The notes under the pieces are model-generated. The model was not told the DNA's origin. It ran no database searches and was given only the letters and a program-made list of their open reading frames with translations. A program made the position numbers and the translations under genes. This document shows, piece after piece, positions 1 through 64,000 of a stretch of 64,000 nucleotides of DNA (positions are counted from its first letter, which is position 1; the number at the start of each line of letters is the position of its first letter). The DNA is from a virus, in IMG/VR virus record IMGVR_UViG_3300028833_000003; one strand, given 5' to 3'.

Positions 1-1299
1 TATTGTTGCCGCGCCATTAGCAGGAACAAAAGAACATAATTTAGTAAATAATTTACTGTAATGACCAGTTAAAACATCATAAAATTTTCTATTAGCCCAA
101 AATTTATATGATACTTCTGGTCCGCCGCAAATAGGTGTTATACGATATTCATTATAAATCTATTCTAAAGTACGTGTTTTTGCATATTTGGCTTTAAATT
201 GTAGCCAAGCCTAAATGATATTATCACGTACTTCATCACTTACTCCTTCTGTTGTGACCATAGCAAGCATATCTGGATAAGCTAAGTCTCTCGTTAATTT
301 TTTCCAATCAAACACTTTAGTATTTAATGATTCCCATTTAGAAGTTAAATTTGTAATAAAATTATTAATGCTAGCATACTAATGTGCAGCATTTTTAATT
401 GTATGTAATGTGCCATTTTCTAAATAGTTATAATCAGCATTATCATCTATATTCGTTGTATCAGAAAATTTTGCATATTCTTGTTGATAGTATGCGGATA
501 ATCTAGCATTATCTTCCTATAACCAAGCAATACATTGCTCGCGAGTGTTTTCTGTATAAGCCGGATCGGCTTCAATTGCACGTCCAACTTGCGCGACCAA
601 TATTTGTAATTCTGATAACGTATAATATGGTGCATGATTCTAACTCAAATTATTAACAGCATTAGTTAAAGCAGCATATTCGTGGTGTATGCAATCATAA
701 ATCGTATTCACATTATCAAAAGCGATAAAATTATTCATACGCTATTGAATAATAGCAATTTTTTCTTCACGCATAGTTTCGATTATACGAGTACATTCAT
801 ATGGAGTTATACCCCATACATATTCTTTATCTTGATTCTACTCATAACGATGCTATTTTTTTAATTCAATATCTTCTTCTGCGTTGCCTAAAGCCGCTAA
901 ATCAGCAATATAAACAGGAACACAACCAGTTAATAAGCTATATAAATCTTCAACCTCAAGCGCAGCAACCTAAACGAAATCATCAAAAGGCCATTTAAAA
1001 TTATACGCCGCACTGCTACCTGTCATTAAACGACTTACAATGCGTTTCTAATTGTCCCAATTATTCTATGGAACTAAAACTTGTACCTATTCGCCCGCGA
1101 AAAATGACTATTCTGAGTATGCTTCAAAACGAGTATTTTCATATTCACAAGTGTAAATATTTTTATCCTCTTCCGAACGCGAAATGATAGTACAAGGCGA
1201 ATAAGTTTTATCAAATTTTAAATCACTTAATGCTTTTTTAGTCAATAAATCAACTGCACTTAAAACGCCATTTGCAACACTATCATTAAAATTAGCCAT
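1..1299 (-). CDS. tail structural protein encoded directly downstream of the tape measure gene (possibly distal tail protein); C-terminus runs off the left edge; uses TAG as sense codon
   Basis: ATG 1299 behind AAGGAG; frame open to position 1 (433 codons) with 13 in-frame TAG and no TAA/TGA in AT-rich DNA; position after tape measure. Confidence 0.7.
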
Positions 1300-1341
1300 A
1301 TCTTCACACTCCTTTTACTCTATAACTCTATAACATAATGT

Positions 1342-1375
1342 AAAAAGGGCCGGATTCTTTAATAGAATCCGGCCC
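1342..1375 (-). terminator. intrinsic terminator after the tape measure gene
   Basis: 11-bp stem GGGCCGGATTC/GAATCCGGCCC (1347-1375) followed on the minus strand by a U-run (AAAAA 1342-1346 on plus), 8 nt after TAA 1383-1385. Confidence 0.7.
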
Positions 1376-1382
1376 TATATTT

Positions 1383-4300
1383 TTATCTATAATTATTAAT
1401 ATATTGTGACGCACGATTATTAAGTTCATCAAACGCCGCAATAATTTCGTTTCTATCAGTTGCATTCGGGAACTCAGCGGAAATATGAACATTCTATTCT
1501 AGCCCGCCTAGACCAGAGAAAATGCTAGCACCATTGGCTGAAACTCCACTACTTGACATAGCGGCAGCCAAACCACCAATAAATCCTAACAAATTTTGAA
1601 CAGCAGATGTATCAATAGAATGTAACAGATCAATCGTATTTAGCAAATTAGGCGTGTCTGCCGCATTAAGCATAAGCTCTGGTTTATTTGGTGTGCCATC
1701 AACCCAAGCAGGTCCAGTATAATCAACCAAACCGCCAGAAGCATACCCACTTAATTTTGAATTATATCTCATTGCAGCAGCCTTTGCCGCTTCAATTTTT
1801 GATTGCCAATCACTTGAAACCTTTTTACTTTTAGTAGATGATACTGTTGTACCGTTAGAACTAGCAACCGTACCATCAGTATAACCAACCATATTATTTT
1901 GTACTGGTACTAAACGATATTGAATAAAACCAGTAGCATTAGGTGTTGCAATGTCTCCTTCGGTACCACCAATCTGCCATAATAATTCTAAATTTTTTGT
2001 ATTTGCTGCTTCAATAGTAGCAAAAATATCTGAAATAACTTGTTTTTGTCTATACCAAGCATCAGTCACTGCATCAACTTTAGCCGCTTCATCGCCCAAT
2101 TCCTCATTTAAAAGACTGACTTGCGATGCAGCTAATGATGTAGTAGAACCAATGATTTCATCAAAATTGGTCATGTCTGCTAACCCAGTACGATAAAGAG
2201 ATGTATCTAAAGCATCACTGAATTCTTTTAATTTAGGTAATAACCAATCAATCTATTCTGCTAAACTCATTGCCATACTATCTTGTAATTCAATAGCAGC
2301 TTGAATAGTAGGATTGATACCTTCTGTTGGGTCTTTAAAAGCACTATAATAAGCATCGCTATATGCATCCATACAAGCTTCATTATTAGTGGTTAAATTA
2401 GCATATGCTTCTTTCATTTGATCGACAAAATATTTATCGTCTTGTTGAGCCATTTCATGTAATTCACGTAATTTTGCTGCTTTTTCTTCTTCATTCAATA
2501 AATCATCAAGAGCAATAGCTTTCGCCTATTCCACATACCATTTGCGCTTTTCTAACATTTGTTCTTCTAATTCCCGCACTCTGTCTAATGATAATTCATT
2601 AATTTCAATTAATACATCATTATATTCCTGCGTTGCTTCATCAACTTTTTCTTGGTCTGCAGTATATTGATACATATAATTACCATTTTCATCTCTTGTT
2701 AATCGTACAGTATCTTTTGCGTTCTATGCATCACGTAACGCTGTCTGTTTTTCTAATAGTTCATACTATTTTTGCATCATATCAACATCATATTGAGTTA
2801 ATTGACCACTTTTAGCTTTTTGATTAATAACATTCTATAGCTCTTCATATTGATTCTTTAAAGCCTTATCCATAGTATCTGCCATCGCTTGTTCAATTTG
2901 TCTATTTAATTTATTAATATTATATAACTAATGAGCTGTATTTAAATATCTATCTTGTACTTCAATGTCACGATCATATTTACCTTGTAAGTAATCTAAT
3001 GTCGTTTCTCCCATCGCCAATGCTCTATCTAATTCAGTGCCCATTTCTTCAACATCGGCTTCCCAACGTTGTCTAGCTAAATCCGCCATACTTGTTAAAT
3101 TTTCATAATAAGTATTTTGTGTATCTTTTAAGCGAGCTAATAAACTATAATAATCTGCCTATTGCTGTGCGTCTAAATTTTCTAGACCATCAGCTTCAAT
3201 AATTTTTTGATCAAATAATTCTTTTTGAGCTAAAACAGTTTCATATACATCTTTATAAATATTTGCCAATGCCTAAGTTTGATTATATTGTTCTGTCAAA
3301 TTTGCTCTTGTTGTTGTAAATGTTTTATGAACTCCTATTAAATCACTAATATCTTTAATAGTCTATAAAGCAGTAATATTCTTATCTAATAAATCAGTAT
3401 TTCTTGATAATTCGTCATCGTATTTAGACCACATATCTTCAAATAATTCCTATATTTCTTGACCTTTATCAAAGATGTCTGACATATCATCATTTAAAGC
3501 TTCCATAATATCCTATGAATGTTCTGCCATAGTTGCACCATCAATTTCGCCTGCTTTAAATGCTTGCTATAATTCATTTAATTTAGTCATTTCTTCATTA
3601 AGTTTAATAAAACTCGCACCATCTAAATTTACTCCATCACTACCAAATAGTGCCTCTGCTATTAAACTTGCTCTTGTGCTAAGATTAGTTAATATATCTT
3701 CGGTACGATCAAGTTGCCCTTCTAATGCATTTAATTCTAAATCTGCTAATTCAATTTTCCATTCGTGCGCAGTTTCTACGGTTTCAGCAGTTTTTTCAGA
3801 AATTTCATGTTGCTATTCAAGAATTTTTTCTTGATATTCTTCTATTTGAGCTAATGAATCTTCATAATCTTCAATGACTTTCAACATACGTTGATAGGCA
3901 TCATCAGGTCCTTCCATCCCGCTTTCTGCTTCATCATCTTTATGTTCATTATACCAATCTATTAATTTTTCCTAAAGAGCTTCCCAATTTTTAATAGTTC
4001 CATCTTCATCAAAATCAAGAGTAATACCAAGCTATGCTGCTAAGCCTTCAACATTTGATCTATCTTTGCTAGCATATGCCGCAGCTTCATTTAATCGTTC
4101 TTGATAATTGTCCATTTGTTTATTTAATTTTTCAATTTCTTCACGCATCAATTTAACTTTAGTTACACCAAATGCCATTTCTTCTTTTTTAGCGACCTAG
4201 CCTAATTTGGAATCATATCGTTTAATTGTTTCATCAACTTCATGGTAGCGTTTAAGATCGGCTTTGGATTTACCTTTCTTCTTCTTTTTGCCTCCACCGC

Positions 4301-7300
4301 CGCCGCCTCCGCCGCCACCACCAGGTGCAGAAGGTGCTCCGGCGCCAGGTCTTGCTCCAGTAGTACCAAAATCTGGTACGGCAAGACTAGTTGTACCTGA
4401 ACCTTGTAATTGACCTTCAGCAGTAGCAGTCATAGAGCCGCCACCTGGCATAGTAACTGTCATTGTTGAAGATGCAGGTACATCAATTTCGTTTTCTCCT
4501 GTAACTGTCTTTAAACTAGGAGGAGGAGGAGCTTGTACAGTATATGTGATTGTGCCATCTTGATTTAATACTGCGGTTATAGCATCTGCATTTTGAATTA
4601 AGTATTCTACAGGTATCTATACAGCCTAGCCTGTTTGTTCGCTTAAAGTTGCACTTAACTAATCTGCTAAACCTTGCATATCAGTTCCCATCATTGCCGC
4701 AGCGCCTTGGGCATTTGTTGCTACATACTAAAAACCATCACCAACTTGCTAAACTGCAAGTCCCATATCATTTAATACTTCATTTGCTTCATCTAAGTTA
4801 TCAAACTAACTAACAAATTCTTCAGCAGTTTGTTGAGTTTTTTCTCCCCACTTTGAAGCTAGACCCATTGTATCCATTAACTATCGCATTTGTTTATTGG
4901 TTAAGTTTAAATCTTTTTGCAATTGTCGTAATGCTTTGCTATCTTCTTTTCCAAGTTTTTCACCAAATTTTAACCCGTTACCAATTTTGTTAAATTCTGC
5001 TAACTGTTCTGTACAATCTTCTATAGATTGACCTGTTTCTTGGAACATCTCATCTAATTGTTTAGTTAAAATTTTTGCTTCTAACTATTCCATTGCTTCA
5101 ACAGAACCATTAGCCCATTGTGAAATTAAATCTTTATTGTCTTTGATAAAATCCATGCCAACTTCTGCATCTTTAAAGAAATTATTAACTATATCTACTA
5201 AATCTTGATAAGCTGCCATTTGTTCTTTAATAGATTTTGTTTGATCATCAATAGTAGCTAAAGACCCATTTTCTTCTCTAGCTTTTTGTAATGCATCTAA
5301 TGCTTCTGTCGCTTTATTATATTCAACAGCTGCTTCAGACATTAATAACTTGTCATCAGCTTCTAAATCTTGCCATTCAAGCATTACTCCTTCATAAGCT
5401 GCAATACTTTCAACATAATTTTCCATTTCTTGTGCTTCAATACCAAGCTATTGCGCATAATTAGATAATAAATCTGTTAATGCTTGTACATCACCATGTA
5501 ATGCCGCAGTCACTTTGTCTCCTGCAAATGCTTCATTAGCTAAATCTGTACCCAATTCTACTTCATCAGTATTAAATAAAATTGGATGTTCTAATAGATA
5601 TTGATCTACAGCTTCTTGTTGTGCTTGCTGAATTGCAGCAGCTCTTTTATTCATATATGCAAGTTCACTTTTTGTAACTGCATTACCATTATCATCTAAA
5701 AGTAATAAATCAGGTTTATTCGGGTTACTTATTGGTTTAGGATTAGTTTTATCAAATTCTGCACCTGCTTGTCTTGCTGCATCTGCTTGTATTCTTGCGA
5801 TTTGGTCCATCTAGGCCTAATTTACTGCAGTATAACCCTTTTCCTAAAATTGCTTTAATTCCTCTGCGCTATTAGCGTAATCCTAGTTTTTAACAGTAAC
5901 TTTTCCAGTCTTTTGATCAATTTCAAAACTACTTGCAGTACCATCTTGTAACATTTTCATTGCTGCCATAATCTGTGCCGCTGCAGCAGCCATAGCGGCG
6001 GCTAACTGCATGGTTGCACTTTCCAATTGCACTAAACCGATAGAAGCAACTGTGGCATCTTCACCAACAATTCCCATGTCCTATAAAGTTTTTAGTACCG
6101 CTGCCTAATCTGCTTCTGACATACCTGCGAGAGTGCCTTTTTCAATCATTTGCTATTGAGCAGTCTATAATAATGTCATTTTTTGCTATTGACTATCTAT
6201 ATATTGCTCACCTTCTTGTCGAGCTTTGTCAGCCATATTAGTTCGTTTGGTTTCTACTTCTGTAAATGCTGCCGCTAAGATTTCAGCCAATTCAGAATCA
6301 GAATGTACATACATTGAGTCTTTTATCAAAGATAATACCGCCTCGAAATCCTCTTGTTTAAGTGTATAACCTTGCGCAGCTTCACTAACATGATAATTAC
6401 CAGTCTAATCTGCAAAAACAAGACCATGACGTTCTAATCCTGCCAAAATTGCTATACTATTTGCGTCTCCGGCTTTAGCTTTATCATTATATTCCCCAAT
6501 TAATTTAGGATTTAATGATTTTCCAATAACATCACGCAATTCACCGGCTAAATATTTATCTACATATTTTCTAACATTTTCATTATATTGATCTTTTGTA
6601 GTATCTAAATATTCACCATTTTCACTATTTAAAAATCTTTGTCGCCCTGATTTATTATAAGTATCAAAATCAAATGGTCTATAATCAACTCTTGCATCAG
6701 GATTGTTTATATGTTCTTTAATTTCTTGTAATGTTTTACCTGCTTCTAATAATGTTTGCACATATGCTGCTAATTCATCAGGACTACCGAACATTGATTC
6801 TAAGATACTTTTTCCTTCTGCTAATCCTGCTCTCATATCAGCAATTGCTTGGAATGTTTGCTCCCATAATTCTAGTACTGCTTGTGCAGTAGCTTGTTCC
6901 TAAGCATATATCGCCTGTAAACCACTTGCCCATACATCTTTAATAGTATTCCATGCTTCTTCAACGGCAAATTCAATTTCCGTTCCGCTATGATTTAAAG
7001 CTTGTTGTACGGCAGCTATAAATTCTTCGTTATGATTATTAATTGCATCTGCTAAATCTGTTGCTCCAACTGTAGCAATTGCAGAATTAACTGCAGCGTC
7101 TATATAAGATTTTTGAGCATCAGACAATTTATCACTTTGAGCATATTCTTTATTACGATAATAATCTTTTTCACGTTCAGCAATTGCTTTTTGCATTTCT
7201 TCATTGAAGTTCTCATTCATTTTTACCAAAGCATCAGCCCGAGCTTGTGCAATATCTTTTGGACGTTTAGAATCTTTTTCTGCCTACGCTTTTAATGCTT

Positions 7301-10300
7301 TTAAAGCTGATTGATATTCATGTTCAAATTCTGCTGTCCATTCTCTTCCAGGCATTTCTTGTGAAACCAATTGTTTTGCTTTTTGTTGCAATTTTTGTTC
7401 TTCATCTTTCCATTTAGCTTCTGCATCATCTTGAACTTTTTGTTCATAAGCCTTCCAAATTTCCTAATCAGTTAATTTATCTTTATTATCTGGATTGGCA
7501 ATATAATTATCTCTAAAAGCTGCGTAATCATATAATGTACTATACTTTTGATGATCCGCATCAGTACCACCTAACAAGCTATCTAAAACATCTGTAATAG
7601 ATGTATCTTCAGAAATTTTTCCAATAGCATTTTGAATTTCATCTAAAATACTTCGTGCAATTTTATCTCCTAAACCATCAACATTTGGCTCCCAACCAGC
7701 AATAGACTATGACAAACCAACTTGTAGACCTTGGATTAAGAATGGAGCCAAAGCCATAGTTAGTTTTGATGGTGATGCAATACCAAGAGCATGAGCAAAT
7801 GCTGCAATAATTTCATTACCAATTGGCGCAAAATACGCTGCCCAATCTACATCTGTATTTTGTAATCCAACAATTAAGCCATCCATTAAATGCATAGCTA
7901 ATGACGCCGTTGCGGAATCAGAAGATTGAGATGCTTCATCTAATGCTCTAAAATAATTATTTAAAACATCAGGTGCCAAATCTTTAAAATCATCTGGAGA
8001 CATGGCTAAAATTTTATTATACATAAGTTGAGCCTTATATTTTTGTTCATTTGACCAAGTATTATGGCTACCTTCAGCATTAAATTCGAACATAGCACTT
8101 TGTATATCTTGTATACTCTATAAATTATTATGTCGCTATCTAAAGTTTGTCACATGCTATTTTTCATTATTAGCAATAAATGGTATATCAATTCCACCTA
8201 AATAAGAATACATTTTATCAAGATCTTCTGCGCCCTTTTGCTATAAATTGCTTTTATCCATCAAAGCTTTAACTTTAACAAAATATTCTTGTCCTTGTAA
8301 CTGTTGTTGAATAGTGTTATTTCCAAGACTCGCATCAGCTTTAACATGATATTCATTTGGTTTATCTTCTGCTCCATCAATTGCTCCCTATAATTCTGCA
8401 GCTAAAGTTACTTCTGTACCATTTGCTAATCTTACTTTAATTTCTTTGCCTTTTCCATCTGCTCCTTGTAATATTTGAGAAATTTGCGATTCAATAATAC
8501 CAACATCTGTTTGAATTTTTAGTTTTCGTGGTTGACCATTTTCATCTGTTTCCATTTCCCATGCGCTTATTTTAGATGCTAAATTAAATTCTTCGCCTTT
8601 ATCATCAACGCAATTAATTTTAATATTATGACCAGTTGCATCAGTTTCATAACTTTTAATCGTTGCCGCAAAATCTTCGTCATCTTTTCGAATTAAAATA
8701 GTTTTAGTGCCTGGAAGCATTAAAGCTGCGACCGTTACCGTAAAACCTAATGTATTACCTGCATTAATTGCAATTTTCTTTTCCTCTGGAACACTATCTA
8801 ATAAAGTAGTATAAGTTACTTCAAAAGTGCCATTTTCGCCATCAAACATAATAGTTTTATGGTCTGTAGTAATTGCTGTATTATATTTTGCAGTATAAGT
8901 ACCAAATTCACCTTGGAAAGTAATAGTTTTATCTTCTCCTGCAATTGCTGTATCATATGTTGCAGTATAGGTACCAAATTCACCTTGGAAAGTAATAGTT
9001 TTATTTTCTGTAGCGGTTGCTTCTTTAACTGCAAAAGTATAAGTGCCACCATCACCTAAAAACGTAATCGTTTTATTCTCATTCATTATAGCTTCTTTTA
9101 CTGTATCTGTATAAGTTCCAAATTCGCCCTAAAATATAATTGTTTTATTGTCATCTAAAGTTGCAGATGTATAAGCCGCCTAATAAGTTCCATCTTTAGC
9201 ATAAAAAACAATATTCTTTTCTCCATCAATCTGTACAGCTTCTAATGAAGAAGTATATTCACTACCTGTTTCACCAACAAATGTAATTATTTTTGAACCA
9301 GGATGACTTTCAATAGCAGCAATTGTATCACTGTATTCTTTATCATCAACAGAAAAAGTTACTTGTCCATCAGGATGTAAATTAAAATTCTCAACTGCCT
9401 AAACTACTTCTTTACCATCAACGGTATAATAAACTTGACCATCTTGATAAAGCCAAGTCTAAATTTCATCTTCATTTTCCATCTCGGCTTCAACTTCAAT
9501 TACACTATGGTCAACTGGAGTTGTATCTAATTCTGTTACTAATCCAACATATTCTTGTTGCCGTTTTTCTAAAGTACTTAATTGCATTAATGCTGCTTCT
9601 GTTGCGGCTACCATGCCAGCCTTAATTTGCTCTTTATCTCCATCAGCATTTTGAATATCTTCAATAATTTCTTTAACTCTTTCAGCTGCAACACCAGCTC
9701 TAATTAAAGATTGTTCTAATTCACCAATTGAAGAAAAAGATAAATTATCTAATGAAGTTAAATTTGATTGAATGAACTAAATCGCACTTTTAGCCGCGTT
9801 AATTTTTTCATCGTCCTAACTAGTTTGACTATCAACTCGAGACTATATTTGTTCCATACGCTAGTCATTTAATGCACGCTCTTGAGCTTCGATTTTTCTC
9901 TACTAAATTTGAACCTGAGTATCATCATATCCTTTTTCATCGCGCATGTTCTATAATTCTTCTAGCTTTTGTTTCATTTGTTCCAATCTATATGTTTCTC
10001 GTTCTAGATCAGACATTCCTAGCCATTCCTCAAATGAGGGAGTATCAGCCTTATTTAAGCCCAATAATAATTGATTCATTGCTAATTCAGTATCTTTCCA
10101 TTTTGTCGGGTCTAATTCTGCACCAGATAACCATTCTAACTATTGCGATTTACCAGACGCAGTTTCAATAAATTTAGTTGCAGTTTGTAACGCCGTAGTA
10201 ATATTAGTATATTCTGCTTCTTCATCACTTAAACTTGTTAATAATCCTCTAAAATCACTATTGTTATTTACTGTACCTTTATAAGATATACCCCAATCAT

Positions 10301-13300
10301 TCATATATGTACGTAAAATATCACTTGCAGAACCTGCAGTAGCATATTTGTCACCAAACATAGCAAGCATAGTATTACGTGTATCTTCGTTGTTTAATAA
10401 TTTTCCATTTTCATCTATGTTTTCTGATAAAAAACGCTAAAAAGTACGCTAATGCTCCCATTGCTATTTAGCCTAATCAACATCTTCTACACCCATTCGT
10501 TCTTGCATAAAAGCATTCTATGAATCTGTAATAATAGTATTTAAATCTACCATTCCATCTTCATATTGTTGCCACCAATTATCATAACCTGTGCTTATTT
10601 GCTCCATTAAAGTCGCCATTTGTGCGGCTTTTTCAGAAGAAGACATTTTATTCCATTCTTGAGTATTAAAAATTTCTCCTAATCCTAATAAATCACTTAC
10701 TATTGGTAGCTATGCCGCAAAACTATCTATATCAAATTCACCAGAATATCTATTACCCCATTGAGCCAATAAGCCTGTTGCAGTTTGTGCTTTTGCTTGT
10801 TGCTATAATAATTGAGGAACTCGTTTGTCCATTAAATCACCATTATTATCTAAAAATGGTGCTATATTAGCCATATAAGACCAATCTTTATCAGTAAAAC
10901 CCCACTGCTCTAATTTTTTCTACGCTTCTTCTTTTGTCATTTTTTTATTACGAGTTGTCATTGCAGTTACAGCAGATTCTTTATTAGCAACCGTTGCATC
11001 TGCCGCAGCTATATCACTTTCTGATACACCGACTAATCCTCTGGCATAAGTAGTTACTAATTGACTAGCTTGTTTTTTAGCTGCTCGAGTAATAGCATCA
11101 TTTTTATTACTATCTATGCCCCAGTCTGCTAATAAACCTTCAACTAAACTCTCCTATACATCAGAACTCCATCCTTCAACATTTTGTTGTTTTAGCCAAT
11201 CCTAGCCTTTTAATTCTCTCATACTCTTAATAGCATTAAGATATGGAGAAATCATTTCAGTGATCATGTAATCAATATCTTCAAATGATTGATCATGTAC
11301 TAAAGCTTCTAACTATGATTTCATTCCAGGGTCTTCAATAGTTTTTGCTGCTTCTTTAATTGCTTGTAGCTAATTATAATAATGTAACAATGAATCTAAA
11401 TCAGATTCAATAACTAAGTCATCGGCAGTTCGTGCCATCCCTGTTCCACCCGCGCGCGCACTACCGCCTAAGAATGATTGAATCAAATTATTTTCTTGAT
11501 CGCCTGTTGCATTACCACTAAGCCAATAATCATATTTTCGACTACCAGCATAATCAATATTAATACCATATTGATTAGCTAACATATCTCTTATATTTGC
11601 ATTCTATAAACTTTTTAATAAACCAGATTGTTTCATATTAGTATTAAATGAACTTAATATGTCATTATAAACAACTCCGGTTTTATTCCCTTCATTATTA
11701 TCTCTATATTTGTCTCCCATATTTTCTTTTGCTATTTTAGTAACCTAATTTTCTAAACCATGTTCTGCGCGTCTAACATCAGATTCTGCAGTTTCAATTT
11801 GTTGTTCACGTGCAGCCTCAATAGATTCTTGAATAGCTGCAGTTAATCCTTGATAATTACCAGTAAGTGCCATAACTGCAGCACCCTAAATGCCTAAACT
11901 AGATGCGATATCAGCTAAAGCACTACTATATTCTTGAACAGATAATGCACCTTCTGCAAACTATTTGTTTAATGAGTCAAAAGCATTACTATTAGTCATT
12001 AATTCTTGATTTGATTGTTGATGTTCTTCTAAAATTTTATTTGTAGTTTCTGCCATTTTAACCATTTCTTGTTCACGTTTTTCTTGCTAATCTTTCATAT
12101 ACGTAAATACACCAGCAATTGCCATACCAGCCGCTTGAATGCCTGCCATCAATGGTCCTTGTGTTGCAAATGTATTAAGTAATGAACCACCTGCACTAAC
12201 AATAGAAGTTACACCTGCTAATGTATCACCACTTTCAAATGACTTCATAATACCTTGCATAGAAGTAAAACCTTGAACTGCAGCCATGGCTCCTTCTGCA
12301 ACTGTTGCCAAACCCTTAGACAATTTTTGAGCTGCAGCTTCACGAGCATTCAATGCTTGCTCTTCTTCATCTTCCATATCAAAGCCTGCAGTAATCTCTT
12401 CTTGGCCTACCTAACGACCATATTCCTAAGCTCTATGAGCAGAATCTTCACCAACAATGCTACGCATTTCCTGATAAGCTTCATCTAAGTCATCATCAAT
12501 TTGATCACGTAAATGCTCTGCAATAACTCTTCCACGATCAGCTTTAGTAGCTTGATTTTGTTCATTAAAACCAGCACTTTCAAGCCAATCATTCATTTCA
12601 TTTTCGTCTTGCGGTAAAAAATCACGTACTGCTTGAGCCATTGGATTATTCTCATCCATCATAACAGACTCAAAACGCTCTGCAGCCGCTGTACTATCTG
12701 TGTCCTCATTAAAAATTTGATCTATCTATTGATTTACTGCACCACGTAAAGCATTTCCTCTAGCTTCTTCTTGTACTCTATTACCTAATCCACGTATCGC
12801 TGTATTTTGTACATTCTTATCATCTGATTTAAAATCTGCTACCATGTCATCAAGATCACTACCACTATAACCCTGATCAGCATAATAATTTAAAGCATTA
12901 ATATAAGCATCATCACGTAATTTATCAGCAGTACCTGTACCTTCTAATTCAACTAAAGAACCAATTGATAATTCTCTACGAGCTTCATCTGTAATATTGG
13001 CTAAATTAGTTTCATGACCTGCCATGGTTTGCTAACGCTAATTTAAATAATCAATATGCTATTGTAAACGCGCAGCTTCTTGTCCACTCATATGCCCTTG
13101 TCGTAATAATAATTCTTGTTTAGCTATCGCACTTTCACTTCTTGCGTCTGCACTTAATAAACGCATTGTATTTGCAGTATTTGCACTTGTATCTGGTGTT
13201 AATTCACTTTCTCGTCTATCTAAAGCGCTATTATATTCCATATCTGCCGATCTACGTAAAGTTGTTAGATTATCAAATAAATTTCGCTATTGAGTGCCTT

Positions 13301-15041
13301 GTGCAAATTTTTGAGCACCATACTAAGAAATTGCTTGCATCCTTCCGCCATAATTATTTGAATTATTTTGCATATAAGCATTAAATTTTCTATAAGTAGG
13401 AATACCACCAATTGGATGCCCTTCTGAGCCTTTTGCTGCTTTCATGTTGCCCCATGCAGTCCGCAACGTACCACCTTTGCCAAAGAAATTTCCAAATGCC
13501 ATGCTAATACCTGTTAATTTATCTAACATCTATGGTTTAAATGCAGTCATCATCATCTAAGAAATTTTTGCTAATATACCAGGGATACCTCCAAGACCAT
13601 TAACTAAACCTCTAACTGCAGATAACGCTGTTGCCAATGCATTATTAAATCCAACAAGGAATTTATCATTAATTAAATCACCGAAAATAGCTTCTTTACT
13701 TGCTTGTACTCTTTGTTTAGATGCTTTAACAGAATCTTCATAAATTTTCTGCATTTTTTCTAAGCTGCCAGCTGAATTTTGAGCATTTTGCAAATCTTTT
13801 TGATACGTATCCCAGTTTTCAAATAATGCCATTAATTGCGTATATTGACGTTTACCAGCAACAACCTGCGCGATAGCAGTTTTTTGCGCACTGCCCATGG
13901 TCTACCATTTATTACCAAGATCAGTAATAACATCGCCCATATCACGCATATTACCAGTAGCATCTAAAACCTATACACCAATAGAATTTAATGAGCTTGA
14001 AACTTTACCTAAATTAACACCGTCTTCTAATGTTTCACCTAATTTTAAGTCACCCATACGTGCTAAAATAGTTTTAAAAGATGTACCAATTGATTCAGCA
14101 CTTTCACGAGTAACAGAAGATACAGTTGCAACAATAGAAGACATTTGTTCCATACCGACACCAACAGTACTAGCAGTCGCGGCAACTTTCTATAAAGCTG
14201 TTGCAATTTCTTCCATGCTAGTAGCAGTAGTAGAACCTAATTTTGCCATTACATCTACATAACCTTCAAGCTAATCACCGCCTGCTTTATAAGAATTCCA
14301 AACGGCGGTTAGCATTTCTGACATTTCCGCAGCATTAGCTTTGAATGCAGTATTTGCAGCCTTTAAAGTAATTTGTGCTTTCTTTTGTACATCTCTATCA
14401 TTATCACCCTATTGATAATAAATTAATGCTGCATCAGCATATGCTTTTGTTGATGTACTTAAACTTTTTGCCATTACATTTGCTTCTTTTGCAAAATTGC
14501 TCATATCAGAAATAGATTTGCCAGTAACAACACGAATATTATTTAATGAAGTATTTAAATTTTCAATATAGCTAACTGCTCCACTCATAGCAGACTATAA
14601 GCCATGAACCATTTGACTAGCTGCTTGCCATTTCACAGTATTCATTAAAGTTGTGCCAAACTATGCAATAAGACCAGTCGCTTTTTGCGCGGGAATAGTT
14701 GCCTAAGTTAGAACAGAAGACAACTATGAAATTGCCTATTGTCCAGTTGTACCGGCGCGCTAGAAACTGGCAATTAACGTTTGAACATTTGTATTAGCAC
14801 TCGCCAAGCTATTACTTAATGCACTAAAATTAATTTGCCCAGTATTAACATTAACTGCCTATTGTAATGCCTACTATAATTTTGCTGCTTGCTACGCGGC
14901 ATCTGCCATATTTGTATCAATTTTTAAATTTAATCTACTGTTTTGCTGCAATCTTTGTAATGAAGAACTTAATTGTTCAACCTACCGCTATGCAGCACTG
15001 GCATCAGCCTAAATATTAATTTTATACTATACACCAGCCAC
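1383..15041 (-). CDS. giant tail tape measure protein, 4,552 aa, read with TAG as sense codon
   Basis: 19 ORF-track fragments (1494..2174 through 13971..14153) share one frame. I walked every gap codon by codon and found only TAG, never TAA/TGA. GTG 15041 lies 8 nt after AAAGGAG; an in-frame TAA sits upstream at 15063; the first non-TAG stop is TAA 1383. N-terminal part (SIGTSFKTILARMGDLKLGE, AQVVAGKRQYTQLMALFENW) looks like a TP901-type tape measure core. Sits after the major tail protein and chaperone. Confidence 0.85.
8800..9400 (-). repeat. tandem 72-nt (24-aa) beta-type repeat array inside the tape measure gene, at least 8 units
   Basis: Units K-T-I-T-F-x-G-E-F-G-T-Y-T recur with exact 72-nt phase (x codons at 9131, 9059, 8987, 8915, 8843; diverged units further upstream at 9203, 9275, 9347). 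Confidence 0.8.
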
Positions 15042-15070
15042 GTTGCAAACTCCTTTCTCTCTTTATATAA

Positions 15071-15104
15071 TAAAAAAATCGTCTAATATTATGTATTAGA
15101 CGAT
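15071..15104 (-). terminator. intrinsic terminator/attenuator between chaperone gene and tape measure start
   Basis: Perfect 11-bp stem ATCGTCTAATA/TATTAGACGAT (15078-15104), 5-nt loop, followed on the minus strand by U7 (A-run 15072-15078 on plus); lies between TAA 15116 and RBS/GTG 15041. Confidence 0.6.
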
Positions 15105-15115
15105 TTCATTTTTTC

Positions 15116-15640
15116 TTAACCTATTTTATCTAAAATTTCTTTAACCGTAGTTAATTTTTCTGGGTCTTCAATTTTTTCAATTGTTTTATCAATATCATCT
15201 TTTGCAATCGCATAATCTGCATTAATCATATTAATCATACCAGCTAATGAATTATTATAAGAAACAATATTATTCGCACATTTCTAAGCAGCGTCCCATA
15301 ATAATTCATGTTCTCTTGTGGGAATTGCTTTAATTACACTATCATAAACATGATTAAGTTCTAATGCATCAAATACTTTACTAATATTTTCTAATTGCTT
15401 ATCAGTAATATTAATATTAGTATAATAACGAATTAATAAAACTTTAAACCAAATTTCTAATCGCATTGGGTTATAAGCACCAGTAGAATCAATAGTATAT
15501 GATAATAATTCACTAATCAACTGTGCTTTATCATCTACTGATAAATACTAAATTACATTAATTTCTGTATCTCCTATTTTTATAATCACAGGTTCAACTG
15601 ATTTAATGGGTGTTACTTTTGAAAAAGCAACTTTCGCCAT
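15116..15640 (-). CDS. tail assembly chaperone-like protein (174 aa), contains TAG sense codons
   Basis: ATG 15640 behind AAGGAG; in-frame TAG at 15548 and 15284; ends TAA 15116; assignment by position immediately upstream of tape measure. Confidence 0.65.
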
Positions 15641-15702
15641 AATAACATCTCCTTTATCTCAATACTTATTTATAATATACCATATTTTTTTTATTTTGTC
15701 AA

Positions 15703-16944
15703 TTATGAATCTGCGATAGACGCTAAAGTAGATTTTGAAATTTCAGTTATCCAATCTCCTTTTTGTTTATGTATCATTTCATTAACTTGAGTATAGATTT
15801 TGCTAATAATTTCTGCTGTACTAATAACATAAATGTTTGCACTACCAGGATCATTATATACTAAATAATTAGCACCTAAATCACCAATACCATCTTTCTT
15901 TAATTCATTTCTAATAATTTCGTCTACATAAGTTTGACCTCGACCTGTTAATTCATAAATAACACGTAACTACTATAAAGCTAATCGTACATCTTCACGA
16001 TGAGTATTACGAGCATAATAAAAAATACTAATTGAAACACCATAAGGAAATCGAGTATTAAGCAGATCTAAATAAACACGTTTACTTTTTGTCTAACCAA
16101 AATGAACTGAACGTACTCTTGACTAAATGGCATTTGTAATACCTGTCGCGGCGTCTTTAATATATGATAAACTATTATAGTTTTTTGCAGTAAAATAAGC
16201 TTTATGCAATAATTTAGCAATATGCATTAATTTAGATCCGGCGGTTGCAGTAATTGTTAATTCAACTGCATGTCCATTCACATCGACTTTACCATTAACA
16301 GTAGTTGTTACAAAATCATCGGCAGATGTTCGTTCATCAAACAGGCGTTTAATTTTATCTGCTTCCTCTTGTACTGCAGCATTAGCAAGATCACTTATTG
16401 CTCCATCAATCATACTACGCAATGGAGTATGCGCACCTTTCGTACTTACTGAATGCCCCATAACATTTACTTTTGCGGCACCAAAAATAACATCATTTAA
16501 ATTGGCATTTTTTGCTCCTCCAAACTACTAAGTCGCCATACTGATAGCCGCCAATTCGCCTTCTAAAACATCACCTTGCGTCCAACCTTTAGACTTCAAA
16601 CCAGTGCGAGTAAAAAAACCTCTGCCACTAGCGCCAATAACAGAACCCGCTTCTTGTAAAATCTAACTTAAAGCTTGTTGCTAAATACCACTTTTTAATG
16701 ATATATTCTCAAAACCCTTATTACCTTTATTAGATAAATTTTTTAAATCACGAAAAAAATCTTGCAATTCTCTTGCTTCAGCAGCACTACCTGCTCCTTC
16801 AACTGCTCCGTGACTATTACCAAGACCATTCATAATATTATTATACTCGCTCATTAATTCATCACGCATCGCAGTTAATGCTTGATAAGGATCTAATCCT
16901 TCATATGCTTTATATCGTTCACCTAAGTGTAATAATCTTGGCAT
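15703..16944 (-). CDS. hypothetical tail-associated structural protein (413 aa), contains TAG sense codons
   Basis: ATG 16944; ORF-track fragments 16681..16944 and 16123..16461 are in one frame; gaps contain only TAG; ends TAA 15703. Confidence 0.7.
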
Positions 16945-16962
16945 TTATGTCACCCGCTTAAT

Positions 16963-16997
16963 AAAAAAAATGGGGACGAGCTTTTTTGCTCGTCCCC
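16963..16997 (-). terminator. intrinsic terminator after major tail protein gene
   Basis: Stem GGGGACGAGC/GCTCGTCCCC (16972-16997), T6 loop, followed on minus strand by U8 (A8 16963-16970 on plus). Confidence 0.7.
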
Positions 16998-17016
16998 ATT
17001 TGTATTATATCAATAA

Positions 17017-18099
17017 TTATTCACCAAAACGCTTTGGAGGTTCCTTACCAGAATCTTCATAAATGTCGCCTGGGAATTTAGTATCACCCTCAACTGCGCC
17101 ACGAGTTGAACCATCATAAAGTGCAGTATCTTCAACAATCTGAAGAGCAGCAATTACTTTCTTGGTCTTATCAAACTTAGTATAGTCTGGGAAAGCATCC
17201 ATTGTGAAAGTAAAGGTAGAAGGATCACCAGTAGGTGCCATTGTGAAGGTAAAGTTAGACTGAACCTTGCAGTTAGGAATGATAAATTCAGCAGGATAGT
17301 CTTCACCAGTTGCTTCATCACGGAACAAAGTAGAAGCTTCAAGATAATAAGAACCACCGAACTTACCAGCTTCAATATCAATCTGCTTTACATACTGAGT
17401 GCTCTTTACATAATAGTCAATATAAAGAACAGAACCTGGATCATCGCCCATGCCATTAACGTAGTCATATACTTCCTGTGGATTCTTAGCATCCTTATAA
17501 GCATCTACGTTTGCTTGGAACTCAGTGCCAATAGGAGCATGAGCATCCATGATCTTACCAGCGACCAATAATTCATTATGAGCAGCATTATAAGCAGCAG
17601 CCCAATGAGCAAAGATTTCTTCAACGTTCATTTCCTTAGCAATATCATCACGTTGAATTTCCATAGGAATACGATTGGTATTAATAGAACCATCAGCATT
17701 CTTCAACATAATATACATGCTACCACCCTTGGCTGGCTCATGAGCAAGAGTAATCTTACCTGCTTTAATCTGAACCTGCTCAGTAGTATGTACATAAATA
17801 GGATGATCTTCATCAGCATCCATGAAACCAGCACCAGAAAGAATTGAGAAGCTTTCTGGACTAATCAAAGCATCTTCCATTGTAAATGTTACAGTACGGT
17901 CGCCTTCCCAAGCTACCAAGCGAGGATTACCTTTACCGCCCTGAGCATAAACAGTTGTGCTCTGGCCTTCCAAAGAAGAAGTCTTCAATGTTTCAAAATA
18001 TAACACAGGCATATCCTTGTCAAGATACAACTTACCGAAGAAACCTGCTGCCTTACGACGAAGTACAACATCGCAAATTTCGCGTACGCCAAATCTCAT
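17017..18099 (-). CDS. major tail (tube) protein, 360 aa, TAG-free
   Basis: ATG 18099 8 nt after AGGAGG (the ORF-track start 18138 is upstream of the RBS); GC-richer codon usage; flanked by a strong terminator; upstream of chaperone and tape measure; product by position and beta-rich sequence. Confidence 0.7.
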   Translation of the reverse strand: MRFGVREICDVVLRRKAAGFFGKLYLDKDMPVLYFETLKTSSLEGQSTTVYAQGGKGNPRLVAWEGDRTVTFTMEDALISPESFSILSGAGFMDADEDHPIYVHTTEQVQIKAGKITLAHEPAKGGSMYIMLKNADGSINTNRIPMEIQRDDIAKEMNVEEIFAHWAAAYNAAHNELLVAGKIMDAHAPIGTEFQANVDAYKDAKNPQEVYDYVNGMGDDPGSVLYIDYYVKSTQYVKQIDIEAGKFGGSYYLEASTLFRDEATGEDYPAEFIIPNCKVQSNFTFTMAPTGDPSTFTFTMDAFPDYTKFDKTKKVIAALQIVEDTALYDGSTRGAVEGDTKFPGDIYEDSGKEPPKRFGE

Positions 18100-18116
18100 A
18101 TGCGTTTCCTCCTTAA

Positions 18117-18875
18117 TTAATGTAAACTTTTCATCCAATCGTCTGGTTTACTGTCGGGTTTTCCGCCAGCCAAACGTGATCTTATATCTAAATCCCACCC
18201 GACATATAAGCCGTATCTCTCAATCAAATCATAGAGCTGATAGACCGTAAGATTAAGGCAATCATCCAGACTCATGGATTCCAGAGCAATGGTGAGAATA
18301 GAAACATATCTAGATAAAACACCATCATTACCACCCGAGCCTCTACGCCGAGCAGCTTCACTACGACCCTTCATTAATTTCGCCGCAATTGCAGCAGCTT
18401 TATTACCTTTTGGATTATAATTTGAGTTCTAACCACCAGTCGCATTATTTAATCCACACACTTCTGTTAGAATTGCTTGCACAGTATCAAAATTATTTTC
18501 ATCAAGAGTAAAAGAATGTTTTGTCGTAGCGTTATTAAAAAAAACTCCCATAGGTAAAAACTATGCAGTATATCCTGGGAAAAACAACATAAACAGTTGT
18601 TCGATGGTATTTTTCCGCTTCCCCGAATCCTAAATATTCGGGTTAGCTACTAATGTCATAAATATCTAAAAATTATTAAGGGCGGCTAAACTAGAAGCGC
18701 CCTATCCTGTCTAAGATGCTAAAAGCACTTTTCGATTAAAACACACTAACTATAAGGCTAAAAAATATTCTTCTTCACCAATTAATGCAATTTCCGCGAT
18801 TTTAGGCTAGTGGATTGTAGTCTATAACTCAACTACTGGGATATTAGTCCCAGCCATTAAAGCTAATGAATTCAT
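18117..18875 (-). CDS. hypothetical neck/tail-completion protein (252 aa), contains TAG sense codons
   Basis: ATG 18875 overlaps the TGA of the preceding gene (ATGA coupling); alternative ATG 18857; frame has only TAG interruptions; ends TAA 18117. Confidence 0.65.
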
Positions 18876-19405
18876 AATAATGGGTTCCGCTAATCTTCTT
18901 CTCCGTGAATAGCTTCATAAGTTAAACATAAACCCATCAACTAATCATTAAGTAAAAGATTGCGCCCAGTTAAGAATTGAGTTTCCCCAATTCCAGTTAA
19001 TTTTTTCTTATTGAAAAGACTATCAATTTCACCAGCAATCTTATAAGGACGTAACTAAAAATTGCCTAAATTCCAATGATCAGGATGACAAAGAATGTCA
19101 AATTCAATAATACAATCTCGATACACTGGATTCTTTTTATTTGGCTAAAAATTATCCATTGAAATTAATACGTAATTAGGACACTCAGTAGAAACTTCTA
19201 GCTAAGGAACTATACGTATCTACTTATGAATCATAGAATATTTTTGTTCTTGTGTTAAATCATTTGCTTTTAAACAATCTTTTTCAGTATAATAAAGTAA
19301 TTTCATTAAACGTTGATCTTCCATCATTTTTTGAATAATCAACGCCAAATCTTTATCGACCGCCAAGAAACTTGATTTAGGAAAATAATCTTGCCCAACA
19401 ATCAT
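18872..19405 (-). CDS. hypothetical head-tail joining/neck protein (177 aa), contains TAG sense codons
   Basis: ATG 19405 behind AAGGAGGAG; fragment 19220..19405 continues in frame through TAGs to TGA 18872. Confidence 0.7.
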
Positions 19406-19422
19406 ATTAACTCCTCCTTTAA

Positions 19423-20388
19423 TTAAAACAATGATTCAACAACAATAGTTTTATGTAAATCTTCAATTAGCATATCATTATGAAATACAATTTCAAATTC
19501 ACCACTAACCATTGGCAACCATTTTACAATTAAACCATTATCTTGTTCATCTACTCGCCATTCAACTACATCATCAATATCTTTATTCTAAGATGTTGAT
19601 ACTACTGACCAGTCACCGCGAATACGACGATTTACATTATATTTAACTTCCTATCTTGGCTTAATAAATACTTCACCATCAATAGAAACATCAAATATAT
19701 TCTGCTTAGGAGGATTAGGATCGGTAGGCTCAATTATATATTCATCTCCATGACATTCATAATCTTCTTCTGCGACTATTTCTAAAATACCGGGTGTACT
19801 AATACTGTCAGGAGCCTGAACTTTCCAATATCTACCTTCAAATTCAAAGCGTTGATAACGTTCTAGCGCACGTATTGTTTCCTCAGTGCGTTTTACATAT
19901 ATGTCAAGAGTTAAATTAGGTACATCAGCAGCAATACCGTGCTTTTGAATTGTATTAATTTTAGTTTCAACAGGCCCGCGCACAGCCATCCATAAACCAA
20001 ATTTTTCTTTAGTTTCTGGATCAGTAACTTCAACCCACTAGGCTCTGCGGCAATTTCCTCTAAAATATGCCAATTCAGTTAATTCTTGTTTGAGTATTAG
20101 CCAATGAATACCAGACTCTTTTGGCCATTCAAAACTATCTCCTGGCTTAAAATCATATCGCCAATCAACAGAGATAATCTTTTCATCATAGTCAAATTTT
20201 ACTTTATCAGGATTAATTAATGCTAATACCCATTCACTGTCTTCTTCATCTTTTTTAATCCAAGCATGTTGATAAGAATAAAGAAGCGCACGATGGAATG
20301 AACGTCTTTTATCTCGAACCATGCGGTCATGTTGGCGGTCATTAACCGCGGCACGTGCGCGAGCGCGCAAATTATCTAGTGCGTCCAT
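19423..20388 (-). CDS. hypothetical structural protein (321 aa), contains TAG sense codons
   Basis: Fragments 20038..20388 and 19651..19989 are in the same frame, joined by TAG; ends TAA 19423. Confidence 0.7.
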
Positions 20389-20644
20389 CTAACTAATTCG
20401 CTAAATCAGTTAATAGTGAAATTGCACTAAAAACTGTTTTGCGATATATCATAAAATCGGCTTCGTCAAGCAGACCATACAATTCAGTAACAAATACTAA
20501 AAAGTCTAATTCACCGCCAAATATTTTGTCTAACCCACGAAGTTCAAGTAATACAGTTTTAATCTATCCTTGCCAATCCTCTTGATTTTCACGCATCGGC
20601 AATAATTTCCAAATCTGATTGACCAGACGACGCAAATCGGTCAC
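20372..20644 (-). CDS. small hypothetical protein (90 aa), one TAG
   Basis: GTG 20644 after AGGTG; fills the gap between flanking genes; overlaps the next start by 17 nt; weak support. Confidence 0.4.
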
Positions 20645-20669
20645 TACAACACCTGGTTCAAATTTGAAC

Positions 20670-21251
20670 TCAGTTGTTTCTGATTGCTTCCCACTTGCCA
20701 TAATCAATACCATTATCGCTATCTGCGTCGCCAGATCCTTCATGAATAATCTTAACAGTACCAGCTAATGCAGCTTCTTCTTGCTTTGGAATAGCACTAT
20801 CATTAAGCATATGCCAATTAGACATAACATGTCCAGTTTCTGGTACAATTTTACGCCGCTTATATAAACGTTGTGCGTGAATATTCTCGCGCCACACCTC
20901 AGTCTTTAAATTTAAAAGCTTCGCAAGATGATTAGCTTGCGAAGTAAATTTAAAATCTGAACCGCTATATTTCATGCGTGTATTTTCAATAGAAGAAATC
21001 TGTCGGTCCAACCATACGACTTTCATTAAAATAGCGAAAATATTAATTTCTTCTCTGGTTAAATCAACATTGTATTGCTCTTGATCTGCGTCATAATCAT
21101 ATAGAGCAAATCTTGGAAATTCAAAGTAGGATATGGCATCTAATAGAATCTATTTACAATCACGAATAGTATCTTCCTCAGTCAATTCCAAATACTAATC
21201 ATCTGTAATTTTACCAAGGAAGGCATTATAAATAGTTTCAAATGATGTCAT
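20670..21251 (-). CDS. head-tail connector/adaptor-like protein (193 aa), contains TAG sense codons
   Basis: ATG 21251 behind GGGGGAG; fragment 20670..21026 extends upstream through two TAGs; N-terminus MTSFETIYNAFLGKITDD resembles gp6-type adaptor N-termini (recall only); ends TGA 20670. Confidence 0.6.
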
Positions 21252-21252
21252 A

Positions 21253-21852
21253 TTACTCCCCCTTTGCCTCTTCTTTCTGCACTACTTTATACTGAGGAGT
21301 AGTGCGGCGACCACTAGTTTTAGTTTCGGCCTATACTCTACGGGTAGGTGCAGCCTTTACTTCCATACCACTATCAGTAGTATTTGCTTCTTCAGCCTGC
21401 GCAGCTTCAACTTCTGCCTTATGCTGCAAAGCAAGCGTTATATCAAAACCAGTCTTTGCTTTAAGAGCTTCGCGCTTACGCGCATCATTGCAAGGCAATT
21501 CATAAGAATATTTCTTGATTAAATCTATTACACCATCAGGCGCAAAATCAAGGCAATCAAGGAATGCTTCAACGCTACCATTTTGAATTAAATCAATAAC
21601 GCCTTTTTCATCCAAATAATATTCAGGTTCAATCCGAATAGGCATTTCCTTCACTACTTCTGTATCTTCAATAAATAGACTATCACGAAGCATTACAGTA
21701 CCACCTGGAACAAAACTTAAAGCATCCAACTCTTCACGAGTAAGATTTTTTACTTCGCCAGGCTACCATTCGCGGCGAATGCCCATATCTGGAATCGTAT
21801 AAATAAGCATTCTACTACTGCGATTACGCACTTTAATTTTATTGTCTGCCAT
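21253..21852 (-). CDS. hypothetical head-associated protein (199 aa), contains TAG sense codons
   Basis: ATG 21852 behind AAGGAG; in-frame TAG at 21763 and 21331; ends TAA 21253 inside the RBS of the next gene. Confidence 0.65.
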
Positions 21853-21884
21853 ATTTTTTTACTCCTTTTTCTCTTAAATTAGGA

Positions 21885-21902
21885 CCGCCGCACTGGCGGC
21901 GG
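21885..21902 (-). terminator. GC hairpin after capsid gene (possible partial terminator or RNA stabiliser)
   Basis: 7-bp all-GC stem CCGCCGC/GCGGCGG with 4-nt loop, 17 nt after the capsid gene stop; no clear U-run. Confidence 0.35.
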
Positions 21903-21918
21903 CCCTTATATATGATTA

Positions 21919-22974
21919 TTAATCGCCCGTTTCATTTGCAGAACGTGTAACATTCAATTGACCTTTAAGAGCATCGTCGATATATACGCAGATGTCTGGA
22001 GTCATAACAACACCAACGCCTACTTTCTTATAGACCTGAATTTCACGGCTGCGATCCTTATTGACATATTCATCAACAATAGTGCTACCTTCCATAACAA
22101 CCTTGGCAGGCTTTACAGCACCTGGAAGAATATAGCAATAACCTGGGTCAATAACCTTTGTCTGATGAGTTGCATCAGTGAAGCCCTGTGGAAGAATAGT
22201 AATAGGATGATTCTTATAAGAAGCAAAACGACCATTATTCCAAATAGTATCCTTCATATTGTCAGAATACATAGCAGCATTAGCAGGACGAATCTTAGAA
22301 GCAAATTCTTCAGTGCAATAAATGGTAGGAGTACCATAAGCTGCAGCGATAGAAATTAAACGATCAAATGCTGCTTCATCCCAACCAGTAACTTCAGCAG
22401 TATTAAGAGCTGGAAGCTGATTCAAACCAGTCTTCAAAGCCTGACCGATTTCCCAATAAATGAGTTCGTCAAGACCTTCCATAACAATACGAGTTACCTC
22501 AGCAAAATCAGCACGACCATCAAGGAACTCTTCCAAACCAATCTGAGCGGCACCGCCGATAGCACTGGTCTGTACTTCGATAGGCGTATCTTTACCAAGC
22601 TTAAATACTTCGTAAATACCAGCCAAACCGACCTTGGTGATGAACTGCTTTGCACGCTGACGATCATGCCAACGCATAAAGATAGCCTTGTCACCCTGAG
22701 CCATGGTCTTTACTTCGGCAAACTTGCCATATTCCTGCTCAACTTTACGAGGAAGAACATCATCCATGGTCTGTTCGATTAATTCAAAGATAGTATTCTT
22801 ATTTTCACGATAAAGAGCAAAAGTGCCTGCATACTCATTGAGTTCTTTACGAAGGGTCTCATTGAGTGCATCATAGGTGAGATTCTCACCATTAAATGAA
22901 TATGCAACAGGAGCAGAGCGATCGGCCTTAGCTGTTGCCTTCATCAATTGAAGAAGTTCTTTCTTATCCAACAT
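21919..22974 (-). CDS. major capsid protein (351 aa), TAG-free
   Basis: ATG 22974 9 nt after GGAG; GC-richer codon usage; size and position after portal/protease-scaffold; followed by hairpin; ends TAA. Confidence 0.6.
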   Translation of the reverse strand: MLDKKELLQLMKATAKADRSAPVAYSFNGENLTYDALNETLRKELNEYAGTFALYRENKNTIFELIEQTMDDVLPRKVEQEYGKFAEVKTMAQGDKAIFMRWHDRQRAKQFITKVGLAGIYEVFKLGKDTPIEVQTSAIGGAAQIGLEEFLDGRADFAEVTRIVMEGLDELIYWEIGQALKTGLNQLPALNTAEVTGWDEAAFDRLISIAAAYGTPTIYCTEEFASKIRPANAAMYSDNMKDTIWNNGRFASYKNHPITILPQGFTDATHQTKVIDPGYCYILPGAVKPAKVVMEGSTIVDEYVNKDRSREIQVYKKVGVGVVMTPDICVYIDDALKGQLNVTRSANETGD

Positions 22975-22994
22975 TGTCAATCTCTCCTTTCCTA

Positions 22995-23744
22995 TTACTG
23001 AAGTCTCATAATTTTAACAGCTGGTTGCATATCGCCAAGATTATAAACCTTAACTACCTGCCATACCATACCAGCAGGAAGAGCAGGAGCATTTTCACCA
23101 CTAGGAGCGGTAACCTTAACAAGATAACCATCTTCGCCTGGGGCCAAAAGATCACCACGAGCTAAAGAACCTGGATCTGCTTTAATGCAGTTAGTAGTAA
23201 AAATATCACCCTCATGAGTCTTAAAGAGACGAGGTACCATAATACCCTGGGTATCAGTAAAGAGCTGTGGCTGATTTAATACTTCAACTTCATACTTGTT
23301 ACCAATAGCAAAATGATTACGACCAAAATCTTCACCAGGATAGGTTTCGGTATGTCCATCTGGATAAATCTCACTATTAGCACCAATAGTCTTCATCAAA
23401 GGATTAAGATCAACATTATTAGCACCGGTTACACCAACTGGGCTATAAACAGAGCCGGTATAGTCACGACGGATCATTGCGAAGTCCTGATCGGTTTCGC
23501 CCTTGGCATAAACCTTTACTTCGTTATAAACTAACATCCACTCGCCCTTGCCGGTAAAATTGACTACATTATTAGCATAGTCATACTTTGCAAACTGACC
23601 ATTCTCAAGAATCTTAATATTCTTAGCTGCTGGCAACTGTGCATAAATCTCGCCAGTGCGCTGTGCAGACAAATGGTTAGGTTCAACCTGACCGAAGCCA
23701 TAAGTTACATAAGTGGCTACCGGTGAAAGTCTTTTAAAAGCCAT
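22995..23744 (-). CDS. capsid-associated protein (decoration or second head component), 249 aa, TAG-free
   Basis: ATG 23744 behind AAGGAGGAAG; between scaffold/protease and capsid genes; beta-rich sequence; ends TAA. Confidence 0.55.
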   Translation of the reverse strand: MAFKRLSPVATYVTYGFGQVEPNHLSAQRTGEIYAQLPAAKNIKILENGQFAKYDYANNVVNFTGKGEWMLVYNEVKVYAKGETDQDFAMIRRDYTGSVYSPVGVTGANNVDLNPLMKTIGANSEIYPDGHTETYPGEDFGRNHFAIGNKYEVEVLNQPQLFTDTQGIMVPRLFKTHEGDIFTTNCIKADPGSLARGDLLAPGEDGYLVKVTAPSGENAPALPAGMVWQVVKVYNLGDMQPAVKIMRLQ

Positions 23745-23765
23745 TGTAGCTTCCTCCTTTATTTA

Positions 23766-25103
23766 TTACATATTTTTGGCGGTTTCGCGCACGGCCTTAA
23801 TCCAGGCAGGAGCGTTATCTGACTCGCCCGTTTCATCTAAATTGAAAGTGAAGTCTTTTTCAGGCTTCTTTTCAGTATCAAGGTCGAAACTTACCTTGTT
23901 ACGAACACAAAGAATACATAATTTAGCTTCAATATCGTCCAAAGAATATTCATCAATCTTTGAAACTACATCAGCCTTATCGGCATCTGTAAGCATATAG
24001 AAACTATCAATCATGTCTTGCTTAGCCTTGCGATCGGCATCAGCCTTGAACTTGCGCAATGGCTCAAGTTCAGCAGTAAGAGAATTTACCTGCTCTTGAA
24101 GAGAAGCGAACTGTGATTGAAGATCCTTGTAAAGTTCAGACTCAGTAATCTCTTCATCAGAAAGAGAATGCTTGGTCTTTTTCTTCTTTTTATCTTCGTC
24201 TTCATCATCTTCTGGTTCAGACTTGTCATCCTCACCATCGCCTTTATCAGATGCGGGCTTGTCTTCTTCCTTCTTCTTTTCATCAGAAGGATCTTCGCCT
24301 TTATCTTCTGGCTTGTCCTCGTTTTCTTCCTCGTCCTTGGGCTTCTTCTTAAATTCAGTATCATCGTCCAAGGGGAGGTTCTCTTCAACAGGAGGATTTA
24401 ATTTTTCATTCTCATTGTCCATGTGAGCATTTCCTCCTTTTTCCAGCATTGCTTTAATTTCCCCGACCATAGCATACATTGTCTGCTTAAAGTCATCATC
24501 TAGGGAGAATGTTGCAGCAATTCCGGCGCCTTCAAAGCAAGGTTCGCAATCCTCACCGAGAATGCAAAGTTTGGAAATTACTGCCTCATTGATTATAAAA
24601 AATTCAGGCCATCCATTATCGTCAAATGACCAATCTCCGTTAGTAAGACTTTCATCTAACTCCATTGATTGATTATTCCCATTTGTTAAAATACGCTTAG
24701 ATTCTGGATATGCCCCAGTCCAAATCCACCCTTCGGTCATTAGATACTCATGATCTACGCCATCATCAGTGAATGTTTGAAACCATACTTTTGCGTTCAT
24801 ATCTACAAATCCATAAGGACGTGTAGTATCAACAATTCTTATGCCATCGCCACGAATTTCTAAGTTCTTATTATGCTGCTCAAAATCATCTTTGTTTTCA
24901 TTATAAAAACCAACGATTGGGCAGCCCGGCAAAGACTTAGCCATTTCAGTCGCAACAGCCTTGGTGATAACACTACCATTGCGGTTAGGTTCATCACCCA
25001 CATAACATACTTTAATTTCACAATGTGAAATTAAAGGATTAACGGGAGTAAAATTCAATAATGAAATTGTATTTTCCCGCGGTATGCTTATATGACGAGC
25101 CAT
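23766..25103 (-). CDS. prohead protease/scaffold-type fusion protein (445 aa), TAG-free
   Basis: ATG 25103 behind AAGGAGGGAG. The N-terminal ~200 aa globular domain resembles XkdF-type phage proteins (recall). It is followed by a long D/E/K-rich linker and a coiled-coil C-terminus typical of scaffolds. Sits directly after portal. Confidence 0.55.
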   Translation of the reverse strand: MARHISIPRENTISLLNFTPVNPLISHCEIKVCYVGDEPNRNGSVITKAVATEMAKSLPGCPIVGFYNENKDDFEQHNKNLEIRGDGIRIVDTTRPYGFVDMNAKVWFQTFTDDGVDHEYLMTEGWIWTGAYPESKRILTNGNNQSMELDESLTNGDWSFDDNGWPEFFIINEAVISKLCILGEDCEPCFEGAGIAATFSLDDDFKQTMYAMVGEIKAMLEKGGNAHMDNENEKLNPPVEENLPLDDDTEFKKKPKDEEENEDKPEDKGEDPSDEKKKEEDKPASDKGDGEDDKSEPEDDEDEDKKKKKTKHSLSDEEITESELYKDLQSQFASLQEQVNSLTAELEPLRKFKADADRKAKQDMIDSFYMLTDADKADVVSKIDEYSLDDIEAKLCILCVRNKVSFDLDTEKKPEKDFTFNLDETGESDNAPAWIKAVRETAKNM

Positions 25104-25115
25104 TTTACTCCCTCC

Positions 25116-26717
25116 TTAACCTTGTGAATTCTTATTAGCGATAGTTTTATCTGATTTTTCACTATCAGCTTTTTCTGGTCGCCCACCTGTATTACTATCA
25201 GATTTGGCCGTTTTACTCTAACTTACTTCGCCCGCAGTTTTACCACTAGAACCAACTGCTTTACCAGACATAGTAGAAGACATCATTGGCGGTATCATAA
25301 TATCAGACAAATGAAGTATCTCATTCTCGAAATGAGCAGTAGCTAAAATAGAACTCTGCCGTTGTCCCATAGCAACAAGAGGTAACATTTTAGAATAACC
25401 AATCTGCACTAATTCTTTATAGAATTTCGCAACTTCTTGGTAATTATAAATGGTAGTTTCTAACATATAGCTGCGGAAACTATACCGTTTATTTGGGGGA
25501 CACTTTTTAGTTATCATTTTATTAAGGAAGGCTTCATACTGTAACAATAAGTTACGCATAGTGGCTTCATCGTTTAAAATAGATGATTGCAAAGCGATGT
25601 TTCCATCACTATTGAATAAATTTTGTGAAACACCAAATTCATTATAGACTTGTCTCTCAATCTTCTCCAAACCATCCGCCGCGGCAGCAGTGCTATTTGA
25701 GTCAGCCATATCTGCAACATCAACGTCCGCAAAGGTAGTTAATACATCAACACCGACCGCACGTTTTAACATACTAACTGCATTATTATGAATATCACGT
25801 GCTTCATCAACGTCGAATATTAAATCACCATTTTTATCAAGAGGCAATTTCTAAATCAATACTTTTAATAACTATTGCATGGTCTTACGACGGTCTAAAT
25901 CCTGCGCCTAGTCTAAATCAATTAATGTAGGAATAGAATTAACCAAAATTGGCATATCCGACCCATTTAAATTAAATTTAAACGCGGCAGCTGTATCCAA
26001 CAAATACCAACCTTCACTATCACCAATGCCATCGCCCATTAGCTTATGCCGCTTATATAATAAATATCCTTCTTGGAAATCTTCTGGGAACATTTTCAAA
26101 ATCTTCATACGATAAACCGCATCAGGAAATTTATCATCAAAGAAGCGCATATTAAATTCAATAGCCGGCATCCCAGCTTTAAAATAGCGACTGCGGCAAT
26201 AATCAGTTGGTAGCTCTTGAATTGTCATACAGTCTTTGGTATCAACCCAATAACCATAATAACAACCATCTCGAATAACCTTTAATGCAATATCGCCAAA
26301 TACTTTTTTGAGATTAGAATTATCTAAATAAGTAAGTATTCGCGCAAATTCTGTCAGCACTTTATCTTCTTTTAATTTATCATCTTCGATAATATATGGC
26401 GTAACATAATAATCATAACGATAAAGGAAGGCGAAGTATTTACATAAACGTTCATAAATACCAGATATATCATAGAAATATTGTGATACTAAACGTTGAG
26501 TTGCATAATCTTTTTGCGCGAGTGCTTTTAAAATAAAATTCTTATCTGCATAAGTACGATTGTTTTTCTTTAATGAGCCAAGGTCCAATATAGCATCTTC
26601 CAAATTTTGTAAGCCGACTTTAATTTTACGGAAGTCTATACTGTCATAATGAGGTGCGACAACTGGCTCAGACATAGAAAATCCTTTGGCTTTAATTTCA
26701 TCCTAATTTCTTGGCAA
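25116..26717 (-). CDS. portal protein (about 533 aa), contains TAG sense codons
   Basis: Fragments 25908..26675 and 25218..25847 are in the same frame, joined by TAG-only gaps; TTG 26717 lies 8 nt after GGAGG (alternative ATG 26675); ends TAA 25116; size and position after terminase. Confidence 0.7.
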
Positions 26718-26730
26718 TCATCTCACCTCC

Positions 26731-27087
26731 TTAGTATCCAGCTTTTTTCATAATATAATCATAACTTAACAAATGTTCTTCTGTATAAGGAATTTCTATT
26801 AATTTATATCCATTCAAAGCACAAAAACGTCGTTTTAAATTATCATTATACTACTGTTGGAAAAATCCTTTTTTACCACCATATTTGGCAGAAGGCTAAT
26901 AATGCTATTTTCCTTGATACTCTATTAAAAAATCTATTTCTCCATCATCATCAAATACACAAAAATCAAATTTTAATGGTCTTCCACTTGTACTTACTAA
27001 TCCTGCAAATTGCTGCTCCATAGTAAAATTAGCATCAGCTGCTTCTAGGATTTCGCGGATAGTAATTTCTCCTCTACTTGCATTCAT
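26731..27087 (-). CDS. small PD-(D/E)XK-type endonuclease-like protein (118 aa), contains TAG sense codons
   Basis: ATG 27087; three in-frame TAG; read as Gln gives FDFCVFDDDGEIDFLIEYQGKQHYQPSAKYGG...LIEIPY, a pattern I recall from small endonuclease-like proteins; ends TAA 26731. Confidence 0.55.
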
Positions 27088-27091
27088 ATCT

Positions 27092-28828
27092 TTAACTCCC
27101 CTCAGTAAAAAACATCATATCACTAAGTCGCCCACGCTTACGTTTTTTACTATCCTCTTCCTACTTAATGTAGTATAATCCGTATTCAAATGCTGAAAAC
27201 TTATCCTTGCGGATAGTATTATTTGCACGCTTTAAAATGATATTAACACCTTCATTTTCTTCGCGCAAATTCATCATTTCTTCTTTCAATATGGAAGTCA
27301 AAGTAAATGGTTTAAGATATTCTGCCCTTTCTTCGGGTTTCATCTCTTGTCCGCGTTTTGTTCCCATTAATTTATTTTTAGCAGCTCGCTCACTAATTAA
27401 CATTTTTACACGCCCTGATGATAACTGAGTTTGTGCATTTGCGTGAGCCTCAGTGTTAATAGGCGCATTTGCTTTAATTAAATAAAGTGCATCATACTCG
27501 CAATTATTAGTTTGATACTTTTTATAATAATTATCTTCATCATTATAAACACCAAAATCTGGGTATGTATCATTTGTGTCTGGATCTACTTGACCTTTAA
27601 TCATATAATCGACTAGACCAATACCCAAACCGTTAGCATCAATTACTATACGCTTAGCTTTAAATTTATAATATAATTTCTTTAAATAAATTGCCTAATC
27701 TTCAAAGTGTTCATCTGACATTGTAAAAATATTTACTAATGTTTTAATAGATGCGCCAGCACTTTGCGGCGTTACTTTAAATACACAAACAACAGAATCA
27801 CAACCTTTGCGGCCAACATCAACAGAGAGTACATAATATGCTGTACTACGAGAACGTCCAGAATACTCATACTCTGGCTAATTTAATTTACGATTACGTT
27901 CAAATTGTTCGCTATTGAAGAAAGCATCTTCAACTGTGCCAGACCATTTAGACTCATACTCTCTATCAAAAGATGACTCATTAAATGTACCATCCATTTT
28001 TAAGTCTTTAATAAATGACTTAGAAAGCAAGCCCATGATAACTGGGATGCGCCAGGTTCCGCCCATAATAAATGCTTTATCTGGGTCGATAATCTATTGT
28101 ACCAATAGCGTCATCAACTTATCGTAAGCAAATGTATTCTTCCATCCTGCTGTTGTAATATATAATTGTGATTTATTTAAAGTTTCCTCTTCGCGCACCT
28201 CGCCGCTAGCGCAACGTCGCGCAACGTTCATTGTAGGAATTATAACTTCGTTTAAGATTGTACCATCAACACCAACGCACTCTTCAACAACACCGGCATG
28301 ACGACGCTTACCACGCGAGGTATCTCTTGCCGCAATATTGTCAAACCAAGAGCCATTGTAAAAAACGTATTTACAGTAGTCTTTGCCTTCCATTGTTTTT
28401 CCTCGGCGGAAATCAATTTCGTGCGCGAAAGCTGGTATTAATGTACAAATTTCAGAAACTTTTTCTTTCATAATGCCGCTGGCCTGCTCTTTACCGCCAG
28501 AGGTAACGAATAAATGCGCACCTGGGTACAAGATACAACGAATAATAAGTATCATAACGGCTAAGAATGATTTAGAATAAGCACGAGGGAATACTGCATA
28601 CACGTATTTTTTACGCATCGCCGCACGCATGAACACTCTTTGGTAATAAAATAACTAAAAATTATTAGGATTACCAAATTGTAGCATAAAATCTACAAAT
28701 AAATCTGGGTATTCACGCCAAAAAGCAACATATTGGCGCGCGATGGGTATAATAGCCCTTACGCGCTCCTCAGATAATCCTATTTTATTTAAATCATTGC
28801 GCAAATTGAGTAAATCACTTAATGCCAT
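27092..28828 (-). CDS. terL: terminase large subunit (578 aa), contains TAG sense codons
   Basis: ATG 28828 behind GAGGTGG. Fragments 28094..28636, 27878..28066 and 27161..27628 are in one frame, joined by TAG. ATPase part (PRAYSKSF..., ITTAGWKN) is followed by an RNaseH-like nuclease part (YVLSVDVGRKG, IVIDANGLGIGLVD). Ends TAA 27092. Confidence 0.85.
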
Positions 28829-28839
28829 TAGACCACCTC

Positions 28840-30009
28840 TTATTCATCTGTAAGAGATTGCATCCACTCTGCATCCTCTTCCTCTTGTTCTTCAAGGAAG
28901 TCGAAGTGATTTTCAAAATCTTCGTCCTTTAATTCTTCCAAATCTTCAATATCAAGTTCTTCATCGTCATCATCATCAGTCGTTAAGTCGGCTTCATTAG
29001 CATTAGATTTCTAAATTTCAATAATAGCCTGCTCAATACGGTCGCCTAAGTGCATCTCTTCGCGCACCAAGGTATCTGTATATTTTTGCATGTCCTTTAA
29101 TGTTTCATCAACGTGGTCTTTTGGACTATCAACATAATATTTTGGAATAAAACCTTCCTGCTCGCAAATACGCACAAGCTCACCGACCGCATTTACATAC
29201 TCGCCATTTTCATTTTTATTTTGCGCAGCAGTAAATTTAGCGGATTTCATTAACATGTCGTAGGTGCGCATTAGCTTTTGGAAGCCTTCAACATCGCCTA
29301 AGTCCAAAAGCTGATGCCCTTTAAGAGAGGTTTTACAAATAAACTTTAATTGGTCGATGTGCGCTGGTGTCTAAATGTCGAACGCTTCCATCATATCAGA
29401 GTAGAATTGTTCTAACTACACCCACTCATGTGGTCGATATGTTTTACCCCATTTAATAGATAGATATTTCTTATCTTCTTCTGTTAAATCATCCTAAAAA
29501 TCATCTGGTGTTAATAAATCAATTGGGGCTGGCGCAGCTTCTTCTTGTTTCGCCTACGGGTTGGCCCACTCAGGCTTCTCAGGCTTAAAATCTTTTTTAA
29601 GTTCATCGTCGATTTGTAATCCATCATAGCCCTATTCTTTCATGGCCGCAATTTTTTGCTATTCCAGTTCGGCCTAAATCCTCTCAGTATCCGCCCAACG
29701 ATAATCCTTAAATTGTTTGAGTTTCATCTTGGACAAATAACGGCCCAAAATTGTAACACCGGTTACTTTATTGCGGTCTTTGCCATATTTTTCTAGTAGT
29801 GAGTTCCACTCTTGCGGGATATATGGAACGTCGCATTCTTCTAATATCCATAAGTAAGTCTATGGATCCCAGTTATCAACATGTCGTGTAATACACTTTT
29901 TACACTCAAAAAGCTTACCATCTTTCGGGTATTTATCTAAACGGTATGATTGATAAAACTAATTGCCGTCCATGGTGCGGCCGCACGTTTTGCAATAATA
30001 ATCTGCCAT
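28840..30009 (-). CDS. packaging-associated protein, possibly terminase small subunit (389 aa), contains TAG sense codons
   Basis: ATG 30009; N-terminal CxxC...CxxC zinc ribbon and very acidic C-terminus; 13 in-frame TAG, no TAA/TGA; ends TAA 28840, 11 nt before the terL start. Confidence 0.55.
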
Positions 30010-30011
30010 AA

Positions 30012-31082
30012 TTAAGTCGCCTTCTTTCGGTTCTTAGCGTTGCGGCACTCCTTGCAGATAGAATACCATCCATCTTTTGAAGTGTTATTTACCGAAAAAT
30101 AACGTTGATGTGCTAACTTAATTTGCCCACAGCGACTACACCGCTTCCACTTGCCCTTTTCCACGAACGTATAGTGCCACATCAAAAATTCATCTTGGGC
30201 GTATTGCGCGATGAGTTTAGGGATTTTATTGCGCCATAAAGACGAGATATATTCAACTGAGTGGGTGGTGCCGAATTCTTTTTCTAGTTGCGCCTTAATT
30301 TCTTCATTGGAGAAGTAAGACATTTTACATTCAGCGATGCGGCGATACATAGGAAATTTATCAAGAGCCGCCGCATAATAGCGGTCGAAATCCTAGATGG
30401 TCGCCCACAGGTCAGTTTGCATATGATCCCAAACTTTATCTTTAATTTTGTGATAGTTGCACATAATTGCGGAAATAACTTTGTAGTCACATAAAGAAAT
30501 ACCGCTCCAGCGCACCCCTTTTGTCTAAGGGTCAATCCACTCATCAAAGGGCAGCGTAATTGGGAACCGAGTGCCACTATTCACATTCGTAAATTTAATG
30601 GGCGTCTTGTATGCGTTTTTGATTAAATACTAATCTTTCCGCATCTCGATCAATGTGCGCTTAATGATGTAAGCGTCACGCCCAGTTGCGACTTTCTACT
30701 TGGCTTCCCAGCGCTTTATTCCTTCTCTAAGTTCGCGCAAGAACGGTATTGTATCTACGTCTTCCTGAGTTATCATTACTTTTGGTTGAAAAATTACATT
30801 TTTATTATTTTCTACTAATAAATTATATACACCATCTTCGCCGTTCTCAAATTGCCCGACCAACCCCTCAAATGAGGTTTCGCGTTTAGTTATAGTTGCC
30901 ATGCGGTTCTCGGTGAGGAGGCGGCGCTATTTGCGTTCTTCTTTTTCCATACAGAGAACTAGGTAATCGGCCAATGCTTCAAGATACTGCGGAGTTGGGT
31001 CTTCCACTTCGGAGAGTATCTATTCAACTAATTTTAAACGCTCTTCTGGAGCTTCAATAGTATAGTCTAATTTTGTTGCCAT
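30012..31082 (-). CDS. first gene of the late operon: putative DNA-binding protein with HTH-like segment and C-terminal zinc ribbon (356 aa), contains TAG sense codons
   Basis: ATG 31082 8 nt after AAGGAG. Fragments 30696..30902 and 30012..30350 are in the same frame, joined by TAGs. C-terminus reads CSRCGQ...CKEC. Product speculative (regulator or small terminase). Confidence 0.6.
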
Positions 31083-31107
31083 CCTATCAAACTCCTTTCA
31101 TAGCTAC

Positions 31108-31136
31108 ATTATAGCAAAAATTTTTTGTAAAGTCAA
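31108..31136 (-). promoter_or_regulatory. sigma-A type promoter of the leftward late operon
   Basis: On the minus strand TTGACT-17 nt-TATAAT, about 25 nt upstream of the RBS of 30012..31082; divergent from the plus-strand promoter at 31145. Confidence 0.7.
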
Positions 31137-31185
31137 GTCCAGTATTGACAGAACAAAAAAAATATGTTAAAATAATATAAAGGAG

Positions 31186-31467
31186 ATGATAGCATTGGTT
31201 TGGTTATTTGTAATAATTGTCGCGCTGTTACTGCCGATTTGGTATAATACAATTCCTATACCGGATATGAATGAAGTGAATGTTGTATGGCATCAAAAAT
31301 ATATAGGCTGGACATGGTGCGACAAGGATAAAAATGAACACCGCATTGGCCGATTGACTGCGTGGAAAATGTTATTAGATTATCCTGCTCGTTTGGTTGT
31401 ATATACTTGGAACACAGACGATGATGATGAAGAAGATGAGGATGATAGGAATACTATTGAATTATAA
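31186..31467 (+). CDS. small membrane protein with acidic tail (93 aa)
   Basis: Promoter at 31145; AAGGAG abuts ATG 31186, so the in-frame TTG 31195 is the more likely start; TM segment then DDDDEEDEDD. Confidence 0.6.
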   Translation: MIALVWLFVIIVALLLPIWYNTIPIPDMNEVNVVWHQKYIGWTWCDKDKNEHRIGRLTAWKMLLDYPARLVVYTWNTDDDDEEDEDDRNTIEL

Positions 31468-31589
31468 GGAATGCTTTTTCTATTGTTTTCCCAAAAATAT
31501 GGGGTGGTAAGAGGTTCCAGGCAAAAAAAATTTTTCACTTTAAAACCAATTAATTCCTGAAACATACGCCCCCCATTTCATTCTCACGC

Positions 31590-31616
31590 CGGCGCGCCAG
31601 CGGCCATGGCGCGCCG
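31590..31616 (+). terminator. GC-rich hairpin (GCGCGC-core class)
   Basis: 9-bp stem CGGCGCGCC/GGCGCGCCG with 9-nt loop; weak U-run. Confidence 0.45.
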
Positions 31617-31851
31617 AGTTTGCCTGTATTTTTACCCCACAAAAAATTAATTGTCTATTGTCGCCTTTCTGGTAAATAGCGACGGTGCCCGAAACTTTGA
31701 CCCCGAGAAAATGTATAAGTAGTGCATACTTATACATTTATTTTGTATATAAAAAAAATTATGATACCCCAGAAAAATTTTTAAAAAAAGTATTGACAAT
31801 AGTAAATTGGTGTGCTATAATAAGTACATCAAGAGAAAGGAGCTAACCGCT

Positions 31852-32181
31852 ATGAAGAACAACGACTGGTGGTCCATCGCGTGCATTATTACATTAGTTA
31901 TCATCACTGTTATTGTGAGCCTGGGTGTGGGCATGTCAATCCAGAAAAGAGACATGGTAAATCGGCTTTACCCCAATGTGGCTTATGTGGTTGAGATAGA
32001 CCGCGCAACAGATACCCTAACAGTGGAAGACTCAATAGGCCATCTGTGGAGCGTGCAAGGTGTAGAAGACTACATACTGGGCGACTTGGTAGGCATGGTC
32101 ATGGACAGTATGGGCACAGACTTAGTGTATGATGATGAAGTGGTCAAGATGCACTATTGTGGAGGATGGAACGAAGTATAA
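31852..32181 (+). CDS. small membrane-anchored protein (109 aa)
   Basis: Promoter -35 at 31793, AAGGAG RBS, ATG 31852 (ORF-track start 31807 lies inside the promoter); N-terminal TM helix. Confidence 0.75.
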   Translation: MKNNDWWSIACIITLVIITVIVSLGVGMSIQKRDMVNRLYPNVAYVVEIDRATDTLTVEDSIGHLWSVQGVEDYILGDLVGMVMDSMGTDLVYDDEVVKMHYCGGWNEV

Positions 32182-32286
32182 TAAAAAAATTTTTAAAAAA
32201 GTATTGACATTAATATTCATTTGTGATATACTTTAATCAAGGTAAGGGAAGTGCTTACCGGAAACAGTTAAGAGGAGGACATTACA

Positions 32287-32493
32287 ATGACAGTTTATCG
32301 CATGTTCGCTACCGAATACAATCATCGCTCCTGTGTCCGCATCTTCAAGCCCGAACAGCTTCCAACTGTTAAGCCCTTCCTGCGTCGGTATTGTGCTGAA
32401 AGCGCACCAAATACCATTGTTGAACTTGTCAAGTATGTCAATGGCAAAGCCGAAAAGTGTGTTTATAAGGTACAGAAACCTGGCAATAAATAA
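32287..32493 (+). CDS. hypothetical early protein (68 aa)
   Basis: Promoter -35 at 32204, GAGGAGG RBS. Confidence 0.7.
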   Translation: MTVYRMFATEYNHRSCVRIFKPEQLPTVKPFLRRYCAESAPNTIVELVKYVNGKAEKCVYKVQKPGNK

Positions 32494-32575
32494 AAAAAAT
32501 TAAAAAAACCTATTGACAAATCCCGAAACCCGTGTTATAATGAGCATGTAAAAAGGAAACAGGGAGGACAAACAA

Positions 32576-32761
32576 ATGACTAACATCTTGACAATCATCT
32601 TCGTCGCTATCATCGCTTTTGAAGTCTTTGCGGTATCACCCTTTGGATTATACTTTGCATCAAAAGATTATGACAATGGCAAGCCGATGCGTGTGTTGAT
32701 TGCGGCGTTTGTCCTTGCCATTCCAGCGATAGTCATTGCAGAAATTTTAGGAATAGCGTAA
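32576..32761 (+). CDS. small two-TM membrane protein (61 aa)
   Basis: Promoter -35 at 32513, GGGAGG RBS; hydrophobic throughout. Confidence 0.7.
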   Translation: MTNILTIIFVAIIAFEVFAVSPFGLYFASKDYDNGKPMRVLIAAFVLAIPAIVIAEILGIA

Positions 32762-32828
32762 AAAAAGTATTGACAAAAAGAACGTTGTGTGTTATAATAA
32801 GACCATCAAGAGAGAGGAGACTAAGACA

Positions 32829-33029
32829 ATGATGTACGAACTGGTTCTCACCTATGACGATGGAGCGATGAAGAAAGAAACTGCCAAACTGCCGAACCTG
32901 ATGAGCGCATTGGGCATCTACATGGAGGACGACAGCTGGTGCTACGCACAGATAACGAACTGCCAGACTGGCGAGGTCATCGCCATCTGGGAGAACAACA
33001 GCGAGTATGGTGTCACAACTGCGGGCTGA
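32829..33029 (+). CDS. hypothetical early protein (66 aa)
   Basis: Promoter -35 at 32770, GAGGAG RBS, ATG 32829. Confidence 0.7.
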   Translation: MMYELVLTYDDGAMKKETAKLPNLMSALGIYMEDDSWCYAQITNCQTGEVIAIWENNSEYGVTTAG

Positions 33030-33048
33030 CCGAAAGGCCAGCCTTTTT
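33024..33048 (+). terminator. intrinsic terminator
   Basis: Stem GGCTGACC/GGCCAGCC (one mismatch), GAAA loop, T5; overlaps the TGA of 32829..33029. Confidence 0.65.
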
Positions 33049-33057
33049 CCTTTCGCC

Positions 33058-33083
33058 GGCGCGCGCACGAACGTTTGCGCGCC
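33058..33083 (+). terminator. GC-rich hairpin (GCGCGC-core class)
   Basis: 7-bp stem GGCGCGC/GCGCGCC, 12-nt loop. Confidence 0.4.
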
Positions 33084-33221
33084 GAATTCGCGCACAACTA
33101 TACCCAGCACAATTCACGCGCCAAAAAGTGCAGAAAAAAAATTGCAAAAAATTTTCCTAAAACTATTGACAAGCTCGGCACGGTATGCTATAATAAGTAC
33201 AACAAAGCAAGGGAGGACACG

Positions 33222-33533
33222 ATGATGATTAACATCCGCACTATCCGCAAGCTGAGCAACAACGATGGGCTGACACTCAAAGCAGGTAAGGCTATCACAT
33301 ACAAAACAGGTTATCAGGTAGCAACAGAAGGCATGGAATGCACCACAGCAGAGCAGGCTATCAAAGCGGTTAAGCAGTACGGCGGAAACTGTGGCGTGTG
33401 GTTCTCTGATGGTGTGTATTACATTGACAAGAGCCACAGAGTAAGCACCAAGCGCGAAGCGCTCACAGTGGGCAAGGCACACAATCAAATCTCTGTGCTT
33501 AAATGGTCTAACATGAGTTTGATTTATTGCTAA
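33222..33533 (+). CDS. hypothetical early protein (103 aa)
   Basis: Promoter -35 at 33166, GGGAGG RBS, ATG 33222. Confidence 0.75.
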   Translation: MMINIRTIRKLSNNDGLTLKAGKAITYKTGYQVATEGMECTTAEQAIKAVKQYGGNCGVWFSDGVYYIDKSHRVSTKREALTVGKAHNQISVLKWSNMSLIYC

Positions 33534-33610
33534 AAAAGTTTTAAAAAGTGCTTGACAACAACAGCCAAACGTGATATAATTAAGCCATCAAAGAGAGGGA
33601 GGACGACACC

Positions 33611-33796
33611 ATGATGAAGCACAGCAGAGAGATGACCGCAGAACAGCACCTGATGATTCTGGAAGAGCGCTATGAGGTCAAGGTCAAGGGCACAACTATT
33701 ATCGTTTATACTGATGAAGATGGAGAGACCACGCAGGTAGTGAAAGATTACATGGTGCATTTTTCGCGCAAGGGTTATAAAATAATTTACAAATAA
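33611..33796 (+). CDS. hypothetical early protein (61 aa)
   Basis: Promoter -35 at 33552, GGGAGG RBS. Confidence 0.7.
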   Translation: MMKHSREMTAEQHLMILEERYEVKVKGTTIIVYTDEDGETTQVVKDYMVHFSRKGYKIIYK

Positions 33797-33858
33797 CCCT
33801 TGACAAATAGAACCAACGGTGCTATAATAGAGACATCAAAAGACAGGGAGGCGAAACG

Positions 33859-34023
33859 ATGGCAAAGCGGTACGTAACTCGGCAGTATCTCTGGAATACA
33901 TTCTACACTTGGGGAGTGTGGGATAAAAAAGAATGTAAATGGATTGTTAATGATAGATTGTACAGAAGAAACGTCATAGAAATCGCTGACAAATTAAACA
34001 AAGAAGAACAAAAAAAGTATTGA
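33859..34023 (+). CDS. hypothetical early protein (54 aa, below ORF-track cutoff)
   Basis: Promoter -35 at 33800, GGGAGG RBS, ATG 33859; its TGA (34021-34023) lies inside the -35 TTGACA of the next cassette. Confidence 0.6.
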   Translation: MAKRYVTRQYLWNTFYTWGVWDKKECKWIVNDRLYRRNVIEIADKLNKEEQKKY

Positions 34024-34077
34024 CAAATAACCGCGCGTATGTTATAATTGAGCCATCAAATGAAGGAGGTCATGCAG

Positions 34078-34287
34078 ATGACTGTTAAGGAACTGATGAA
34101 GAAGCTGGCAAAGATGGATCCTGAAATGAAAGTGTGCTTCCCTGATACTTATGAACAAAACGAAGGTTGGGGCCAATATCCTGAGTATTGCATTGTCGGC
34201 GGTGCCGAAGTGGAAGATGGGCGCGTGATGTTGTGGGCAGGTGAAGACACTGCACGCGAAGAAAAAGATAATGATGAAATCGAATAA
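34078..34287 (+). CDS. hypothetical early protein (69 aa)
   Basis: Promoter -35 at 34020, GAAGGAGG RBS, ATG 34078 at 8-nt spacing. Confidence 0.7.
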   Translation: MTVKELMKKLAKMDPEMKVCFPDTYEQNEGWGQYPEYCIVGGAEVEDGRVMLWAGEDTAREEKDNDEIE

Positions 34288-34351
34288 AAAGTATTGACAA
34301 ATCCTAAAACCCGTGCTATAATAAAAACATCAAATGAAGGGAGCCACAACA

Positions 34352-34522
34352 ATGAAGAAAGAAATCACTTACACTGAGCAGGAGCTAAAAAAGTGGTTCG
34401 AAGAAATGAAAAAGAAATATCCGCACTCGATGGCCGAAGAACATTTTAGTTTTGTTGAAATGAACATGTTTGACCATCAATGGCACGAAGAAAATAATTT
34501 GAAAATAGTGCTTGACAAATAA
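34352..34522 (+). CDS. hypothetical early protein (56 aa)
   Basis: Promoter -35 at 34294, AGGGAG RBS, ATG 34352. Confidence 0.65.
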   Translation: MKKEITYTEQELKKWFEEMKKKYPHSMAEEHFSFVEMNMFDHQWHEENNLKIVLDK

Positions 34523-34569
34523 TCAAACGTGTGCTATAATTAAACTATCAAATGAGGGAGGGCAAGGCA

Positions 34570-34794
34570 ATGAAGTTTTGGAAGAAAGAAAACAAAAAGG
34601 AAGAGGGATACAAAATTGCTTTTTGTGACACGCCTGATCTTTCAACTAAGTTTGGTGAATGGAAAGGAACTTTTGATAGTTATTCTTCGGCCGACCATTG
34701 CATCAGAATGGGATGGGGAAAAGCTATCAAATCAAAAGCAACTGACGCATACGAAATTGATAGTGCATGGCTTGTTATCGAAAAAATTTCTTGA
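34570..34794 (+). CDS. hypothetical early protein (74 aa)
   Basis: Promoter -35 at 34512, GGGAGGG RBS, ATG 34570. Confidence 0.7.
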   Translation: MKFWKKENKKEEGYKIAFCDTPDLSTKFGEWKGTFDSYSSADHCIRMGWGKAIKSKATDAYEIDSAWLVIEKIS

Positions 34795-34892
34795 AAATTT
34801 TTTCAAAAAAGGATTGACAAACCCACCAGACCGTGTTATAATAGAGACACAAAAGGGAAAGGAAAATCCCCAACACCAGAAAGGAAACTACA

Positions 34893-35111
34893 ATGACGAA
34901 GATCTACACCGTGGCTGTGATGAACCGCTTTGAGAATGACCACACTGAAACCAAGTATTTCACCACCAAAGAAAAAGCCATCAAGTATGCGGAAAAGATC
35001 AACGCCAAATACGAAGAAGCAAGAGCTAACAAAAATTATTTCGAGATGGTCTATCATGTGGCGATGGACTGGGGCATCAAAGAGGTTATGGCCGATGAAG
35101 AAGAGGAATAA
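34893..35111 (+). CDS. hypothetical early protein (72 aa)
   Basis: Promoter -35 at 34814, AAAGGAAA RBS-like, ATG 34893. Confidence 0.7.
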   Translation: MTKIYTVAVMNRFENDHTETKYFTTKEKAIKYAEKINAKYEEARANKNYFEMVYHVAMDWGIKEVMADEEEE

Positions 35112-35197
35112 AAATCCTCTTCTTTTTTTCAAAAACCTATTGACAAATCCCGAAACGTATGTTATAATTAAGCCATCAAATGAAGGAGGACGAAACG

Positions 35198-35350
35198 ATG
35201 ATGAAGGTTTATCTGGTCTGGTATTTCAACCCTGAGGTGAGCGAAAATCAGGCGATGCTGTGGGGACTTTACACCACGAAAGAGAAGGCCGAGAAAGCGC
35301 TGACTGAGTGCGGATTTCATGGATGGATTAATGAAGAGGTCGCGGAGTAA
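35198..35350 (+). CDS. hypothetical early protein (50 aa, below ORF-track cutoff)
   Basis: Promoter -35 at 35140, GAAGGAGG RBS, ATG 35198, TAA 35348; followed by GC hairpins. Confidence 0.6.
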   Translation: MMKVYLVWYFNPEVSENQAMLWGLYTTKEKAEKALTECGFHGWINEEVAE

Positions 35351-35371
35351 TCCGCGGCCCTTTGCTTTGGG

Positions 35372-35399
35372 CCGGTCGCGCGCGGGCGTGCGCGACCGG
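35372..35399 (+). terminator. GC-rich hairpin (GCGCGC-core class)
   Basis: 9-bp stem CCGGTCGCG/CGCGACCGG, 10-nt loop, at the end of the 33.2-35.35 kb gene block. Confidence 0.5.
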
Positions 35400-35404
35400 A
35401 GTTG

Positions 35405-35650
35405 GCCTGCGTAATAGTCTTGTAATAATTTTGTAACAAATTCGTAACACTTTTGTAACAAAATTGTAATCCCGAAATTGTTACGAAAGTATTAAATTTT
35501 TATTACAAAAATTTAATACTTTTTTAATAATATTTAATAATTATAAGAAAAGAATAAAAAATCGTGGAAAAATGCGATTTAACATAATCTTAATACTTTT
35601 GTAACACTTTTGTAACAAAAAAAGTGATTTTGTAACACTTTTTTAACAAA
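35405..35650. repeat. iteron array 1: repeated (T/C)GTAA(C/T)A / TGTTAC motifs in AT-rich non-coding DNA
   Basis: At least 10 copies, e.g. TTTTGTAACA at 35429, 35451, 35596, 35607, 35627; shares a ~45-nt block (CCCGAAATTGTTACGAAAGTATTAAATTTTTATTACAAA) with 46586-46629. Confidence 0.8.
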
Positions 35651-35734
35651 AAACGCTTGACAAGTGCCCGTGTAGGGTGTATAATGAAGTCACAAAAGAG
35701 GTCAAGGACAGACCGAAAAACCAGAAGGGGCAAA

Positions 35735-36241
35735 ATGATGATGAACCGGAATTACAATCCCGCGTGCGCGATGAACAGCCTGTCTTATATGGTTACCAAA
35801 TACCACAAGCTCTCCGCGTCTCACATTTACTTCTTCGGTTTTGAGTTTAACGGCGCTGTTTATGCCTACACCAGCAAGAACCTGCCCCGTAAAGTCCTCC
35901 GCACTGAAAAGGCTTCCTCTAAGAACGGCGGTTTCCGGCAAGTCAAGTTCCGCCCCACTAAGTTCTGGAAGATGGACATGATCCTCTCCGGCAAAGCTAT
36001 CAAGGTCGCTGATATGGCCGACTTTATGGCTCTTGCTCCTAAGAACAAGGGTTGCAAGTTTGAAATGTGGGTAACTGAAACCTACACCAGCGAAAAGTGG
36101 GTCAAGGATAGCGTCCGGTTTGACAAGGCTGGCGATGTGGTCATCAACGGCGAAAACGTCCAGGTCAAGTTTGAAGGCGCCGAAGTCATCAACGAACGTT
36201 CTCTCCGCAATGCTTACTATGATGCGATGGGGCTGGCCTAA
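35735..36241 (+). CDS. hypothetical early protein (168 aa)
   Basis: Promoter -35 at 35657; ATG 35735 after a purine-rich leader (ORF-track start 35657 is the promoter itself); followed by a hairpin. Confidence 0.7.
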   Translation: MMMNRNYNPACAMNSLSYMVTKYHKLSASHIYFFGFEFNGAVYAYTSKNLPRKVLRTEKASSKNGGFRQVKFRPTKFWKMDMILSGKAIKVADMADFMALAPKNKGCKFEMWVTETYTSEKWVKDSVRFDKAGDVVINGENVQVKFEGAEVINERSLRNAYYDAMGLA

Positions 36242-36332
36242 GCCCCATCCATCCCGGGCCCTATATGAAAAAAACTATTGACAAAATCCAAATTATATGA
36301 TATAATCCAAATGTACCAAGAGAAAGGAAGTA

Positions 36333-36776
36333 ATGAGAATGACAAAGGCAATTTGGTTCGATATGGATGGCACAATCGCTGACCTATATGCGGTGGATGG
36401 CTGGCTGGCTGACCTGCAAGCGGAAAATACAAGGCCCTATGATGAAGCGAAAGTGATGCACAATATGGCAAGGCTGGCGCGATTGCTGAACACTTTACAG
36501 CGCAATGGCTACACCATCGGCATTATCAGCTGGACCAGCAAATGCGGTTCTGACCTCTACAATGGCGCGGTCGCTCTGTCAAAACTCTGCTGGCTGAACA
36601 AACACTTGCACAGTGTCCAGTGGGATGAAATCAAGATTGTAAAGTATGGCACTAACAAGCGTGAAACCTGCGGAGATGGTATCTTGTTTGATGATGAAGA
36701 AGGAAACCGCAAGGCATGGGGCGAAAATGCTTATACACCTGACAAGATTTGGGAAGTGCTGACTGCTCTGCGGTGA
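36333..36776 (+). CDS. HAD-superfamily phosphatase, 5'(3')-deoxyribonucleotidase-like (147 aa)
   Basis: Promoter -35 at 36278; WFDMDGTIADL is HAD motif I (DxDxT); later ILFDDEEGN; start at ATG 36333 or 36339. Confidence 0.65.
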   Translation: MRMTKAIWFDMDGTIADLYAVDGWLADLQAENTRPYDEAKVMHNMARLARLLNTLQRNGYTIGIISWTSKCGSDLYNGAVALSKLCWLNKHLHSVQWDEIKIVKYGTNKRETCGDGILFDDEEGNRKAWGENAYTPDKIWEVLTALR

Positions 36777-37157
36777 AGCACTCCCAAACCCGGGCGCGAA
36801 AAAAAATTTTTAAAAACCTATTGACAAAATCGCAATCATGCCTTATAATAATAACTGTCAAGAGGACGAGGGCGCGTCCCTGAGAGAAAAAAATCTCTTC
36901 AAACCCTCTTGACAAACCCTCAAAAGTATGGTACAATGAACAAGACGAAAGGGGATGAGCCAAATGGTCTAAGCAAGCGTGGTGTGGGTGTGGGATGAGA
37001 AGCCCAACACAACAAGACCGCAAAAGTTCTCAAAAAAAGTTTCAAAAACCTCTTGACAAACCCAACCAACCATGATATAATAAAGATGTTCCAAGGGAAC
37101 AACAAAAACAAAAGGCAAGCGGATAAGCCCCACAAACCGCAGAAAGGAATTGATACT

Positions 37158-37532
37158 ATGACTACCACCATCACCAACATCTCTGCTCTGAACACTGCTA
37201 TCGAAACTCTGACCGCTGTCGAAGGTATGGAAGAGGTTGTAACCAAGCTGACCAACATCAAGGCTTCTTATGAGAAGCGTGCGTCTGCGGAGCGCAAGCC
37301 CACCAAGGCGCAGATTGCCAAGAAGGAAGAGAACGCCGCTTTTGCGGAGGAAGTCTTTGAAGCAATCAAGGAAACTCCTGCGACTGCCAAGGCTCTGGCT
37401 GAGCGGTTCGCTGTCACTCCGCAGAAGATGACTTCTGCTCTGGTCGCTCTGCGCAAGGCTGGGCGCATCAATGACAAGGAACAGGAAAAGAAGTCCTGGC
37501 CTCACATCTGGCAGGTGGCTGTGGGCGCGTAA
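37158..37532 (+). CDS. paralog family A member 1: helical N-terminus, basic KPTKAQ linker, winged-helix-like C-terminus (124 aa)
   Basis: ATG 37158 after AGAAAGGAATTGATACT leader; three stacked promoters upstream (36821, 36909, 37053); paralogous to 38452, 42897, 44509, 55953. Confidence 0.75.
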   Translation: MTTTITNISALNTAIETLTAVEGMEEVVTKLTNIKASYEKRASAERKPTKAQIAKKEENAAFAEEVFEAIKETPATAKALAERFAVTPQKMTSALVALRKAGRINDKEQEKKSWPHIWQVAVGA

Positions 37533-37621
37533 GCGCCCCAGCCCTGGGCCCGGGCGAAAAAACTTCTTGACAAATCAATAGCAACATGATATAATAATCA
37601 TGTTGAAAGGAGCTGAACCAA

Positions 37622-38095
37622 ATGAACGCTATTCCCTCTCTTGACATTGTAAAAGAACTTGAACCGCTGACCGCTGTAGTGCGCGAGTTCGTAAAGAGCT
37701 TTGATGAAGAGTATGATGCTGTGCTTGGCCCTGGCTTCATGGCTAACATGGACGAAGATGTAGTTGTCTATTCAATCGCAATGTCTGATGCTGGCGGGCA
37801 ATCCTTCCGCGACAACTTTGTAAAGCGCTTTCCTAAGTGCGATTGTCTTTCAACCTTTGCGCTGTCTCTGTTCCATGAGGTTGGACACCTTGAAACAGAA
37901 TGGGACATGGACGATGATGTGGAATTGCGCAACAGCGACAAGATGGACGATGAAACATACTATAATTTGCACAATGAGTGGATAGCTACACAATTCGCTG
38001 GTGAATGGGCCACTTCTCATTTGGAAAAAGCAAAACAATTTGATTTGAAATTCAATGAGGTTGCCCGCGCGATTATTGGCCGACTTTTGGATTGA
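37622..38095 (+). CDS. hypothetical protein with HExxH motif (157 aa), possible small zinc metallopeptidase
   Basis: Promoter -35 at 37567, AAGGAG RBS; LFHEVGHLE motif; followed by a canonical terminator. Confidence 0.6.
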   Translation: MNAIPSLDIVKELEPLTAVVREFVKSFDEEYDAVLGPGFMANMDEDVVVYSIAMSDAGGQSFRDNFVKRFPKCDCLSTFALSLFHEVGHLETEWDMDDDVELRNSDKMDDETYYNLHNEWIATQFAGEWATSHLEKAKQFDLKFNEVARAIIGRLLD

Positions 38096-38105
38096 AAATT
38101 GAAAC

Positions 38106-38127
38106 CGCCCTTTTGTAGGGCGTTTTT
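38106..38127 (+). terminator. intrinsic terminator
   Basis: CGCCC-TTTTGTA-GGGCG followed by T5, 10 nt after TGA 38095. Confidence 0.65.
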
Positions 38128-38451
38128 CATTTTCATTTTCCCATTGCCCTCGGCCGGGCCGCGCGCGGTCGCCCAGGCTGCGTGCGGGCCGCATTTGCGC
38201 ACCAACAGGCCCAACACAAAACCAAAACCAAAATCAGCGAGCGAAAAAAATTTTAAAAAAATCCTAAAAACCTATTGACAGGCACCCCATTTGGTGATAT
38301 ACTTATATTGTTCCTGAGGGGAACAGAAACGAAAAACCAAAAATGAAATTAAAAAAAATTTCAAAATGGTCTTGACAAACTGCTCACCCTCTGGTATAAT
38401 AAAAGAGAAGAAAGGGAAGGACACCCTACAAACCAGAAAGGAATTGATACC

Positions 38452-38817
38452 ATGACTAACAAAATGACTTACTCTGATGCCCTCCGCAACGCTATCGCCA
38501 CTGTCACTGATGAAGCTACCAAGTCCCGCCTTGAAGATTTGCTGGTTTCCATTGAAAAGCGTTCCAACTCTGAGCGCAAGCCCACCAAGGCCCAGCTGGA
38601 AAAGCAGGAAGAAAACAAGGCCCTGGCTGAGGTTGTGTTCAAGGTGCTGTCTGCTCACAGGGTTGAAGCTTCTGTCGCTGAGCTGAAAAAGCTGGACGAT
38701 CAGCTTGTCGATCTGTCCTCCCCTAAGCTGACCGCTGTGCTGAAAATCCTGATCGACCAGAACAAGGTTTCTAAGGATGACAGTGGAAGGGTTGCCAAGT
38801 ACATCGCCCTTGACTAA
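38452..38817 (+). CDS. paralog family A member 2 (121 aa)
   Basis: ATG 38452 after AGAAAGGAATTGATACC leader; two stacked promoters (38275, 38372); ERKPTKAQLEKQEENKALAE shared with members 1 and 4. Confidence 0.75.
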   Translation: MTNKMTYSDALRNAIATVTDEATKSRLEDLLVSIEKRSNSERKPTKAQLEKQEENKALAEVVFKVLSAHRVEASVAELKKLDDQLVDLSSPKLTAVLKILIDQNKVSKDDSGRVAKYIALD

Positions 38818-38945
38818 CAAACAGAGGGCAGGGGAAACCCTGCCCTCCTCCCGCCCCGGGCCGAGAACCTTAAAAAAACTATTGACAAGCTGACAATCCT
38901 GTGCTATAATCTTATTGAAATCAATACGAAAGAGATGATGACAAA

Positions 38946-39521
38946 ATGACAAGAGCAGAAATTATCGCCAATAATAATTTTGAAATCGCCAAAGAAAAAT
39001 TTGAAAATGCAAGTCTGAGATGGTCTAATTATTGGTGGGAAGCTTGCGAAAAAATTTATAATGCAAGTAAAGAATGGGCAGAAAAATATATTCTTGATCC
39101 AGTAAAGCGTATTATCAAAAGAATTAAAAGAGTTTTAGGTGGCATTGATTGGAATGGTTTTGAACCCTTCCCGCATGGAGTACAGCAATTTTATTTGATT
39201 AGATTATTAAATGCCGAAGGTGAAAATGTTTGGAATAAAATCGGCACTACATCTCGAGCAACATACATTCGCATGAAAGACCATCTAAAAAACGCTGACT
39301 ATCGTAAGCATGGAGTAAAAACTATTCAAATCATCGGCCTGTGGGATTGTAAAAATGTAGACGCTGAAATTATTGAAAATCGCGTGCGCAAATATTTACG
39401 CAAAGATTACGAACAGCAATTCGTCCCAAATGATCGTTTTGAAATAGAATTTGATATTCCCTCCCTGTCTAAAATGATAGAAGAGACAATTGCATTTGAA
39501 AATAGTTTTATGTATAATTAA
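38946..39521 (+). CDS. T5orf172/GIY-YIG-superfamily-like protein (191 aa) in an AT-rich island
   Basis: Promoter -35 at 38882; FYLIRLLNAEGENVWNKIGTTSRATYIRMKDH resembles the T5orf172 core (recall); markedly more AT-rich than neighbours. Confidence 0.55.
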   Translation: MTRAEIIANNNFEIAKEKFENASLRWSNYWWEACEKIYNASKEWAEKYILDPVKRIIKRIKRVLGGIDWNGFEPFPHGVQQFYLIRLLNAEGENVWNKIGTTSRATYIRMKDHLKNADYRKHGVKTIQIIGLWDCKNVDAEIIENRVRKYLRKDYEQQFVPNDRFEIEFDIPSLSKMIEETIAFENSFMYN

Positions 39522-39584
39522 AAAAGGGATTGACAAATCCCTTCCCATGTAGTATAATAATGGTGTTGAAAGGAGCTGATAAAC

Positions 39585-39734
39585 ATGGCGAACAAGAGCA
39601 AAAGCAAAGTCAAGAATAGCTATGAAATCAACAAAGGCATTCGGCGCGATTGGGGCAACATCAACCCTGTTACAAAAATCATACCAGACAAGCGCAACAA
39701 GAAACCTAAGCACAAAAAAAATTGGGAAGAGTGA
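39585..39734 (+). CDS. small very basic protein (49 aa, below ORF-track cutoff)
   Basis: Promoter -35 at 39530, AAGGAG RBS, ATG 39585, TGA 39732. Confidence 0.55.
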   Translation: MANKSKSKVKNSYEINKGIRRDWGNINPVTKIIPDKRNKKPKHKKNWEE

Positions 39735-39805
39735 TACACACCTATTGACAAATTTAAAAAAATGTGATATAATAATTATAGAAAATCAGAAAGGAAGTGT
39801 GCGTA

Positions 39806-40255
39806 ATGGCAAAGCAACAGCGGCAACCCACTCCACCTACCAGAGAATGGATTGATGAATGGATTGACAAGTATTTGGAAGAGCATCCAAATGAAATCAT
39901 TGAAGATTTCCAAGGGCTGGAAGATCAAGCTGACTATGAGTGGTGGTGCAAAGAGATTGACGCAGGACGCCCCACACCTTACGACTTGACCAAAGAGCAA
40001 GAAAAGGAAAGCCACAAAGCAAGAGTAACGCCTGGCGGAAGTGGCAAGCCCAAGGCAAACACTGAGCGCAAGCGCAAGCCCAATGACACAAAGAGAACCA
40101 TTATCGGCTGGGTTCAAACCTTGTTTGAAGGTTTCGCTCTTAATGACAAAGTGGCTAATGTGATTGTCTCCAATGTTGAAAGGTCAATAGATTTTGAAAT
40201 GGATGGCAAGCATTATACATTGAGCCTGACAGAGCATCGCCCACCTAAAAAGTGA
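39806..40255 (+). CDS. paralog family B member 1 (149 aa)
   Basis: Promoter -35 at 39745, AAGGAAG RBS, ATG 39806; shares ...YDLTKEQEKE...HRPPK with 45008..45436. Confidence 0.7.
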   Translation: MAKQQRQPTPPTREWIDEWIDKYLEEHPNEIIEDFQGLEDQADYEWWCKEIDAGRPTPYDLTKEQEKESHKARVTPGGSGKPKANTERKRKPNDTKRTIIGWVQTLFEGFALNDKVANVIVSNVERSIDFEMDGKHYTLSLTEHRPPKK

Positions 40256-40367
40256 GCGGTGCTTTTTTTCGGCCCGGGCCAAAAATTTTTTTCGCAAACC
40301 TATTGACAAACCTCTTTCAGAGTGCTATAATAACATTGTTCCAAGGGAACAGAAAGGAAGTAAAATT

Positions 40368-40604
40368 ATGAAACCTATCAAAATTGCTGGCACTGTCTTT
40401 GATGCTGATGCACTTTCTATTGAAGCAATTGATGCGTTAATTGAAAAACTTGAAGAAGCAAAATGCACACAACGCCGCAAAAAGGCAGAAGAATACGCAG
40501 AGAAAATTCATAACTTAATTATCGAAGCAAAACAGCAAGATTTAAATGTGATGATTGACAATGAATGGATCCCTGATGATTTCAGAGTTGATGTTTATAT
40601 CTGA
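40368..40604 (+). CDS. hypothetical early protein (78 aa)
   Basis: Promoter -35 at 40303, AAGGAAG RBS; first of a five-gene AT-richer operon. Confidence 0.7.
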   Translation: MKPIKIAGTVFDADALSIEAIDALIEKLEEAKCTQRRKKAEEYAEKIHNLIIEAKQQDLNVMIDNEWIPDDFRVDVYI

Positions 40605-40639
40605 TAATACAAATAAGCAATAGAAAGGAAATAAAAGCA

Positions 40640-40855
40640 ATGTATAAAACAACTTGGATGATCACTGATGAAAGTGATGAAGGCACATTCCAGACAGAGC
40701 TGACCTTGTATCATTTTGGCAAGCGTCCCAAGTTCCCTCGCTGGTACATGGGAGAAAATCATTCTTATCAGATTGAAATGATTTGGAATTTCCATCTGAT
40801 TGTTCGCCCTTCTATTTTCTTTAAATGCCTGACCCATCAATACATTATCAGATGA
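40640..40855 (+). CDS. hypothetical early protein (71 aa)
   Basis: AAAGGAAA RBS-like 8 nt upstream of ATG. Confidence 0.55.
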   Translation: MYKTTWMITDESDEGTFQTELTLYHFGKRPKFPRWYMGENHSYQIEMIWNFHLIVRPSIFFKCLTHQYIIR

Positions 40856-40870
40856 AAGGAAGTATCCACA

Positions 40871-41155
40871 ATGAGAGACGCGAAAAAAGGAACTTATAAT
40901 GATAGTTATACTTATTGCCCTGTTAATGCGTATGGAGATTGTCCTTACTGTGACCAAAGTGATGTATGCCACATCGATGATCCTCTCAAAGATTGCGATG
41001 ACTGGGGCGCGTTTTGGGAGAGCTGGGAAGACTGGCTAAACGCTGATGATGCAAACCCTGATGCACCAGAGGATTTTGCGGAAGATGAAATCCGCTGGGC
41101 TGGTGATGTGTATGGCTATGAAGATACAATGGAGGACAACAATGAATACTTATGA
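40871..41155 (+). CDS. acidic Cys-containing hypothetical protein (94 aa)
   Basis: AAGGAAG RBS; CPVNAYGDCPYCDQSDVCH. Confidence 0.65.
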   Translation: MRDAKKGTYNDSYTYCPVNAYGDCPYCDQSDVCHIDDPLKDCDDWGAFWESWEDWLNADDANPDAPEDFAEDEIRWAGDVYGYEDTMEDNNEYL

Positions 41156-41315
41156 AATCATGATTAATTATCTTAACTATGTATTTCCAAACAGAAAATT
41201 TAGTAAAGAATATTTAGACATCCTTTACGCTATCTTTATAAAGGGATATGGCGAAGGCGAACTCGCGGGAGAAATTGAAGCAAATAAATATTGGAGCGAA
41301 AGGAAAGAAAAATAA
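41142..41315 (+). CDS. hypothetical early protein (57 aa)
   Basis: ATG 41142 behind GGAGGA, overlaps the end of the previous gene; ORF-track start 41046 is unlikely. Confidence 0.55.
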   Translation: MNTYEIMINYLNYVFPNRKFSKEYLDILYAIFIKGYGEGELAGEIEANKYWSERKEK

Positions 41316-41319
41316 ATAA

Positions 41320-41535
41320 ATGTATAATTATAATAATGACCCATTTGCGAAGGGCACACAAAAATATCAACAAGAGATAGTCGCAAAAGCATTAAATGAC
41401 CATTTGCTCAAATGTGTTAAAAATAGTTATTGGTGCGCTCATTGCTCTCTAAATCATAGTGGCATCTGCTTTTTTGCAAAAGAATGTTTTGAGAATGATC
41501 GAAAATATTATAGAGAAGATGATGAGGAGGAATAA
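41320..41535 (+). CDS. hypothetical early protein (71 aa)
   Basis: Contiguous with the previous gene; ends before CCCGGG motif and next promoter. Confidence 0.6.
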   Translation: MYNYNNDPFAKGTQKYQQEIVAKALNDHLLKCVKNSYWCAHCSLNHSGICFFAKECFENDRKYYREDDEEE

Positions 41536-41633
41536 ACTTCTCATTTTGCCCGGGCCAAAAAATTTCAAAAAAGTATTGACAAGCTGAAACAAATGCTGTA
41601 TAATAGCTATGTAATCAAGAGGAGGTAATCAAG

Positions 41634-41786
41634 ATGAAGACTTTGAAGGTGCTGGCTGTGATTGGTTGCTTACTGACTATCTGGGGTCTGGTGTGGGGTA
41701 TCTTCATCAAAGATTTCATTTGGGGTGCGTTTGTTGGTCTGGCGCTAATAATGCCTTATCTGGTTTGGGGAGATGAGGAAGAATGA
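41634..41786 (+). CDS. small membrane protein (50 aa, below ORF-track cutoff)
   Basis: Promoter -35 at 41576, GAGGAGG RBS, ATG 41634; two hydrophobic helices. Confidence 0.6.
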   Translation: MKTLKVLAVIGCLLTIWGLVWGIFIKDFIWGAFVGLALIMPYLVWGDEEE

Positions 41787-41941
41787 AAAGAAGTCTTTAC
41801 AAGCGTTATGATGATTTAGCCTGCTGGGATTTGGACAAAGGATGTAGGCGCATCATTGACCAGTCTCGACCTGGTAGGCGTCGCCTGAAAAAGGTTCTTC
41901 GGCGTCAAGCGCGCAAGCGGTTAAATCAGCGGGAAGAATAA
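41783..41941 (+). CDS. small basic protein (52 aa, below ORF-track cutoff)
   Basis: ATG 41783 overlaps the previous TGA (ATGA); Arg/Lys-rich. Confidence 0.45.
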   Translation: MKRSLYKRYDDLACWDLDKGCRRIIDQSRPGRRRLKKVLRRQARKRLNQREE

Positions 41942-42031
41942 CCGCCCGGGCGAAAAAAATTTCTAAAAAGCTATTGACAACCTATCAAGATGGTGCTATA
42001 ATAAGCATGTAATCAAGAGGAGGTAATCAAA

Positions 42032-42547
42032 ATGACTAAGAACACTTACGAAGCTCGCGCCTATAAGTTCGCCACTTTCCTTGCTCGTCTGTTTGCTGGT
42101 TGCTCTTCTCTGGAAGATTTCATGTGGGCGCTGGACTATTACAACGCTACGCACTCTCGCAAACTGCGCTGGGCGCATGGTGTTTCTCGCATTGCGATTA
42201 TCCGCTCTGACTATGTTATCAAGTTTAACATGGTGCCTGATGAAGAATGGGAAGATGGTCGCGCTGGCAACTGCGAAAGCGAAGAAGCGGTCTATGAGCG
42301 CGCCTGCGAAGATGGCTTTGAGTATCTGCTGGCTAAAACCACTGTTTGCACCATCGAAGAACACACTTTCTCTATCATGCCTCGCATTAACCATGTGAAT
42401 GATTGGACACGCGACTGGACAGAGTATTGCACTGATGAAGAATATAACTGGCTGGTGCAAAATGTGAATGACTTGCATGAAGGTAATGTGGGATACAGAA
42501 ATCGAAAAGTGTGCGTAATCGACTACGCCTGGGACGCGGAAATGTAA
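42032..42547 (+). CDS. putative atypical protein kinase-fold protein (171 aa)
   Basis: Promoter -35 at 41974, GAGGAGG RBS; order VIKFN ... NCESEEAVY ... DLHEGNVG ... VIDYAWD matches Lys / alphaC-Glu / catalytic D-x4-N / metal-binding Asp of small kinases (by eye). Confidence 0.6.
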   Translation: MTKNTYEARAYKFATFLARLFAGCSSLEDFMWALDYYNATHSRKLRWAHGVSRIAIIRSDYVIKFNMVPDEEWEDGRAGNCESEEAVYERACEDGFEYLLAKTTVCTIEEHTFSIMPRINHVNDWTRDWTEYCTDEEYNWLVQNVNDLHEGNVGYRNRKVCVIDYAWDAEM

Positions 42548-42568
42548 TCCGCGCCCTTTTGCGTTCGA

Positions 42569-42595
42569 CCGCGCGCTGCCGGATGTGGCGCGCGG
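42569..42595 (+). terminator. GC-rich hairpin (GCGCGC-core class)
   Basis: 8-bp stem CCGCGCGC/GCGCGCGG, 11-nt loop, after 42032..42547. Confidence 0.5.
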
Positions 42596-42896
42596 CATTT
42601 GCCCCACAGCATACCCCACACAATTTTCGGCGCGAAAAAAAGTTCAAAAAAAACTTCAAAAAAATTCCTAAAACCTATTGACAAGACCAGCGAAAGCGAG
42701 TATAATAATAACTGTCAGGAGGGCAAGAGAACATCCTCTCCCCTGATGGCACTGGCAAGGACGCTCTGACAAGATGCGGAAACTTCAAAAAAAAGTTTGA
42801 AAAACCCCTTGACAAAGCGCTGAAAGTGTGATACAATAAGGATGTCAAATGAAGGGGAGCTGATAAACCCCACAAACAGAGAAAGAGGTAGATACC

Positions 42897-43280
42897 ATGA
42901 TGAACACCAAGATGACTAACAAGAGCGCTCTGTCCTTTGTCCTGACCAACTGCGAAGTGCCTGCGGATGTCAAGGAGCGTCTGGAAGCGATGCTGGCTTC
43001 CCTTGAAAAGCGTTCTGAGAACGCCAAGGGCAAGGAGCGCAAGCTGTCTCCCAAGCAGGAGCAGGAGCGCAAGGAGCGTGAGGAGTTCCGCTCCAAGGTG
43101 TATGAGACTATGTGTGAGAACCTGAACTTCGAATACACCTGCAAGGGTCTGGCTGACCTGTTCGCTGTCTCTTCTCCCAAGATGGCGAACGCTCTGACCA
43201 AGCTGGTTGAAGCTGGCAAGGTTGAGCGTCTGGTTTCCACCACCAACAAGTCCAAGGTGTGGTTCAAGGTGGTAGCGTAA
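42897..43280 (+). CDS. paralog family A member 3 (127 aa)
   Basis: ATG 42897 after AGAAAGAGGTAGATACC leader; two stacked promoters (42678, 42809). Confidence 0.75.
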   Translation: MMNTKMTNKSALSFVLTNCEVPADVKERLEAMLASLEKRSENAKGKERKLSPKQEQERKEREEFRSKVYETMCENLNFEYTCKGLADLFAVSSPKMANALTKLVEAGKVERLVSTTNKSKVWFKVVA

Positions 43281-43412
43281 GCTACCACCGCCCCACCTGG
43301 GGCGCGCCGGGGCCGAAAAAAAATTTTTAAAAACCTATTGACAAAGCTTTAAAACCGCTGTATAATAAACATGTTCCAAGTGAGAACAAAAGAAAGAAAG
43401 GATTTGATAACA

Positions 43413-44069
43413 ATGGCTTCTAAGTATAATGACATTTTTGGTGATACTGAGACGCTGGGTCCGCTGGATAGCCCCATCATTTACAATGGTTACATGCATT
43501 GCAGGGAAACAGATGAAGAAGTAAATGCACTGATTAATGAATATTTCTTCAACCTTGAAAAATTCGCCACAGCGTATTATGCAAACAAGCGTCCGCAATA
43601 TTTGGACGATTTGTGGGACAGCAAAATCTTTGCTGAAAATTTTTGGGACTTCCGCAAAAAAGTGCTTGCCATGCTCAACCCCAATAAAAAGAACAGATTT
43701 TTCGCTCACAATGCGAGATTTGATGTTATGGCATTGAATAACACTTGCAGAGCGTTAAGCGATGGAAAAGTGAAATATTTCTTCCCCTATGAAGTTGAAG
43801 TTTGTGATACTCTCAAAATGGCGCGTCAAGTTGTCGCAAAAATGCCCACCTACATCAAATACTGTCAAGAGAATGGATACATGACCAAGCACAAGACGCC
43901 CAGGGTTCGCCTGACCGCTGAAATTCTTTACAGATTTATTACAAAAGATGAAGAATTTAATGAAGAGCACAGAGGGAAAGAAGATGTTCTGATCGAAGAA
44001 AAAATTTATGACTACATCAAGAGACAGCATAAAAAGTGCAATCCTGCGCTCTACGCCCGCAAGGCATGA
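43413..44069 (+). CDS. DEDDh (DnaQ-like) 3'-5' exonuclease (218 aa)
   Basis: Promoter -35 at 43338; FGDTETLG (Exo I), FFAHNARFDVMAL (Exo II), EEHRGKEDVLIE (Exo III, H-x4-D). Confidence 0.7.
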   Translation: MASKYNDIFGDTETLGPLDSPIIYNGYMHCRETDEEVNALINEYFFNLEKFATAYYANKRPQYLDDLWDSKIFAENFWDFRKKVLAMLNPNKKNRFFAHNARFDVMALNNTCRALSDGKVKYFFPYEVEVCDTLKMARQVVAKMPTYIKYCQENGYMTKHKTPRVRLTAEILYRFITKDEEFNEEHRGKEDVLIEEKIYDYIKRQHKKCNPALYARKA

Positions 44070-44508
44070 GCGCAGGCGGCCCGGGCCGAAAATTGTATAC
44101 AAAAAAAATTTCAAAAACCTATTGACAAGAACCTGAATCAGCAGTATAATATAAGTGTCCCAAGGGGCAAGGGACAGTCAAGGCCAGGTTGCCGAAAGTC
44201 AACAGAGACAATACGCATGGACTACAGAAACATTTGGCCATTAGCAAACACAATGTGCGAAAAAAGTTTGCGAAACCCCTTGACAAAGCCCACAACCTGT
44301 GGTATAATGCAAATGTAAGATAAAGGAAAGGGGAAAAATAAAAAGCCACCCCAATCCCAATGCGCAAAAATGCAAGGCTTTGCTTCCATGTGCTTCTTAC
44401 AAAGTCAAGAAATAAAAAATAAAAAAAGTTCTTGACAAACACCACAAAGCATGATATAATAAAGATGTTCCAAGAGAACAAAAGGAAAAAAAGAAAGAGG
44501 TAATGAAA

Positions 44509-44898
44509 ATGACTAACATCACCAAGAACATGAAGTACGCTGACATCCTCTCCATCCTGCATGGCGAAAATCCTGCCTATGGTTGCTCCATCGAAACTCT
44601 GACCGCTTTCATCGAACATGAAATGGAACTGACCGCGAAAAAGAACGCGGCTCCCAAGAAGCCTTCCAAGGCTCAGGTGGAGAAGCAGGAGGAGAACAAG
44701 GTTCTCGCTCAGACGCTGTTTGAAGTCCTCGCGGCTCATGGTAAGGATGTAAGCGTCGCGGAAATCAAGAAACTGGATGATCGCTTTGTGGATCTGTCCT
44801 CTCCCAAAATCACTGCGCTGTTGAAAATCCTGATGGATGAAAACCGCATGGTCAAAGATGATAGCGGAAGGGTGGCAAGGTATCAGGTTCTCGCCTGA
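44509..44898 (+). CDS. paralog family A member 4 (129 aa)
   Basis: ATG 44509 8 nt after AAAGAGG (in-frame ATG 44503 too close to RBS); three stacked promoters (44122, 44280, 44432); closest to member 2. Confidence 0.75.
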   Translation: MTNITKNMKYADILSILHGENPAYGCSIETLTAFIEHEMELTAKKNAAPKKPSKAQVEKQEENKVLAQTLFEVLAAHGKDVSVAEIKKLDDRFVDLSSPKITALLKILMDENRMVKDDSGRVARYQVLA

Positions 44899-45007
44899 TA
44901 CCTCCGCCCCTCGCGGGCCCGGGCGCGAAAAAAACATTTTCAAAAAGGTATTGACAAGCTGATTGCAAGGTGCTATAATAGAACCATCGAAAGGAGCTGA
45001 TGACAGT

Positions 45008-45436
45008 ATGACGAAGGAACAGTACATTGAACAGTATCTCGATGAGTATGAGCGCAAGCACCCTGATGAACGAATTGATTATGAAAAGTTGCGTGAGCAG
45101 GCTGACTGTGAATGGTATGACAAGCAGGTAGATGCAGGCAAGAAGACTGAATACGATTTGACCAAGGAGCAAGAGAAGGAAGCCAAGAAGGCTCGACAGT
45201 ATGCCAAGTCTGACAAGGAGCGCAAGAAGGTTGTGCGGGAGCGCAAGCCTGATGAGGACAAGCGCGAAATCATCGAAGTCATTGCACAGAATTTGAAGCG
45301 CGTTTGTACTGAGGATGACCAAATGGCAAAGGAAATCACTGTTGTAAATCCTGAGCGTGAAGTCACCTTTATTTTGCGGGGCGTTGAATACAGCGTCCAG
45401 GTTATCAAGCATAGACCGCCCAAGGCCCCTCAGTGA
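45008..45436 (+). CDS. paralog family B member 2 (142 aa)
   Basis: Promoter -35 at 44951, AAGGAG RBS, ATG 45008; paralog of 39806..40255. Confidence 0.7.
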   Translation: MTKEQYIEQYLDEYERKHPDERIDYEKLREQADCEWYDKQVDAGKKTEYDLTKEQEKEAKKARQYAKSDKERKKVVRERKPDEDKREIIEVIAQNLKRVCTEDDQMAKEITVVNPEREVTFILRGVEYSVQVIKHRPPKAPQ

Positions 45437-45540
45437 GGGGCCGCCCGGGCGAAAAAAAATTTTTAAAAAGTATTGACAAGTGCGCGAATGGATGCTATAA
45501 TAATGGTGTTCCAAGAGAGAACAGAAAGGGCTGATAAAGA

Positions 45541-45771
45541 ATGTGTGATTGTGTAGCAAGTGCAATGTTAAATGATTACGAGCGACAAGCATGGACCTTT
45601 ATCGAAAAGGGAACCCGCATCATTAAACTTTGCACAGAATTAAGACAATTAAATTGTAACAAAGAAACTGTTGATTTTGCTTTGGTGTGGTTAGAACGCT
45701 CAAAGAAAACTCCTGAGGAAATTATTCAAATGGTCAAGCTCTATCACAAAGATTTGGAGGATGAAAAATGA
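45541..45771 (+). CDS. hypothetical early protein (76 aa)
   Basis: Promoter -35 at 45473. Confidence 0.65.
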   Translation: MCDCVASAMLNDYERQAWTFIEKGTRIIKLCTELRQLNCNKETVDFALVWLERSKKTPEEIIQMVKLYHKDLEDEK

Positions 45772-45977
45772 ATATTGTGGCGCGTGGGTATAGCATTTCA
45801 CTGAACAAAGAGGAAGAAAATTTTACAAACAAGATAGTCGATTTTGTTGATAAGCTGGAAAAGGAAATCTTTGAAGCTGGTGCATTACCTCCTGATGATT
45901 TGCAAACAGTTTTTGATGCTTTAAGAGATAACGCCTGCAAGCTCAGAGACAATGAATTTTATGATGAAGGAGAATAA
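45768..45977 (+). CDS. hypothetical early protein (69 aa)
   Basis: ATGA overlap with the previous gene, GGAGGA RBS. Confidence 0.65.
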   Translation: MNIVARGYSISLNKEEENFTNKIVDFVDKLEKEIFEAGALPPDDLQTVFDALRDNACKLRDNEFYDEGE

Positions 45978-46056
45978 AAAAAGTATTGACAATCCTTCCC
46001 ACCTGTGTTATAATGAACATGTTCCAAGAGAGAACAAAAGAAAGGAAAGATAAACT

Positions 46057-46257
46057 ATGAATGAAGAGCGTTGCCCATATTGCCAATCTGAAAACTTCAT
46101 CACTGATGATTATGAAGAAGATTATGCCGAACAGGATAAAATCACCTTGTACTGGAAATGCAAATGCAACAACTGCGGTAAAGAATTTCACATCCAAGAA
46201 TGGTACAAGTTACAGCGCAAAACCATCTCGACCGCGGAACAGTGGGAGGAAGAATAA
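46057..46257 (+). CDS. zinc-ribbon protein (66 aa)
   Basis: Promoter -35 at 45986; CPYCQS...CKCNNCGKEF. Confidence 0.7.
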   Translation: MNEERCPYCQSENFITDDYEEDYAEQDKITLYWKCKCNNCGKEFHIQEWYKLQRKTISTAEQWEEE

Positions 46258-46458
46258 ATGACTATCCAGCGTCGCATTGTATTAGATGATGAAGAACAGA
46301 ACCTGATTACTCAGGTGGATGATTTGATTACTCAGGTTTATAATGAATTAGATTCCTCTGATAAGGAGGGCCTCAAAAAGATAATGGCTTTAACAAATGC
46401 GTTAGCCGATTTCGCCTATGATTATGGGTCTGATGACTATCGAAGTGGGTGCCTGTGA
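46258..46458 (+). CDS. hypothetical early protein (66 aa)
   Basis: TAAATG junction with the previous gene; last gene before the non-coding region. Confidence 0.6.
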   Translation: MTIQRRIVLDDEEQNLITQVDDLITQVYNELDSSDKEGLKKIMALTNALADFAYDYGSDDYRSGCL

Positions 46459-46480
46459 CCGCAGGCGCCCGCTTGTTTTT
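46449..46480 (+). terminator. terminator-like hairpin at end of early region
   Basis: GCCTG-TGACCG-CAGGC followed by GCCCGCTTGTTTTT. Confidence 0.45.
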
Positions 46481-46539
46481 CGCCCGGCCGAGCACCATAC
46501 GTGCGCAGGCCGCAATTTTGTCAAGACTAACCCCACACA

Positions 46540-46790
46540 ATTTTTACGCAAATTTTACGATTTTGTTACAATTCTGTTAATTTTCCCGAAACTTTTGTTA
46601 CAAAAGTATTAAATTTTTGTTACAAATTATTAAATTTTTATTAAATTTTTGTAATAATTGTAATAATTTTGTAATATTTTAAATTGTTACGAAAGTATTG
46701 CGAAATTGTTACAGATTTATTACGAAATTGTTACAAAACTTAACAAAATCGTAACATTTTTGTAACATTTGACCCACTTTTGTAAAAATT
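46540..46790. repeat. iteron array 2: TGTTAC(A/G) / (T/C)GTAA(C/T)A motifs, second copy of the array at 35.4 kb
   Basis: At least 13 copies in both orientations (e.g. TGTTACA at 46565, 46596, 46618, 46707, 46729; TGTAATA x3 at 46650-46676; GTAACA at 46751, 46763). Confidence 0.8.
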
Positions 46791-46796
46791 TGGCCC

Positions 46797-47153
46797 CATA
46801 TGCACCTGGGCGGCGCGTTCACGCGCCATATGCGCCGCGCCCACGAATTAATGCTAATGCTACACTCATATGCGCCGAAAATGCGGCATCCGCGGGCACG
46901 CAGATAATTTCCCTTAATCCATATGAAATCGCCGCGTTTTTTCTTGCGCACGATTACAGAATCGCAAGAAGCACCAATGACCCTCATATGCTCTCATTTC
47001 CTGACCACGGGCGTAGCAAAATCTTCCCCTCTCTGAGCCCATTTTAAGACAAAGGGAGCGACCCGACCGGGTTTTCCACTTATCTATTAATAACCCGACC
47101 GGTGCGCATACTTTTTTCCACACTACCGACCGGGTTTTCCATAGTCCCATATG
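46797..47153. repeat. dispersed CATATG(C) motif repeats in GC-rich non-coding DNA
   Basis: CATATG at 46797, 46827, 46867, 46920, 46985, 47148 (five followed by C), plus one in the hairpin loop at 47359. Confidence 0.6.
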
Positions 47154-47335
47154 CCTAACCCGACCGCATTCTATATATTTATTCACTTTGCTCACAATTC
47201 TTTAATAAATATACACCTACCCGACCGGGTTATACACAAAAAAGCGGGCTATCTACAATACTGTAAATAACCCGTTCCACTTTATATATGTAATTTTACT
47301 CAGATAACTCAAAGTATTGTGAATAACCCGACCGG
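47061..47335 (+). repeat. seven direct copies of (A/T)ACCCGACCGG-type motif
   Basis: Copies at 47061, 47092, 47123, 47157, 47218, 47269 (diverged), 47324; several followed by GTTTTCCA. Confidence 0.75.
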
Positions 47336-47351
47336 TCTGCACATTATTAAA

Positions 47352-47375
47352 AGGAGCCACATATGTGTGGCTCCT
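47352..47375. terminator. bidirectional terminator hairpin
   Basis: 10-bp stem AGGAGCCACA/TGTGGCTCCT, TATG loop, T-runs on both sides; directly after TAA 47379 of the minus-strand gene. Confidence 0.65.
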
Positions 47376-47378
47376 CTT

Positions 47379-47906
47379 TTATATGCCCTTCTCTTTTAAC
47401 TTCTCAGTCAGTGTCTTCTCTTTTACGTCCGTATCAGTCTTGGCCTTATTCGCCTCAATCACCTTTAACGCATCCAACATCTTCTGCCGCATCTCTGGTG
47501 TGAGCGTTCGATCTTTCTTTGTACCAGACCATGCTGGCATTGGCATCGCTTGCCAAGATTGCATATGTGTAGGCGAGAATGTAGTCGCAGGTGCAGTTGT
47601 ATCTTGTGCTTTTAATGACCGAATAGCAGTATCAATCCGCGCATCATTGTACATATCTTTCCAATTCCGGTGCTCAGCTAGTGCTAGCCAGTAAGCCAGA
47701 AAGGATCTAAGCGTGGTTTCTTCCCCACCCCGACCATTTTTAATAAGCTCTATAATTACATCTGCATAGTCCTTCATCTGCTAATCAGCTTGTAGTTTCT
47801 GTGCCGCATTACGCAGAGAAGTATTCATCATATTAAGGAAGTCATCTTCCTTAGGATACTGCTTCATTAGTTCATATAGTGTTTGCTAAAACATTGTATT
47901 ATCCAT
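47379..47906 (-). CDS. hypothetical protein (175 aa), contains TAG sense codons
   Basis: ATG 47906 10 nt after GGAG; two in-frame TAG (47886, 47781) upstream of ORF-track fragment 47379..47777; ends TAA. Confidence 0.65.
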
Positions 47907-47985
47907 ATTGTCATATCTCCTTATTACGAATTACGGTAACGATTAAATTCAAGGGGTCGCATATAGCAGTGTGCAGCGATCGCAC

Positions 47986-48062
47986 GACACATCCACAATT
48001 TTTAAGGACACATCCACAATTTTTAGATATGTATCCACAATTCTTAAAGATACATCCATAAC
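47986..48062. repeat. 21-22 bp direct repeats (CA(C/T)ATCCACAATT(T/C)TTA), 3 good plus 1 partial copy
   Basis: Units start near 47986, 48007, 48029, 48050, between the stop of 48082..48528 and the start of 47379..47906. Confidence 0.7.
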
Positions 48063-48081
48063 ATGTTCAATAGCTAACTGC

Positions 48082-48528
48082 TTAAATATGTATATCTGTA
48101 TCTACTTCTTTAACAATCTTCGGCTTCCCCGTCGGTATCCAATGTGGATCAAAATGCCAAAAGTCCTCATTCCTCAACCTAGCATATTCCAATAGCACAT
48201 CATCCCACTCTTTGGACCCAACCCACTGCCCAAGATAATTCAACTCATCCAAATAACTATGAACCAATATCCAATTCTTACTATACTTTATATGATCCAG
48301 CCCACACATTTGCACACGAGCCAACTGTTCAATAACACTTTGATCCCAACCAATATAATATCCAAAACCACTGAAATCACTATCAGGAACTTCATGATTA
48401 CCAAGCACATTCCATATATAGTCTCTTTCAGTAATATACTCCTCTTTCTACGTGCCGTGCAATAGCGCCGCAATCAAAATTCCCAGAAATGTAAAAACAA
48501 AAGCCAACAGTACATAACTATACCACAT
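48082..48528 (-). CDS. membrane-anchored hypothetical protein (148 aa), one TAG sense codon
   Basis: ATG 48528 after GGGAGG; N-terminal TM (YVLLAFVFTFLGILIAALL); TAG at 48448; ends TAA 48082. Confidence 0.65.
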
Positions 48529-48545
48529 CGCGCAATTAGCCTCCC

Positions 48546-48920
48546 TTAGTCTAAATTAACATATACACCATCATAAGTGCCGATTTTGTTAAATCTTCCA
48601 TCATACATGCTATTATCATTCAATACAAAATATTGCTGCGCTCGTTCATCACTCGCATCAACTATTTTGCGCAAAGTCTCACTAATCTCAATTGTATCTT
48701 GCGCTTTCATCCAAGGTATCAAATATATAGGCAGCTTTTTATAAGTCCCAATGTAAAATATCGACCCACTATAACGAAACTCAGTTGGTACTTCCTTATT
48801 ACTCTCATAGTACAAATTCGGTGTGTCTTCGACAGTCTCAAACTCAATCTTTTCCTTCAATATATATAAATACTTACGCTTATTTTCAGTTGTAACAGCG
48901 TAAGTTAATTCCATCATCAT
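48546..48920 (-). CDS. hypothetical protein (124 aa)
   Basis: Uninterrupted ORF, ends TAA 48546, 18 nt before the next gene's start. Confidence 0.6.
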   Translation of the reverse strand: MMMELTYAVTTENKRKYLYILKEKIEFETVEDTPNLYYESNKEVPTEFRYSGSIFYIGTYKKLPIYLIPWMKAQDTIEISETLRKIVDASDERAQQYFVLNDNSMYDGRFNKIGTYDGVYVNLD

Positions 48921-48986
48921 ACTTAAATCACTAGCCTTTTTCTATCTTTCATATATATTATACCAAAAATTTTTAAAAAAATCAAT

Positions 48987-49091
48987 TTTTTGAAATCATT
49001 TTTTGAAATGCTCCTTGGGCTTACGTGCCAATTTTTGAAATGAAATTTTGAAACCCCTACTCGGCCCCATTTTGAAATCATTTTTTGAAAT
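48987..49091 (+). repeat. six copies of TTTTGAAA(T/C)
   Basis: At 48987, 49000, 49033, 49046, 49070, 49083 in AT-rich non-coding DNA. Confidence 0.7.
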
Positions 49092-49103
49092 GTATCCACC
49101 CCA

Positions 49104-49138
49104 GGGTATAATTCATCACAAAGTGATGAATTATACCC
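49104..49138. repeat. perfect 16-bp inverted repeat
   Basis: GGGTATAATTCATCAC-AAA-GTGATGAATTATACCC. Confidence 0.85.
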
Positions 49139-49175
49139 CTTATTTAGATTTTTTATTTCGCTATTATTTAGATAT

Positions 49176-49243
49176 TGGTAGATGTTTTACCCAAGTATGG
49201 TAGATTTTTTACCCATAAGTATGGTAGATTTTTTACCCAATCG
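49176..49243 (+). repeat. three tandem ~23-bp iterons GGTAGAT(N)TTTTACCCA(N)AGTAT, with a fourth copy at 49887-49915
   Basis: Units start at 49176, 49199, 49222; the related copy TTTTTTTACCCAAGTATGGTAGAT lies upstream of the 49233..49838 gene, so the gene is bracketed. Confidence 0.75.
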
Positions 49244-49838
49244 GCATTTTAGTCTACATATAATGCTCAGACCAATTTAACAAACGATAACGCGGTGCTT
49301 TTCCATCGAAAAAATTTTCAAATGAAATCAAACCATTATTCTATAACACATCAAGAGCATTATGAATGGCCTATCTAGCCCGCGGATTACCCCCTAATTT
49401 TACACCCAAATGTTCTGCTATTTCTTCCTATGTAAATACATAACCAGGTTTATATTTCCAACGTTGCCCTAAATAAATATATGTTTTAATAACTGCTTCT
49501 TTAACTGTATCAGTTAAAAACTAAACAGTAGCCAAAGGTAATAATAAATAAATTTCTTCTACATTCGGCATAATATATCTATTATCTTCTTCAATTAAAT
49601 AACCAATTTCCAACAAATAATTTAAATGAACACGCAACGTCTTTGCACTTTTTATTCCAATTTTTTTACATATTGCAGCCTATGTCGGTAAATCACTCTT
49701 CAAAACAATAGTGACCCCATCTTCTGGATACGACATAGACTATAAATAAGCATATAATTCAGCATCAATGCGTGGGTCTTTCAAGAACGTAATCTCCTTT
49801 GTTAAATTAGTGTCAGCTGGAAAGCGTTTTTGAACCAT
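49233..49838 (-). CDS. winged-helix/HTH DNA-binding protein, candidate iteron-binding replication initiator or regulator (201 aa), six TAG sense codons
   Basis: ATG 49838 after GGAGGTG; six in-frame TAG, no TAA/TGA until TAA 49233; ...VFT(TAG)EEIAEHLGVKLGGNPRAR(TAG)AIHNALDVL(TAG)NNGLISF is HTH-like; invisible in the ORF track. Confidence 0.6.
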
Positions 49839-49965
49839 ACTTGTTTTCACCTCCTTCATAATCTACTGAAAGAGAAATAAGTAAAAATAACTTTTTTTAC
49901 CCAAGTATGGTAGATATTTTTCCCAAAAATTTTACCCATATATAATATAAAAACGGAGTGAATAA

Positions 49966-50196
49966 TCACTCCGCATCAGTATCGTTTGCAATAGTTACAT
50001 ATTTAGGCGCGCGAGGTGGTCTCTCAGCCAAAATTGTATTCAAATCCTTTTCAAACTTAGGATTGTTGGCAAACACCCAGCAAAGAAACTCCGGCTTACT
50101 AGGATTTGGCGTAGTAGCAACCGGTAAATTACCCATTTCAATCAACTTAGTCGCGATGCGGCGTGTGTAAATAATCTTATTAACATTCTCAGCCAT
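49966..50196 (-). CDS. small hypothetical protein (76 aa)
   Basis: ATG 50196 8 nt after GGAGG (ORF-track start 50211 overlaps the RBS); followed by hairpin GCGGAGTGATTATTCACTCCGT plus T-run. Confidence 0.65.
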   Translation of the reverse strand: MAENVNKIIYTRRIATKLIEMGNLPVATTPNPSKPEFLCWVFANNPKFEKDLNTILAERPPRAPKYVTIANDTDAE

Positions 50197-50273
50197 TTTA
50201 AATTCCTCCATTATGCGTCTGGGCGCACTTCGTTAATGTATTTGAAAGTTTTTTTGTCTCACTTTCTACATAT

Positions 50274-50302
50274 ATTATACCAAAAATTTTTCCGTCCGTC
50301 AA
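50274..50302 (-). promoter_or_regulatory. sigma-A type promoter for the minus-strand cluster
   Basis: Minus strand TTGACG-17 nt-TATAAT; back-to-back with the first class II promoter at 50304. Confidence 0.6.
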
Positions 50303-50365
50303 GTTGATTTTTTCAAAAAAATTTGTTATAATATACATATACGATGAAAGAAGGAGGAATACCCC

Positions 50366-50539
50366 GTGATTAAAACAGAACGCATTGATAATTTAATTCA
50401 CACATATAGTGATTAGGGCTTTATGATTAAGGCGCCAGATGGCTCAATAGTAAGTGAAGCCTTTGACCTGCGGCCGCAGACATATACCGAGACAAACGTC
50501 AAAGCGCCCGCACACGAAGAAATTGACGAAGAAGCATAA
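50366..50539 (+). CDS. small hypothetical protein (57 aa), one TAG sense codon
   Basis: GTG 50366 after AAGGAGGA; TAG at 50414; TAA 50537; below the ORF-track cutoff because of the TAG. Confidence 0.5.
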
Positions 50540-50605
50540 AACTTGATTTTTTAATAAAAATATTATATAATATATATATAAGATAAAGAAAGGGTTGGTG
50601 GCAAA

Positions 50606-51361
50606 ATGGTAGCAAAGTCTTATCAGAACAAAGAAATCGTCGGTGAGCCCTACACTGTGATGCTTGACAAACGTGGCGCCGTCCAGTATGTAAAGATTAA
50701 GACGGGCCGCACCAATCCGGATGGCTCTCCCGTTATCAAAGAAGTGCGCTGGTATTCCGAAGAGGAATACTATAAAATGTATCCCCAGGAGATGCCGCAA
50801 ATCGTCTTTGATGCTAAGAAGGGCTTTGGCTTCGATAAAGGTTATATTTGGATTTTCGGTGGCGATACTTATAGCGAACTGGAATGGTTCCGCGCATGCC
50901 CTGTAACTCGTTACGCTCGCCATTTCGGTTGGTATGTTGTAAGTACCGATGAGCTGCCCAACGATATTCCCGAAGGCGTTGAACCCATTAAGCTGATGTG
51001 GGAACAGGTGTCGGATGGCAACGACAACATCCTCGATGAAGATAAAATCAAGTCGATTGTGCGTGACATCCTTCATCCTATTGATACGCGCAGCACCTAT
51101 CAGGGCGAAATTGGCGGTAAGATTACTGTAACGGCCAAATGCACGATGTGCCGTGAGGTTTATGGACCGTATGGTATTTCTGTGCTGCACAATTTCGTCG
51201 ATGCTAATGGTAATGTCTATGTCTGGTTCACTCAAAAGAGCCTTGAATCTGGCAAGACCTACACTTTCAGCGCGAAAGTAAAAGACCATAAGGAATATCG
51301 TAACCAGCAGCAGACTATTATCTACTATCTGCGTAATATTAAGGAGGTAGAAAATGCCTAA
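50606..51361 (+). CDS. hypothetical protein (251 aa), C-terminal part possibly OB-fold-like
   Basis: Class II promoter at 50543; uninterrupted GC-richer ORF. Confidence 0.75.
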   Translation: MVAKSYQNKEIVGEPYTVMLDKRGAVQYVKIKTGRTNPDGSPVIKEVRWYSEEEYYKMYPQEMPQIVFDAKKGFGFDKGYIWIFGGDTYSELEWFRACPVTRYARHFGWYVVSTDELPNDIPEGVEPIKLMWEQVSDGNDNILDEDKIKSIVRDILHPIDTRSTYQGEIGGKITVTAKCTMCREVYGPYGISVLHNFVDANGNVYVWFTQKSLESGKTYTFSAKVKDHKEYRNQQQTIIYYLRNIKEVENA

Positions 51362-51704
51362 TTATAACATTACGTCTGAATGTATGAGTGCAAAAGATGC
51401 AGTTGCTCTTTCTAATAAGGAATACCAGCGCCTGCGGGACCTGGTATTCCAGCTTTTGCGTAAAACTTTTAACGATGAAGTGCGCAAGGCCGCAACCACT
51501 GGCCTGCATTGGTTTAGATGGCGCGTCGTAGATAATAATTTGCATGTATCAACAGCCGTCACAGAAGAACTAAGTGATTTTGTGCGGCACCTGCGTGCGC
51601 TAGGATATGCGGCGGATGTAACTACTGGCCATTCTGGTGTAACGAATGGTTATATTTGCGCATGGGGCGAAGATGCTGCTAAATTGATTGAGGAGAATAT
51701 GTAA
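51354..51704 (+). CDS. hypothetical protein (116 aa)
   Basis: AAGGAGGTAG RBS, overlaps the previous stop. Confidence 0.7.
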   Translation: MPNYNITSECMSAKDAVALSNKEYQRLRDLVFQLLRKTFNDEVRKAATTGLHWFRWRVVDNNLHVSTAVTEELSDFVRHLRALGYAADVTTGHSGVTNGYICAWGEDAAKLIEENM

Positions 51705-51907
51705 TGGATGTATTAAAAATGACGGTCGGGCATCTTTCAGAAACTGAAAGTGAAGCTCTTAAAACTGCGGTTGATGTATTAGAAGAAGTCATGGCAACTG
51801 CGCAAGAATATAATTCTATTTATCATGATGCAGAGACAGCCAAAGATGCTATTGAGATGTTCATAATTAAATATGTTCGCAATAGAACGGACGTGTGGTT
51901 CAAATAA
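51704..51907 (+). CDS. hypothetical protein (67 aa)
   Basis: GGAGGAG RBS, TAATG junction. Confidence 0.65.
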   Translation: MDVLKMTVGHLSETESEALKTAVDVLEEVMATAQEYNSIYHDAETAKDAIEMFIIKYVRNRTDVWFK

Positions 51908-52380
51908 TGAAATTTTATACATCATATTTCTATCAAGTTAGGTTTTTTCCACCTAATTTAATTCCTCTATCAACAGCATGTTCAGACCCAAAATGGTTTC
52001 ACGACAATAAAGGTTTAAAATGGCAATTCAAAGATAAGCGCGGCGTGCTAAATGGACTGCGTGCCGAACCGTTTGTGCCCGGCTAGCAGTTATATGGATT
52101 GTGTCGCGGACCTGAATATTGTGAAACAATTAATCCTCAAACGTGTGATTTTTTACGTGCTTATAAAGCACAATTAGATGCGTTATACTATGATAGTATA
52201 ATGTATCGTTTCCAACAGTTGCATGATAAAATATGTCATGCAGAGAACCTTGACAATGTAGATTTTGCTCTTTTGGTCCATGAGGCACCGACAAACCAAT
52301 GTAGTGAAAGAAAAACTCTACAAAATTGGTTTCTTTCACATAACGTGCCAATTAGCGAATGGTCAAAAGATCAAATATAA
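51907..52380 (+). CDS. hypothetical protein (157 aa), one TAG sense codon
   Basis: ATG 51907 (TAATG overlap); ORF-track pieces 51895..52086 and 52099..52380 are in one frame, separated only by TAG 52084. Confidence 0.65.
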
Positions 52381-52405
52381 ATAATTTATTTAAAGGAGAA
52401 AGTGT

Positions 52406-53074
52406 ATGAAGAAGTTTGTAGTTTTCATTATGTCTATTCTCGTCGCGCTGTCAGTAGTAATGTCAGCATCTGCGCTGACGCTATCTGGTGAAGCATTGTG
52501 GGCCATTAGCACCGAACAGCATGTTATGGGCATTATTGACCCGGCTAAGGTAGAGCACTACTTTGGTCCGCAGGAACCTCCTAAGCCCTATGTGCGCGGG
52601 TTCCTTGAAAATGGCCTGGTGCGCGAGAAAGGTTTGCAGGCTTACACTATCAGCGCAAGCGGTCAGCTGGGTGGATTTACTACTCTGAAAACGACTGTTA
52701 CAATTTTCCCTCAGTTTGAGGAAGTCGTTTATGGCCTAGTAACTGATAAGTGCGGATATGAACCCAATAGTGTAACAGATTATATCCTTGCTACTATGTA
52801 TTTTACTGATGAGTATGTCGGTCACGTATTTATTAAGACTAACGTGCCGAAGTTCCATGTTGGTACAATTACTATTACCGATAAAAAGGATACTATTGAA
52901 CTTTATATGGGCGACTTTGATCTTGATGGAAATATGGAACTTGGATTTGCGCCTGGCTGGACTCCTTGTCAGCCCGCACCTAAGAAGTGCTGCGGCAAAT
53001 GGACAGTTAAGTGCATTACTGTAACTCAGATTTGTTATATTAAGCAGTGCTTCCAGAAGACTAAGTGTAAGTAA
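52406..53074 (+). CDS. secreted protein with signal peptide (222 aa)
   Basis: AAAGGAGAAAG RBS; MKKFVVFIMSILVALSVVMSASA then ALTLSG (signal peptidase I type); followed by terminator GGCCGGTGAAAATCCGGCC plus T-run. Confidence 0.75.
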   Translation: MKKFVVFIMSILVALSVVMSASALTLSGEALWAISTEQHVMGIIDPAKVEHYFGPQEPPKPYVRGFLENGLVREKGLQAYTISASGQLGGFTTLKTTVTIFPQFEEVVYGLVTDKCGYEPNSVTDYILATMYFTDEYVGHVFIKTNVPKFHVGTITITDKKDTIELYMGDFDLDGNMELGFAPGWTPCQPAPKKCCGKWTVKCITVTQICYIKQCFQKTKCK

Positions 53075-53192
53075 TTTATTTGGCCGGTGAAAATCCGGCC
53101 TATTTTTTTATGCAAAAATGAATCATCTATTTGAAAATTTTAAAAAAATATTATATAATATATATGTAAGATAAATAAAGGAGATGTGGCAA

Positions 53193-54995
53193 ATGAGCGT
53201 TTATGAAATCTTTAATGCTTATCGTATGCGTTACGCGACTGGTTCTGAAAATTGTGAGTGTTCTCCTGACGAAGTGTCTGAGGAAGTATTGCTGCAACCC
53301 TGGCGCAAAGCTAAGGGCGAATATCTGATGCAGTTGTTCGGGGATCAGCTTATCCTGGAACGTCCTTTCACCTATCGTCGTGGTGAGGACGAACTGCGCA
53401 ATGATATGTCTAATTTCCTTGATCGCAACATTGCCATGTCTTTCCGCAAGATGATGTGGTCTAAGGTTTGTGACCTGCTTGGTATTGAAAGCCGGCAGTG
53501 GTATTGGAATGATGGAGTTCTCTTTGGTGATGTAGAGGACCTTCCCAAAGAGTCTCAGGAGCGCGCTAAGCGTTATAAGGTGGCGCTGGCGCTTGAAAAT
53601 GCGTTCAGCTTTGATTCTCTGATGGAGAACCATATCGGTGTGGATAAGGCAGTCTCTTGCAAACTGGATGATGGTCGGCGTATTTCCATTGGTTTGAATG
53701 AAAAGCCTATGCGCGTTATCGGTAAGTTTGTTAAGCTGTTCCCTGACGATACTGACATGAAGGAACAATTTGATAAGTATTGTGTTATGCACTCTCAGGT
53801 GCTGAACCAGAAGACGCTGAAAGGCACCATCTGTCTGTCTATTCATCCTCTGGACTATGCTACCGCTTCTGACAATGCGAATGGCTGGTCTAGCTGTATG
53901 TCTTGGCAGGAGCAGGGATGCTATCGTATTGGTACTGTCGAAATGATGAATAGTCCTATGGTTATTTGCTGCTATGTCAAGAGCGATAATAACATGCTGG
54001 ATTGGAATTACGCGAATAAGCATTATGTTTGGAATAGCAAAAAGTGGCGCGCTTGGGCTATTCTGGATATTCATCAGTGCCTGATTAATAAGCAGTATCC
54101 TTATGACAATGATGATTTGGCCACTTTCTGCCTGAACTGGATTCGTGAGCTGGCGGCTGAAAAGCTGGGCTGGACTTTTGATGCTCCTAAGCTTATCTAT
54201 GGTGAAAATCCTTCTCATCATGGCGGTCGTGAGATTGATGGCGGTTATACTCTTGTGTATGACATGAATAAAATGTATAACGACATCAACATCAATGGTG
54301 AAGGTAATCTTTGCTGTCTGCGGCATAATTATGCTAAGCTGTGGAAAATGCCTCAGCGCGTTCATATTAACGTGAGTGGCGTAGATCAGTGCATGTGTTG
54401 CGGCAAGGTGTCTAACTGGGACGACCAGACCGAAGGTTCTCTGTTTGGCACTTGCTGCGATGCTGAAAATGGTTGCCATTGCGCTCGGTGCGGTGATTAC
54501 GTCAATGAAGATGACATCTATTATGGTCCTGATGATGTCGCTTATTGCCAGGATTGCTATAATGATATATTCGGTCATTGCGAAATTTGCGACAGTGATG
54601 TTGAGCGCGAATATATGAATGATGTAACTGTTCATATCCCCGAGGATATGATTAAGGAAGGTCTTGAAAAGATTAACGCCATGCCGGAAGTTGATGGATA
54701 TTTCGACCTGAGCGATTGGCAGATTACCGATTATAGCCTGCGCAGCTTCTCTGTGTGCGACCAGTGCTGTAAGGATTATCATTGGAGAATTGTGCATGAC
54801 CCTCGTCTCAATGGTCATCAGTTCTTTGGCGATTTTATTGATACTACGAACAAGCAGATGGATGAAATTGATATTAGCATGTTACTGAGACATTGCGACC
54901 TGCCTGGCACTCATTATAACTTCCGTTTCAACCACTCCACTCGCGAAAAGATGCAGGCTGTGTGGATGGACCTGTGGGATAAATACATGAAGTAA
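53193..54995 (+). CDS. large Cys-rich protein of unknown function (600 aa), paralog of 58174..59511
   Basis: Class II promoter at 53131, AAGGAG RBS, ATG 53193. Shares core SIHPLDY-x8-W-SCM and NSKKWRAW with the paralog, then multiple CxxC pairs. Followed by a terminator hairpin. Confidence 0.8.
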   Translation: MSVYEIFNAYRMRYATGSENCECSPDEVSEEVLLQPWRKAKGEYLMQLFGDQLILERPFTYRRGEDELRNDMSNFLDRNIAMSFRKMMWSKVCDLLGIESRQWYWNDGVLFGDVEDLPKESQERAKRYKVALALENAFSFDSLMENHIGVDKAVSCKLDDGRRISIGLNEKPMRVIGKFVKLFPDDTDMKEQFDKYCVMHSQVLNQKTLKGTICLSIHPLDYATASDNANGWSSCMSWQEQGCYRIGTVEMMNSPMVICCYVKSDNNMLDWNYANKHYVWNSKKWRAWAILDIHQCLINKQYPYDNDDLATFCLNWIRELAAEKLGWTFDAPKLIYGENPSHHGGREIDGGYTLVYDMNKMYNDININGEGNLCCLRHNYAKLWKMPQRVHINVSGVDQCMCCGKVSNWDDQTEGSLFGTCCDAENGCHCARCGDYVNEDDIYYGPDDVAYCQDCYNDIFGHCEICDSDVEREYMNDVTVHIPEDMIKEGLEKINAMPEVDGYFDLSDWQITDYSLRSFSVCDQCCKDYHWRIVHDPRLNGHQFFGDFIDTTNKQMDEIDISMLLRHCDLPGTHYNFRFNHSTREKMQAVWMDLWDKYMK

Positions 54996-55091
54996 TATAA
55001 CTATCCTCACTCTACAACAAGAGTGAGGATTTTTTATTTGAAAATTTTAAAATATTTTGATATAATATATATAGAAAGTGAGGGGTGATGA

Positions 55092-55331
55092 ATGATGTTT
55101 GTAAGTTTTGAAGATGTTTTTAACGCTGAAAAACAAGAGATGTTAGCTAATAAAATTCATGAACGTGCCATTAAGGAGCATTGGTGCTGCACGTGTCGTC
55201 ATTGTAAATGCGAACATGATGGTGATTGGTGCGAATTCCGTAACACTGTTGCTGATGGCCCTTGCTTATTTTATGAACTTGAACCAAGTCATTGGACTAT
55301 ATATATTACAGAAGGAGGCAACGATAAATGA
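55092..55331 (+). CDS. Cys-rich small protein (79 aa)
   Basis: Class II promoter at 55038; HWCCTCRHCKCEHDGDWC. Confidence 0.7.
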   Translation: MMFVSFEDVFNAEKQEMLANKIHERAIKEHWCCTCRHCKCEHDGDWCEFRNTVADGPCLFYELEPSHWTIYITEGGNDK

Positions 55332-55579
55332 AAAGTCAAAGATGGTATGAAGATAATCCTGAACCGTATTATGAAAAATTTAGAGTTATTGACCAAGAGC
55401 TGGCTAATTTACGTATTGAAAATGAATTACTGCGGTATCAAAATATACGGCTGCGTGACCAGCTCTCTGCCTTTCAAGCCAGATATGGCCCATTGACATT
55501 GGATGATGATACCAGTGGTCCGCCCGAAGGACATGAGCGCCACGATACTGGCGTCTGGACGCCTGCTAACAAATGGTAA
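55328..55579 (+). CDS. hypothetical coiled-coil protein (83 aa)
   Basis: GAAGGAGG RBS, ATGA overlap. Confidence 0.65.
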   Translation: MKSQRWYEDNPEPYYEKFRVIDQELANLRIENELLRYQNIRLRDQLSAFQARYGPLTLDDDTSGPPEGHERHDTGVWTPANKW

Positions 55580-55645
55580 GCACAAACTTGAAAATTTTAA
55601 AAAAATTTGATATAATATATATGTAAGATGAAGGGAGGCAATCGA

Positions 55646-55879
55646 GTGCGTGATGTAGATTATGGCATAATCGACAAGGATGAGTTAATGCGATTACTAA
55701 TCGACTTGCAAGAAGGACTAATTGAAGAACGGCGCATGCGTGATAAAATGTGTGAGCTATATGAGCGACAATTAAAAATTCAAGACGCTGAAATTAAACG
55801 GTTGCAATCTGAATTAGCCTTAGCTCATGAAAAAACAAAAACATCTTTTATAAAACGACCGGCTCCCTTGAGAAAATAA
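55646..55879 (+). CDS. hypothetical coiled-coil protein (77 aa)
   Basis: Class II promoter at 55588; GTG 55646 7 nt after GGGAGG (ORF-track ATG 55628 precedes the RBS). Confidence 0.55.
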   Translation: MRDVDYGIIDKDELMRLLIDLQEGLIEERRMRDKMCELYERQLKIQDAEIKRLQSELALAHEKTKTSFIKRPAPLRK

Positions 55880-55952
55880 AAAAAATTTGATATAATATAT
55901 ATGTAAGGTAAGGAAAGAAATCCTACCAAATAAAGAAAGGAAGTAATTCACA

Positions 55953-56342
55953 ATGACGAAGCGCGAAATGTTTGAGAAGGCTATTGCTATCCTGTCCAAC
56001 GACAATGCCAATGACGAAGTTGTTGCTATGATGCAGCATGAGATTGAGATGCTCGATAAGCGTGCGGAGAGTGCGAAGGCTGGTTCCGAGAAGCGGAAGG
56101 CAAAGCGTGCGGAAACTTCTGACACCATCCGGAACTCTGTGTATGATGCCGTAGCCAATGCGGGTGCGCCGGTTGATGTATTCGCGATTGTTGGTGCGAT
56201 GGATAACGCTCTTACTAAGGGCCAGGTAGTTGCTTATCTGACTCAGCTGGTGCGGGATGGTCGTATCACTCGTGATGCCATCAAGTATAAGGATGCTGAT
56301 GGTCATACCAAGAACGGCTCCGTATACTCTGTCGTAGCGTAA
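55953..56342 (+). CDS. paralog family A member 5 (129 aa), diverged
   Basis: Class II-type promoter at 55868; same architecture (helical N-terminus, basic KRKAKRAE linker, winged-helix-like C-terminus ...LTQLVRDGRITRD...). Confidence 0.7.
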   Translation: MTKREMFEKAIAILSNDNANDEVVAMMQHEIEMLDKRAESAKAGSEKRKAKRAETSDTIRNSVYDAVANAGAPVDVFAIVGAMDNALTKGQVVAYLTQLVRDGRITRDAIKYKDADGHTKNGSVYSVVA

Positions 56343-56401
56343 TAAGAGTGTAAGCGATGGGGAGCGATGTGTTGTCGCTCCCCATTTTTAGGAGTGATTT
56401 A

Positions 56402-57220
56402 ATGAAATATATAATAAATAAACAATGTAGTATGCCATATAAACGTAATGATAATTGCGGTGGGATTGAGTATTATTGGCGTGATTTAAAAGATGCGCTG
56501 GAAGATAATGTCAATCTCAATGGCGAAAAAAATATTTATTTAATGTTTCCATCTGATTATGATTTCTCAGATATAGATGAAATCTTAAACACAATGGAAC
56601 GGTTGCCTAATTCTTGGTTTTTGCTGCCTTCAATTGAAGCTATTAATGTTGTAGTAACTGCCGCAAAAGCAAAAGGCATTGAACCTCGGTGCGGTTTCCG
56701 TTATATGATTACAACTTGGAAATTGTTTTTGCGAGCACAGCAAGCTGGCGCCACATATTTCTTATTTGGTGAGCCCCTCACATTTATGATGCGCCGGCTA
56801 CATGAAGTTAAAAAGGATAATTACATTTATTCTATGATACCATGTGCGTGTGATGAATCTCATTATATCAAAGACATTTGTCAATTCTGGGTATTGCCGC
56901 AGCATATGTATCTTTATGAAGGCTTCATAGATTATGCGGTAATTCCTTTTACGACGCTTAATCAAACTCAGACTGTAATTGATAGTTATTGGTCTGATAA
57001 AGATTATGTTTATCCTTTGTATTTGTTAATTTATAATATGGAATCGAAATATAAATTGCCAGCTAATTGGTTCACAGATAAATTTGCAAAGCTGCGTTTG
57101 GATTGTGAGCAAGAGTGTATAGTTGGTAATCCAAGATGTCATTATTGCGAACGAGAGTGCCACTGGTGGGACTTTGTAAGGGAGAATAGAAATGACTTCA
57201 AAATGGTTAAAACTGTATAA
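56402..57220 (+). CDS. hypothetical protein with Cys-rich C-terminus (272 aa)
   Basis: ATG 56402 after AGGAG; C-terminus DCEQECIVGNPRCHYCERECHWW. Confidence 0.7.
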   Translation: MKYIINKQCSMPYKRNDNCGGIEYYWRDLKDALEDNVNLNGEKNIYLMFPSDYDFSDIDEILNTMERLPNSWFLLPSIEAINVVVTAAKAKGIEPRCGFRYMITTWKLFLRAQQAGATYFLFGEPLTFMMRRLHEVKKDNYIYSMIPCACDESHYIKDICQFWVLPQHMYLYEGFIDYAVIPFTTLNQTQTVIDSYWSDKDYVYPLYLLIYNMESKYKLPANWFTDKFAKLRLDCEQECIVGNPRCHYCERECHWWDFVRENRNDFKMVKTV

Positions 57221-58226
57221 AAATCTTTGTGGCATGAATCAAGTTCAAACTCGTCAATTTATGGCGCAGTTTCTACGACATCAAGATTACAAAAATGTCA
57301 CATTGACAAATAACTATGTGTATGCGGAAGGTGATATTCCTATCGCGCTAGTTGCACATAGTGACACTGTGTTTAAAACTTTGCCAAGAGAGATTTTTCA
57401 TGACCAAGAGAAGAATGTCATTTGGAGCCCAGAAGGCATGGGCGCTGATGATAAAGCTGGTATTCTAATGATGATTGCGATTATTAAGAAGTATGATTTA
57501 AAACCGCATATCATTGTTACTGCTAACGAAGAAATTGGATGTCTTGGTGCATCGAGCCTGGTAAAGAAAGTTCCGAATTGTCCGTTTGCTGAATGTAAGT
57601 ATCTCATTCAGTTAGATCGTAGAGGAGCAGATGACTGCGTATTTTATGATTTAGATGATATTGAGTTTGAAAAGTATATAGAGTCATTTGGTTTTAAAAC
57701 TCAATGGGGTAGTTTTAGTGATATTTCTACTATTGCTCCTGCTTGGGGTATTGGTGCGGTAAATCTCTCTGTTGGGTATGAGGATGAACATAGTTATCAA
57801 GAGCGGTTGTATGTAAATTGGTGGCAGGCCACGCTTGAAAAAGTTGTAAAGATGTTAAATGATGCTGGTAATACTTGCCAGTGGGGCTATACTGAACGAG
57901 CCTATTCTTATCATTATAGCGGCTATCCTTATGGTTGCAACGATTGGGAAGATACTTGTGATTGTTGCCATAACCCCACTCCTTATGCAGATATGCTGCC
58001 AGTATATACAAAAGATAATCCTACTTATGGTATGGATATTTGTCCAGACTGCTTTGCAAAAATTTGTTTGGAAATGTCCTGGTGTAGCAAATGTAATAAA
58101 GGCTGGTATGGTTTTGGCCAACAGCCAAAAAATTGGGTGTGCCCAACTTGCGCTGGAAAGGAAGTAAATACCAATGCAGCAACTAAACTCAATAAAAGAC
58201 CTTCAAAAGATACATATAAGTTTTAA
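57192..58226 (+). CDS. clan MH (M20/M28/M42-like) metallopeptidase-fold protein with C-terminal zinc-ribbon tail (344 aa)
   Basis: AAGGGAG RBS; ordered motifs LVAHSDTV, GMGADDKAGILMM, TANEEIGCLGA, LIQLDRRG, GYEDEHS; then CDCCH...CPDC...CSKC...CPTC. Confidence 0.65.
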   Translation: MTSKWLKLYKNLCGMNQVQTRQFMAQFLRHQDYKNVTLTNNYVYAEGDIPIALVAHSDTVFKTLPREIFHDQEKNVIWSPEGMGADDKAGILMMIAIIKKYDLKPHIIVTANEEIGCLGASSLVKKVPNCPFAECKYLIQLDRRGADDCVFYDLDDIEFEKYIESFGFKTQWGSFSDISTIAPAWGIGAVNLSVGYEDEHSYQERLYVNWWQATLEKVVKMLNDAGNTCQWGYTERAYSYHYSGYPYGCNDWEDTCDCCHNPTPYADMLPVYTKDNPTYGMDICPDCFAKICLEMSWCSKCNKGWYGFGQQPKNWVCPTCAGKEVNTNAATKLNKRPSKDTYKF

Positions 58227-59511
58227 TTACGTGTATGACTGGCTGTATGAACAGCGCCACGGCACTGTTCATACAGACCATCTATTTAATACTTGGGTCG
58301 AAGAAAAGAAACGTTTTTATAGCGCTTGGGGAGATAAGTTAATCTGGGAATATCCTAAGCGCGTTAGTTTTGATTTGTCCGAGCGTGAGCGCGAACAGCG
58401 CTTGACTGAGTTTATTGGCCACGTATATGATGATTTGTGCTGCGACCTTGGAAAATTTCTGGAAGATAATAAAAAAGGTATTCTGGAAAATAAAATGGTG
58501 TCTAATCAATTTATAGATATTAATGGTAGGCCGCACACATTCCCAGAGCATCTTAAATTAAGTCGTGCTATTCTACAAATGGCATCAAAAGAAAAACTGT
58601 GTGAGCCATCAGAAGCTGAATATGTGCGGTGCCGCATCGCGGAACTTATTCAAGAGACTAAGATTACAGGAAAACTTTGTTTTTCTGTGCATCCTCTTGA
58701 TTATATTAGTATTAGCGAAAATCAGTCGAACTGGCGCAGCTGTCATGCTCTTGATGGTGAGTTCGCTAGTGGCAATTTATCATATATGCTAGATCCTTAT
58801 ACTGTTGTAGCATATCTTCGCAGTGATAAGCCTGAACGACTGCCGCGCTTCCCAGATGATGTGCCGTGGAATAATAAGAAATGGCGTATGCTGCTTTGTT
58901 TTGACAACATTCATCATATGGTATGGGCTAATCGACAGTATCCTTTTTATAGCAAGAGCGCATTAGATACAATTGGTGAAATTTTAAATGATCATATGCA
59001 TGATTGGAAATTCTTCGATAAAAATTTTGATGTAGCAGATTTATTACATATACCGCGTTTTTGTTCAAATTCTTTTAAGAGTTTTAAAAAGAACACTGCT
59101 AATAGTGATACTTTTAATTTGAATGAAACATGGATGTTTTGGAAAGGCGATATTTGTAAGGTAGAAGAGTTGGTTGGCAACGAATCAGGGAGTTTGAATT
59201 TTAATGATTTAATTGATTCAAGCACTTATGTACCAGACTTTTTAAGTTATGATAGTTATACAGATTTAGATAAATTGCGGAAATATCCTAAGATGCTTTT
59301 AGGCGGGGTACCACATTGTATCTTCTGTGATAACCAACCAATAGCATATACATCAATTCCGCTTTGTCCGGACTGCCTTCAAGAAAGTAAAATCGAGACG
59401 GAGTATATTACATATTGTTCATGTTGCGGAAAGAGGATTCTCTCAGAGGATGCACAATATGATTGCGGCGATCCATACTGCGATGATTGCTATGCGCGGT
59501 TATATAATTGA
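58174..59511 (+). CDS. large Cys-rich protein of unknown function (445 aa), paralog of 53193..54995
   Basis: AAGGAAG RBS 9 nt before ATG 58174 (53-nt overlap with the previous gene); SVHPLDY-x8-W-SCH, NNKKWRML; C-terminal CIFC...CPDC...CSCC...CDDC. Confidence 0.75.
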   Translation: MQQLNSIKDLQKIHISFNYVYDWLYEQRHGTVHTDHLFNTWVEEKKRFYSAWGDKLIWEYPKRVSFDLSEREREQRLTEFIGHVYDDLCCDLGKFLEDNKKGILENKMVSNQFIDINGRPHTFPEHLKLSRAILQMASKEKLCEPSEAEYVRCRIAELIQETKITGKLCFSVHPLDYISISENQSNWRSCHALDGEFASGNLSYMLDPYTVVAYLRSDKPERLPRFPDDVPWNNKKWRMLLCFDNIHHMVWANRQYPFYSKSALDTIGEILNDHMHDWKFFDKNFDVADLLHIPRFCSNSFKSFKKNTANSDTFNLNETWMFWKGDICKVEELVGNESGSLNFNDLIDSSTYVPDFLSYDSYTDLDKLRKYPKMLLGGVPHCIFCDNQPIAYTSIPLCPDCLQESKIETEYITYCSCCGKRILSEDAQYDCGDPYCDDCYARLYN

Positions 59512-59567
59512 TTTTTTTAAAAATATATGATATACTATATATAGAAAATAAGAGGAGGATTTGAGCT

Positions 59568-59852
59568 ATGGCCAAGGGTTCTATTGCTAAGGGTAATCTT
59601 ATTAAACGATTTGCGGACGCCGTGGGCGCCGATTATGTAGGTGAGTATGATAAGAAATGGTATTTTTGGAGCACTGAGAATGGCGAGCGCGTTCAGGTTG
59701 CTGTCTCATTGACATGCCCAAAGACGCCGGTCGGTGAATCTAATGTTAATACTTTTGGTGGAGAGGAAGTAGCGCCAGCTGCTGCACCAGCAACAATGTC
59801 TGAAAGTGAGCAAGCGCAGTTGGATAAGCTCATGGTCGAGTTAGGGCTATGA
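59568..59852 (+). CDS. hypothetical protein (94 aa)
   Basis: Class II promoter at 59508, GAGGAGGA RBS. Confidence 0.7.
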   Translation: MAKGSIAKGNLIKRFADAVGADYVGEYDKKWYFWSTENGERVQVAVSLTCPKTPVGESNVNTFGGEEVAPAAAPATMSESEQAQLDKLMVELGL

Positions 59853-60082
59853 TTATTCAAAGCGAAAAAGAATTTTTAGATTGGCTAAGTGGTGCTTCCA
59901 CAGATGAATAGGATAAAGCAGTTTGTTAGTATTATCAAGATGAAACACTTGTTTCTCTTGCTGATGCTATGTGGGATTTAAATCCTAATGATTTTTGGTG
60001 GTATTTAGATAATGGCGATATAAGAGTATTCACAGTTGAACCTACTAAGGAGGAATTAGATTCGCCATGGCTGAGCCAATAA
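59849..60082 (+). CDS. hypothetical protein (77 aa), two TAG sense codons
   Basis: ATG 59849 overlaps the previous TGA (ATGA); in-frame TAG at 59909 and 59927; TAA 60080; absent from the ORF track. Confidence 0.55.
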
Positions 60083-60606
60083 GAGGAGAAATAAAAATTA
60101 CTGTATCTGAGCCAGCAAGAAAACCATCTCCATTAGAAGCAGGTGAGCCACAACCAGTATGGTTAGGCACAGAAGAAGATAAATTAGCTCCGCTTGATGA
60201 AGATAAATATTATAATACTTCTACAGTGTTAATGCCAGATGGTTCGTATAGACATGTAAGTGTTGCTTATGAGAAATATTTACATGAAGATTTGGTATGG
60301 CAGATAAAATATACTGATTATAATGGTAGAAGCAAACGTTTTAAAGAACAACAAGAGAAGAGAAATATAGAAAATAAGTATTATAAGTTTTGTTTGGGCG
60401 AAGAAGGACAAAAGAAATTTGATGATTTTATAAAAAAATACAGAAATTATGAGAACAAGAGCGGTATGTATCCTCCTGGTGCATATTACGTGTTTATTAT
60501 ACATCCGACATATTTGGGCGATGTTGTGACATGTGAAGTGCGGCAGTCGGATAAATACGGCGACGAGACTATTATTGATAGTTGCGAAGTTTATAATGAA
60601 ATATAA
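60067..60606 (+). CDS. hypothetical protein (179 aa)
   Basis: ATG 60067, AAGGAGG 13 nt upstream; uninterrupted ORF. Confidence 0.7.
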   Translation: MAEPIRGEIKITVSEPARKPSPLEAGEPQPVWLGTEEDKLAPLDEDKYYNTSTVLMPDGSYRHVSVAYEKYLHEDLVWQIKYTDYNGRSKRFKEQQEKRNIENKYYKFCLGEEGQKKFDDFIKKYRNYENKSGMYPPGAYYVFIIHPTYLGDVVTCEVRQSDKYGDETIIDSCEVYNEI

Positions 60607-60672
60607 TCCTTATAGTTGAAAATTTAAAAAAAATTTGATATAATATATATGTAAGATGAAGGGAGGAAGTAA

Positions 60673-60828
60673 ATGATGGATTTTGAAAATGCTAAGCAAC
60701 AGCTGATGGATTGGATTGGTGCGTCACCTTTCTCTTGGAAACTTGCGGTTTTAGCTGAGATAGAGCAAATTCAAACTTGGGATGAATTGCAGCGTATGGC
60801 TCGGCAGTGGGGTGTTACTTTTCAGTGA
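60673..60828 (+). CDS. small hypothetical protein (51 aa, below ORF-track cutoff)
   Basis: Class II promoter at 60616, GGGAGGAAG RBS, ATG 60673, TGA 60826. Confidence 0.55.
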   Translation: MMDFENAKQQLMDWIGASPFSWKLAVLAEIEQIQTWDELQRMARQWGVTFQ

Positions 60829-60906
60829 TACCAAAGGCGGGTAAATAAATTGGGGCCAATATTCCGCCACCCCTGAATATATTTAATGGCAAAGGAGGCA
60901 AAAAGT

Positions 60907-61113
60907 ATGGAAGCTTTGCAAAAGAATAAGATTATATTCACCTATAAGAACAACGATAATGTCTATGCGCATGATATTAATCTGGAATTTTCTATCGGAG
61001 AACCTAAGTTAAGTGAAATTCATTCGATGTGCAAGGATTTTGCACGAGTAATGGGTTTCTCGTCTGAACAGGTTGAAGAGTATTTTGGAGAGGACGTGTG
61101 GGACATTGACTAA
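60907..61113 (+). CDS. hypothetical protein (68 aa)
   Basis: ATG 60907 8 nt after AAGGAGG (ORF-track start 60886 precedes the RBS). Confidence 0.6.
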   Translation: MEALQKNKIIFTYKNNDNVYAHDINLEFSIGEPKLSEIHSMCKDFARVMGFSSEQVEEYFGEDVWDID

Positions 61114-61258
61114 ATTGTTGCGGCTGGACCTGGATATAAATCAGTTGATGCAGAAGTTGCAGGATGGCGATTGCTCTGAATCTGAGCTGAATTTTCTTAA
61201 GAACCTGTATCATGATTTGGACGAACTCTTTAAAGACCTCAAAAACTTGAAAAATTAA
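61073..61258 (+). CDS. possible small coiled-coil protein (start uncertain)
   Basis: Overlapping ORF with no clear RBS; ends in the UP region of the next promoter. Confidence 0.3.
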   Translation: MKSILERTCGTLTKLLRLDLDINQLMQKLQDGDCSESELNFLKNLYHDLDELFKDLKNLKN

Positions 61259-61289
61259 AAAATTTTTGATATAATATATATGTAAGGTT

Positions 61290-61458
61290 GAGAGAGAAAT
61301 CAATCAATCCTGGATGACAAGAGATTACCACCTACGCTGTGCATAGTGTAGGATGGAGTGTGAAGTCGCCCACGGTAATGGGGTCTGGGTAAAGAAATGG
61401 AGCGCCAGATAGTAGGAGTTGATCGCCCTATAAGACTCACTAAGTCATCTGCTTTAAT
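61290..61458 (+). ncRNA. structured non-coding leader between class II promoter (61247) and tRNA-Thr
   Basis: No ORF; nested pairings ATTACC(61334)...GGTAAT(61385) enclosing CCTAC...GTAGG; GC-richer than surroundings. Confidence 0.35.
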
Positions 61459-61531
61459 GCCGGTATAGCTCAGTAGGTAGAGCGTTTCCTTGGTAAGGAA
61501 AAGGTCCCCAGTTCAAATCTGGGTACCGGCT
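61459..61531 (+). tRNA. tRNA-Thr (anticodon GGT), CCA encoded (to 61534)
   Basis: Cloverleaf by hand: GCCGGTA/TACCGGC acceptor, GCTC/GAGC D stem, TTTCC-TTGGTAA-GGAAA, CCCAG-TTCAAAT-CTGGG. Confidence 0.9.
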
Positions 61532-61534
61532 CCA

Positions 61535-61730
61535 TTACGCGCTGCTCGCGCCGTTTAAGAGGTGGCAAGGAACCCAGTCGCCAGAGCAAAACATGGGCAA
61601 GCCCCACGAAACTGAGGCCGTAGAGCCGAGCACGTGAATCGCGATAAGTCGTGCGAAGGGAGTACTGGGATACAGGGCTGAGGTCACTCGCGAAGGTGGC
61701 GAAACCTTAACCATACGTGCGATTTTATAT
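61535..61730 (+). ncRNA. GC-rich non-coding spacer, probably structured RNA
   Basis: No ORF; several local stems (e.g. GGTGGC...GTCGCC, TCGC-GAAGGTG-GCGA); co-transcribed with tRNAs. Confidence 0.3.
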
Positions 61731-61885
61731 GGGAAGTGATTGACACATCAGGGTAGTGTCCGCTGTGATAAATCACCGACTCCGGGCAAACAGGAGCTAA
61801 TGCGTAAGGGCAATAGAGCATTTAATTGCACGCGCCGAAGTGGATCCGCACATCCACTGGGGTTCAAATCCCCCACTTTCCACCA
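61731..61885 (+). ncRNA. 155-nt tRNA-like RNA: acceptor stem with G3:U70 and A73-CCA, T-arm, but five internal hairpins instead of D and anticodon arms
   Basis: GGGAAGT pairs with ACTTTCC (G-T at the third pair), then A and CCA. GGGG-TTCAAAT-CCCC T-arm. Internal hairpins at 61742-61760, 61765-61776, 61780-61796, 61802-61833, 61840-61857. Confidence 0.45.
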
Positions 61886-61888
61886 TAT

Positions 61889-61961
61889 ACCCCTATAGCT
61901 CAACTGGCAGAGCATCTGACTCTTAATCAGAGGGTTCAGGGTTCAAGTCCCTGTGGGGGTA
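61889..61961 (+). tRNA. tRNA-Lys (anticodon CTT), CCA encoded
   Basis: ACCCCTA/TGGGGGT acceptor, TCTGA-CTCTTAA-TCAGA, CAGGG-TTCAAGT-CCCTG. Confidence 0.9.
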
Positions 61962-62044
61962 CCAGTTCGCCTTTGGCGATGTATTCATCTGAACAAAAGC
62001 GATGATTAAACTGATGTGTGGTTGGCTGACCTCAAAGCTATTAT

Positions 62045-62117
62045 GCCGTTATGGCGCAATAGGTAGCGCGAGTCTTTCGTAAAGACTAGGTTCTGAGTTC
62101 AAGTCTCAGTAACGGCC
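62045..62117 (+). tRNA. tRNA-Thr (anticodon CGT), CCA encoded
   Basis: GCCGTTA/TAACGGC acceptor, AGTCT-TTCGTAA-AGACT, CTGAG-TTCAAGT-CTCAG. Confidence 0.9.
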
Positions 62118-62124
62118 CCATTAT

Positions 62125-62197
62125 GCCGCGTTAGCTCAGTTGGGAGAGCATTTGCCTTACAAGCAAGGGGTCGGCGGTTCGAGCCCGTCACGCGGTA
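62125..62197 (+). tRNA. tRNA-Val (anticodon TAC), CCA encoded
   Basis: GCCGCGT/ACGCGGT acceptor (G1-U72), GCTC/GAGC D stem, TTTGC-CTTACAA-GCAAG, GGCGG-TTCGAGC-CCGTC. Confidence 0.85.
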
Positions 62198-62201
62198 CCA
62201 T

Positions 62202-62272
62202 AGGCGATTGATGTAACGGTAACATACCGGACTCTGACTCCGTTGTTCAAGGTTCGAATCCTTGATCGCCTG
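62202..62272 (+). tRNA. tRNA-Gln (anticodon CTG), CCA encoded
   Basis: AGGCGAT/ATCGCCT acceptor, CGGA-CTCTGAC-TCCG anticodon arm, CAAGG-TTCGAAT-CCTTG; the anticodon is CTG, not CTA. Confidence 0.85.
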
Positions 62273-62278
62273 CCATAT

Positions 62279-62352
62279 CGGAACTTAACTCAGTCGGTTA
62301 GAGTTCTGGTCTTATAAACCAGCGGTCCTGGGTTCGAGTCCCAGAGTTCCGA
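62279..62352 (+). tRNA. tRNA-Ile (anticodon TAT), CCA encoded
   Basis: CGGAACT/AGTTCCG acceptor, CTGGT-CTTATAA-ACCAG, CTGGG-TTCGAGT-CCCAG. Confidence 0.85.
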
Positions 62353-62381
62353 CCATACAAAATTCAATAGGAGATGATGTT

Positions 62382-62789
62382 GTGTATCAGAATGGTCAGC
62401 GTCTTAATAGACATGCGCGGAAGCGTCGGCACATTGATAATTTGAAGCGTCGATCTACTCCTTATGAGTTTAGTAGCTATGAAAGTTTTGTTGAGTATGA
62501 ACGTTATTGGGATGCATTCCGTGATGGTATGTTCGCGGCAATGTATGGTGATTATTATCCTCGTAGAACTCCTACTGGTCGTCCTTGGTATGAACGCTAT
62601 TGGGAGGCTTATACAGGATATGTCTCTCCTGGTTGGAAAAAGAATCTGAAAACGCAGGCGCACCGCGATGAGCGGCGTTACTGGCGTGAGCACCTTGGCG
62701 ATGTCATGAAAATGGAAGACATCGAAGATGAAGAAACTCCGCATGAGCGGCGTGGTCGTCGGCATAGTGACCCTTGGCACTGGGATTAA
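62382..62789 (+). CDS. Arg/Tyr/Trp-rich hypothetical protein (135 aa)
   Basis: GTG 62382 after AGGAG; uninterrupted ORF between the tRNA cluster and the next class II promoter. Confidence 0.6.
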   Translation: MYQNGQRLNRHARKRRHIDNLKRRSTPYEFSSYESFVEYERYWDAFRDGMFAAMYGDYYPRRTPTGRPWYERYWEAYTGYVSPGWKKNLKTQAHRDERRYWREHLGDVMKMEDIEDEETPHERRGRRHSDPWHWD

Positions 62790-62856
62790 CTTCCTTGAAA
62801 ATTTACAAAAAATATTATATAATATATATGTAAGATAAAGAAAGGGGATGCGCTCA

Positions 62857-63048
62857 ATGAAGTGGGATTGGTGTGATGAGTATAGCACTGGCGTTGATAA
62901 TTATCATGGCCAGATGGATTCTTTCGTATGTGATCTAACCGCAGAAGATATGTATGCGTATGATTATGCAATGCACGATACTTGGCAGGATGTTGAGCGT
63001 GAGTGGGCTGAGGAACTTGGCGTTGAGTTGGAAGTTTATGAAGATTAA
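62857..63048 (+). CDS. acidic hypothetical protein (63 aa)
   Basis: Class II promoter at 62795; ATG 62857 after AAAGGGGA. Confidence 0.6.
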   Translation: MKWDWCDEYSTGVDNYHGQMDSFVCDLTAEDMYAYDYAMHDTWQDVEREWAEELGVELEVYED

Positions 63049-63300
63049 ATCCCTGACCGCGAACTTGAAAAATTAAAAAAAATTTGATATAATATATAAG
63101 TAAGGTTAAGAAAAAAAGTAAAAGAAAAAAATGCTGGAAAACCTCACAACCTTGACAAAATAAAAAAAATATGATATAATAATTAAGGAGAAGGAAAACT
63201 CCATAAACCCCACAAACTACGACAATGTGGTTAAAAAGTCGAAACTGGGTCCCGCGGCCAGGATAAAGACACGTGGGGTAGATTGGTGAGAACGTAGTGT

Positions 63301-63317
63301 AGGGGTTCGAATCCCCT
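63301..63317 (+). other. orphan tRNA-type T-arm without a recognisable cloverleaf
   Basis: AGGGG-TTCGAAT-CCCCT; I could not pair a 7-bp acceptor stem or find D/anticodon arms in the flanking 90 nt; no CCA. Confidence 0.4.
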
Positions 63318-63413
63318 TGCGGTGGCTCGAAGTAACAAGTTGGTCACTTGTGCTCGCCGCACGGATATAGGCGATACCGCGTTTGGCAAGATCACCGCTT
63401 GCATCACTTTTAT

Positions 63414-63486
63414 GACCTGTTCGTCTAGTGGTTTAGGACGCGGCCCTCTCAAGGCTGGGACATAGGTTCGAATCCTGTACAGGCCA
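63414..63486 (+). tRNA. tRNA-Glu (anticodon CTC), CCA encoded
   Basis: GACCTGT/ACAGGCC acceptor (A2-C71 mismatch), Glu-type D arm TCGTCTAGTGGTTTAGGAC, CGGCC-CTCTCAA-GGCTG, ATAGG-TTCGAAT-CCTGT. Confidence 0.8.
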
Positions 63487-63496
63487 CCACGTATAA

Positions 63497-63568
63497 TGCG
63501 GCGAGGGCAAACGGTAAGCCACCTGGCTCATAACCAGAAGATAGTGGGTTCAACTCCCACCGCCGCTA
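63497..63568 (+). tRNA. tRNA with CAT anticodon (elongator Met or Ile2), CCA encoded
   Basis: TGCGGCG/CGCCGCT acceptor (U1-U72 mismatch), CTGG-CTCATAA-CCAG, GTGGG-TTCAACT-CCCAC; lacks the three G-C pairs of initiators. Confidence 0.7.
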
Positions 63569-63650
63569 CCAGGACTGGCACTGTCCGAAATAAGTGCTGT
63601 GGGGAACGCCAGCGCACATCTGGTGAGGGTGAAAAGGTAGAAGGCATTGT

Positions 63651-63667
63651 CCGGGTTCGACTCCCGG
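63651..63667 (+). other. second orphan T-arm
   Basis: CCGGG-TTCGACT-CCCGG followed by CGGAGGAGGG; no acceptor partner found and no CCA. Confidence 0.4.
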
Positions 63668-63689
63668 CGGAGGAGGGTCGCGATGTCAG

Positions 63690-64000
63690 AAAACTCTGAT
63701 GCACTTAGAGTCTAGCCCCGCTCAAAGGGAGGCCACCCGAGAGCGCATACTGAGCCCATAACAGATAAGAGAGTGGGCAGTAGTCACGCTACTATAAAAA
63801 GGTGTAAGTTCCGCCTATGGAAAAGTATCGTAGGAGTCGGCAAGCAGGGCCAAACTGCTACAAGCTTGGTAGTCAGGCAAGCTATTTACACTCAGCCAGA
63901 GATCTGGTGGCGTAAAGGCATCGTCGTAATTAGTATAAATGTTGCGTAGCAACCACGCAACCCGTCCGTGGGCAGAATAGATGGGGTAAATTGAGTGTAA
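63690..64000 (+). ncRNA. GC-rich apparently non-coding region running off the right edge
   Basis: No standard-code ORF >=60 aa; local stems such as GTTGCGT-AGCAACC-ACGCAAC; continues the tRNA-cluster transcript. Confidence 0.3.

Follow-up and report, generated by a model that had tools for sequence, protein, structure and literature searches.

The segment at 31145..46525 (plus strand) of the 64-kb stretch of viral DNA analysed here (the window) carries 36 promoter cassettes and 37 small genes arranged in six blocks. What such a density of promoters serves, and how it arose, is the question that we have addressed. Our preferred reading, to which we give a probability of roughly 0.72, is that the array would be an immediate-early ("host-takeover" or ORFan) region that is built from cassettes, read by the host sigma factor and composed of recombining units. 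The phage is a large gut or rumen phage, with a genome of roughly 169 kb, and its host is probably a member of the Bacillota. It belongs to an undescribed phage group in which TAG is read as an amino acid instead of a stop, and is a member of a clade including phAss-1 and Enterococcus phage EF1.

Promoter motifs and cassette anatomy

A scan allowing up to one mismatch recovered 36 TTGACA-N17-TATAAT-type sites between 31145 and 46014, all on the plus strand and all with a 17-nt spacer. Thirty-one were perfect and five had a single -10 mismatch (TAAAAT at 31145, TATACT at 32204 and 38275, TACAAT at 36909 and 42809), reproducing the 36 hexamer pairs and three -10 variants described in an earlier note on this DNA. 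The site density, 413 bp per site (14,870 bp/36), was also very close to the ~410 bp given there. With the exact motif, the whole window contained 32 perfect sites vs. 0.03 expected from shuffled sequences; 31 of these lay on the plus strand at 31793-46014 and the remaining one at 63152. The runner-up promoter-like matches within the array region scored at most 10/12. The sites were thus co-oriented: on the minus strand inside the array, no 17-nt-spacer site was found at up to one mismatch, the sole near-match being located at 32676 with an 18-nt spacer.

The cassettes have a common order. They begin with a G+C-rich 3' hairpin located on or just past the stop codon of the preceding gene, and in many cases GCCCGGGC comes next. 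Then comes an A/T-rich UP-like tract in two pieces (A6-T3-A5 in most sites), with A at -44..-40 in 29-35, T at -48..-46 in 22-27 and A at -55..-50 in 24-29 of the 36 sites. The UP-like block previously claimed for most sites is therefore present and extends further upstream than proposed, to -55. The consensus -35, TTGACA(A) with A at -29, is separated by the 17-nt spacer from the consensus -10 TATAAT, which is usually extended by TG (at -15/-14 in 29/36 sites, again the majority that had been claimed). The leader that follows measures 15-70 nt and has either a small hairpin (GUUCC..GGAAC) or AUCAAA at its start; it is succeeded by a start codon with a strong Shine-Dalgarno. Ten (G)CCCGGGC palindromes were located within 36253..45450, each with a gene-end hairpin on one side and the following UP tract on the other (starts at 36253, 36789, 37548, 38855, 40272, 41548, 41944, 44079, 44917 and 45443), giving 17 strand-hits vs. 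1.7 expected.

The gene blocks adjoining the array are served by a second class of promoters in the window, in which both the spacer and the start region are conserved. The array sites at 31145 and 39745 look closer to this class than to the array class; their spacers, A-rich and A/T-rich, respectively, resemble it and both sites are devoid of the UP tract. A sequence similar to the second class, ATGTAAGATAAAGG, is found downstream of the site at 44280. Repeats of GTAAC phased at 11 bp flank the larger sub-array.

Genes, blocks and putative terminators along the array

The promoters are described below in plus-strand order, each with its gene in brackets; they score 12/12 and carry the TG unless stated otherwise. 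Each of the six blocks ends with a putative terminator of composite double type, also on the plus strand.

Block 0 comprises 31145..31173 (11/12; gene 31195-31467, 90 aa, TTG start) and ends at 31588..31618 with a G+C-rich inverted repeat, CGCCGGCGCGCC..GGCGCGCCG, followed by ACCCCACA. Block 1 contains 31793..31821 (31852-32181, 109 aa), 32204..32232 (11/12; 32287-32493, 68 aa), 32513..32541 (32576-32761, 61 aa) and 32770..32798 (32829-33029, 66 aa). At its end, 33024..33084, a stop-codon hairpin with a T run precedes a G+C-rich hairpin.

Block 2 is formed by 33166..33194 (33222-33533, 103 aa), 33552..33580 (33611-33796, 61 aa), 33800..33828 (33859-34023, 54 aa), 34020..34048 (34078-34287, 69 aa), 34294..34322 (34352-34522, 56 aa), 34512..34540 (34570-34794, 74 aa), 34814..34842 (34893-35111, 72 aa) and 35140..35168 (35198-35350, 50 aa), and closes with a composite double terminator at 35338..35399. 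Here, as had been pointed out, the TGA of 33859..34023 (34021-34023) lies inside the next -35 hexamer (34020-34025); the -35 hexamer at 34512 is read through by the upstream gene.

Block 3 starts with 35657..35685 (no TG; 35735-36241, 168 aa, a product whose family recurs in relatives) and 36278..36306 (36333-36776, 147 aa, HAD/5'-nucleotidase-like). Two promoters without an ORF up to the next promoter follow, 36821..36849 (no TG; leader beginning with TGTCAAGAGG) and 36909..36937 (11/12), and then 37053..37081 (5' hairpin GTTCCAAGGGAAC; 37158-37532, 124 aa, family A) and 37567..37595 (37622-38095, 157 aa). The composite double terminator lies at 38106..38189.

In block 4, the ORF-less promoter 38275..38303 (11/12) is succeeded by 38372..38400 (38452-38817, 121 aa, family A), 38882..38910 (38946-39521, 191 aa), 39530..39558 (no TG; -35 within a GGGA..TCCC loop; 39585-39734, 49 aa), 39745..39773 (39806-40255, 149 aa, family B), 40303..40331 (5' hairpin; five genes, 40368-41535), 41576..41604 (no TG; 41634-41786 and 41783-41941) and 41974..42002 (42032-42547, 171 aa). 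The last two cassettes are 84% identical over 94 nt. The block ends with a composite double terminator at 42531..42595.

Block 5 opens with another ORF-less promoter, 42678..42706 (no TG; conserved leader GTCAGGAGGGCAAG), followed by 42809..42837 (11/12; 42897-43280, 127 aa, family A) and 43338..43366 (no TG; 5' hairpin; 43413-44069, 218 aa, exonuclease-like). The ORF-less 44122..44150 (no TG) and 44280..44308 come next, and then 44432..44460 (5' hairpin; 44509-44898, 129 aa, family A), 44951..44979 (45008-45436, 142 aa, family B), 45473..45501 (5' hairpin; 45541-45771 and 45768-45977) and 45986..46014 (5' hairpin; 46057-46257 and 46258-46458). The composite double terminator at 46443..46512 is also the array end.

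The structure of the block ends suggests that they would act as terminators; most hairpins between genes lack a T run, which makes termination there doubtful. The earlier claim that gene ends abut the next cassette held mainly for 32770-35140, whereas from 35657 on a G+C-rich hairpin spacer of 30-64 nt intervenes. Similarly, the proposed assignment of one promoter to each small gene was roughly correct, except that four promoters serve two to five genes each and six have no ORF.

The 37 genes encode products of 49-218 aa, in number and size as previously listed and in agreement with the genes called independently for the source contig. Functional annotation was absent for 35/37 proteins (Pfam, PHROGs); four winged-helix-like proteins are encoded in the array. 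The genes end with TAA (21) or TGA (16), and TAG was found in none of the 37, neither as sense codon nor as stop. The late genes on the opposite strand of the same genome contain up to 99 in-frame TAG. Being TAG-free, the array genes would be translatable before the cell is converted by the phage to reading TAG as sense.

The earlier note had further suggested a massive titration of host RNA polymerase, which is unsupported as stated. Still, an array acting mainly as a sink, sequestering the polymerase and starving host genes with small-ORF expression being secondary, would be compatible with the presence of every affinity element (UP tract, -35, TG and -10), with a coding density of merely 70.6%, with the placement of two or three tandem promoters within 100-250 bp, which recurs in relatives, and with the six ORF-less promoters, which a simple one-promoter-per-gene model leaves unexplained. 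A bacterial cell has thousands of RNA polymerases and a 15 kb template fits a few hundred at most, so that the 36 promoters of a single genome fall far below the cellular polymerase number. Moreover, 30/36 promoters lie exactly ahead, by 15-70 nt, of a Shine-Dalgarno-preceded start codon, which indicates an expression rather than a decoy role; promoter position relative to orthologous genes is kept; and TAG-free genes with strong ribosome-binding sites show selection for translation. We consider the sink unlikely.

Conservation of the promoters and exchange of units

Promoter arrays were found clade-wide, in phAss-1, in the cultured Enterococcus phage EF1 and in dozens of IMG/VR contigs. Among 120 loci found by pattern scan, 25 had at least nine co-oriented sites. 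Of the 16 loci retrieved through protein homology alone, 13 carried six or more perfect sites on the strand of the genes, as against 0-2 on the opposite strand. Upstream of the HAD-like gene, the -35 and -10 occupied the same place in 16/16 orthologues, with unrelated spacers. When 48 pairs of cassettes from close relatives were compared, changed positions amounted to 1/576 in the hexamers vs. 33/576 in the spacer (Fisher p = 2.6e-9), and at the sequence level this shows purifying selection on the hexamers. Motif statistics and hexamer conservation in relatives thus argue strongly, as initially claimed, for near-consensus housekeeping-sigma (sigma-A/sigma-70 type) promoters, about one per small gene.

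The cassette had been described as a duplicating module. In support of this, cassettes are 75-95% identical to one another over 40-90 nt, and two paralogue families (A and B) were copied along with their promoters; on the other hand, 31/37 genes have no paralogue within the array. What stands out most clearly in evolutionary terms is that, among close relatives, promoter+gene units have been replaced while the cassettes on either side are conserved. Three of these relatives (L128, L129 and L132), with flanks 91-97% identical, each have a different, unrelated gene in one slot, which runs from a GCCCGG hairpin to the following UP tract. Homology-block ends fell inside cassettes in 51/123 cases vs. 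22.8 ± 4.4 expected, an excess that faster non-coding divergence could explain. A close relative of this genome was not found, so module exchange, seen by comparison in the relatives, is extrapolated to the window. A recombination or shuffling module is the better description, recombination being the probable mechanism of unit exchange.

Such mobility could also be that of a selfish, self-spreading small element (MITE-like or homing-site), with the promoters as passengers or by-products. The cassette identity exceeds the positions required for function, the GCCCGGGC palindrome is restricted to the array and units are replaced between relatives, as such an element would predict. Against it, all 36 cassettes are oriented with the genes, neither terminal inverted repeats nor target duplications were seen, most cassettes have unrelated spacers but strongly constrained hexamers, and no transposase or homing endonuclease was found in or beside the array in the window. 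We give this origin hardly any chance.

Expected function and known systems

According to the immediate-early reading, the unmodified host housekeeping-sigma holoenzyme would recognise every cassette upon DNA entry, with no need for a phage factor. Having its own maximal promoter, each tiny gene could be expressed fast, simultaneously, independently of position and at a very high level from a single genome copy. The early timing and the promoter strength are predicted from sequence and by analogy. When all elements of a promoter match the consensus, escape of the polymerase can become limiting, and the tightest binding does not necessarily give the highest output. The six composite double terminators would end the blocks, the hairpins between genes may attenuate read-through or stabilise 3' ends, and the TAG-free genes would be translated ahead of the codon switch. 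The repeated cassettes would provide homology anchors through which recombination swaps, deletes or duplicates promoter+gene units.

Alternatively, the sites could bind polymerase yet be largely silenced, like the "promoter islands" of horizontally acquired DNA, or they could act in the middle phase or constitutively and depend on a phage factor. E. coli has such dense islands of promoter-like sequence without transcription (PMC7054387), the four winged-helix-like proteins could regulate the array, and the GTAAC repeats lie on either side of its larger part. However, promoter islands are irregular, occupy both strands and are unphased with genes, unlike the co-oriented array sites with one per gene and conserved hexamers, and the second promoter class of the neighbouring gene blocks is a better candidate for factor dependence. 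Silent or differently timed sites are thus very unlikely.

The closest precedents for an immediate-early array of recombining cassettes are the T4-type PeSL cassettes (PMC2839356, PMC4122927) together with the host-takeover module of Bacillus phage SPO1 (PMC6873191). Shuffling by recombination has been described for the T4-type PeSLs (PMC2839356), and the unit replacement observed in the relatives resembles such shuffling rather than self-duplication. The design is therefore known from T4-type phages and SPO1, and the present array is a very dense example of it in an undescribed, TAG-recoding phage group.

The promoter array and its cassettes

We have searched the 64-kb window for exact matches to TTGACA-N17-TATAAT and obtained 32 perfect sites, compared with 0.03 in dinucleotide-preserving shuffles. 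All but one of them (31/32) were located on the + strand between 31793 and 46014. Five one-mismatch sites from the same + strand region, ranging from 31145 to 42809, brought the set to 36; their -10 hexamers were TAAAAT (31145), TATACT (32204 and 38275) and TACAAT (36909 and 42809). The two hexamers were separated by exactly 17 nt at 36/36 sites. In a generic promoter scan the 36 sites scored 11-12 out of 12, with all other matches in the region scoring 10 or less. The minus strand of the array had no 17-nt-spacer site at one mismatch or fewer, its sole near-match being that at 32676, with an 18-nt spacer. The highly non-random character of the promoter set was confirmed: the shuffles, the restriction to one strand and the conservation among relatives ruled out chance or a compositional artefact, and an assembly artefact was ruled out by the presence of the same architecture in dozens of independent contigs and two deposited genomes.

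The alignment of the 36 sites revealed additional elements. A TG dinucleotide at -15/-14 was found in 29/36 sites, and an A at -29 in most of them. Further upstream, A occupied positions -44 to -40 in 29-35 sites, T positions -48 to -46 in 22-27, and A positions -55 to -50 in 24-29, with most of the 36 cassettes displaying an A6-T3-A5 pattern over -55 to -40. We take this two-part A/T tract to be the layout of a full UP element, by comparison with Escherichia coli rrnB P1 and the SELEX consensus. An earlier note on this DNA had reported 36 near-consensus promoters with a uniform 17-nt spacer, mostly with TG at -15/-14 and an A/T-rich UP-like block upstream of the -35; all this stood, with 31 perfect and five one-mismatch promoters, the TG in 29/36 and the block in most cassettes. 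The motif scan of the window and relatives that it had proposed found the same arrays in relatives, and a both-strand density of the motif was not seen within the array. A phage-encoded sigma factor or polymerase as the recogniser of these sites was rejected, because every element matches the host consensus.

In 30/36 cases the cassette was followed by a Shine-Dalgarno sequence and a start codon. The 37 genes of 49-218 aa that the same note had reported were recovered, each with a Shine-Dalgarno, and agreed with independent calls on the 168,974-bp source contig. Its rule of one promoter per gene held only roughly, as six promoters had no ORF ahead of the following promoter and four served two to five genes. 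Gene ends abutted the next cassette in the first part of the array, but not as a rule further on; the TGA at 34021-34023 does lie inside the next -35 hexamer. The coding density of the array was 70.6%. Assuming that transcription starts 7 nt past the -10, the 5' untranslated regions were 15-70 nt long. Eight leaders opened with a 5'-terminal hairpin (GUUCC..GGAAC and variants) and eleven with AUCAAA/AUCGAA followed by a strong AAGGAGG-type Shine-Dalgarno.

From 35657 on, a G+C-rich hairpin formed at nearly every gene 3' end, its loop containing or adjoining the stop codon; (G)CCCGGGC came next, and then the UP tract. At least 12 cassettes from 35140 onward were preceded by stop-codon-spanning hairpins of -10 to -35 kcal/mol, with the palindrome GCCCGGGC after most of these hairpins; most cassettes between 31793 and 34814 had a weak hairpin or none. 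The CCCGGGC motif occurred at 10 places (17 strand-hits vs. 1.7 expected), all intergenic and comprehended between 36253 and 45450.

The array is interrupted six times by a composite element, after the genes ending at 31467, 33029, 35350, 38095, 42547 and 46458. In this element, a hairpin resembling an intrinsic terminator, with a T run, stands at the gene end and precedes a second hairpin, which belongs to a G+C-rich repeat of about 80 nt (CGCCGGCGCGCG...GCGCGCCG...ACCCCACACAATTTT). The six putative double terminators thus split the 36 promoters into six blocks, which hold 1, 4, 8, 6, 8 and 9 promoters. A few more terminator-like hairpins were found within blocks, after 35111, 40255 and 41535.

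Other features were observed in and around the array. Two related GTAAC/GTTAC repeat arrays with an 11-bp phase (35412-35657 and 46528-46790), the only such clusters in the window, flank the larger sub-array 35657-46458 and may represent a protein-binding or DNA-bending boundary. Just beyond the array, the stretch 46795-47340 has no long ORF and carries several CATATGC(G/A)CC repeats (46795-47155); (A)ACCCGACCGG(G) recurs there about six or seven times (47050-47340). The stretch may serve as an origin of replication or for packaging. The region 31108-31173 is divergent, with promoter 1 of the array (31145, +) back to back with a promoter resembling a second class (31136-31108, -), which drives a TAG-containing gene.

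Array genes, ORF-less units and stop codon usage

Comparison with Pfam and PHROGs left 35 of the 37 array proteins without any functionally annotated match. The matches were to a HAD/5'-nucleotidase-like protein (36333-36776, +) and to an exonuclease-like protein (43413-44069, +), beyond which there were weak helix-turn-helix hints. Two paralogue families were recognised. Family A comprises four + strand genes (37158-37532, 38452-38817, 42897-43280 and 44509-44898) coding for proteins of 121-129 aa, and family B two + strand genes starting at 39806 and 45008. The family A proteins have a C-terminal winged-helix-like fold (AlphaFold2 pLDDT 76), with weak Foldseek matches to ArsR/MarR/CzrA (E of at least 0.013). 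Upstream of every family A gene stand two or three consensus promoters in tandem, and several copies of the family, again with tandem promoters, occur in four related loci (L016, L053, L121 and L124).

A conserved GUCAGGAGGGCAAG leader is found among the ORF-less cassettes. An Rfam search over 30.5-48 kb at E ≤ 1 returned nothing, and over the whole window at the gathering score it returned only seven of the eight tRNAs; hence, the ORF-less units correspond to no known RNA family. Their folding z-scores were -0.03 to -1.35 for four of the six units and -2.6 and -3.4 for the other two. The sequence GTCAGGAGGGCAAG(A) was observed at the predicted transcript start, right after the -10, at 42714 and, as a variant, at 36857, and it was also present in the related loci L026, L048/L091, L121 and L137 (phage phAss-1, at 7138). 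The leader GTCAGGAGGGCAAG is conserved among phages with proteins only about 40% identical. It is Shine-Dalgarno-like at the 5' end, with no start codon nearby, and might serve as a 5' stabiliser that binds ribosomes, or belong to a small RNA.

The 37 array genes end with TAA (21) or TGA (16), with TAG found neither as a stop nor within any of them. The minus strand of 1-31082, which carries the late/structural genes, is nearly fully coding only with TAG read as sense (code 15-like); its ORFs of at least 100 aa amounted to 5016 aa with the standard code vs. 9825 aa with TAG as sense. A 4508-aa ORF (1383-14909, -) contained 99 in-frame TAG codons and a portal-like ORF (25116-26675, -) contained 4, and matches to portal and virion proteins were obtained on the minus strand over 1-31 kb. 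A cluster of eight tRNA genes (61459-63571, +) encodes Thr-GGT, Lys-CTT, Thr-CGT, Val-TAC, Gln-CTG, Ile-TAT, Glu-CTC and Met-CAT; no TAG-suppressor tRNA was found within the window.

A second promoter class, TTGAAA-AWTTWAAAAAAATWTGA-TATAAT-ATATATGTAAG(A/G)T, with conserved A/T spacer and start region, was observed in about 11-14 copies, at 48946-63180 on both strands and also at 50302, 31136 and 15702 on the minus strand. These promoters drive neighbouring gene blocks, the tRNA cluster and TAG-containing minus-strand genes, and are also present in phAss-1 and in Enterococcus phage EF1. They may be middle promoters requiring a phage factor.

Related arrays, sequence constraint and cassette exchange

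The virion protein encoded at 17017-18099 showed 38-40% identity to proteins of the Enterococcus phages EF1 and VRE9, and also matched phAss-1 and, more weakly, Lactococcus phage 949 and Brevibacillus phage Sundance. In NCBI, phAss-1 is placed in the "Caudoviricetes code 15 clade," and its host was predicted within Clostridia by its authors (PMC10607447). No match was obtained by megablast of the array against 50,697 phage records, nor by tblastn of a 603-aa protein neighbouring the array. The best IMG/VR match for this genome had 67% amino-acid identity, and an exact-protein look-up for close relatives retrieved nothing beyond the source contig and a 971-bp fragment.

A pattern scan of IMG/VR detected, among the 120 matches listed, at least 25 loci with nine or more co-oriented near-perfect sites, spaced at one per 330-950 bp; the window's array was the largest among the matches listed. 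HAD-like, exonuclease-like and 168-aa proteins are shared between the window and many of these loci. In a promoter-blind search, 16 loci were recovered solely by homology to the HAD-like protein, and in 13 of them the gene strand carried 6-19 perfect sites and the opposite strand 0-2. A -35/-10 pair was located directly upstream of the HAD-like orthologue in 16/16 loci, with unrelated spacers and leaders. The phAss-1 genome has 17 such sites in 8.3 kb (locus L137; OQ749652, record positions 118048-135976, reverse strand), and that of the cultured phage EF1 (MF001358) has 12 on the minus strand at 65.1-69.7 kb, within an array at 64.2-69.7 kb. In many phAss-1 and some EF1 early promoters the -35 lies in the loop of a G-run/C-run hairpin (e.g., GGGG-TTGACAAAT-CCCC). 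Since arrays are carried by the IMG/VR loci, by the homology-found loci, by phAss-1 and by EF1, the array architecture is a trait of the clade.

The array is positioned roughly 20-35 kb from one end of the 169-kb contig. Many related arrays were observed at the very ends of 80-195-kb IMG/VR contigs (L001, L003, L005, L016, L030, L034, L115 and others), a position that may stem from assemblies breaking at the repeated cassettes or mark true genome termini.

We have counted substitutions in 48 cassette pairs from relatives 88-99.5% identical. The -35 and -10 hexamers together had 1 change in 576 positions, compared with 33 changes in 576 positions for the spacer (Fisher p = 2.6e-9), and the region further upstream (-95 to -56) had 82 changes in 1893 positions. 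In the same pairs, the TG pooled with positions -14 to -13 had 7 changes in 192 positions, a count that gives no TG-specific rate. The low change of the hexamers relative to the spacer is strong comparative evidence that they are in use.

The window cassettes share 75-95% mutual identity over 40-90 nt, and both paralogue families have been copied along with their promoters. Cassette-bounded replacement was seen in the relatives L128, L129 and L132, where flanks 91-97% identical enclose three unrelated genes in one slot past the HAD-like gene (L128 650-1420, L129 10380-11260 and L132 10390-11190). The genes in the slot encode a 156-aa protein, a 127-aa ORFan and a 104-aa putative AbrB/SpoVT-like protein (N-terminal motif only); its left junction is the gene-end hairpin with a GCCCGG motif and its right junction the UP tract of the next promoter. 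Over all related loci, 51 of 123 homology-block ends fell inside cassette windows vs. 22.8 ± 4.4 expected, which is supportive and not decisive, because non-coding DNA diverges faster anyway. Gene content varied widely among relatives. The cassette had been described earlier as a duplicating module: the changing unit is indeed a promoter plus its gene, but the documented mode is exchange between cassettes.

The cassettes might also go beyond promoters and constitute an active gene-capture and exchange system across the TAG-recoded gut/rumen phage clade. According to such a reading, GCCCGGGC and the gene-end hairpin could be a dedicated recombination or RNA-processing site, and promoter plus ORFan units could travel between genomes, for example as mini-circles like those of the promoter-early stem-loops (PeSLs) of T4-type phages. 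The six ORF-less GUCAGGAGGGCAAG-leader cassettes could in turn be the source of non-coding RNAs made early, or could serve as decoys for polymerase or ribosomes. Taken as a whole, we consider this proposal improbable.

Proposed early expression and comparison with known systems

The best-supported reading is that the array would be an immediate-early region, transcribed by the unmodified host holoenzyme from many maximal promoters. The assignment of the sites as putative housekeeping-sigma early promoters is well supported by comparison. The messages would gain stability from their small 5' hairpins and strong ribosome-binding sites, an effect known in Bacillus for 5'-terminal structures and for Shine-Dalgarno-like "5' stabilisers." The double terminators would insulate the blocks, and the TAG-free genes would be translatable ahead of the recoding switch. 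The massive titration of RNA polymerase put forward in the earlier note was not supported, because the sites are few relative to the polymerase pool of the cell and the promoters are placed for expression.

The window offers about the cleanest natural set of "ideal" housekeeping-sigma promoters, with uniform 17-nt spacing and mostly with UP tract and extended -10. Their spacers and leaders vary naturally, and relatives reveal the constrained positions, which would help studies of promoter strength and escape in Bacillota; the set would also supply strong and compact parts for expression. The 35 unannotated small proteins are candidate host-takeover or anti-defence factors, and a cultured relative with an array exists, Enterococcus phage EF1.

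Two reports describe PeSLs as repeated cassettes, about 50 per genome, of the T4-type phages RB49/phi1, PST and nt-1. Each combines a near-perfect TTGACA-N17-TATAAT promoter, A/T-rich DNA upstream of it and a G(n)-loop-C(n) stem-loop, and closes with the Shine-Dalgarno and start codon of the ORFan that follows (PMC2839356, PMC4122927). PeSLs are concentrated in hyperplastic regions; in experiments they acted as promoters of very high strength and also terminated transcription effectively, and modular shuffling and the formation of mini-circles are mediated by them as well (PMC2839356, PMC4122927). All sequence-level features of PeSLs were found in the array: the near-perfect 17-nt-spacer promoter, the A/T-rich upstream region, the G/C stem-loop beside or over the promoter, and a cassette spanning from the stop codon of the upstream gene to the Shine-Dalgarno and start of the downstream ORFan. 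PeSLs and the array's clade also have in common variable ORFan-rich regions, with indels or replacements between close relatives bounded by cassettes.

The two systems differ in several respects. The array belongs to an unrelated phage lineage with a probably Gram-positive host, and its 36 cassettes are contiguous in 15 kb, whereas the approximately 50 PeSLs are scattered over hyperplastic regions. In the array, the hairpin usually extends across the stop codon, with the GCCCGGGC palindrome after it, whereas the hairpin of phAss-1 and EF1 encloses the -35, as in the PeSL subclass with the stem-loop over the -35. The extended -10 TG and the two-part UP tract are standard in the array, which is also divided into six blocks by double terminators. 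The PeSL activities (promoter, terminator, mini-circles) have been demonstrated by experiment, whereas those of the array are putative. PeSLs belong to T4-like myoviruses, whereas the structural proteins of this phage resemble those of EF1, 949, Sundance and phAss-1. Given this resemblance to large Bacillota-host phages and phAss-1, the array is a functional analogue of PeSLs and not a member by descent. A PeSL-style layout (promoter, hairpin and one ORFan, exchangeable) has arisen in a lineage, and a probable host phylum, distant from T4, and it is tied to stop-codon recoding, with early cassette genes free of TAG and late genes dependent on it.

The SPO1 host-takeover module packs 26 small early genes into 12.4 kb, and their promoters and ribosome-binding sites are of the kind seen in highly expressed genes (PMC6873191). 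Like the array, it is a cluster of about 12-15 kb of mostly small genes in a Bacillota-host phage, with strong housekeeping-sigma promoters and strong ribosome-binding sites, which in the array are predicted. Unlike the array, it is organised in about 12 operons with 24-26 genes on both strands. The SPO1 module sits in the terminal redundancy. Over the first 14 kb of SPO1 the same scan detected no perfect site and five with one mismatch, compared with 31 and 5 in the array, and tblastn of the 37 array proteins against SPO1 1-14000 (gp37-gp60 region) gave no match at E ≤ 1e-3. The SPO1 module is the closest counterpart in a Bacillota host.

The early promoters of T4, T5 and T7 are near the host consensus and often have A/T-rich upstream sequences, and rV5/CBA120-type phages reportedly place early genes behind strong near-consensus promoters for the host polymerase. 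All these promoters usually depart from the consensus at one element or more, and the transcription units behind them are longer. To our knowledge, no description of such early promoters includes 31 perfect (12/12) sites in 15 kb.

By protein similarity, the code-15 gut phages, including phAss-1, belong to the same clade as the window, with which they share in-frame TAG in late genes and an early region compatible with the standard code. The phAss-1 paper mentions promoters and early genes 0 times (PMC10607447). As that paper is silent on the array carried by the phAss-1 sequence itself, the promoter array is undescribed for this clade, and we regard it as a striking, previously undescribed instance of a known design.

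Follow-up and report, generated by a model that had tools for sequence, protein, structure and literature searches.

What two clusters of a short repeated word do at the early genes of a large bacteriophage is the question raised by this locus. The word, TTTTGTAACA, is repeated ten times in one non-coding stretch (array 1, 35,405–35,650) and twelve times in another (array 2, 46,540–46,790), mostly at one copy per DNA turn. Both lie in the 64,000-nt sequence analysed here (IMG/VR record IMGVR_UViG_3300028833_000003; hereafter the window), which is part of a large gut or rumen phage, a 169-kb TAG-recoded siphovirus and kin of phAss-1. The initial annotation called the repeats iterons, a label that presupposes a replication origin, which is one of several standing readings.

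The arrays are real and helically phased (~11 bp), and their enrichment is far above chance. Strict matches to (T/C)GTAA(C/T)A or its complement number 10 at 35,405–35,650 and 12 at 46,540–46,790, in line with the ten or more copies each first reported, while 2000 first-order Markov runs of the same AT-rich stretches gave means of 0.44 and 0.58 copies and maxima of 3 and 4. Twenty-two of the 67 strict matches in the window fall in the two arrays, i.e. in 0.8% of its length, and exact TGTAACA was found 24 times (9.2 expected), 11 of them inside the arrays. Centre-to-centre distances are mostly 11 bp, with 20–22 and 32 bp also common, which bears out the originally proposed spacing of about 10–11 or about 21 bp; a few are irregular (9, 14, 15), and there is one 99-bp gap in array 1. 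In circular statistics, the best period in array 1 was 11.1 bp (R = 0.82) and that in array 2 was 11.0 bp (R = 0.73). Taken singly, each array is only modestly significant against the 99th percentiles of its null (0.72 and 0.64, from nulls of n = 13 and 17 sites where 11 and 12 were observed), and the same period is found in both. The site itself is asymmetric and 8–9 bp long, TTT(T/C)GTAA(C/T)A, in very AT-rich surroundings full of T and A runs; TTTTGTAACAA is an example of the array repeat with T/A runs around its core. Outside the search pattern, A at +3 is present in 58 and T at −4 in 51 of 60 sites pooled from four arrays, a conservation that a defined recognition site fits better than phased T/A runs alone. 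The AT-richness noted earlier also stands: the arrays are the only two stretches of ≥200 bp with GC <22% in the window, and both are gene-free. The block of about 45 nt that they were said to share could be aligned between 35,471–35,514 and 46,586–46,629 as CCCGAAA..TTGTTACRAAAGTATTAAATTTTTRTTACAAA, with a mean column identity of 79% in a three-sequence alignment.

Each array follows a strong hairpin, as initially described, and is thereby terminator-insulated on its upstream side. Array 1 is preceded by a double GC-rich plus-strand terminator (35,338–35,399; fold −49.9 kcal/mol, z = −4.58) that closes the upstream early unit; its first hairpin spans 35,338–35,359, and its second is kept in the close strain L225. 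In the left part of array 1, six YGTAAYN sites stand exactly 11 bp apart (centres 35,413–35,468); then come TCCCGAAA, a pair of inverted sites (35,482 and 35,504) and an AT-rich spacer of ~90 bp, on the other side of which lie three exact sites (35,603, 35,614 and 35,634) and a degenerate one (TTTTAACA, centre ~35,645). Directly 3′ of the array is a perfect TTGACA-17-TATAAT plus-strand promoter (35,657–35,685), driving an ORF of 168 aa with no family match (35,735–36,241) and then a HAD-type 5′-nucleotidase (36,333–36,776). Positional orthologues of array 1 are found upstream of the same 168-aa/HAD-nucleotidase unit in L225, L089 and L032. In our reading of the sequences, the last degenerate site is centred 12 bp upstream of the −35 hexamer, and the identical register is seen in L089; it is absent in the close strain L225.

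Array 2 lies at the junction of the early block and a convergent TAG-recoded operon, beyond an intrinsic plus-strand terminator (46,443–46,474; 14-bp stem and T-run, −26.2 kcal/mol, z = −3.5) that ends the block. In addition to its 12 strict YGTAAYA copies it contains degenerate sites and the TCCCGAAA..GTTACAAAAGTATTAAATTTTTGTTACAAA block common to array 1, its orientation blocks alternate, and its left part is near-identical in contigs from other samples, with one SNP, located within a site. No convincing rightward promoter was found at array 2, and the leftward, putatively functional promoter-like elements at its left edge (46,505–46,580, minus strand) are imperfect in the window: TTGACA at 46,514–46,509 has TATGGT at 19-nt spacing as its best −10 candidate, and a second element reads TTAACA-17-TAAAAT (46,580–46,552). 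The word TTGTCAAG also marks the left edge of the L089 and L082 arrays, where the leftward promoters match better. A non-coding hub of ~900 bp (46,475–47,378) contains array 2 together with two further repeat families. The second (46,793–46,995) is CATATGC(G/A)CC, at 46,797, 46,827 and 46,867 with degenerate copies at ~46,920 and ~46,985, and CATATG-type repeats recur in the hubs of the relatives L202 and L201. The third (47,060–47,340) comprises six to seven copies of ACCCGACCGG(G/T), a position occupied by CCGATCGG palindromes in L203 and L201. Two of the three hub matches to a relaxed DnaA box (TTWTNCACA) come directly after a third-family copy and the remaining one is nearby; the relatives' hubs have no DnaA-box-like cluster. 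What is conserved in the hub is a core of CCGAYCGG and CATATG families; the number of sites in its GTTAM cluster ranges from 2 to 12.

The genes enclosed by the arrays look early: their promoters are perfect and of sigma-70 type, their ORFs are small, and they use the standard genetic code. In the late genes on the minus strand (1–31,082), by contrast, TAG must be read as a sense codon. This upholds one part of the proposal that the arrays bracket an early block. However, the promoter-dense, standard-code block of host-takeover type spans 31,145 to 46,474 on the plus strand, so that array 1 is situated 4.3 kb inside it and the two arrays do not bracket the whole. The block contains ~34 small ORFs and 31 perfect TTGACA-17-TATAAT promoters at a GC content of ~45% (vs ~33% in the flanks). 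The promoters are stereotyped cassettes, made up of GCCCGGGC, an A/T-tract UP-like element (of A7-T5-A5 type upstream of every early promoter), the promoter and a conserved 5′UTR. Upstream of array 1 is a unit of very small ORFs, and at the array begins a stretch of larger ORFs, several of which have DNA- or nucleotide-metabolism-like matches. Another type of array in the window, TTTTGAAAT repeated six times, lies upstream of a different promoter.

The layout, whose absence from syntenic relatives had been named as grounds for doubt, recurs in two other genomes: in each, a large array precedes a promoter-dense early block, and 10–13 kb further downstream there is a smaller one of the same word. 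Among 77 loci from relatives, 38 have non-coding arrays. Almost all of these are on the side of the early block, often 10–130 bp upstream of an early-type promoter and often with motifs unrelated to that of the window. The close strain L225 has 24 sites, with 17 of 23 spacings exactly 11 bp (R = 0.85 vs a null maximum of 0.64), and the interior of array 1 has been rebuilt between close strains with word and phase retained. In more distant genomes, arrays at orthologous positions are built of GTTAC (L089) or GTTAA (L032, L206, L068), and phasing at 10.8–11.4 bp is significant in L089, L206 and L068. Distant arrays within a genome use one word, as observed in the window, in L089 and L082, and in the merged L202+L032 (14,502, 15,914 and hub). 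A word that is constant within a genome and different between genomes is the expected look of sites for a trans-acting, lineage-specific protein. Some relatives carry clear dyad operator arrays instead: ATGTTTCA-N3-TGAAACAT occurs about six times in L029, and L073 has six copies of TTGTTAA-N4-TTAACAA plus an N6 variant. In L008, three arrays are packed into 2.7 kb, and both that were read sit between a terminator and a promoter; together with the rebuilt interior of array 1, this order fits an operator or boundary at least as well as an origin.

We suggest, with a probability of roughly 40%, that the arrays are cooperative sites for a putative lineage-specific phage protein that would mark and control early transcription units. 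Arrays of this type are familiar, and these look like docking sites at early-gene edges. Candidate binders exist, given at least four small winged-helix paralogs encoded in the early block, with a fifth paralog and a tandem winged-helix protein (49,233–49,904, minus strand) nearby, although no binding protein for the arrays was singled out by the analysis and the small paralogs were not detected in L089+L082 or L008, both of which carry GTTAC arrays. The tandem winged-helix gene belongs to the leftward operon ending at the hub, and is found next to the hub in L201, L202 and L203 as well. Its product has weak HTH_36 and LexA-DNA-binding-domain matches, an AlphaFold model of pLDDT 85.7 and weak tandem winged-helix matches in the PDB by Foldseek (best whole-length TM-score 0.39, to RepE54), making it a candidate hub/array binder or replication initiator. 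Several observations limit the proposal of early-unit control. Arrays of 12–24 sites far exceed ordinary operators; they cannot be a general early shut-off device, because only one of the 31 perfect promoters in the window has one; and promoter adjacency is weak evidence, since every non-coding gap in the early block precedes a promoter.

The main rival of this early-transcription reading is a replication origin, which we consider possible but, on balance, unlikely. On this view a phage initiator would use the arrays as iterons, beside easily melted AT-rich DNA, with array 2 and the hub as the main origin next to the initiator gene and array 1 as a second origin or a copy-control cluster. The arrays are indeed the two most AT-rich places in the window, the site clusters of array 1 flank its ~90-bp AT-rich spacer, the conserved hub is located just 3′ of the operon with the tandem winged-helix protein (RepE54 as best match, along with weak HTH_36 and DnaD-like ones), half of the window's six TTWTNCACA matches lie within 213 bp of the hub, and the leftward promoter-like elements bordering the arrays might serve to prime or activate initiation. 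However, the RepE match is weak (E = 0.023) and other tandem winged-helix proteins score alike, the DnaA-box-like cluster is missing from the relatives' hubs, whose conserved core is not the GTTAM cluster, and the neighbourhood of the arrays yielded no recognisable helicase, primase or polymerase. In the close strain, further sites stand where array 1 has its AT-rich spacer, an exchange that would be strange in a defined unwinding element, and the three closely placed arrays of L008 also speak against origins.

In phage SPP1, gp38 binds two origins ~13 kb apart, each of which has direct repeats plus an AT-rich element for unwinding (PMC6316719). Like SPP1 with its oriL and oriR, the window has two similar non-coding or AT-rich elements, 11 kb apart, in one phage, the SPP1 host being Gram-positive; unlike SPP1, homologues of gp38, gp39 and gp40 were not recognised here, and in place of a few longer boxes there are 10–24 short sites with an 11-bp phase and a fast strain-to-strain turnover. 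In plasmids F and P1, iteron sets flank the rep genes and second sets are used for handcuffing; classical iterons measure 17–22 bp at ~22-bp spacing, and their Rep proteins are of the tandem winged-helix type (F RepE, P1 RepA, R6K pi). The locus shares with such origins its helically phased repeats, AT-rich region, DnaA-box-like sequences and a tandem winged-helix gene beside the hub, and its two clusters could likewise pair. Unlike classical iterons, however, the window's sites are 8–9 bp long with an 11-bp spacing, the candidate gene lies beyond the segment that the arrays bracket and its Rep-like match is weak.

It is improbable that the arrays act as curved, UP-like DNA with no dedicated protein, in which phased T/A runs bend the DNA to stimulate or insulate adjacent promoters and the common GTAAC core simply records how an 11-bp unit was duplicated in tandem, with gene conversion from one array to another. 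The A7-T5-A5 type elements, the T-runs flanking the site consensus and the fast gain and loss of units, which fits slippage, are all consistent with this, as is phAss-1, which in the analogous place has about ten A5-tracts at 10–11-bp spacing with no fixed core word, so that curvature alone may suffice. Phased A-tract DNA and UP elements stand upstream of strong early promoters of Gram-positive phages (e.g. SP82/SPO1), and the locus shares with these and with the phAss-1 array its AT-rich DNA with T or A runs, phased at 10–11 bp and immediately 5′ of a consensus sigma-A-type promoter. However, the G, T, A, A and A(+3) positions are essentially invariant over the 60 sites, which occur in both orientations, and some relatives have unmistakable dyad operators. 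Unlike A-tract or UP DNA, the arrays have an orientation-defined core word, common to arrays 11 kb apart in one genome and swapped between lineages, and array 2 has no strong promoter to stimulate.

Equally little credence can be given to centromere-like or positioning sites, where a ribbon-helix-helix or TubR-like winged-helix dimer would coat the 11-bp repeats into a superhelical complex, by which phage genomes would be segregated or positioned with the help of a motor or scaffold, e.g. in a carrier or plasmid-like state. The parC site of plasmid R1 has two sets of five 11-bp iterons flanking a promoter, with one ParR dimer per iteron and intrinsic curvature, and the ParR complex, besides repressing the promoter, assembles into a higher-order structure (PMC2241845). 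The arrays match R1 parC in their 11-bp phasing, their many copies and their curved AT-rich DNA, and the site clusters of array 1 beside a promoter form a comparable layout. Copy number differs between close strains, the lineage-specific words are what incompatibility-type diversification predicts, genomes have multiple arrays (in pB171, two arrays, parC1 and parC2, flank the par operon), TubR is among the structural matches of the small winged-helix paralogs, and one relative, IMGVR_UViG_2703719118_000001, looks like it has an isolate-genome identifier. Against this, no ParA, ParM or TubZ-type NTPase was found in the window, and there is no par-like operon, with genes of parR/parM type, downstream of the arrays. 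They are 11 kb apart and not within 160 bp as in R1, their carrier is an apparently virulent 169-kb phage and not a plasmid (it has a takeover block and its own sigma-like factor, with no integrase seen in the window), and all genome-collection matches are metagenome bins, none of them isolate plasmids.

The takeover modules of SPO1 and T5 are located in terminal repeats, the SRL/SRR repeat arrays of T7 flank its terminal repeat, and the injection-stop region of T5 is repeat-rich. Like these, the arrays are short repeats of poorly defined function at the edges of early-gene DNA that might enter first, and the 10.8-kb block between them resembles the SPO1 and T5 modules in size, small genes and dense strong promoters. 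Several large relatives' contigs end 35–200 bp upstream of the sigma-like gene, hinting at a physical end near the early-block start, and in other samples there are nine short contigs that stop within array 2 or immediately ahead of it. That the block is a terminally redundant, first-injected takeover segment with the arrays as boundary, packaging or injection-stop signals is nevertheless very improbable: unlike in T7 and T5, the contig breaks examined give no sign of terminal redundancy or physical ends at the arrays, those at array 2 being scattered (46,513 to 46,773), as low coverage of AT-rich DNA predicts, while a 1,972-bp contig runs unbroken through array 1, early promoters also lie to its left, and L008 has its three arrays close together.

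Under the preferred reading, of cooperative sites that control early transcription units, a small DNA-binding protein specified by this phage lineage would bind the arrays cooperatively, at about one unit per turn and on one face of the helix, to give a nucleoprotein filament of 250–300 bp. Array 1 would be the large primary array between the double terminator and the promoter of the 168-aa/HAD-nucleotidase unit, and the protein bound there could both gate the promoter at 35,657 and keep transcription of the preceding unit, with its very small ORFs, from reading through. Array 2 would be auxiliary, stopping read-through at the convergent operon and controlling the leftward promoter-like elements. 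It may also pair with array 1 via protein–protein contacts, looping out the 11-kb block for a coordinated shut-off. In this phage lineage, filaments of this kind would mark and control the boundaries of early transcription units.

The two site arrays described in the initial annotation are real: array 1 (35,405-35,650) and array 2 (46,540-46,790) contain 10 and 12 copies, respectively, of the word YGTAAYA [(T/C)GTAA(C/T)A or its complement] where a Markov-1 model expects 0.44 and 0.58, and together they account for 22 of the 67 matches in the window. Distances between sites are mostly 11 bp, with 20-22 and 32 bp also common and a few irregular values, and the best-fit period of 11.1 bp in array 1 and 11.0 bp in array 2 agrees with the helical phasing claimed there. 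The arrays are also the sole stretches of the window of ≥200 bp with a GC content of <22%, and, as first described, a block of ~45 nt is common to both and each is preceded by a strong hairpin. When 60 sites from four arrays were pooled (consensus TTT(T/C)GTAA(C/T)A(A)TTT), positions beyond the search pattern proved to be conserved as well and the orientation of sites to be real; the core G-T-A-A-(C/T)-A hardly varies, and phased T-runs flank every site. These are short, defined sites placed one helical turn apart, with the same word used in distant arrays of a single genome. A gap of 12 bp separates the end of array 1 from the -35 hexamer of the promoter at 35,657, and on the 3' side of the array follow genes for a 168-aa protein without a family match and a HAD-type nucleotidase. 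Array 2 bears array 1's word 11 kb away, and no strong promoter was found at it. The window has four copies of an 8-mer, TCCCGAAA, one per array inside the shared block (35,470-35,477 and 46,584-46,591) and two in the spacers of early promoters (32,521 and 35,148), and this 8-mer or CCCGAAA adjoins arrays with other motifs in six loci of relatives (L032, L073, L035, L029, L202, and L201).

The window sequence is identical to part of the 168,974-bp ENA contig ERZ27257202:k141_292341 (contig position = 70,534 - x for any window position x), and its source is a tailed phage. Its late genes (1-31,082, minus strand), assigned with PHROGs, include those for terminase-like, portal, and virion proteins, a 4,552-aa ORF, and a sigma-factor-like protein. 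Late and early genes differ in genetic code: the former make long ORFs only with TAG as a sense codon, without which the 4,552-aa ORF (1,383-15,041, minus strand) is not open, and the early block follows the standard code. The window encodes eight tRNAs (61,459-63,571), among them no TAG suppressor, and such a tRNA must therefore be encoded elsewhere in the 169-kb genome; an Rfam search returned nothing besides tRNAs. By its portal protein, the nearest named relative is phAss-1 (40% identity), a 136-kb TAG-recoded gut siphovirus, followed by large siphoviruses of Firmicutes, with an unannotated 12-kb faecal record being closer (56% identity). Eubacteriales were proposed as hosts in the description of phAss-1, where repeats and promoters go unmentioned (PMC10607447). 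In IMG/VR, 133 relatives of the sigma-like protein were found, all at ≤62% identity and on contigs as long as 200 kb. A megablast search with window positions 35,000-39,000 gave no match among deposited phages, and a scan of genome collections matched only metagenome bins of inconsistent taxonomy and hence indicated neither host nor lifestyle. Five contigs of relatives (L004, L053, L056, L062, and L028), of which three measure 74-116 kb, stop just 35-320 bp upstream of the gene for the sigma-like protein, far more commonly than expected by chance; these ends may represent a physical genome end at the late/early junction or an assembly break at strain-variable early genes.

The early block (31,145-46,474, plus strand) consists of ~34 small standard-code ORFs and has a GC content of ~45%, compared to ~33% in its flanks. 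It contains an exceptionally dense run of consensus promoters, with 31 perfect 12/12 matches to TTGACA-17-TATAAT in 14 kb (31,793-46,014, plus strand), most of them with a TG extension, and we know of no denser run of perfect consensus promoters. These belong to a near-identical cassette, in which GCCCGGGC is often followed by an upstream element of the A7-T5-A5 type, the promoter, and a conserved 5'UTR carrying a GTTCC-AAG-GGAAC hairpin. The small standard-code ORFs and the 31 perfect plus-strand promoters uphold the assignment of the enclosed genes as early. That the arrays bracket an early gene block holds for one side only: array 2 lies just past the final terminator, but array 1 lies 4.3 kb inside the larger block. 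A second promoter class, with TTGATT or TTGACT, an almost pure A/T spacer, and then TATAATATAT, is present at 48,957-48,985 (minus strand), 50,304-50,332, and 50,543-50,571 (both plus strand), as well as in the relatives L202 (~8,440-8,470) and phAss-1 (~37,925-37,955). It is unlike the early TTGACAA cassettes, whose spacers are GC-rich, and may be a middle class. The first of these promoters lies in a further repeat-rich intergenic region (48,921-49,232), which carries six copies of TTTTGAAAT upstream of it, a perfect hairpin with a 16-bp stem containing TATAAT (49,104-49,138), and three direct repeats GGTAGAT(T)nACCCA.

Relatives show what is kept and what is replaced. In the close strain L225, the left edge and terminator of array 1 are shared with the window, and 24 sites extend over 300 bp, with more sites in place of the AT-rich spacer of the window's array 1. 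Seventeen of the 23 spacings are exactly 11 bp (circular phasing statistic R=0.85, null maximum 0.64). Because L225 keeps the 11-bp sites but rebuilds the interior, word and phase are maintained between strains while the layout turns over. The contig IMGVR_UViG_2703719118_000001 (L089 and L082 joined) has a 200-bp GTTAC array with a 10.8-bp phase (R=0.95), directly upstream of a TTGAC-17-TATAAT promoter, whose -35 hexamer is in the 12-bp register also seen in the window, and ahead of genes homologous to those for the window's 168-aa and HAD proteins. A hub 10.3 kb downstream combines a small GTTAC cluster with other repeats. On the left of this array, the early segment that starts from the sigma-like gene (joined-sequence positions ~5,000-9,200) has the opposite orientation to that in the window, so that the array stands between divergent early promoters; this points to an inversion that had one of its breakpoints at the array. 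In contig 3300031760_000018 (L202 and L032 merged), the order is sigma-like gene, first operon, terminator, a ten-copy TGTTAA array, and a promoter-dense block; 1.3 kb into this block comes a second TGTTAA cluster, of five copies, and 12.8 kb from the first array there is a hub in which three GTGTTAA sites accompany TCCCGAAA and CATATG repeats. Sites next to a promoter together with a distant cluster of the same word are found in both of these contigs as well, each with its own word. GTTAA arrays with phasing near 11 bp are also present in L206 and L068, and L008 has three arrays within 2.7 kb, two of which were read, each between a terminator and a promoter.

In the relatives' loci, the window's own word formed no clusters, and their arrays were found by a motif-free scan for 6-mer clusters. 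At least one non-coding array is present in 38 of the 77 loci of ≥12 kb, nearly always on the side of the early block, and the array words of other relatives are unrelated, including clear dyads; the word is thus replaced between relatives. Locus L073 carries six TTGTTAA-N4-TTAACAA dyads and one N6 variant in a 500-bp non-coding early-region stretch (7,264-7,741). This dyad equals the operator consensus of the clostridial redox repressor Rex, a match seen only in L073; it may link the phage to the redox state of its host, or be a coincidence. The window's own word and spacing fit none of the host-factor boxes considered (Rex, CcpA cre, Zur/PerR, and AgrA-type). In L029 (8,308-8,568), ~6 dyads ATGTTTCA-N3-TGAAACAT lie upstream of an early promoter, interspersed with GTGTCAC..GTGACA dyads; the half-sites of the former resemble chromosomal parS, apart from an additional spacer base. 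In L035, an 800-bp non-coding array adjoining the sigma-like gene (8,643-9,475) has 26 exact copies of CTAAAG/CTTTAG along with numerous TTAAAG and GTAAAG variants, both orientations being represented. The AT-rich stretches of L023 and L025 proved to be coding. Matches to the generic pattern TTGTAACANNNTTGTAACA in IMG/VR were mostly on unrelated contigs, including L112, which has the pattern at both ends and terminal inverted repeats; members of the group were only L082/L089, L137, and L179. Exact-pattern scans of IMG/VR with the array-1 terminator and the hub repeat found no close relatives, and one metagenome scan yielded two short contigs without arrays.

The sites are probably recognised by a putative lineage-specific trans-acting protein that would coat one face of the DNA. 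We suggest, with a probability of roughly 40%, that the arrays control and insulate the boundaries of early transcription units, possibly with pairing between the two arrays. We favour this reading because every array that was read has a terminator on one side and a promoter on the other, several of them can stand in a row (L008), a different array, the six copies of TTTTGAAAT, precedes another promoter in this genome, close strains differ in the interior layout, and leftward promoter-like elements are found at array edges in three cases across the window and its relatives. As in an operator array, sites beside a promoter are accompanied by a distant cluster of the same sites in the same genome. 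The interpretation in the initial annotation is supported in part: phased, putatively protein-binding arrays flank early genes, with an origin, partition, or looping as candidate roles.

The main rival, that the arrays are replication origins, we regard as less likely. The arrays have the repeats of an iteron origin (10 and 12 sites, ~11-bp phase, GC <22% over 250 bp), their AT content is extreme, and they resemble oriL and oriR of phage SPP1. Array 2 belongs to a non-coding hub (46,475-47,378) with two further repeat families within 46,793-47,340: CATATGC(G/A)CC, in 3-5 copies, and ACCCGACCGG(G/T), in 6-7 copies, with TTWTNCACA words beside or near some of them. Three of the six window matches to TTWTNCACA, a relaxed DnaA box, lie in a 213-bp stretch inside the hub (47,114-47,326). 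This local cluster would favour an origin, but no such cluster was found in the hubs of L201, L202, L203, L082, and L137, and the DnaA-box idea was set aside for this lack of conservation. At its right the hub adjoins the 3' end of a TAG-recoded operon that runs leftward (50,211 to 47,379) and encodes a tandem winged-helix protein, 2.5 kb from array 2, and a position next to this operon is kept in relatives: in L201, L202, and L203, hubs with CCGATCGG and CATATG repeats lie downstream of the tandem winged-helix gene, with two or three GTTAM (GTTAC or GTTAA) sites in L201 and L202 and none noted in L203. A gene of this kind beside the hub would suit an origin, but Foldseek gave only weak tandem winged-helix matches, the best over the whole length being RepE54 (TM 0.39, E=0.023), and no link was found between this protein and the GTAACA word.

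Candidates for the binding protein are this tandem winged-helix protein and five paralogs of ~125 aa, four encoded in the early block (37,158-37,532, 38,452-38,817, 42,897-43,280, and 44,503-44,898) and the fifth outside it (55,953-56,342). They combine an N-terminal helical part, a basic linker of the ERKPTK type, and a C-terminal domain predicted to be a canonical winged helix; the model (pLDDT 84) matched ArsR/SmtB, BlaI/MecI, PadR, and TubR in Foldseek, and the number of DNA-binding paralogs is similar to that of repeat families in the window. They could not be tied to GTAACA, because they were not detected in the loaded parts of L089+L082 and L008, both of which have GTTAC arrays, and no covariation of a candidate regulator with the array word was established. 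With the two candidate DNA-binding proteins as queries, no useful match was obtained among PDB sequences, and of ~45 window proteins compared with Pfam and PHROG none was recognised as a ribbon-helix-helix protein, partition ATPase, helicase, primase, or polymerase. The lack of a partition NTPase (ParM, ParA, or TubZ) among the searched proteins of the window, 64 of the 169 kb, bears on the idea that the arrays are centromeres. Their repeat geometry matches that of parC of plasmid R1, but no par operon was found in the window, array 1 not being upstream of recognised genes for a centromere binder and an NTPase, and we consider a partition role improbable.

Pure DNA curvature is about as improbable. 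The phased T-runs flanking the sites would produce it, and phAss-1 has a pure A-tract form, with ~ten A5-tracts spaced 10-11 bp apart, without a fixed core, before its first early promoter; they lie in a 1.4-kb unannotated gap (123.4-124.9 kb), after ~400 nt of GC-normal, structured-looking sequence, possibly an RNA, and a pyrimidine-rich run. Against this stand the nearly invariant core of the window's sites and the lack of a strong promoter at array 2. Least likely of all are terminal-repeat, packaging, or injection-stop signals: nine short, independently assembled contigs from other samples (L259-L267) carrying the gene at 46,258-46,458 all stop 55-315 bp past it, either inside array 2 or shortly before it, but their ends are scattered, and one contig spans array 1. 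One of the nine has a G-to-A change inside a site (GTTAC to ATTAC).

A more far-reaching version of boundary control, for which we see only a slim chance, is that the arrays are loading or boundary sites for a phage DNA-coating protein, making the takeover block an insulated, chromatin-like domain that is later silenced. Filaments could nucleate on primary and auxiliary arrays after takeover and then pair or spread; the ~30 super-strong sigma-A promoters between the arrays could thereby be silenced and RNA polymerase freed for the phage sigma factor; and the words (GTAAC, GTTAA, and unrelated dyads) could diversify so that co-infecting relatives cannot silence each other. If true, this would be a lineage-specific "domain switch" of a kind not described for phages.

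Arrays of helically phased repeats are well known as cis-acting elements of origins, centromeres, and operator arrays, and the kind of element is therefore not new. What is new is its setting, a large uncultivated group of TAG-recoded gut and rumen phages with Clostridia-type hosts, its association with a very dense run of perfect promoters, which the arrays flank, and an architecture that relatives retain while exchanging the recognition word. To our knowledge, this group has no cultured member and nothing of this sort has been described in it. Should the binding protein be found, it would provide a handle on the timing or shut-off of the early takeover genes, or on the start of replication, and the relatives would offer a natural set of orthogonal protein-DNA recognition pairs.

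Follow-up and report, generated by a model that had tools for sequence, protein, structure and literature searches.

In phage T7, the tandem early promoters A1, A2 and A3 reportedly lie upstream of gene 0.3, and the early leader is cut off by RNase III, leaving short leader RNAs as by-products. In phage phi29, promoter A1, a strong early promoter upstream of other early promoters, drives the ORF-less 174-nt prohead RNA. SPO1 is not known for stacked promoters with structured spacers as a hallmark. In Bacillus subtilis, hbs (HBsu) has two promoters, P3 and P1, and a highly structured 5' UTR with hairpins that protect the 5' end of each transcript; ribosome binding at its ribosome-binding site blocks RNase J1, and long-range pairing modulates processing (PMC5737220). 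In Bacilli, mRNA is stabilised by occlusion of the 5' end or by a ribosome-binding site without a start codon, and the 5' stabilisers of Firmicutes include STAB-SD of cryIIIA, the aprE 5' stem-loop and the stalled ribosome of ermC (PMC3997798). The CsrA-controlled leader of the B. subtilis flagellin gene hag carries an upstream GGA at -39 to -37 (PMC7652899, PMC13443453).

The locus analysed here is a variant of known tandem-promoter and structured-leader systems such as T7 A1-A3 and B. subtilis hbs. The window, a 64,000-nt stretch of viral DNA (IMG/VR record IMGVR_UViG_3300028833_000003), probably carries the early, host-takeover-like region of an uncultivated ~100-200 kb phage of a gut Clostridia host, and comparison with the GenBank phage collection revealed no similar protein or DNA. 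It resembles the SPO1 host-takeover module in its small early gene clusters, use of the host polymerase (predicted here), and promoters and ribosome-binding sites of the kind that very highly expressed genes have (PMC6873191). A 14-kb region holds 25 perfect (12/12) promoter sites versus ~0.001 by chance (14,000 x 4^-12), and the early region would be transcribed by RNA polymerase carrying the host primary sigma factor.

The initial annotation had described stacked promoters before the four early genes of a protein family, family A. All ten were found where it had placed them, all on the + strand, seven matching TTGACA-N17-TATAAT at 12/12 positions and three at 11/12 (each coordinate starts at the first base of the -35 hexamer). 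Stack 1 consists of P1 (36821-36849; TTGACA-17-TATAAT, 12/12), P2 (36909-36937; TACAAT, 11/12) and P3 (37053-37081; 12/12) and precedes gene 37158; stack 2, before gene 38452, consists of P1 (38275-38303; TATACT, 11/12) and P2 (38372-38400; 12/12); stack 3, before gene 42897, of P1 (42678-42706; 12/12) and P2 (42809-42837; TACAAT, 11/12); and stack 4, before gene 44503/44509, of P1 (44122-44150), P2 (44280-44308) and P3 (44432-44460), all 12/12. The sites are co-oriented and have UP-like A/T tracts, and each early family A copy would be driven by its cassette of two or three tandem consensus promoters. T7 A1-A3 and these stacks have in common two or three strong tandem promoters for the host polymerase, ~90-160 nt apart, gene-free and heading early genes. 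However, T7 has one stack per genome, whereas here there are four, each with a paralogue of one protein family, and the layout is clade-wide; no long duplex of the RNase III type is evident here.

Family A had been annotated as five paralogues, which agrees with our searches. Four copies on the + strand, at 37158-37532 (124 aa), 38452-38817 (121 aa), 42897-43280 (127 aa) and 44509-44898 (129 aa; alternative start 44503), were recovered by tblastn, and the fifth (gene 55954-56339, + strand, with a single class II promoter in 55868-56339) was detected only with the family profile (E = 1.6e-14). An AlphaFold2 model of gene 2 (pLDDT 84) has an N-terminal helical hairpin and a C-terminal winged helix, with Foldseek matches to ArsR/SmtB, BlaI/MecI and CopR repressors. 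Family A proteins are predicted to be winged-helix DNA binders, and proteins of this class can be required in large amounts. In the window, a stack lies in front of every early family A gene (4/4) and of none of the other class I units (0/25; Fisher p = 4e-5); in 80 related loci, this holds for 57/93 family A genes versus 47/422 others (odds ratio 12.6). The stacked layout before family A homologues recurs across a large phage clade. Between stacks, the promoter cassettes are paralogues (~80% identity across 70-100 nt), and therefore duplication has occurred. This identity would also suit stacks that arose neutrally when cassettes duplicated in a region rich in promoters, without selected function, a reading made very improbable by the strong association with one gene family across a wide clade, conservation higher than in three of the four neighbouring family A genes, structural covariation and the specific base at -37 of internal promoters. 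That base, directly 5' of TTGACA, is C in 6/6 internal promoters versus 5/29 others in the window (p = 3e-4), and it lengthens the long-range stem described below.

Between the stacked promoters, an ORF scan of the four stacks revealed no credible ORF, in line with the initial annotation: the ATG ORFs are at most 44 aa, overlap promoter elements and lack a properly spaced ribosome-binding site, the sole exception being the 2-codon MV* at 36964. In addition, no intrinsic terminator-like sites were found on the + strand inside any of the four stacks. The gene-free stretches would be transcribed leader modules that stay on the mRNA, not separate genes. Tiny leader peptides, whose translation or ribosome stalling controls downstream expression, might instead be encoded there. 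In some relatives, mini-ORFs that end in proline-rich stretches (MTSNARPPP*, MISDARPPP*, MTSNVRPPP*, MYSNKARDRP*, MPNAPPT*) come after well-placed ribosome-binding sites, and the second module of stack 1 shows the matching layout (GAAAGGGGA, 8 nt, ATG). However, these mini-ORFs are confined to a few lineages, the window has a 2-codon version only, and the stacks contain no alternative terminator/antiterminator structures; we consider this explanation highly unlikely.

The modules, all on the + strand, differ in how their 5' ends are structured. The first module of stack 1 (36856-36914) opens with the arm TGTCAAGAGG (36856-36865), which pairs with CCTCTTGACA (36905-36914), that is, with the flank and -35 box of P2. 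The stem encloses an A-rich UP region and the hairpin GGACG/CGTCC, which had been predicted at 36852 and lies at 36864-36879; the minimum-free-energy fold is -24.4 kcal/mol (z = -3.3). The second module, U1b (36944-37052), opens with the ribosome-binding-like GAAAGGGGA and the MV* ORF (36964-36972), and no significant fold was found in it (z = +0.48). In the final leader (37088-37157), a 5' hairpin GTTCC-AAG-GGAAC and a hairpin GGC-AAGCGGATAA-GCC are followed by AGAAAGGAATTGATACTATG. The first module of stack 2 (38310-38371) has the local 5' hairpin TGTTCC-TGAGG-GGAACA exactly where annotated (38309-38325). Its final leader (38407-38451) contains the hairpin AGGG-AAGGACA-CCCT (38413-38427), the ribosome-binding site AGAAAGGAA (38435-38443), TTGATACC and ATG, and a 21-mer at its 3' end has exact matches in 53 IMG/VR stretches.

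In the first module of stack 3 (42713-42814), the 5' arm TGTCAGGAGGG has two possible partners, CCCCTTGACA (42805-42814, one bulged A) and, locally, CCTCTCCCCTGA; the final leader (42844-42896) has the hairpin GGGG-AGCTGATAAA-CCCC, then AGAAAGAGGTAGATACCATG. The first module of stack 4 (44157-44285) starts with the hairpin TGTCCC/GGGACA, located at 44156-44176 instead of the annotated 44154, and GTCAAGG (44177-44183) pairs with CCTTGAC in the -35 region of P2. In the second module (44315-44437), 5'-terminal GUAAGA pairs with UCUUAC ~85 nt downstream, GTCAAGAA (44404-44411) pairs with TTCTTGAC (44429-44436) in the -35 region of P3, and a ribosome-binding-like AAAGGAAAGGGGA has no start codon (fold -30.1 kcal/mol, z = -3.8). 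The final leader (44467-44508) consists of a 5' hairpin GTTC-CAAGA-GAAC, single-stranded AAGGAAAAA and the ribosome-binding site AAGAGG. The shared leader start TATAATAATAACTGTCA(A/G)GAGG proposed at 36840 and 42697 is present, at 36844 and 42701. The shared leader end AGAAAG..GATAC(C/T)ATG was recovered in three of four leaders (37140, 38435, 42877); the leader of 44509 has AGAAAGAGGTAATGAAAATG, without GATAC.

First modules often open with TGTCA(A/G)GRGG at the predicted transcription start, complementary to the -35 box and flank of the next promoter, a feature that, like the conserved hairpin before the ribosome-binding site, sets these modules apart from T7. Because the 5' arm pairs with the RNA copy of the next -35 box, stem formation needs read-through. 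In 32/34 such units, the motif [TA]GTCA[AG] begins 5-6 nt past the -10 box, where transcription is expected to start, and a closing stem with the next -35 region is part of the minimum-free-energy fold in 31/34 (mean z = -4.3). Complementarity extends into the partner's own flank by a mean of 3.14 nt, compared with 1.26 nt for random promoter flanks (2/2000 within-class permutations reach the observed value). Covariation in this stem is modest, mainly at one pair (AU 16, GC 6, GU 2, UA 1), and slid controls yield similar scores. An upstream partner of at least 7 bp exists for only 4/6 internal promoters of the window, and across relatives for 38% of stacked units versus 28% of solo promoters.

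The -35 boxes take part in inverted repeats, which would also fit a function in the DNA, with the transcribed spacers unimportant: the stacks might be polymerase-capturing promoter arrays, or operators for family A or another regulator, in which inverted repeats (TGTCAAG...CTTGACA) and flanking motifs let the regulator control its own promoters. The predicted winged-helix family A resembles autoregulating repressors, the outermost stack promoter of relatives lies within operator-like arrays of repeated TTGTAACA or TTGCACAAA, and GCCCGGGC palindromes lie upstream of many early promoters. Moreover, the stem mismatches (10 G-U versus 7 A-C) give RNA no edge and do not show selection on the RNA strand over DNA. 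However, the distance between repeat arms ranges from 17 to ~220 nt, which a fixed dimer site would not allow; promoter spacers, where operators would most naturally lie, are least conserved and transcribed cores most; and the final-leader hairpin combines Watson-Crick covariation with a constant loop, a pattern characteristic of RNA, not of DNA sites. We regard a DNA-level function as unlikely.

In relatives 90-95% identical overall, the cores U1b, U3a, U4a and U4b are 97-100% conserved, family A coding regions are 83-98% conserved and promoter spacers vary; in close relatives, most cores surpass three of the four neighbouring family A genes in conservation. Identity is 97.6% for U1b in close relatives, 100% for the stack 1 final leader, 100% for the first module of stack 3 in L060, and 98.3% and 97.1% for the first and second modules of stack 4. 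Part of the block-wise high identity could stem from recent recombination among mosaic phage genomes. Close relatives differ by swaps or replacements of first modules, always with a 5' structure kept: in stack 1, L059 and L061 retain the closing stem and L061 has a replaced core; the first module of stack 2 has a 14-nt deletion in L059, and in L080 a TGTCAAGAGG-type module stands in its place. This exchangeability with a retained 5' structure fits a generic protective role. Purely structural protection does not account for the conservation of the unfolded U1b, and protection alone leaves the choice of the -35 box as partner unexplained, since a local hairpin would protect the 5' end equally.

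The initial annotation had offered tandem promoters that maximise family A expression and short regulatory RNAs as alternatives. The first is favoured by the co-oriented consensus sites, the absence of intrinsic terminators and recurrence across the clade. In our reading, with a probability of about 0.55, tandem promoters are combined with interchangeable 5' stabiliser and translation-control leaders that remain attached to family A mRNA. We infer activity of every promoter, read-through of the transcripts, and a role of the structures in mRNA stabilisation or translational control; the stacks most likely serve to make early expression very high and stable, instead of forming a set of separate small-RNA genes. 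Every promoter would endow its transcript with its own protected 5' end, as a local 5'-terminal hairpin, as pairing of the first ~10 nt with the RNA of the next -35 box and flank that closes the module into a compact domain, or as a ribosome-binding-like purine tract without a gene that could serve as a parking place for a ribosome. Two or three strong promoters would then sum, and a long-lived, well-translated mRNA would give an early burst of family A protein.

[quoted passage not shown] The sequences are unrelated, and processing and stability are predictions here. As in Firmicutes stabilisers, a 5'-terminal stem and/or a startless ribosome-binding-like tract lies near the 5' end of a long leader (PMC3997798), the tracts being GAAAGGGGA in 36944-37052 and AAAGGAAAGGGGA in 44315-44437, with a predicted stabilising effect; unlike those stabilisers, several are concatenated, one per promoter.

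The second alternative holds that upstream units are released as discrete stable small RNAs, by RNase cleavage at or beside the closing stem as in RNase III removal of T7 early leaders, and act in trans, for example as sponges for ribosomes, CsrA or RNA polymerase or through base pairing with host RNAs. Every unit starts from a consensus promoter of its own, and many are closed domains with paired 5' and 3' ends, a common shape of stable RNAs (z = -3.3 to -6.5). Internal hairpins of relatives show compensatory changes (GCUAC-GGUUGGAA-GUAGC versus GCGGC-GGUUGGAA-GUCGC), a T-loop-like GGGUUCAAAUCCC occurs in some relatives' units, and several units carry GGA or ribosome-binding-like tracts. The core conservation, above that of three of four adjacent coding regions, leaves some room for this alternative, and processing could release units. 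The phi29 prohead RNA is a precedent, but it is single, conserved, separately terminated and of known fold, whereas every unit here lacks a terminator, and the closing stem requires transcription into the next promoter. Furthermore, no core homologues were found in distant relatives, although promoters and final leader are kept there; close relatives exchange first units, which is not the behaviour of a trans-acting RNA with a fixed target; and no Rfam family matched even at permissive E-values and no tRNA-like call was obtained. As originally put, the short-RNA proposal did not hold up, and release of trans-acting RNAs seems doubtful.

The strongest feature of the stacks had escaped the initial annotation. 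The last module contains a covarying hairpin with AAGGA(A/C)A in its loop, ~20 nt 5' of the ribosome-binding site. All 25 of 25 distinct sequences form its three inner pairs, which show 12, 5 and 1 double changes, and the covariation score is 0.551 versus 0.142 for shuffled alignments (0/500 shuffles reach 0.551) and at most 0.178 for slid controls. The covariation is Watson-Crick, the loop is invariant, and the hairpin has no Rfam match. As in hag, a GGA lies in the loop of a short (3-5 bp) hairpin and a second GGA in the ribosome-binding site, here at -33 to -31 and -12 to -10 from ATG; the loop has 7-8 nt, whereas in-vitro-selected CsrA loops mostly have 6 nt. The motif could be a CsrA site, and equally a ribosome standby site or an operator for a phage protein. 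Together with the ribosome-binding site AGAAAGGAA, the loop would form a two-site layout through which translation and stability may be set by a ribosome or by an RNA-binding protein, such as CsrA of the host or a protein of the phage. The fifth family A member is an unstacked comparison copy, and in its leader AAGGA again lies in a hairpin loop.

The plus strand of the window (38.5% G+C) carries 35 sites between 31.7 and 46.1 kb that agree with the class I promoter TTGACA-N17-TATAAT in 11 or 12 of its 12 positions, and the minus strand carries almost none. Most of these sites also have a TG extension and an A/T-rich tract upstream. Ten class I promoters are stacked ahead of the early genes of family A, a group of small predicted DNA-binding protein paralogues (37158, 38452, 42897 and 44509). 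All ten were found where the initial annotation had placed them, and as tandem primary-sigma promoters would be, they are co-oriented, match the consensus at 11-12 of 12 positions and have 17-nt spacers with A/T-rich tracts upstream. Stacks precede 4 of 4 early family A genes but 0 of 25 other class I units in the window (p = 4e-5). Across all de-duplicated genes of 80 loci, they were detected before 57 of 93 family A genes compared to 47 of 422 others (odds ratio 12.6); the non-family-A genes behind stacks also encode mostly small early proteins. These results confirm that the stack arrangement is far beyond chance. Each unit, the transcribed spacer between two stacked promoters, continues into an A-rich UP region and then the next promoter. 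A scan of the four stacks revealed no plus-strand terminator-like site, and an ORF scan revealed no ORF with a usable ribosome-binding site save a 2-codon ORF at 36964. With neither a gene nor a terminator between the promoters and the gene they serve, the layout is of the T7 A1-A3 type. The proposed five-gene family was also recovered: the four early paralogues share 25-51% identity, and the fifth (55954-56339), found by profile search, has a single class II promoter upstream. This second promoter class, TTGAAA-ATTTTAAAAAAATTTGA-TATAAT-ATATATGTAAGAT, appears from 53 kb; it has at least eight copies (53131-63093) with a nearly invariant spacer and initial transcribed sequence, which suggests a temporal class of its own. 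Promoter 44280 has an initial sequence (GCAAATGTAAGATAAAGG) similar to that of class II. A tRNA cluster lies at 61-64 kb, and its tRNAs were the only Rfam hits at gathering score in the window.

Pfam returned only sub-threshold helix-turn-helix matches for family A, and the winged-helix hints from Pfam and PHROGs were all below threshold. An AlphaFold2 model (pLDDT 84) places a helical hairpin at the N-terminus and a winged helix at the C-terminus, with ArsR/SmtB, BlaI/MecI and CopR repressors as its best PDB matches; on the basis of this model, we take the family A products to be small DNA-binding proteins. When 50,697 GenBank phage records were searched by megablast and tblastn, neither the region nor a 603-aa protein nor family A had a match, and Pfam on ten large ORFs was uninformative on phage type. 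The 21-mer closing the family A leader (AAACCAGAAAGGRWTTGATAC) was matched exactly in 53 IMG/VR stretches, and the viral contigs that carry it reach about 400 kb (mostly 90-200 kb). It was also present in nine MAG contigs, and the titles of six name Eubacteriales, Lachnospiraceae, Christensenella or Clostridia. Together, these matches argue that the window is the early region of a large, uncultivated phage clade, and the MAG titles indicate that its host is probably gut Clostridia. In the IMG/VR loci, a family A homologue with a shared ...KKPTxxQ... motif almost always lies downstream of the 21-mer, and in most of the loci the 160-600 nt upstream contain two to four consensus promoters. Other families also stand behind stacks in relatives (L007, L013, L015, L025, L049, L056; L026, L038, L048), among them a recurrent family of ~125-147 aa that starts M..DI(I/L)ARL.NGEDAQ and lysine-rich proteins of 78-82 aa (MANKKMKKVNPKD..., MAKKTTKKVDVKK...).

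Spacer conservation was assessed in seven ENA/Logan contigs (L059-L065) that align with the window in long collinear blocks at 89-96% identity. Identity was 97.6% for 36938-37042, 100% for 42707-42798, 98.3% for 44151-44269 and 97.1% for 44309-44421. The four final leaders (last promoter to ATG) were at 98-100%, except for the one before 44509 at 82.6%, and the four family A coding regions were at 98.3, 83.2, 91.9 and 90.1%; substitutions clustered in the promoter spacers. The segment 36850-36898 was replaced in L061, with both arms and an internal hairpin retained. At 38304-38361, L059 has a 14-nt deletion, and L080, whose family A protein is 84% identical, has instead a module of the type that opens with TGTCAAGAGG in the window (36856-36865). 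A blastn-short search of 58 IMG/VR loci with the unit cores returned no core homologue; its matches were confined to UP tracts, ribosome-binding sites and the final leader. Scans for closer relatives yielded two distant loci in metagenomes and none in IMG/VR with the 38452 protein. High identity within the lineage, swapped first modules and the lack of distant homologues thus suggest that the spacers are constrained within a lineage yet interchangeable between lineages, a behaviour less in keeping with trans-acting RNAs that have fixed targets than with generic cis-acting modules for structure and stability. Neutral duplication seems highly improbable to us. Release of the upstream units as small RNAs would agree with each unit having its own promoter and with the 97-100% conservation of the cores in close relatives. 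However, no stack provides a unit with its own terminator, the cores have no homologues in distant relatives, the first units are swapped, and Rfam searches of the window stacks and 15 related loci at gathering and permissive thresholds (E up to 1-5) gave nothing credible, so we consider such release unlikely. Of the two readings offered in the initial annotation, tandem promoters that maximise family A expression are favoured; short regulatory RNAs are not supported and keep a low probability.

Many first modules open with [TA]GTCA[AG]G(A/G)GG where transcription is expected to start, 5-6 nt past the -10 box; the motif is the reverse complement of the flank and -35 box of the following promoter (CCYCTTGACA). 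The module at 36856-36914 is closed by a perfect 10-bp stem (minimum-free-energy fold -24.4 kcal/mol, z = -3.3) and that at 42713-42814 by a 10-bp stem with one bulge. The start motif occurs in 44 of 610 de-duplicated promoter pairs, 30 of which are stacked (p = 2e-6). Although 34 start-motif units differ in length (59-243 nt) and content, the closing stem falls within the minimum-free-energy fold in 31 of them (mean z = -4.3). Complementarity extends 3.14 nt into the flank of a unit's own partner compared to 1.26 nt for the flanks of other promoters, a value reached by 2 of 2000 within-class permutations, and matched arm/flank variants are seen (GAGG/CCTC, GGGG/CCCC, GAAG/CTTC and GAGGGAA/TTCCCTC). 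Furthermore, the base 5' of TTGACA is C, which extends the stem, at 6 of 6 internal promoters in the window and at 5 of 29 others (p = 3e-4), a statistic independent of how the start-motif class is defined. Formal covariation of the closing stem was modest, came mostly from one pair and was similar in slid controls, and the G-U and A-C counts of 10 and 7 do not prove RNA-level selection. We regard a function in DNA, as an operator or polymerase sink, as doubtful. The inverted TTGAC has no properly spaced -10 box, so a divergent minus-strand promoter built on it was rejected. Sequestration of every internal -35 box was also rejected: a partner of at least 7 bp was found in 38% of stacked units compared to 28% of solo promoters and 18% of shuffles. 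Since sequestration was only partly true, the claim was narrowed to the TGTCA(A/G)G class. Two more internal -35 boxes pair with an upstream GTCAAG (44177/44278 and 44404/44429), and the pairing is not universal.

Other modules open with a local hairpin (38309-38325, 44156-44176, 37088-37100 and 44467-44479), and in the 44315 module, the 5' GUAAGA pairs 85 nt downstream (44315-44400, z = -3.8). In units 36856, 38310, 44157, 44315, 37088 and 44467, stems are predicted to begin 5-7 nt past the -10 box; the transcription starts themselves are predicted rather than mapped. The three hairpins proposed earlier all exist, two of them 2-12 nt away from their proposed positions. Ribosome-binding-like purine tracts with no start codon were found at 36948 (GAAAGGGGA) and 44322 (AAAGGAAAGGGGA); like the AAGGA loops of the final leaders, they serve no gene, as expected for 5' mRNA stabilisers of the STAB-SD, aprE or hbs type. 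In some relatives, the second module (L010 2242-2445, L012 91-294, L049 minus strand, L024 9541-9643) combines a good ribosome-binding site with a mini-ORF whose end is rich in proline (MTSNARPPP*, MISDARPPP*, MTSNVRPPP*, MYSNKARDRP* and MPNAPPT*), and the window equivalent is only MV*. These mini-ORFs are candidate ribosome-stalling leader peptides. As a general explanation of the stacks, leader peptides have a very low probability: the mini-ORFs are lineage-specific, and for an attenuator the window offers just the 2-codon ORF and no terminator. Some first modules (L036 7286-7419, L040 2818-2955) hold a T-loop-like hairpin, GGGUUCAAAUCCC, and ARAGORN called no tRNA or tmRNA in such units. 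Another subfamily (L001 9550, L015 826, L025 minus strand 2434) has the hairpin GCUAC-GGUUGGAA-GUAGC with compensatory changes (GCGGC...GUCGC). These hairpins hint that some modules may be more than spacers.

The final leaders have a common layout. A 3-5 bp stem carries the loop AAGGA(A/C)A(A); after it come a linker rich in A and C, AGAAAGGAA as the ribosome-binding site, and TTGATAC(C/T)ATG. The previously described common leader start, TATAATAATAACTGTCA(A/G)GAGG, is present, and the common end of the final leaders applies to three of the four and fails for the fourth. AAGGA(A/C)A lies in the loop of a covarying 3-5 bp stem in 30 of 30 leaders, which places GGA in a hairpin loop as in CsrA leaders. 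Among phages, the stem varies and is always paired (GGG/CCC, GTG/CAC, AGG/CCT, GAC/GTC, GAG/CTC, AAC/GTT, GGA/TCC and GTC/GAC). When 25 distinct sequences were aligned by hand with the loop as register, all 25 formed the three inner pairs, with 12, 5 and 1 double changes, and the covariation score was 0.551 compared to 0.142 for shuffled alignments (0 of 500 reach it) and at most 0.178 for slid partners. This RNA hairpin is genuine and conserved, and Rfam contains no family like it. In the window, the hairpin is canonical before 38452, modified before 37158 and 42897, and replaced by single-stranded AAGGAAAAA before 44509; it also precedes the fifth family A gene, genes 34893 and 35737 and the tRNA region (63181). 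The two non-family-A genes (34893-35111 and 35737-36241) have single promoters and leaders with the AAGGA-loop hairpin and CCAGAA(A/G)GG (34843-34892 and 35687-35736). What the hairpin marks is therefore a small regulon and not family A alone. In the 38452 leader, the loop GGA is at -33 to -31 and a second GGA, within the ribosome-binding site, is at -12 to -10 from the ATG, where one CsrA dimer could reach both (PMC7652899, PMC13443453); in the Bacillus subtilis hag leader, the upstream GGA is at -39 to -37 (PMC7652899, PMC13443453). The two-GGA geometry fits the published definition of a CsrA target as a resemblance, not a demonstration (PMC7652899, PMC13443453), and a ribosome standby or STAB-SD role, or an operator for a phage protein, would fit equally well.

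Taken together, we favour, with a probability of roughly 0.55, tandem early promoters with stabilising or regulatory 5' leaders. The output of the strong tandem promoters would add up, each transcript would open with a 5'-terminal structure or ribosome parking site, and the last module would set translation through its hairpin and ribosome-binding site. The use of the next -35 box as the pairing partner of the 5' end remains unexplained by this cis-acting leader model. In a further reading, the closed-stem first modules would be excised as stable small RNAs whose terminal helix copies the -35 element and its flank. Made in huge amounts from ~10 consensus promoters, these RNAs and the AAGGA-loop leaders would be decoys that retune host machinery early (e.g. 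CsrA, ribosomes or RNA polymerase sigma region 4), a promoter-embedded regulatory RNA family with no Rfam counterpart; we consider this improbable. Tandem early promoters with stabilising or regulatory 5' leaders are a known kind of system. The T7 A1/A2/A3 tandem promoters are one phage precedent, and the SPO1 host-takeover module is another (PMC6873191). A blocked 5' end, or a ribosome-binding site that lacks a start codon, is enough to stabilise a long mRNA in Firmicutes (PMC3997798). The closest worked example is B. subtilis hbs, which encodes a small abundant DNA-binding protein and has two promoters ~210 and ~180 nt upstream of the ORF; hairpins shield the 5' end of each transcript, a ribosome-binding site stops RNase J1, and processing is tuned by a long-range pairing (PMC5737220). 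Three features are new here: stacks tied closely, across the clade, to one family of winged-helix proteins; the motif of the AAGGA-loop hairpin; and the predicted nesting of -35 boxes in leader RNA stems. To our knowledge, pairing of a transcript's 5' end with the RNA copy of the next -35 box, which nests a promoter inside an RNA structure, is undescribed. If confirmed, the cassette would show how a large group of uncultivated gut phages obtains extreme early expression from swappable parts (consensus promoter, UP tract, 5'-protective RNA module, and hairpin plus ribosome-binding-site leader), and such cassettes would be strong expression modules for synthetic biology in Clostridia. As a new cis-regulatory RNA motif, the AAGGA-loop hairpin is well supported; it marks family A genes in over 50 contigs of viruses and could thus become a covariance model for annotating these phages. 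No current model is overturned by the stacked promoters.

Additional elements surround the stacks. The palindrome GCCCGGGC has seven copies (37548, 40272, 41548, 41944, 44079, 44917 and 45443) where 0.25 are expected, all within 37.5-45.5 kb, each just past a gene end and just upstream of a class I A-tract; it may serve as a protein-binding site or belong to 3'-end hairpins. TTGTAACA repeats number 17 in the window (3.2 expected), with clusters at 35431-35637 (plus strand; immediately upstream of promoter 35657) and 46564-46767 (mostly minus strand) that flank, in opposite orientation, the 35.6-46.5 kb block with all four stacks. Relatives have similar repeats (TTGTAACA or TTGCACAAA...TTTGTGCA) around the outermost stack promoter, where they look operator-like. 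Stacks 2 and 3 are directly preceded (38096-38264 and 42548-42667) by a terminator-like hairpin and, after it, a long GC-rich hairpin that ends in ATTTGC and an A/C-rich tract; both stretches are conserved at 98% in close relatives. L005, L038, L042 and L048, which are more distant, have an equivalent GC hairpin just downstream of a consensus promoter, and it may thus itself be transcribed. At 63065-63400 and 63600-63700, a class II and a class I promoter stacked 87 nt apart lead into a AAGGAAAA-loop hairpin leader. A gene-free stretch with T-arm-like GGGGTTCGAATCCCC and GGGTTCGACTCCCGG follows, which neither ARAGORN nor Rfam calls as tRNAs, and the whole arrangement precedes tRNA-Glu and tRNA-Met.
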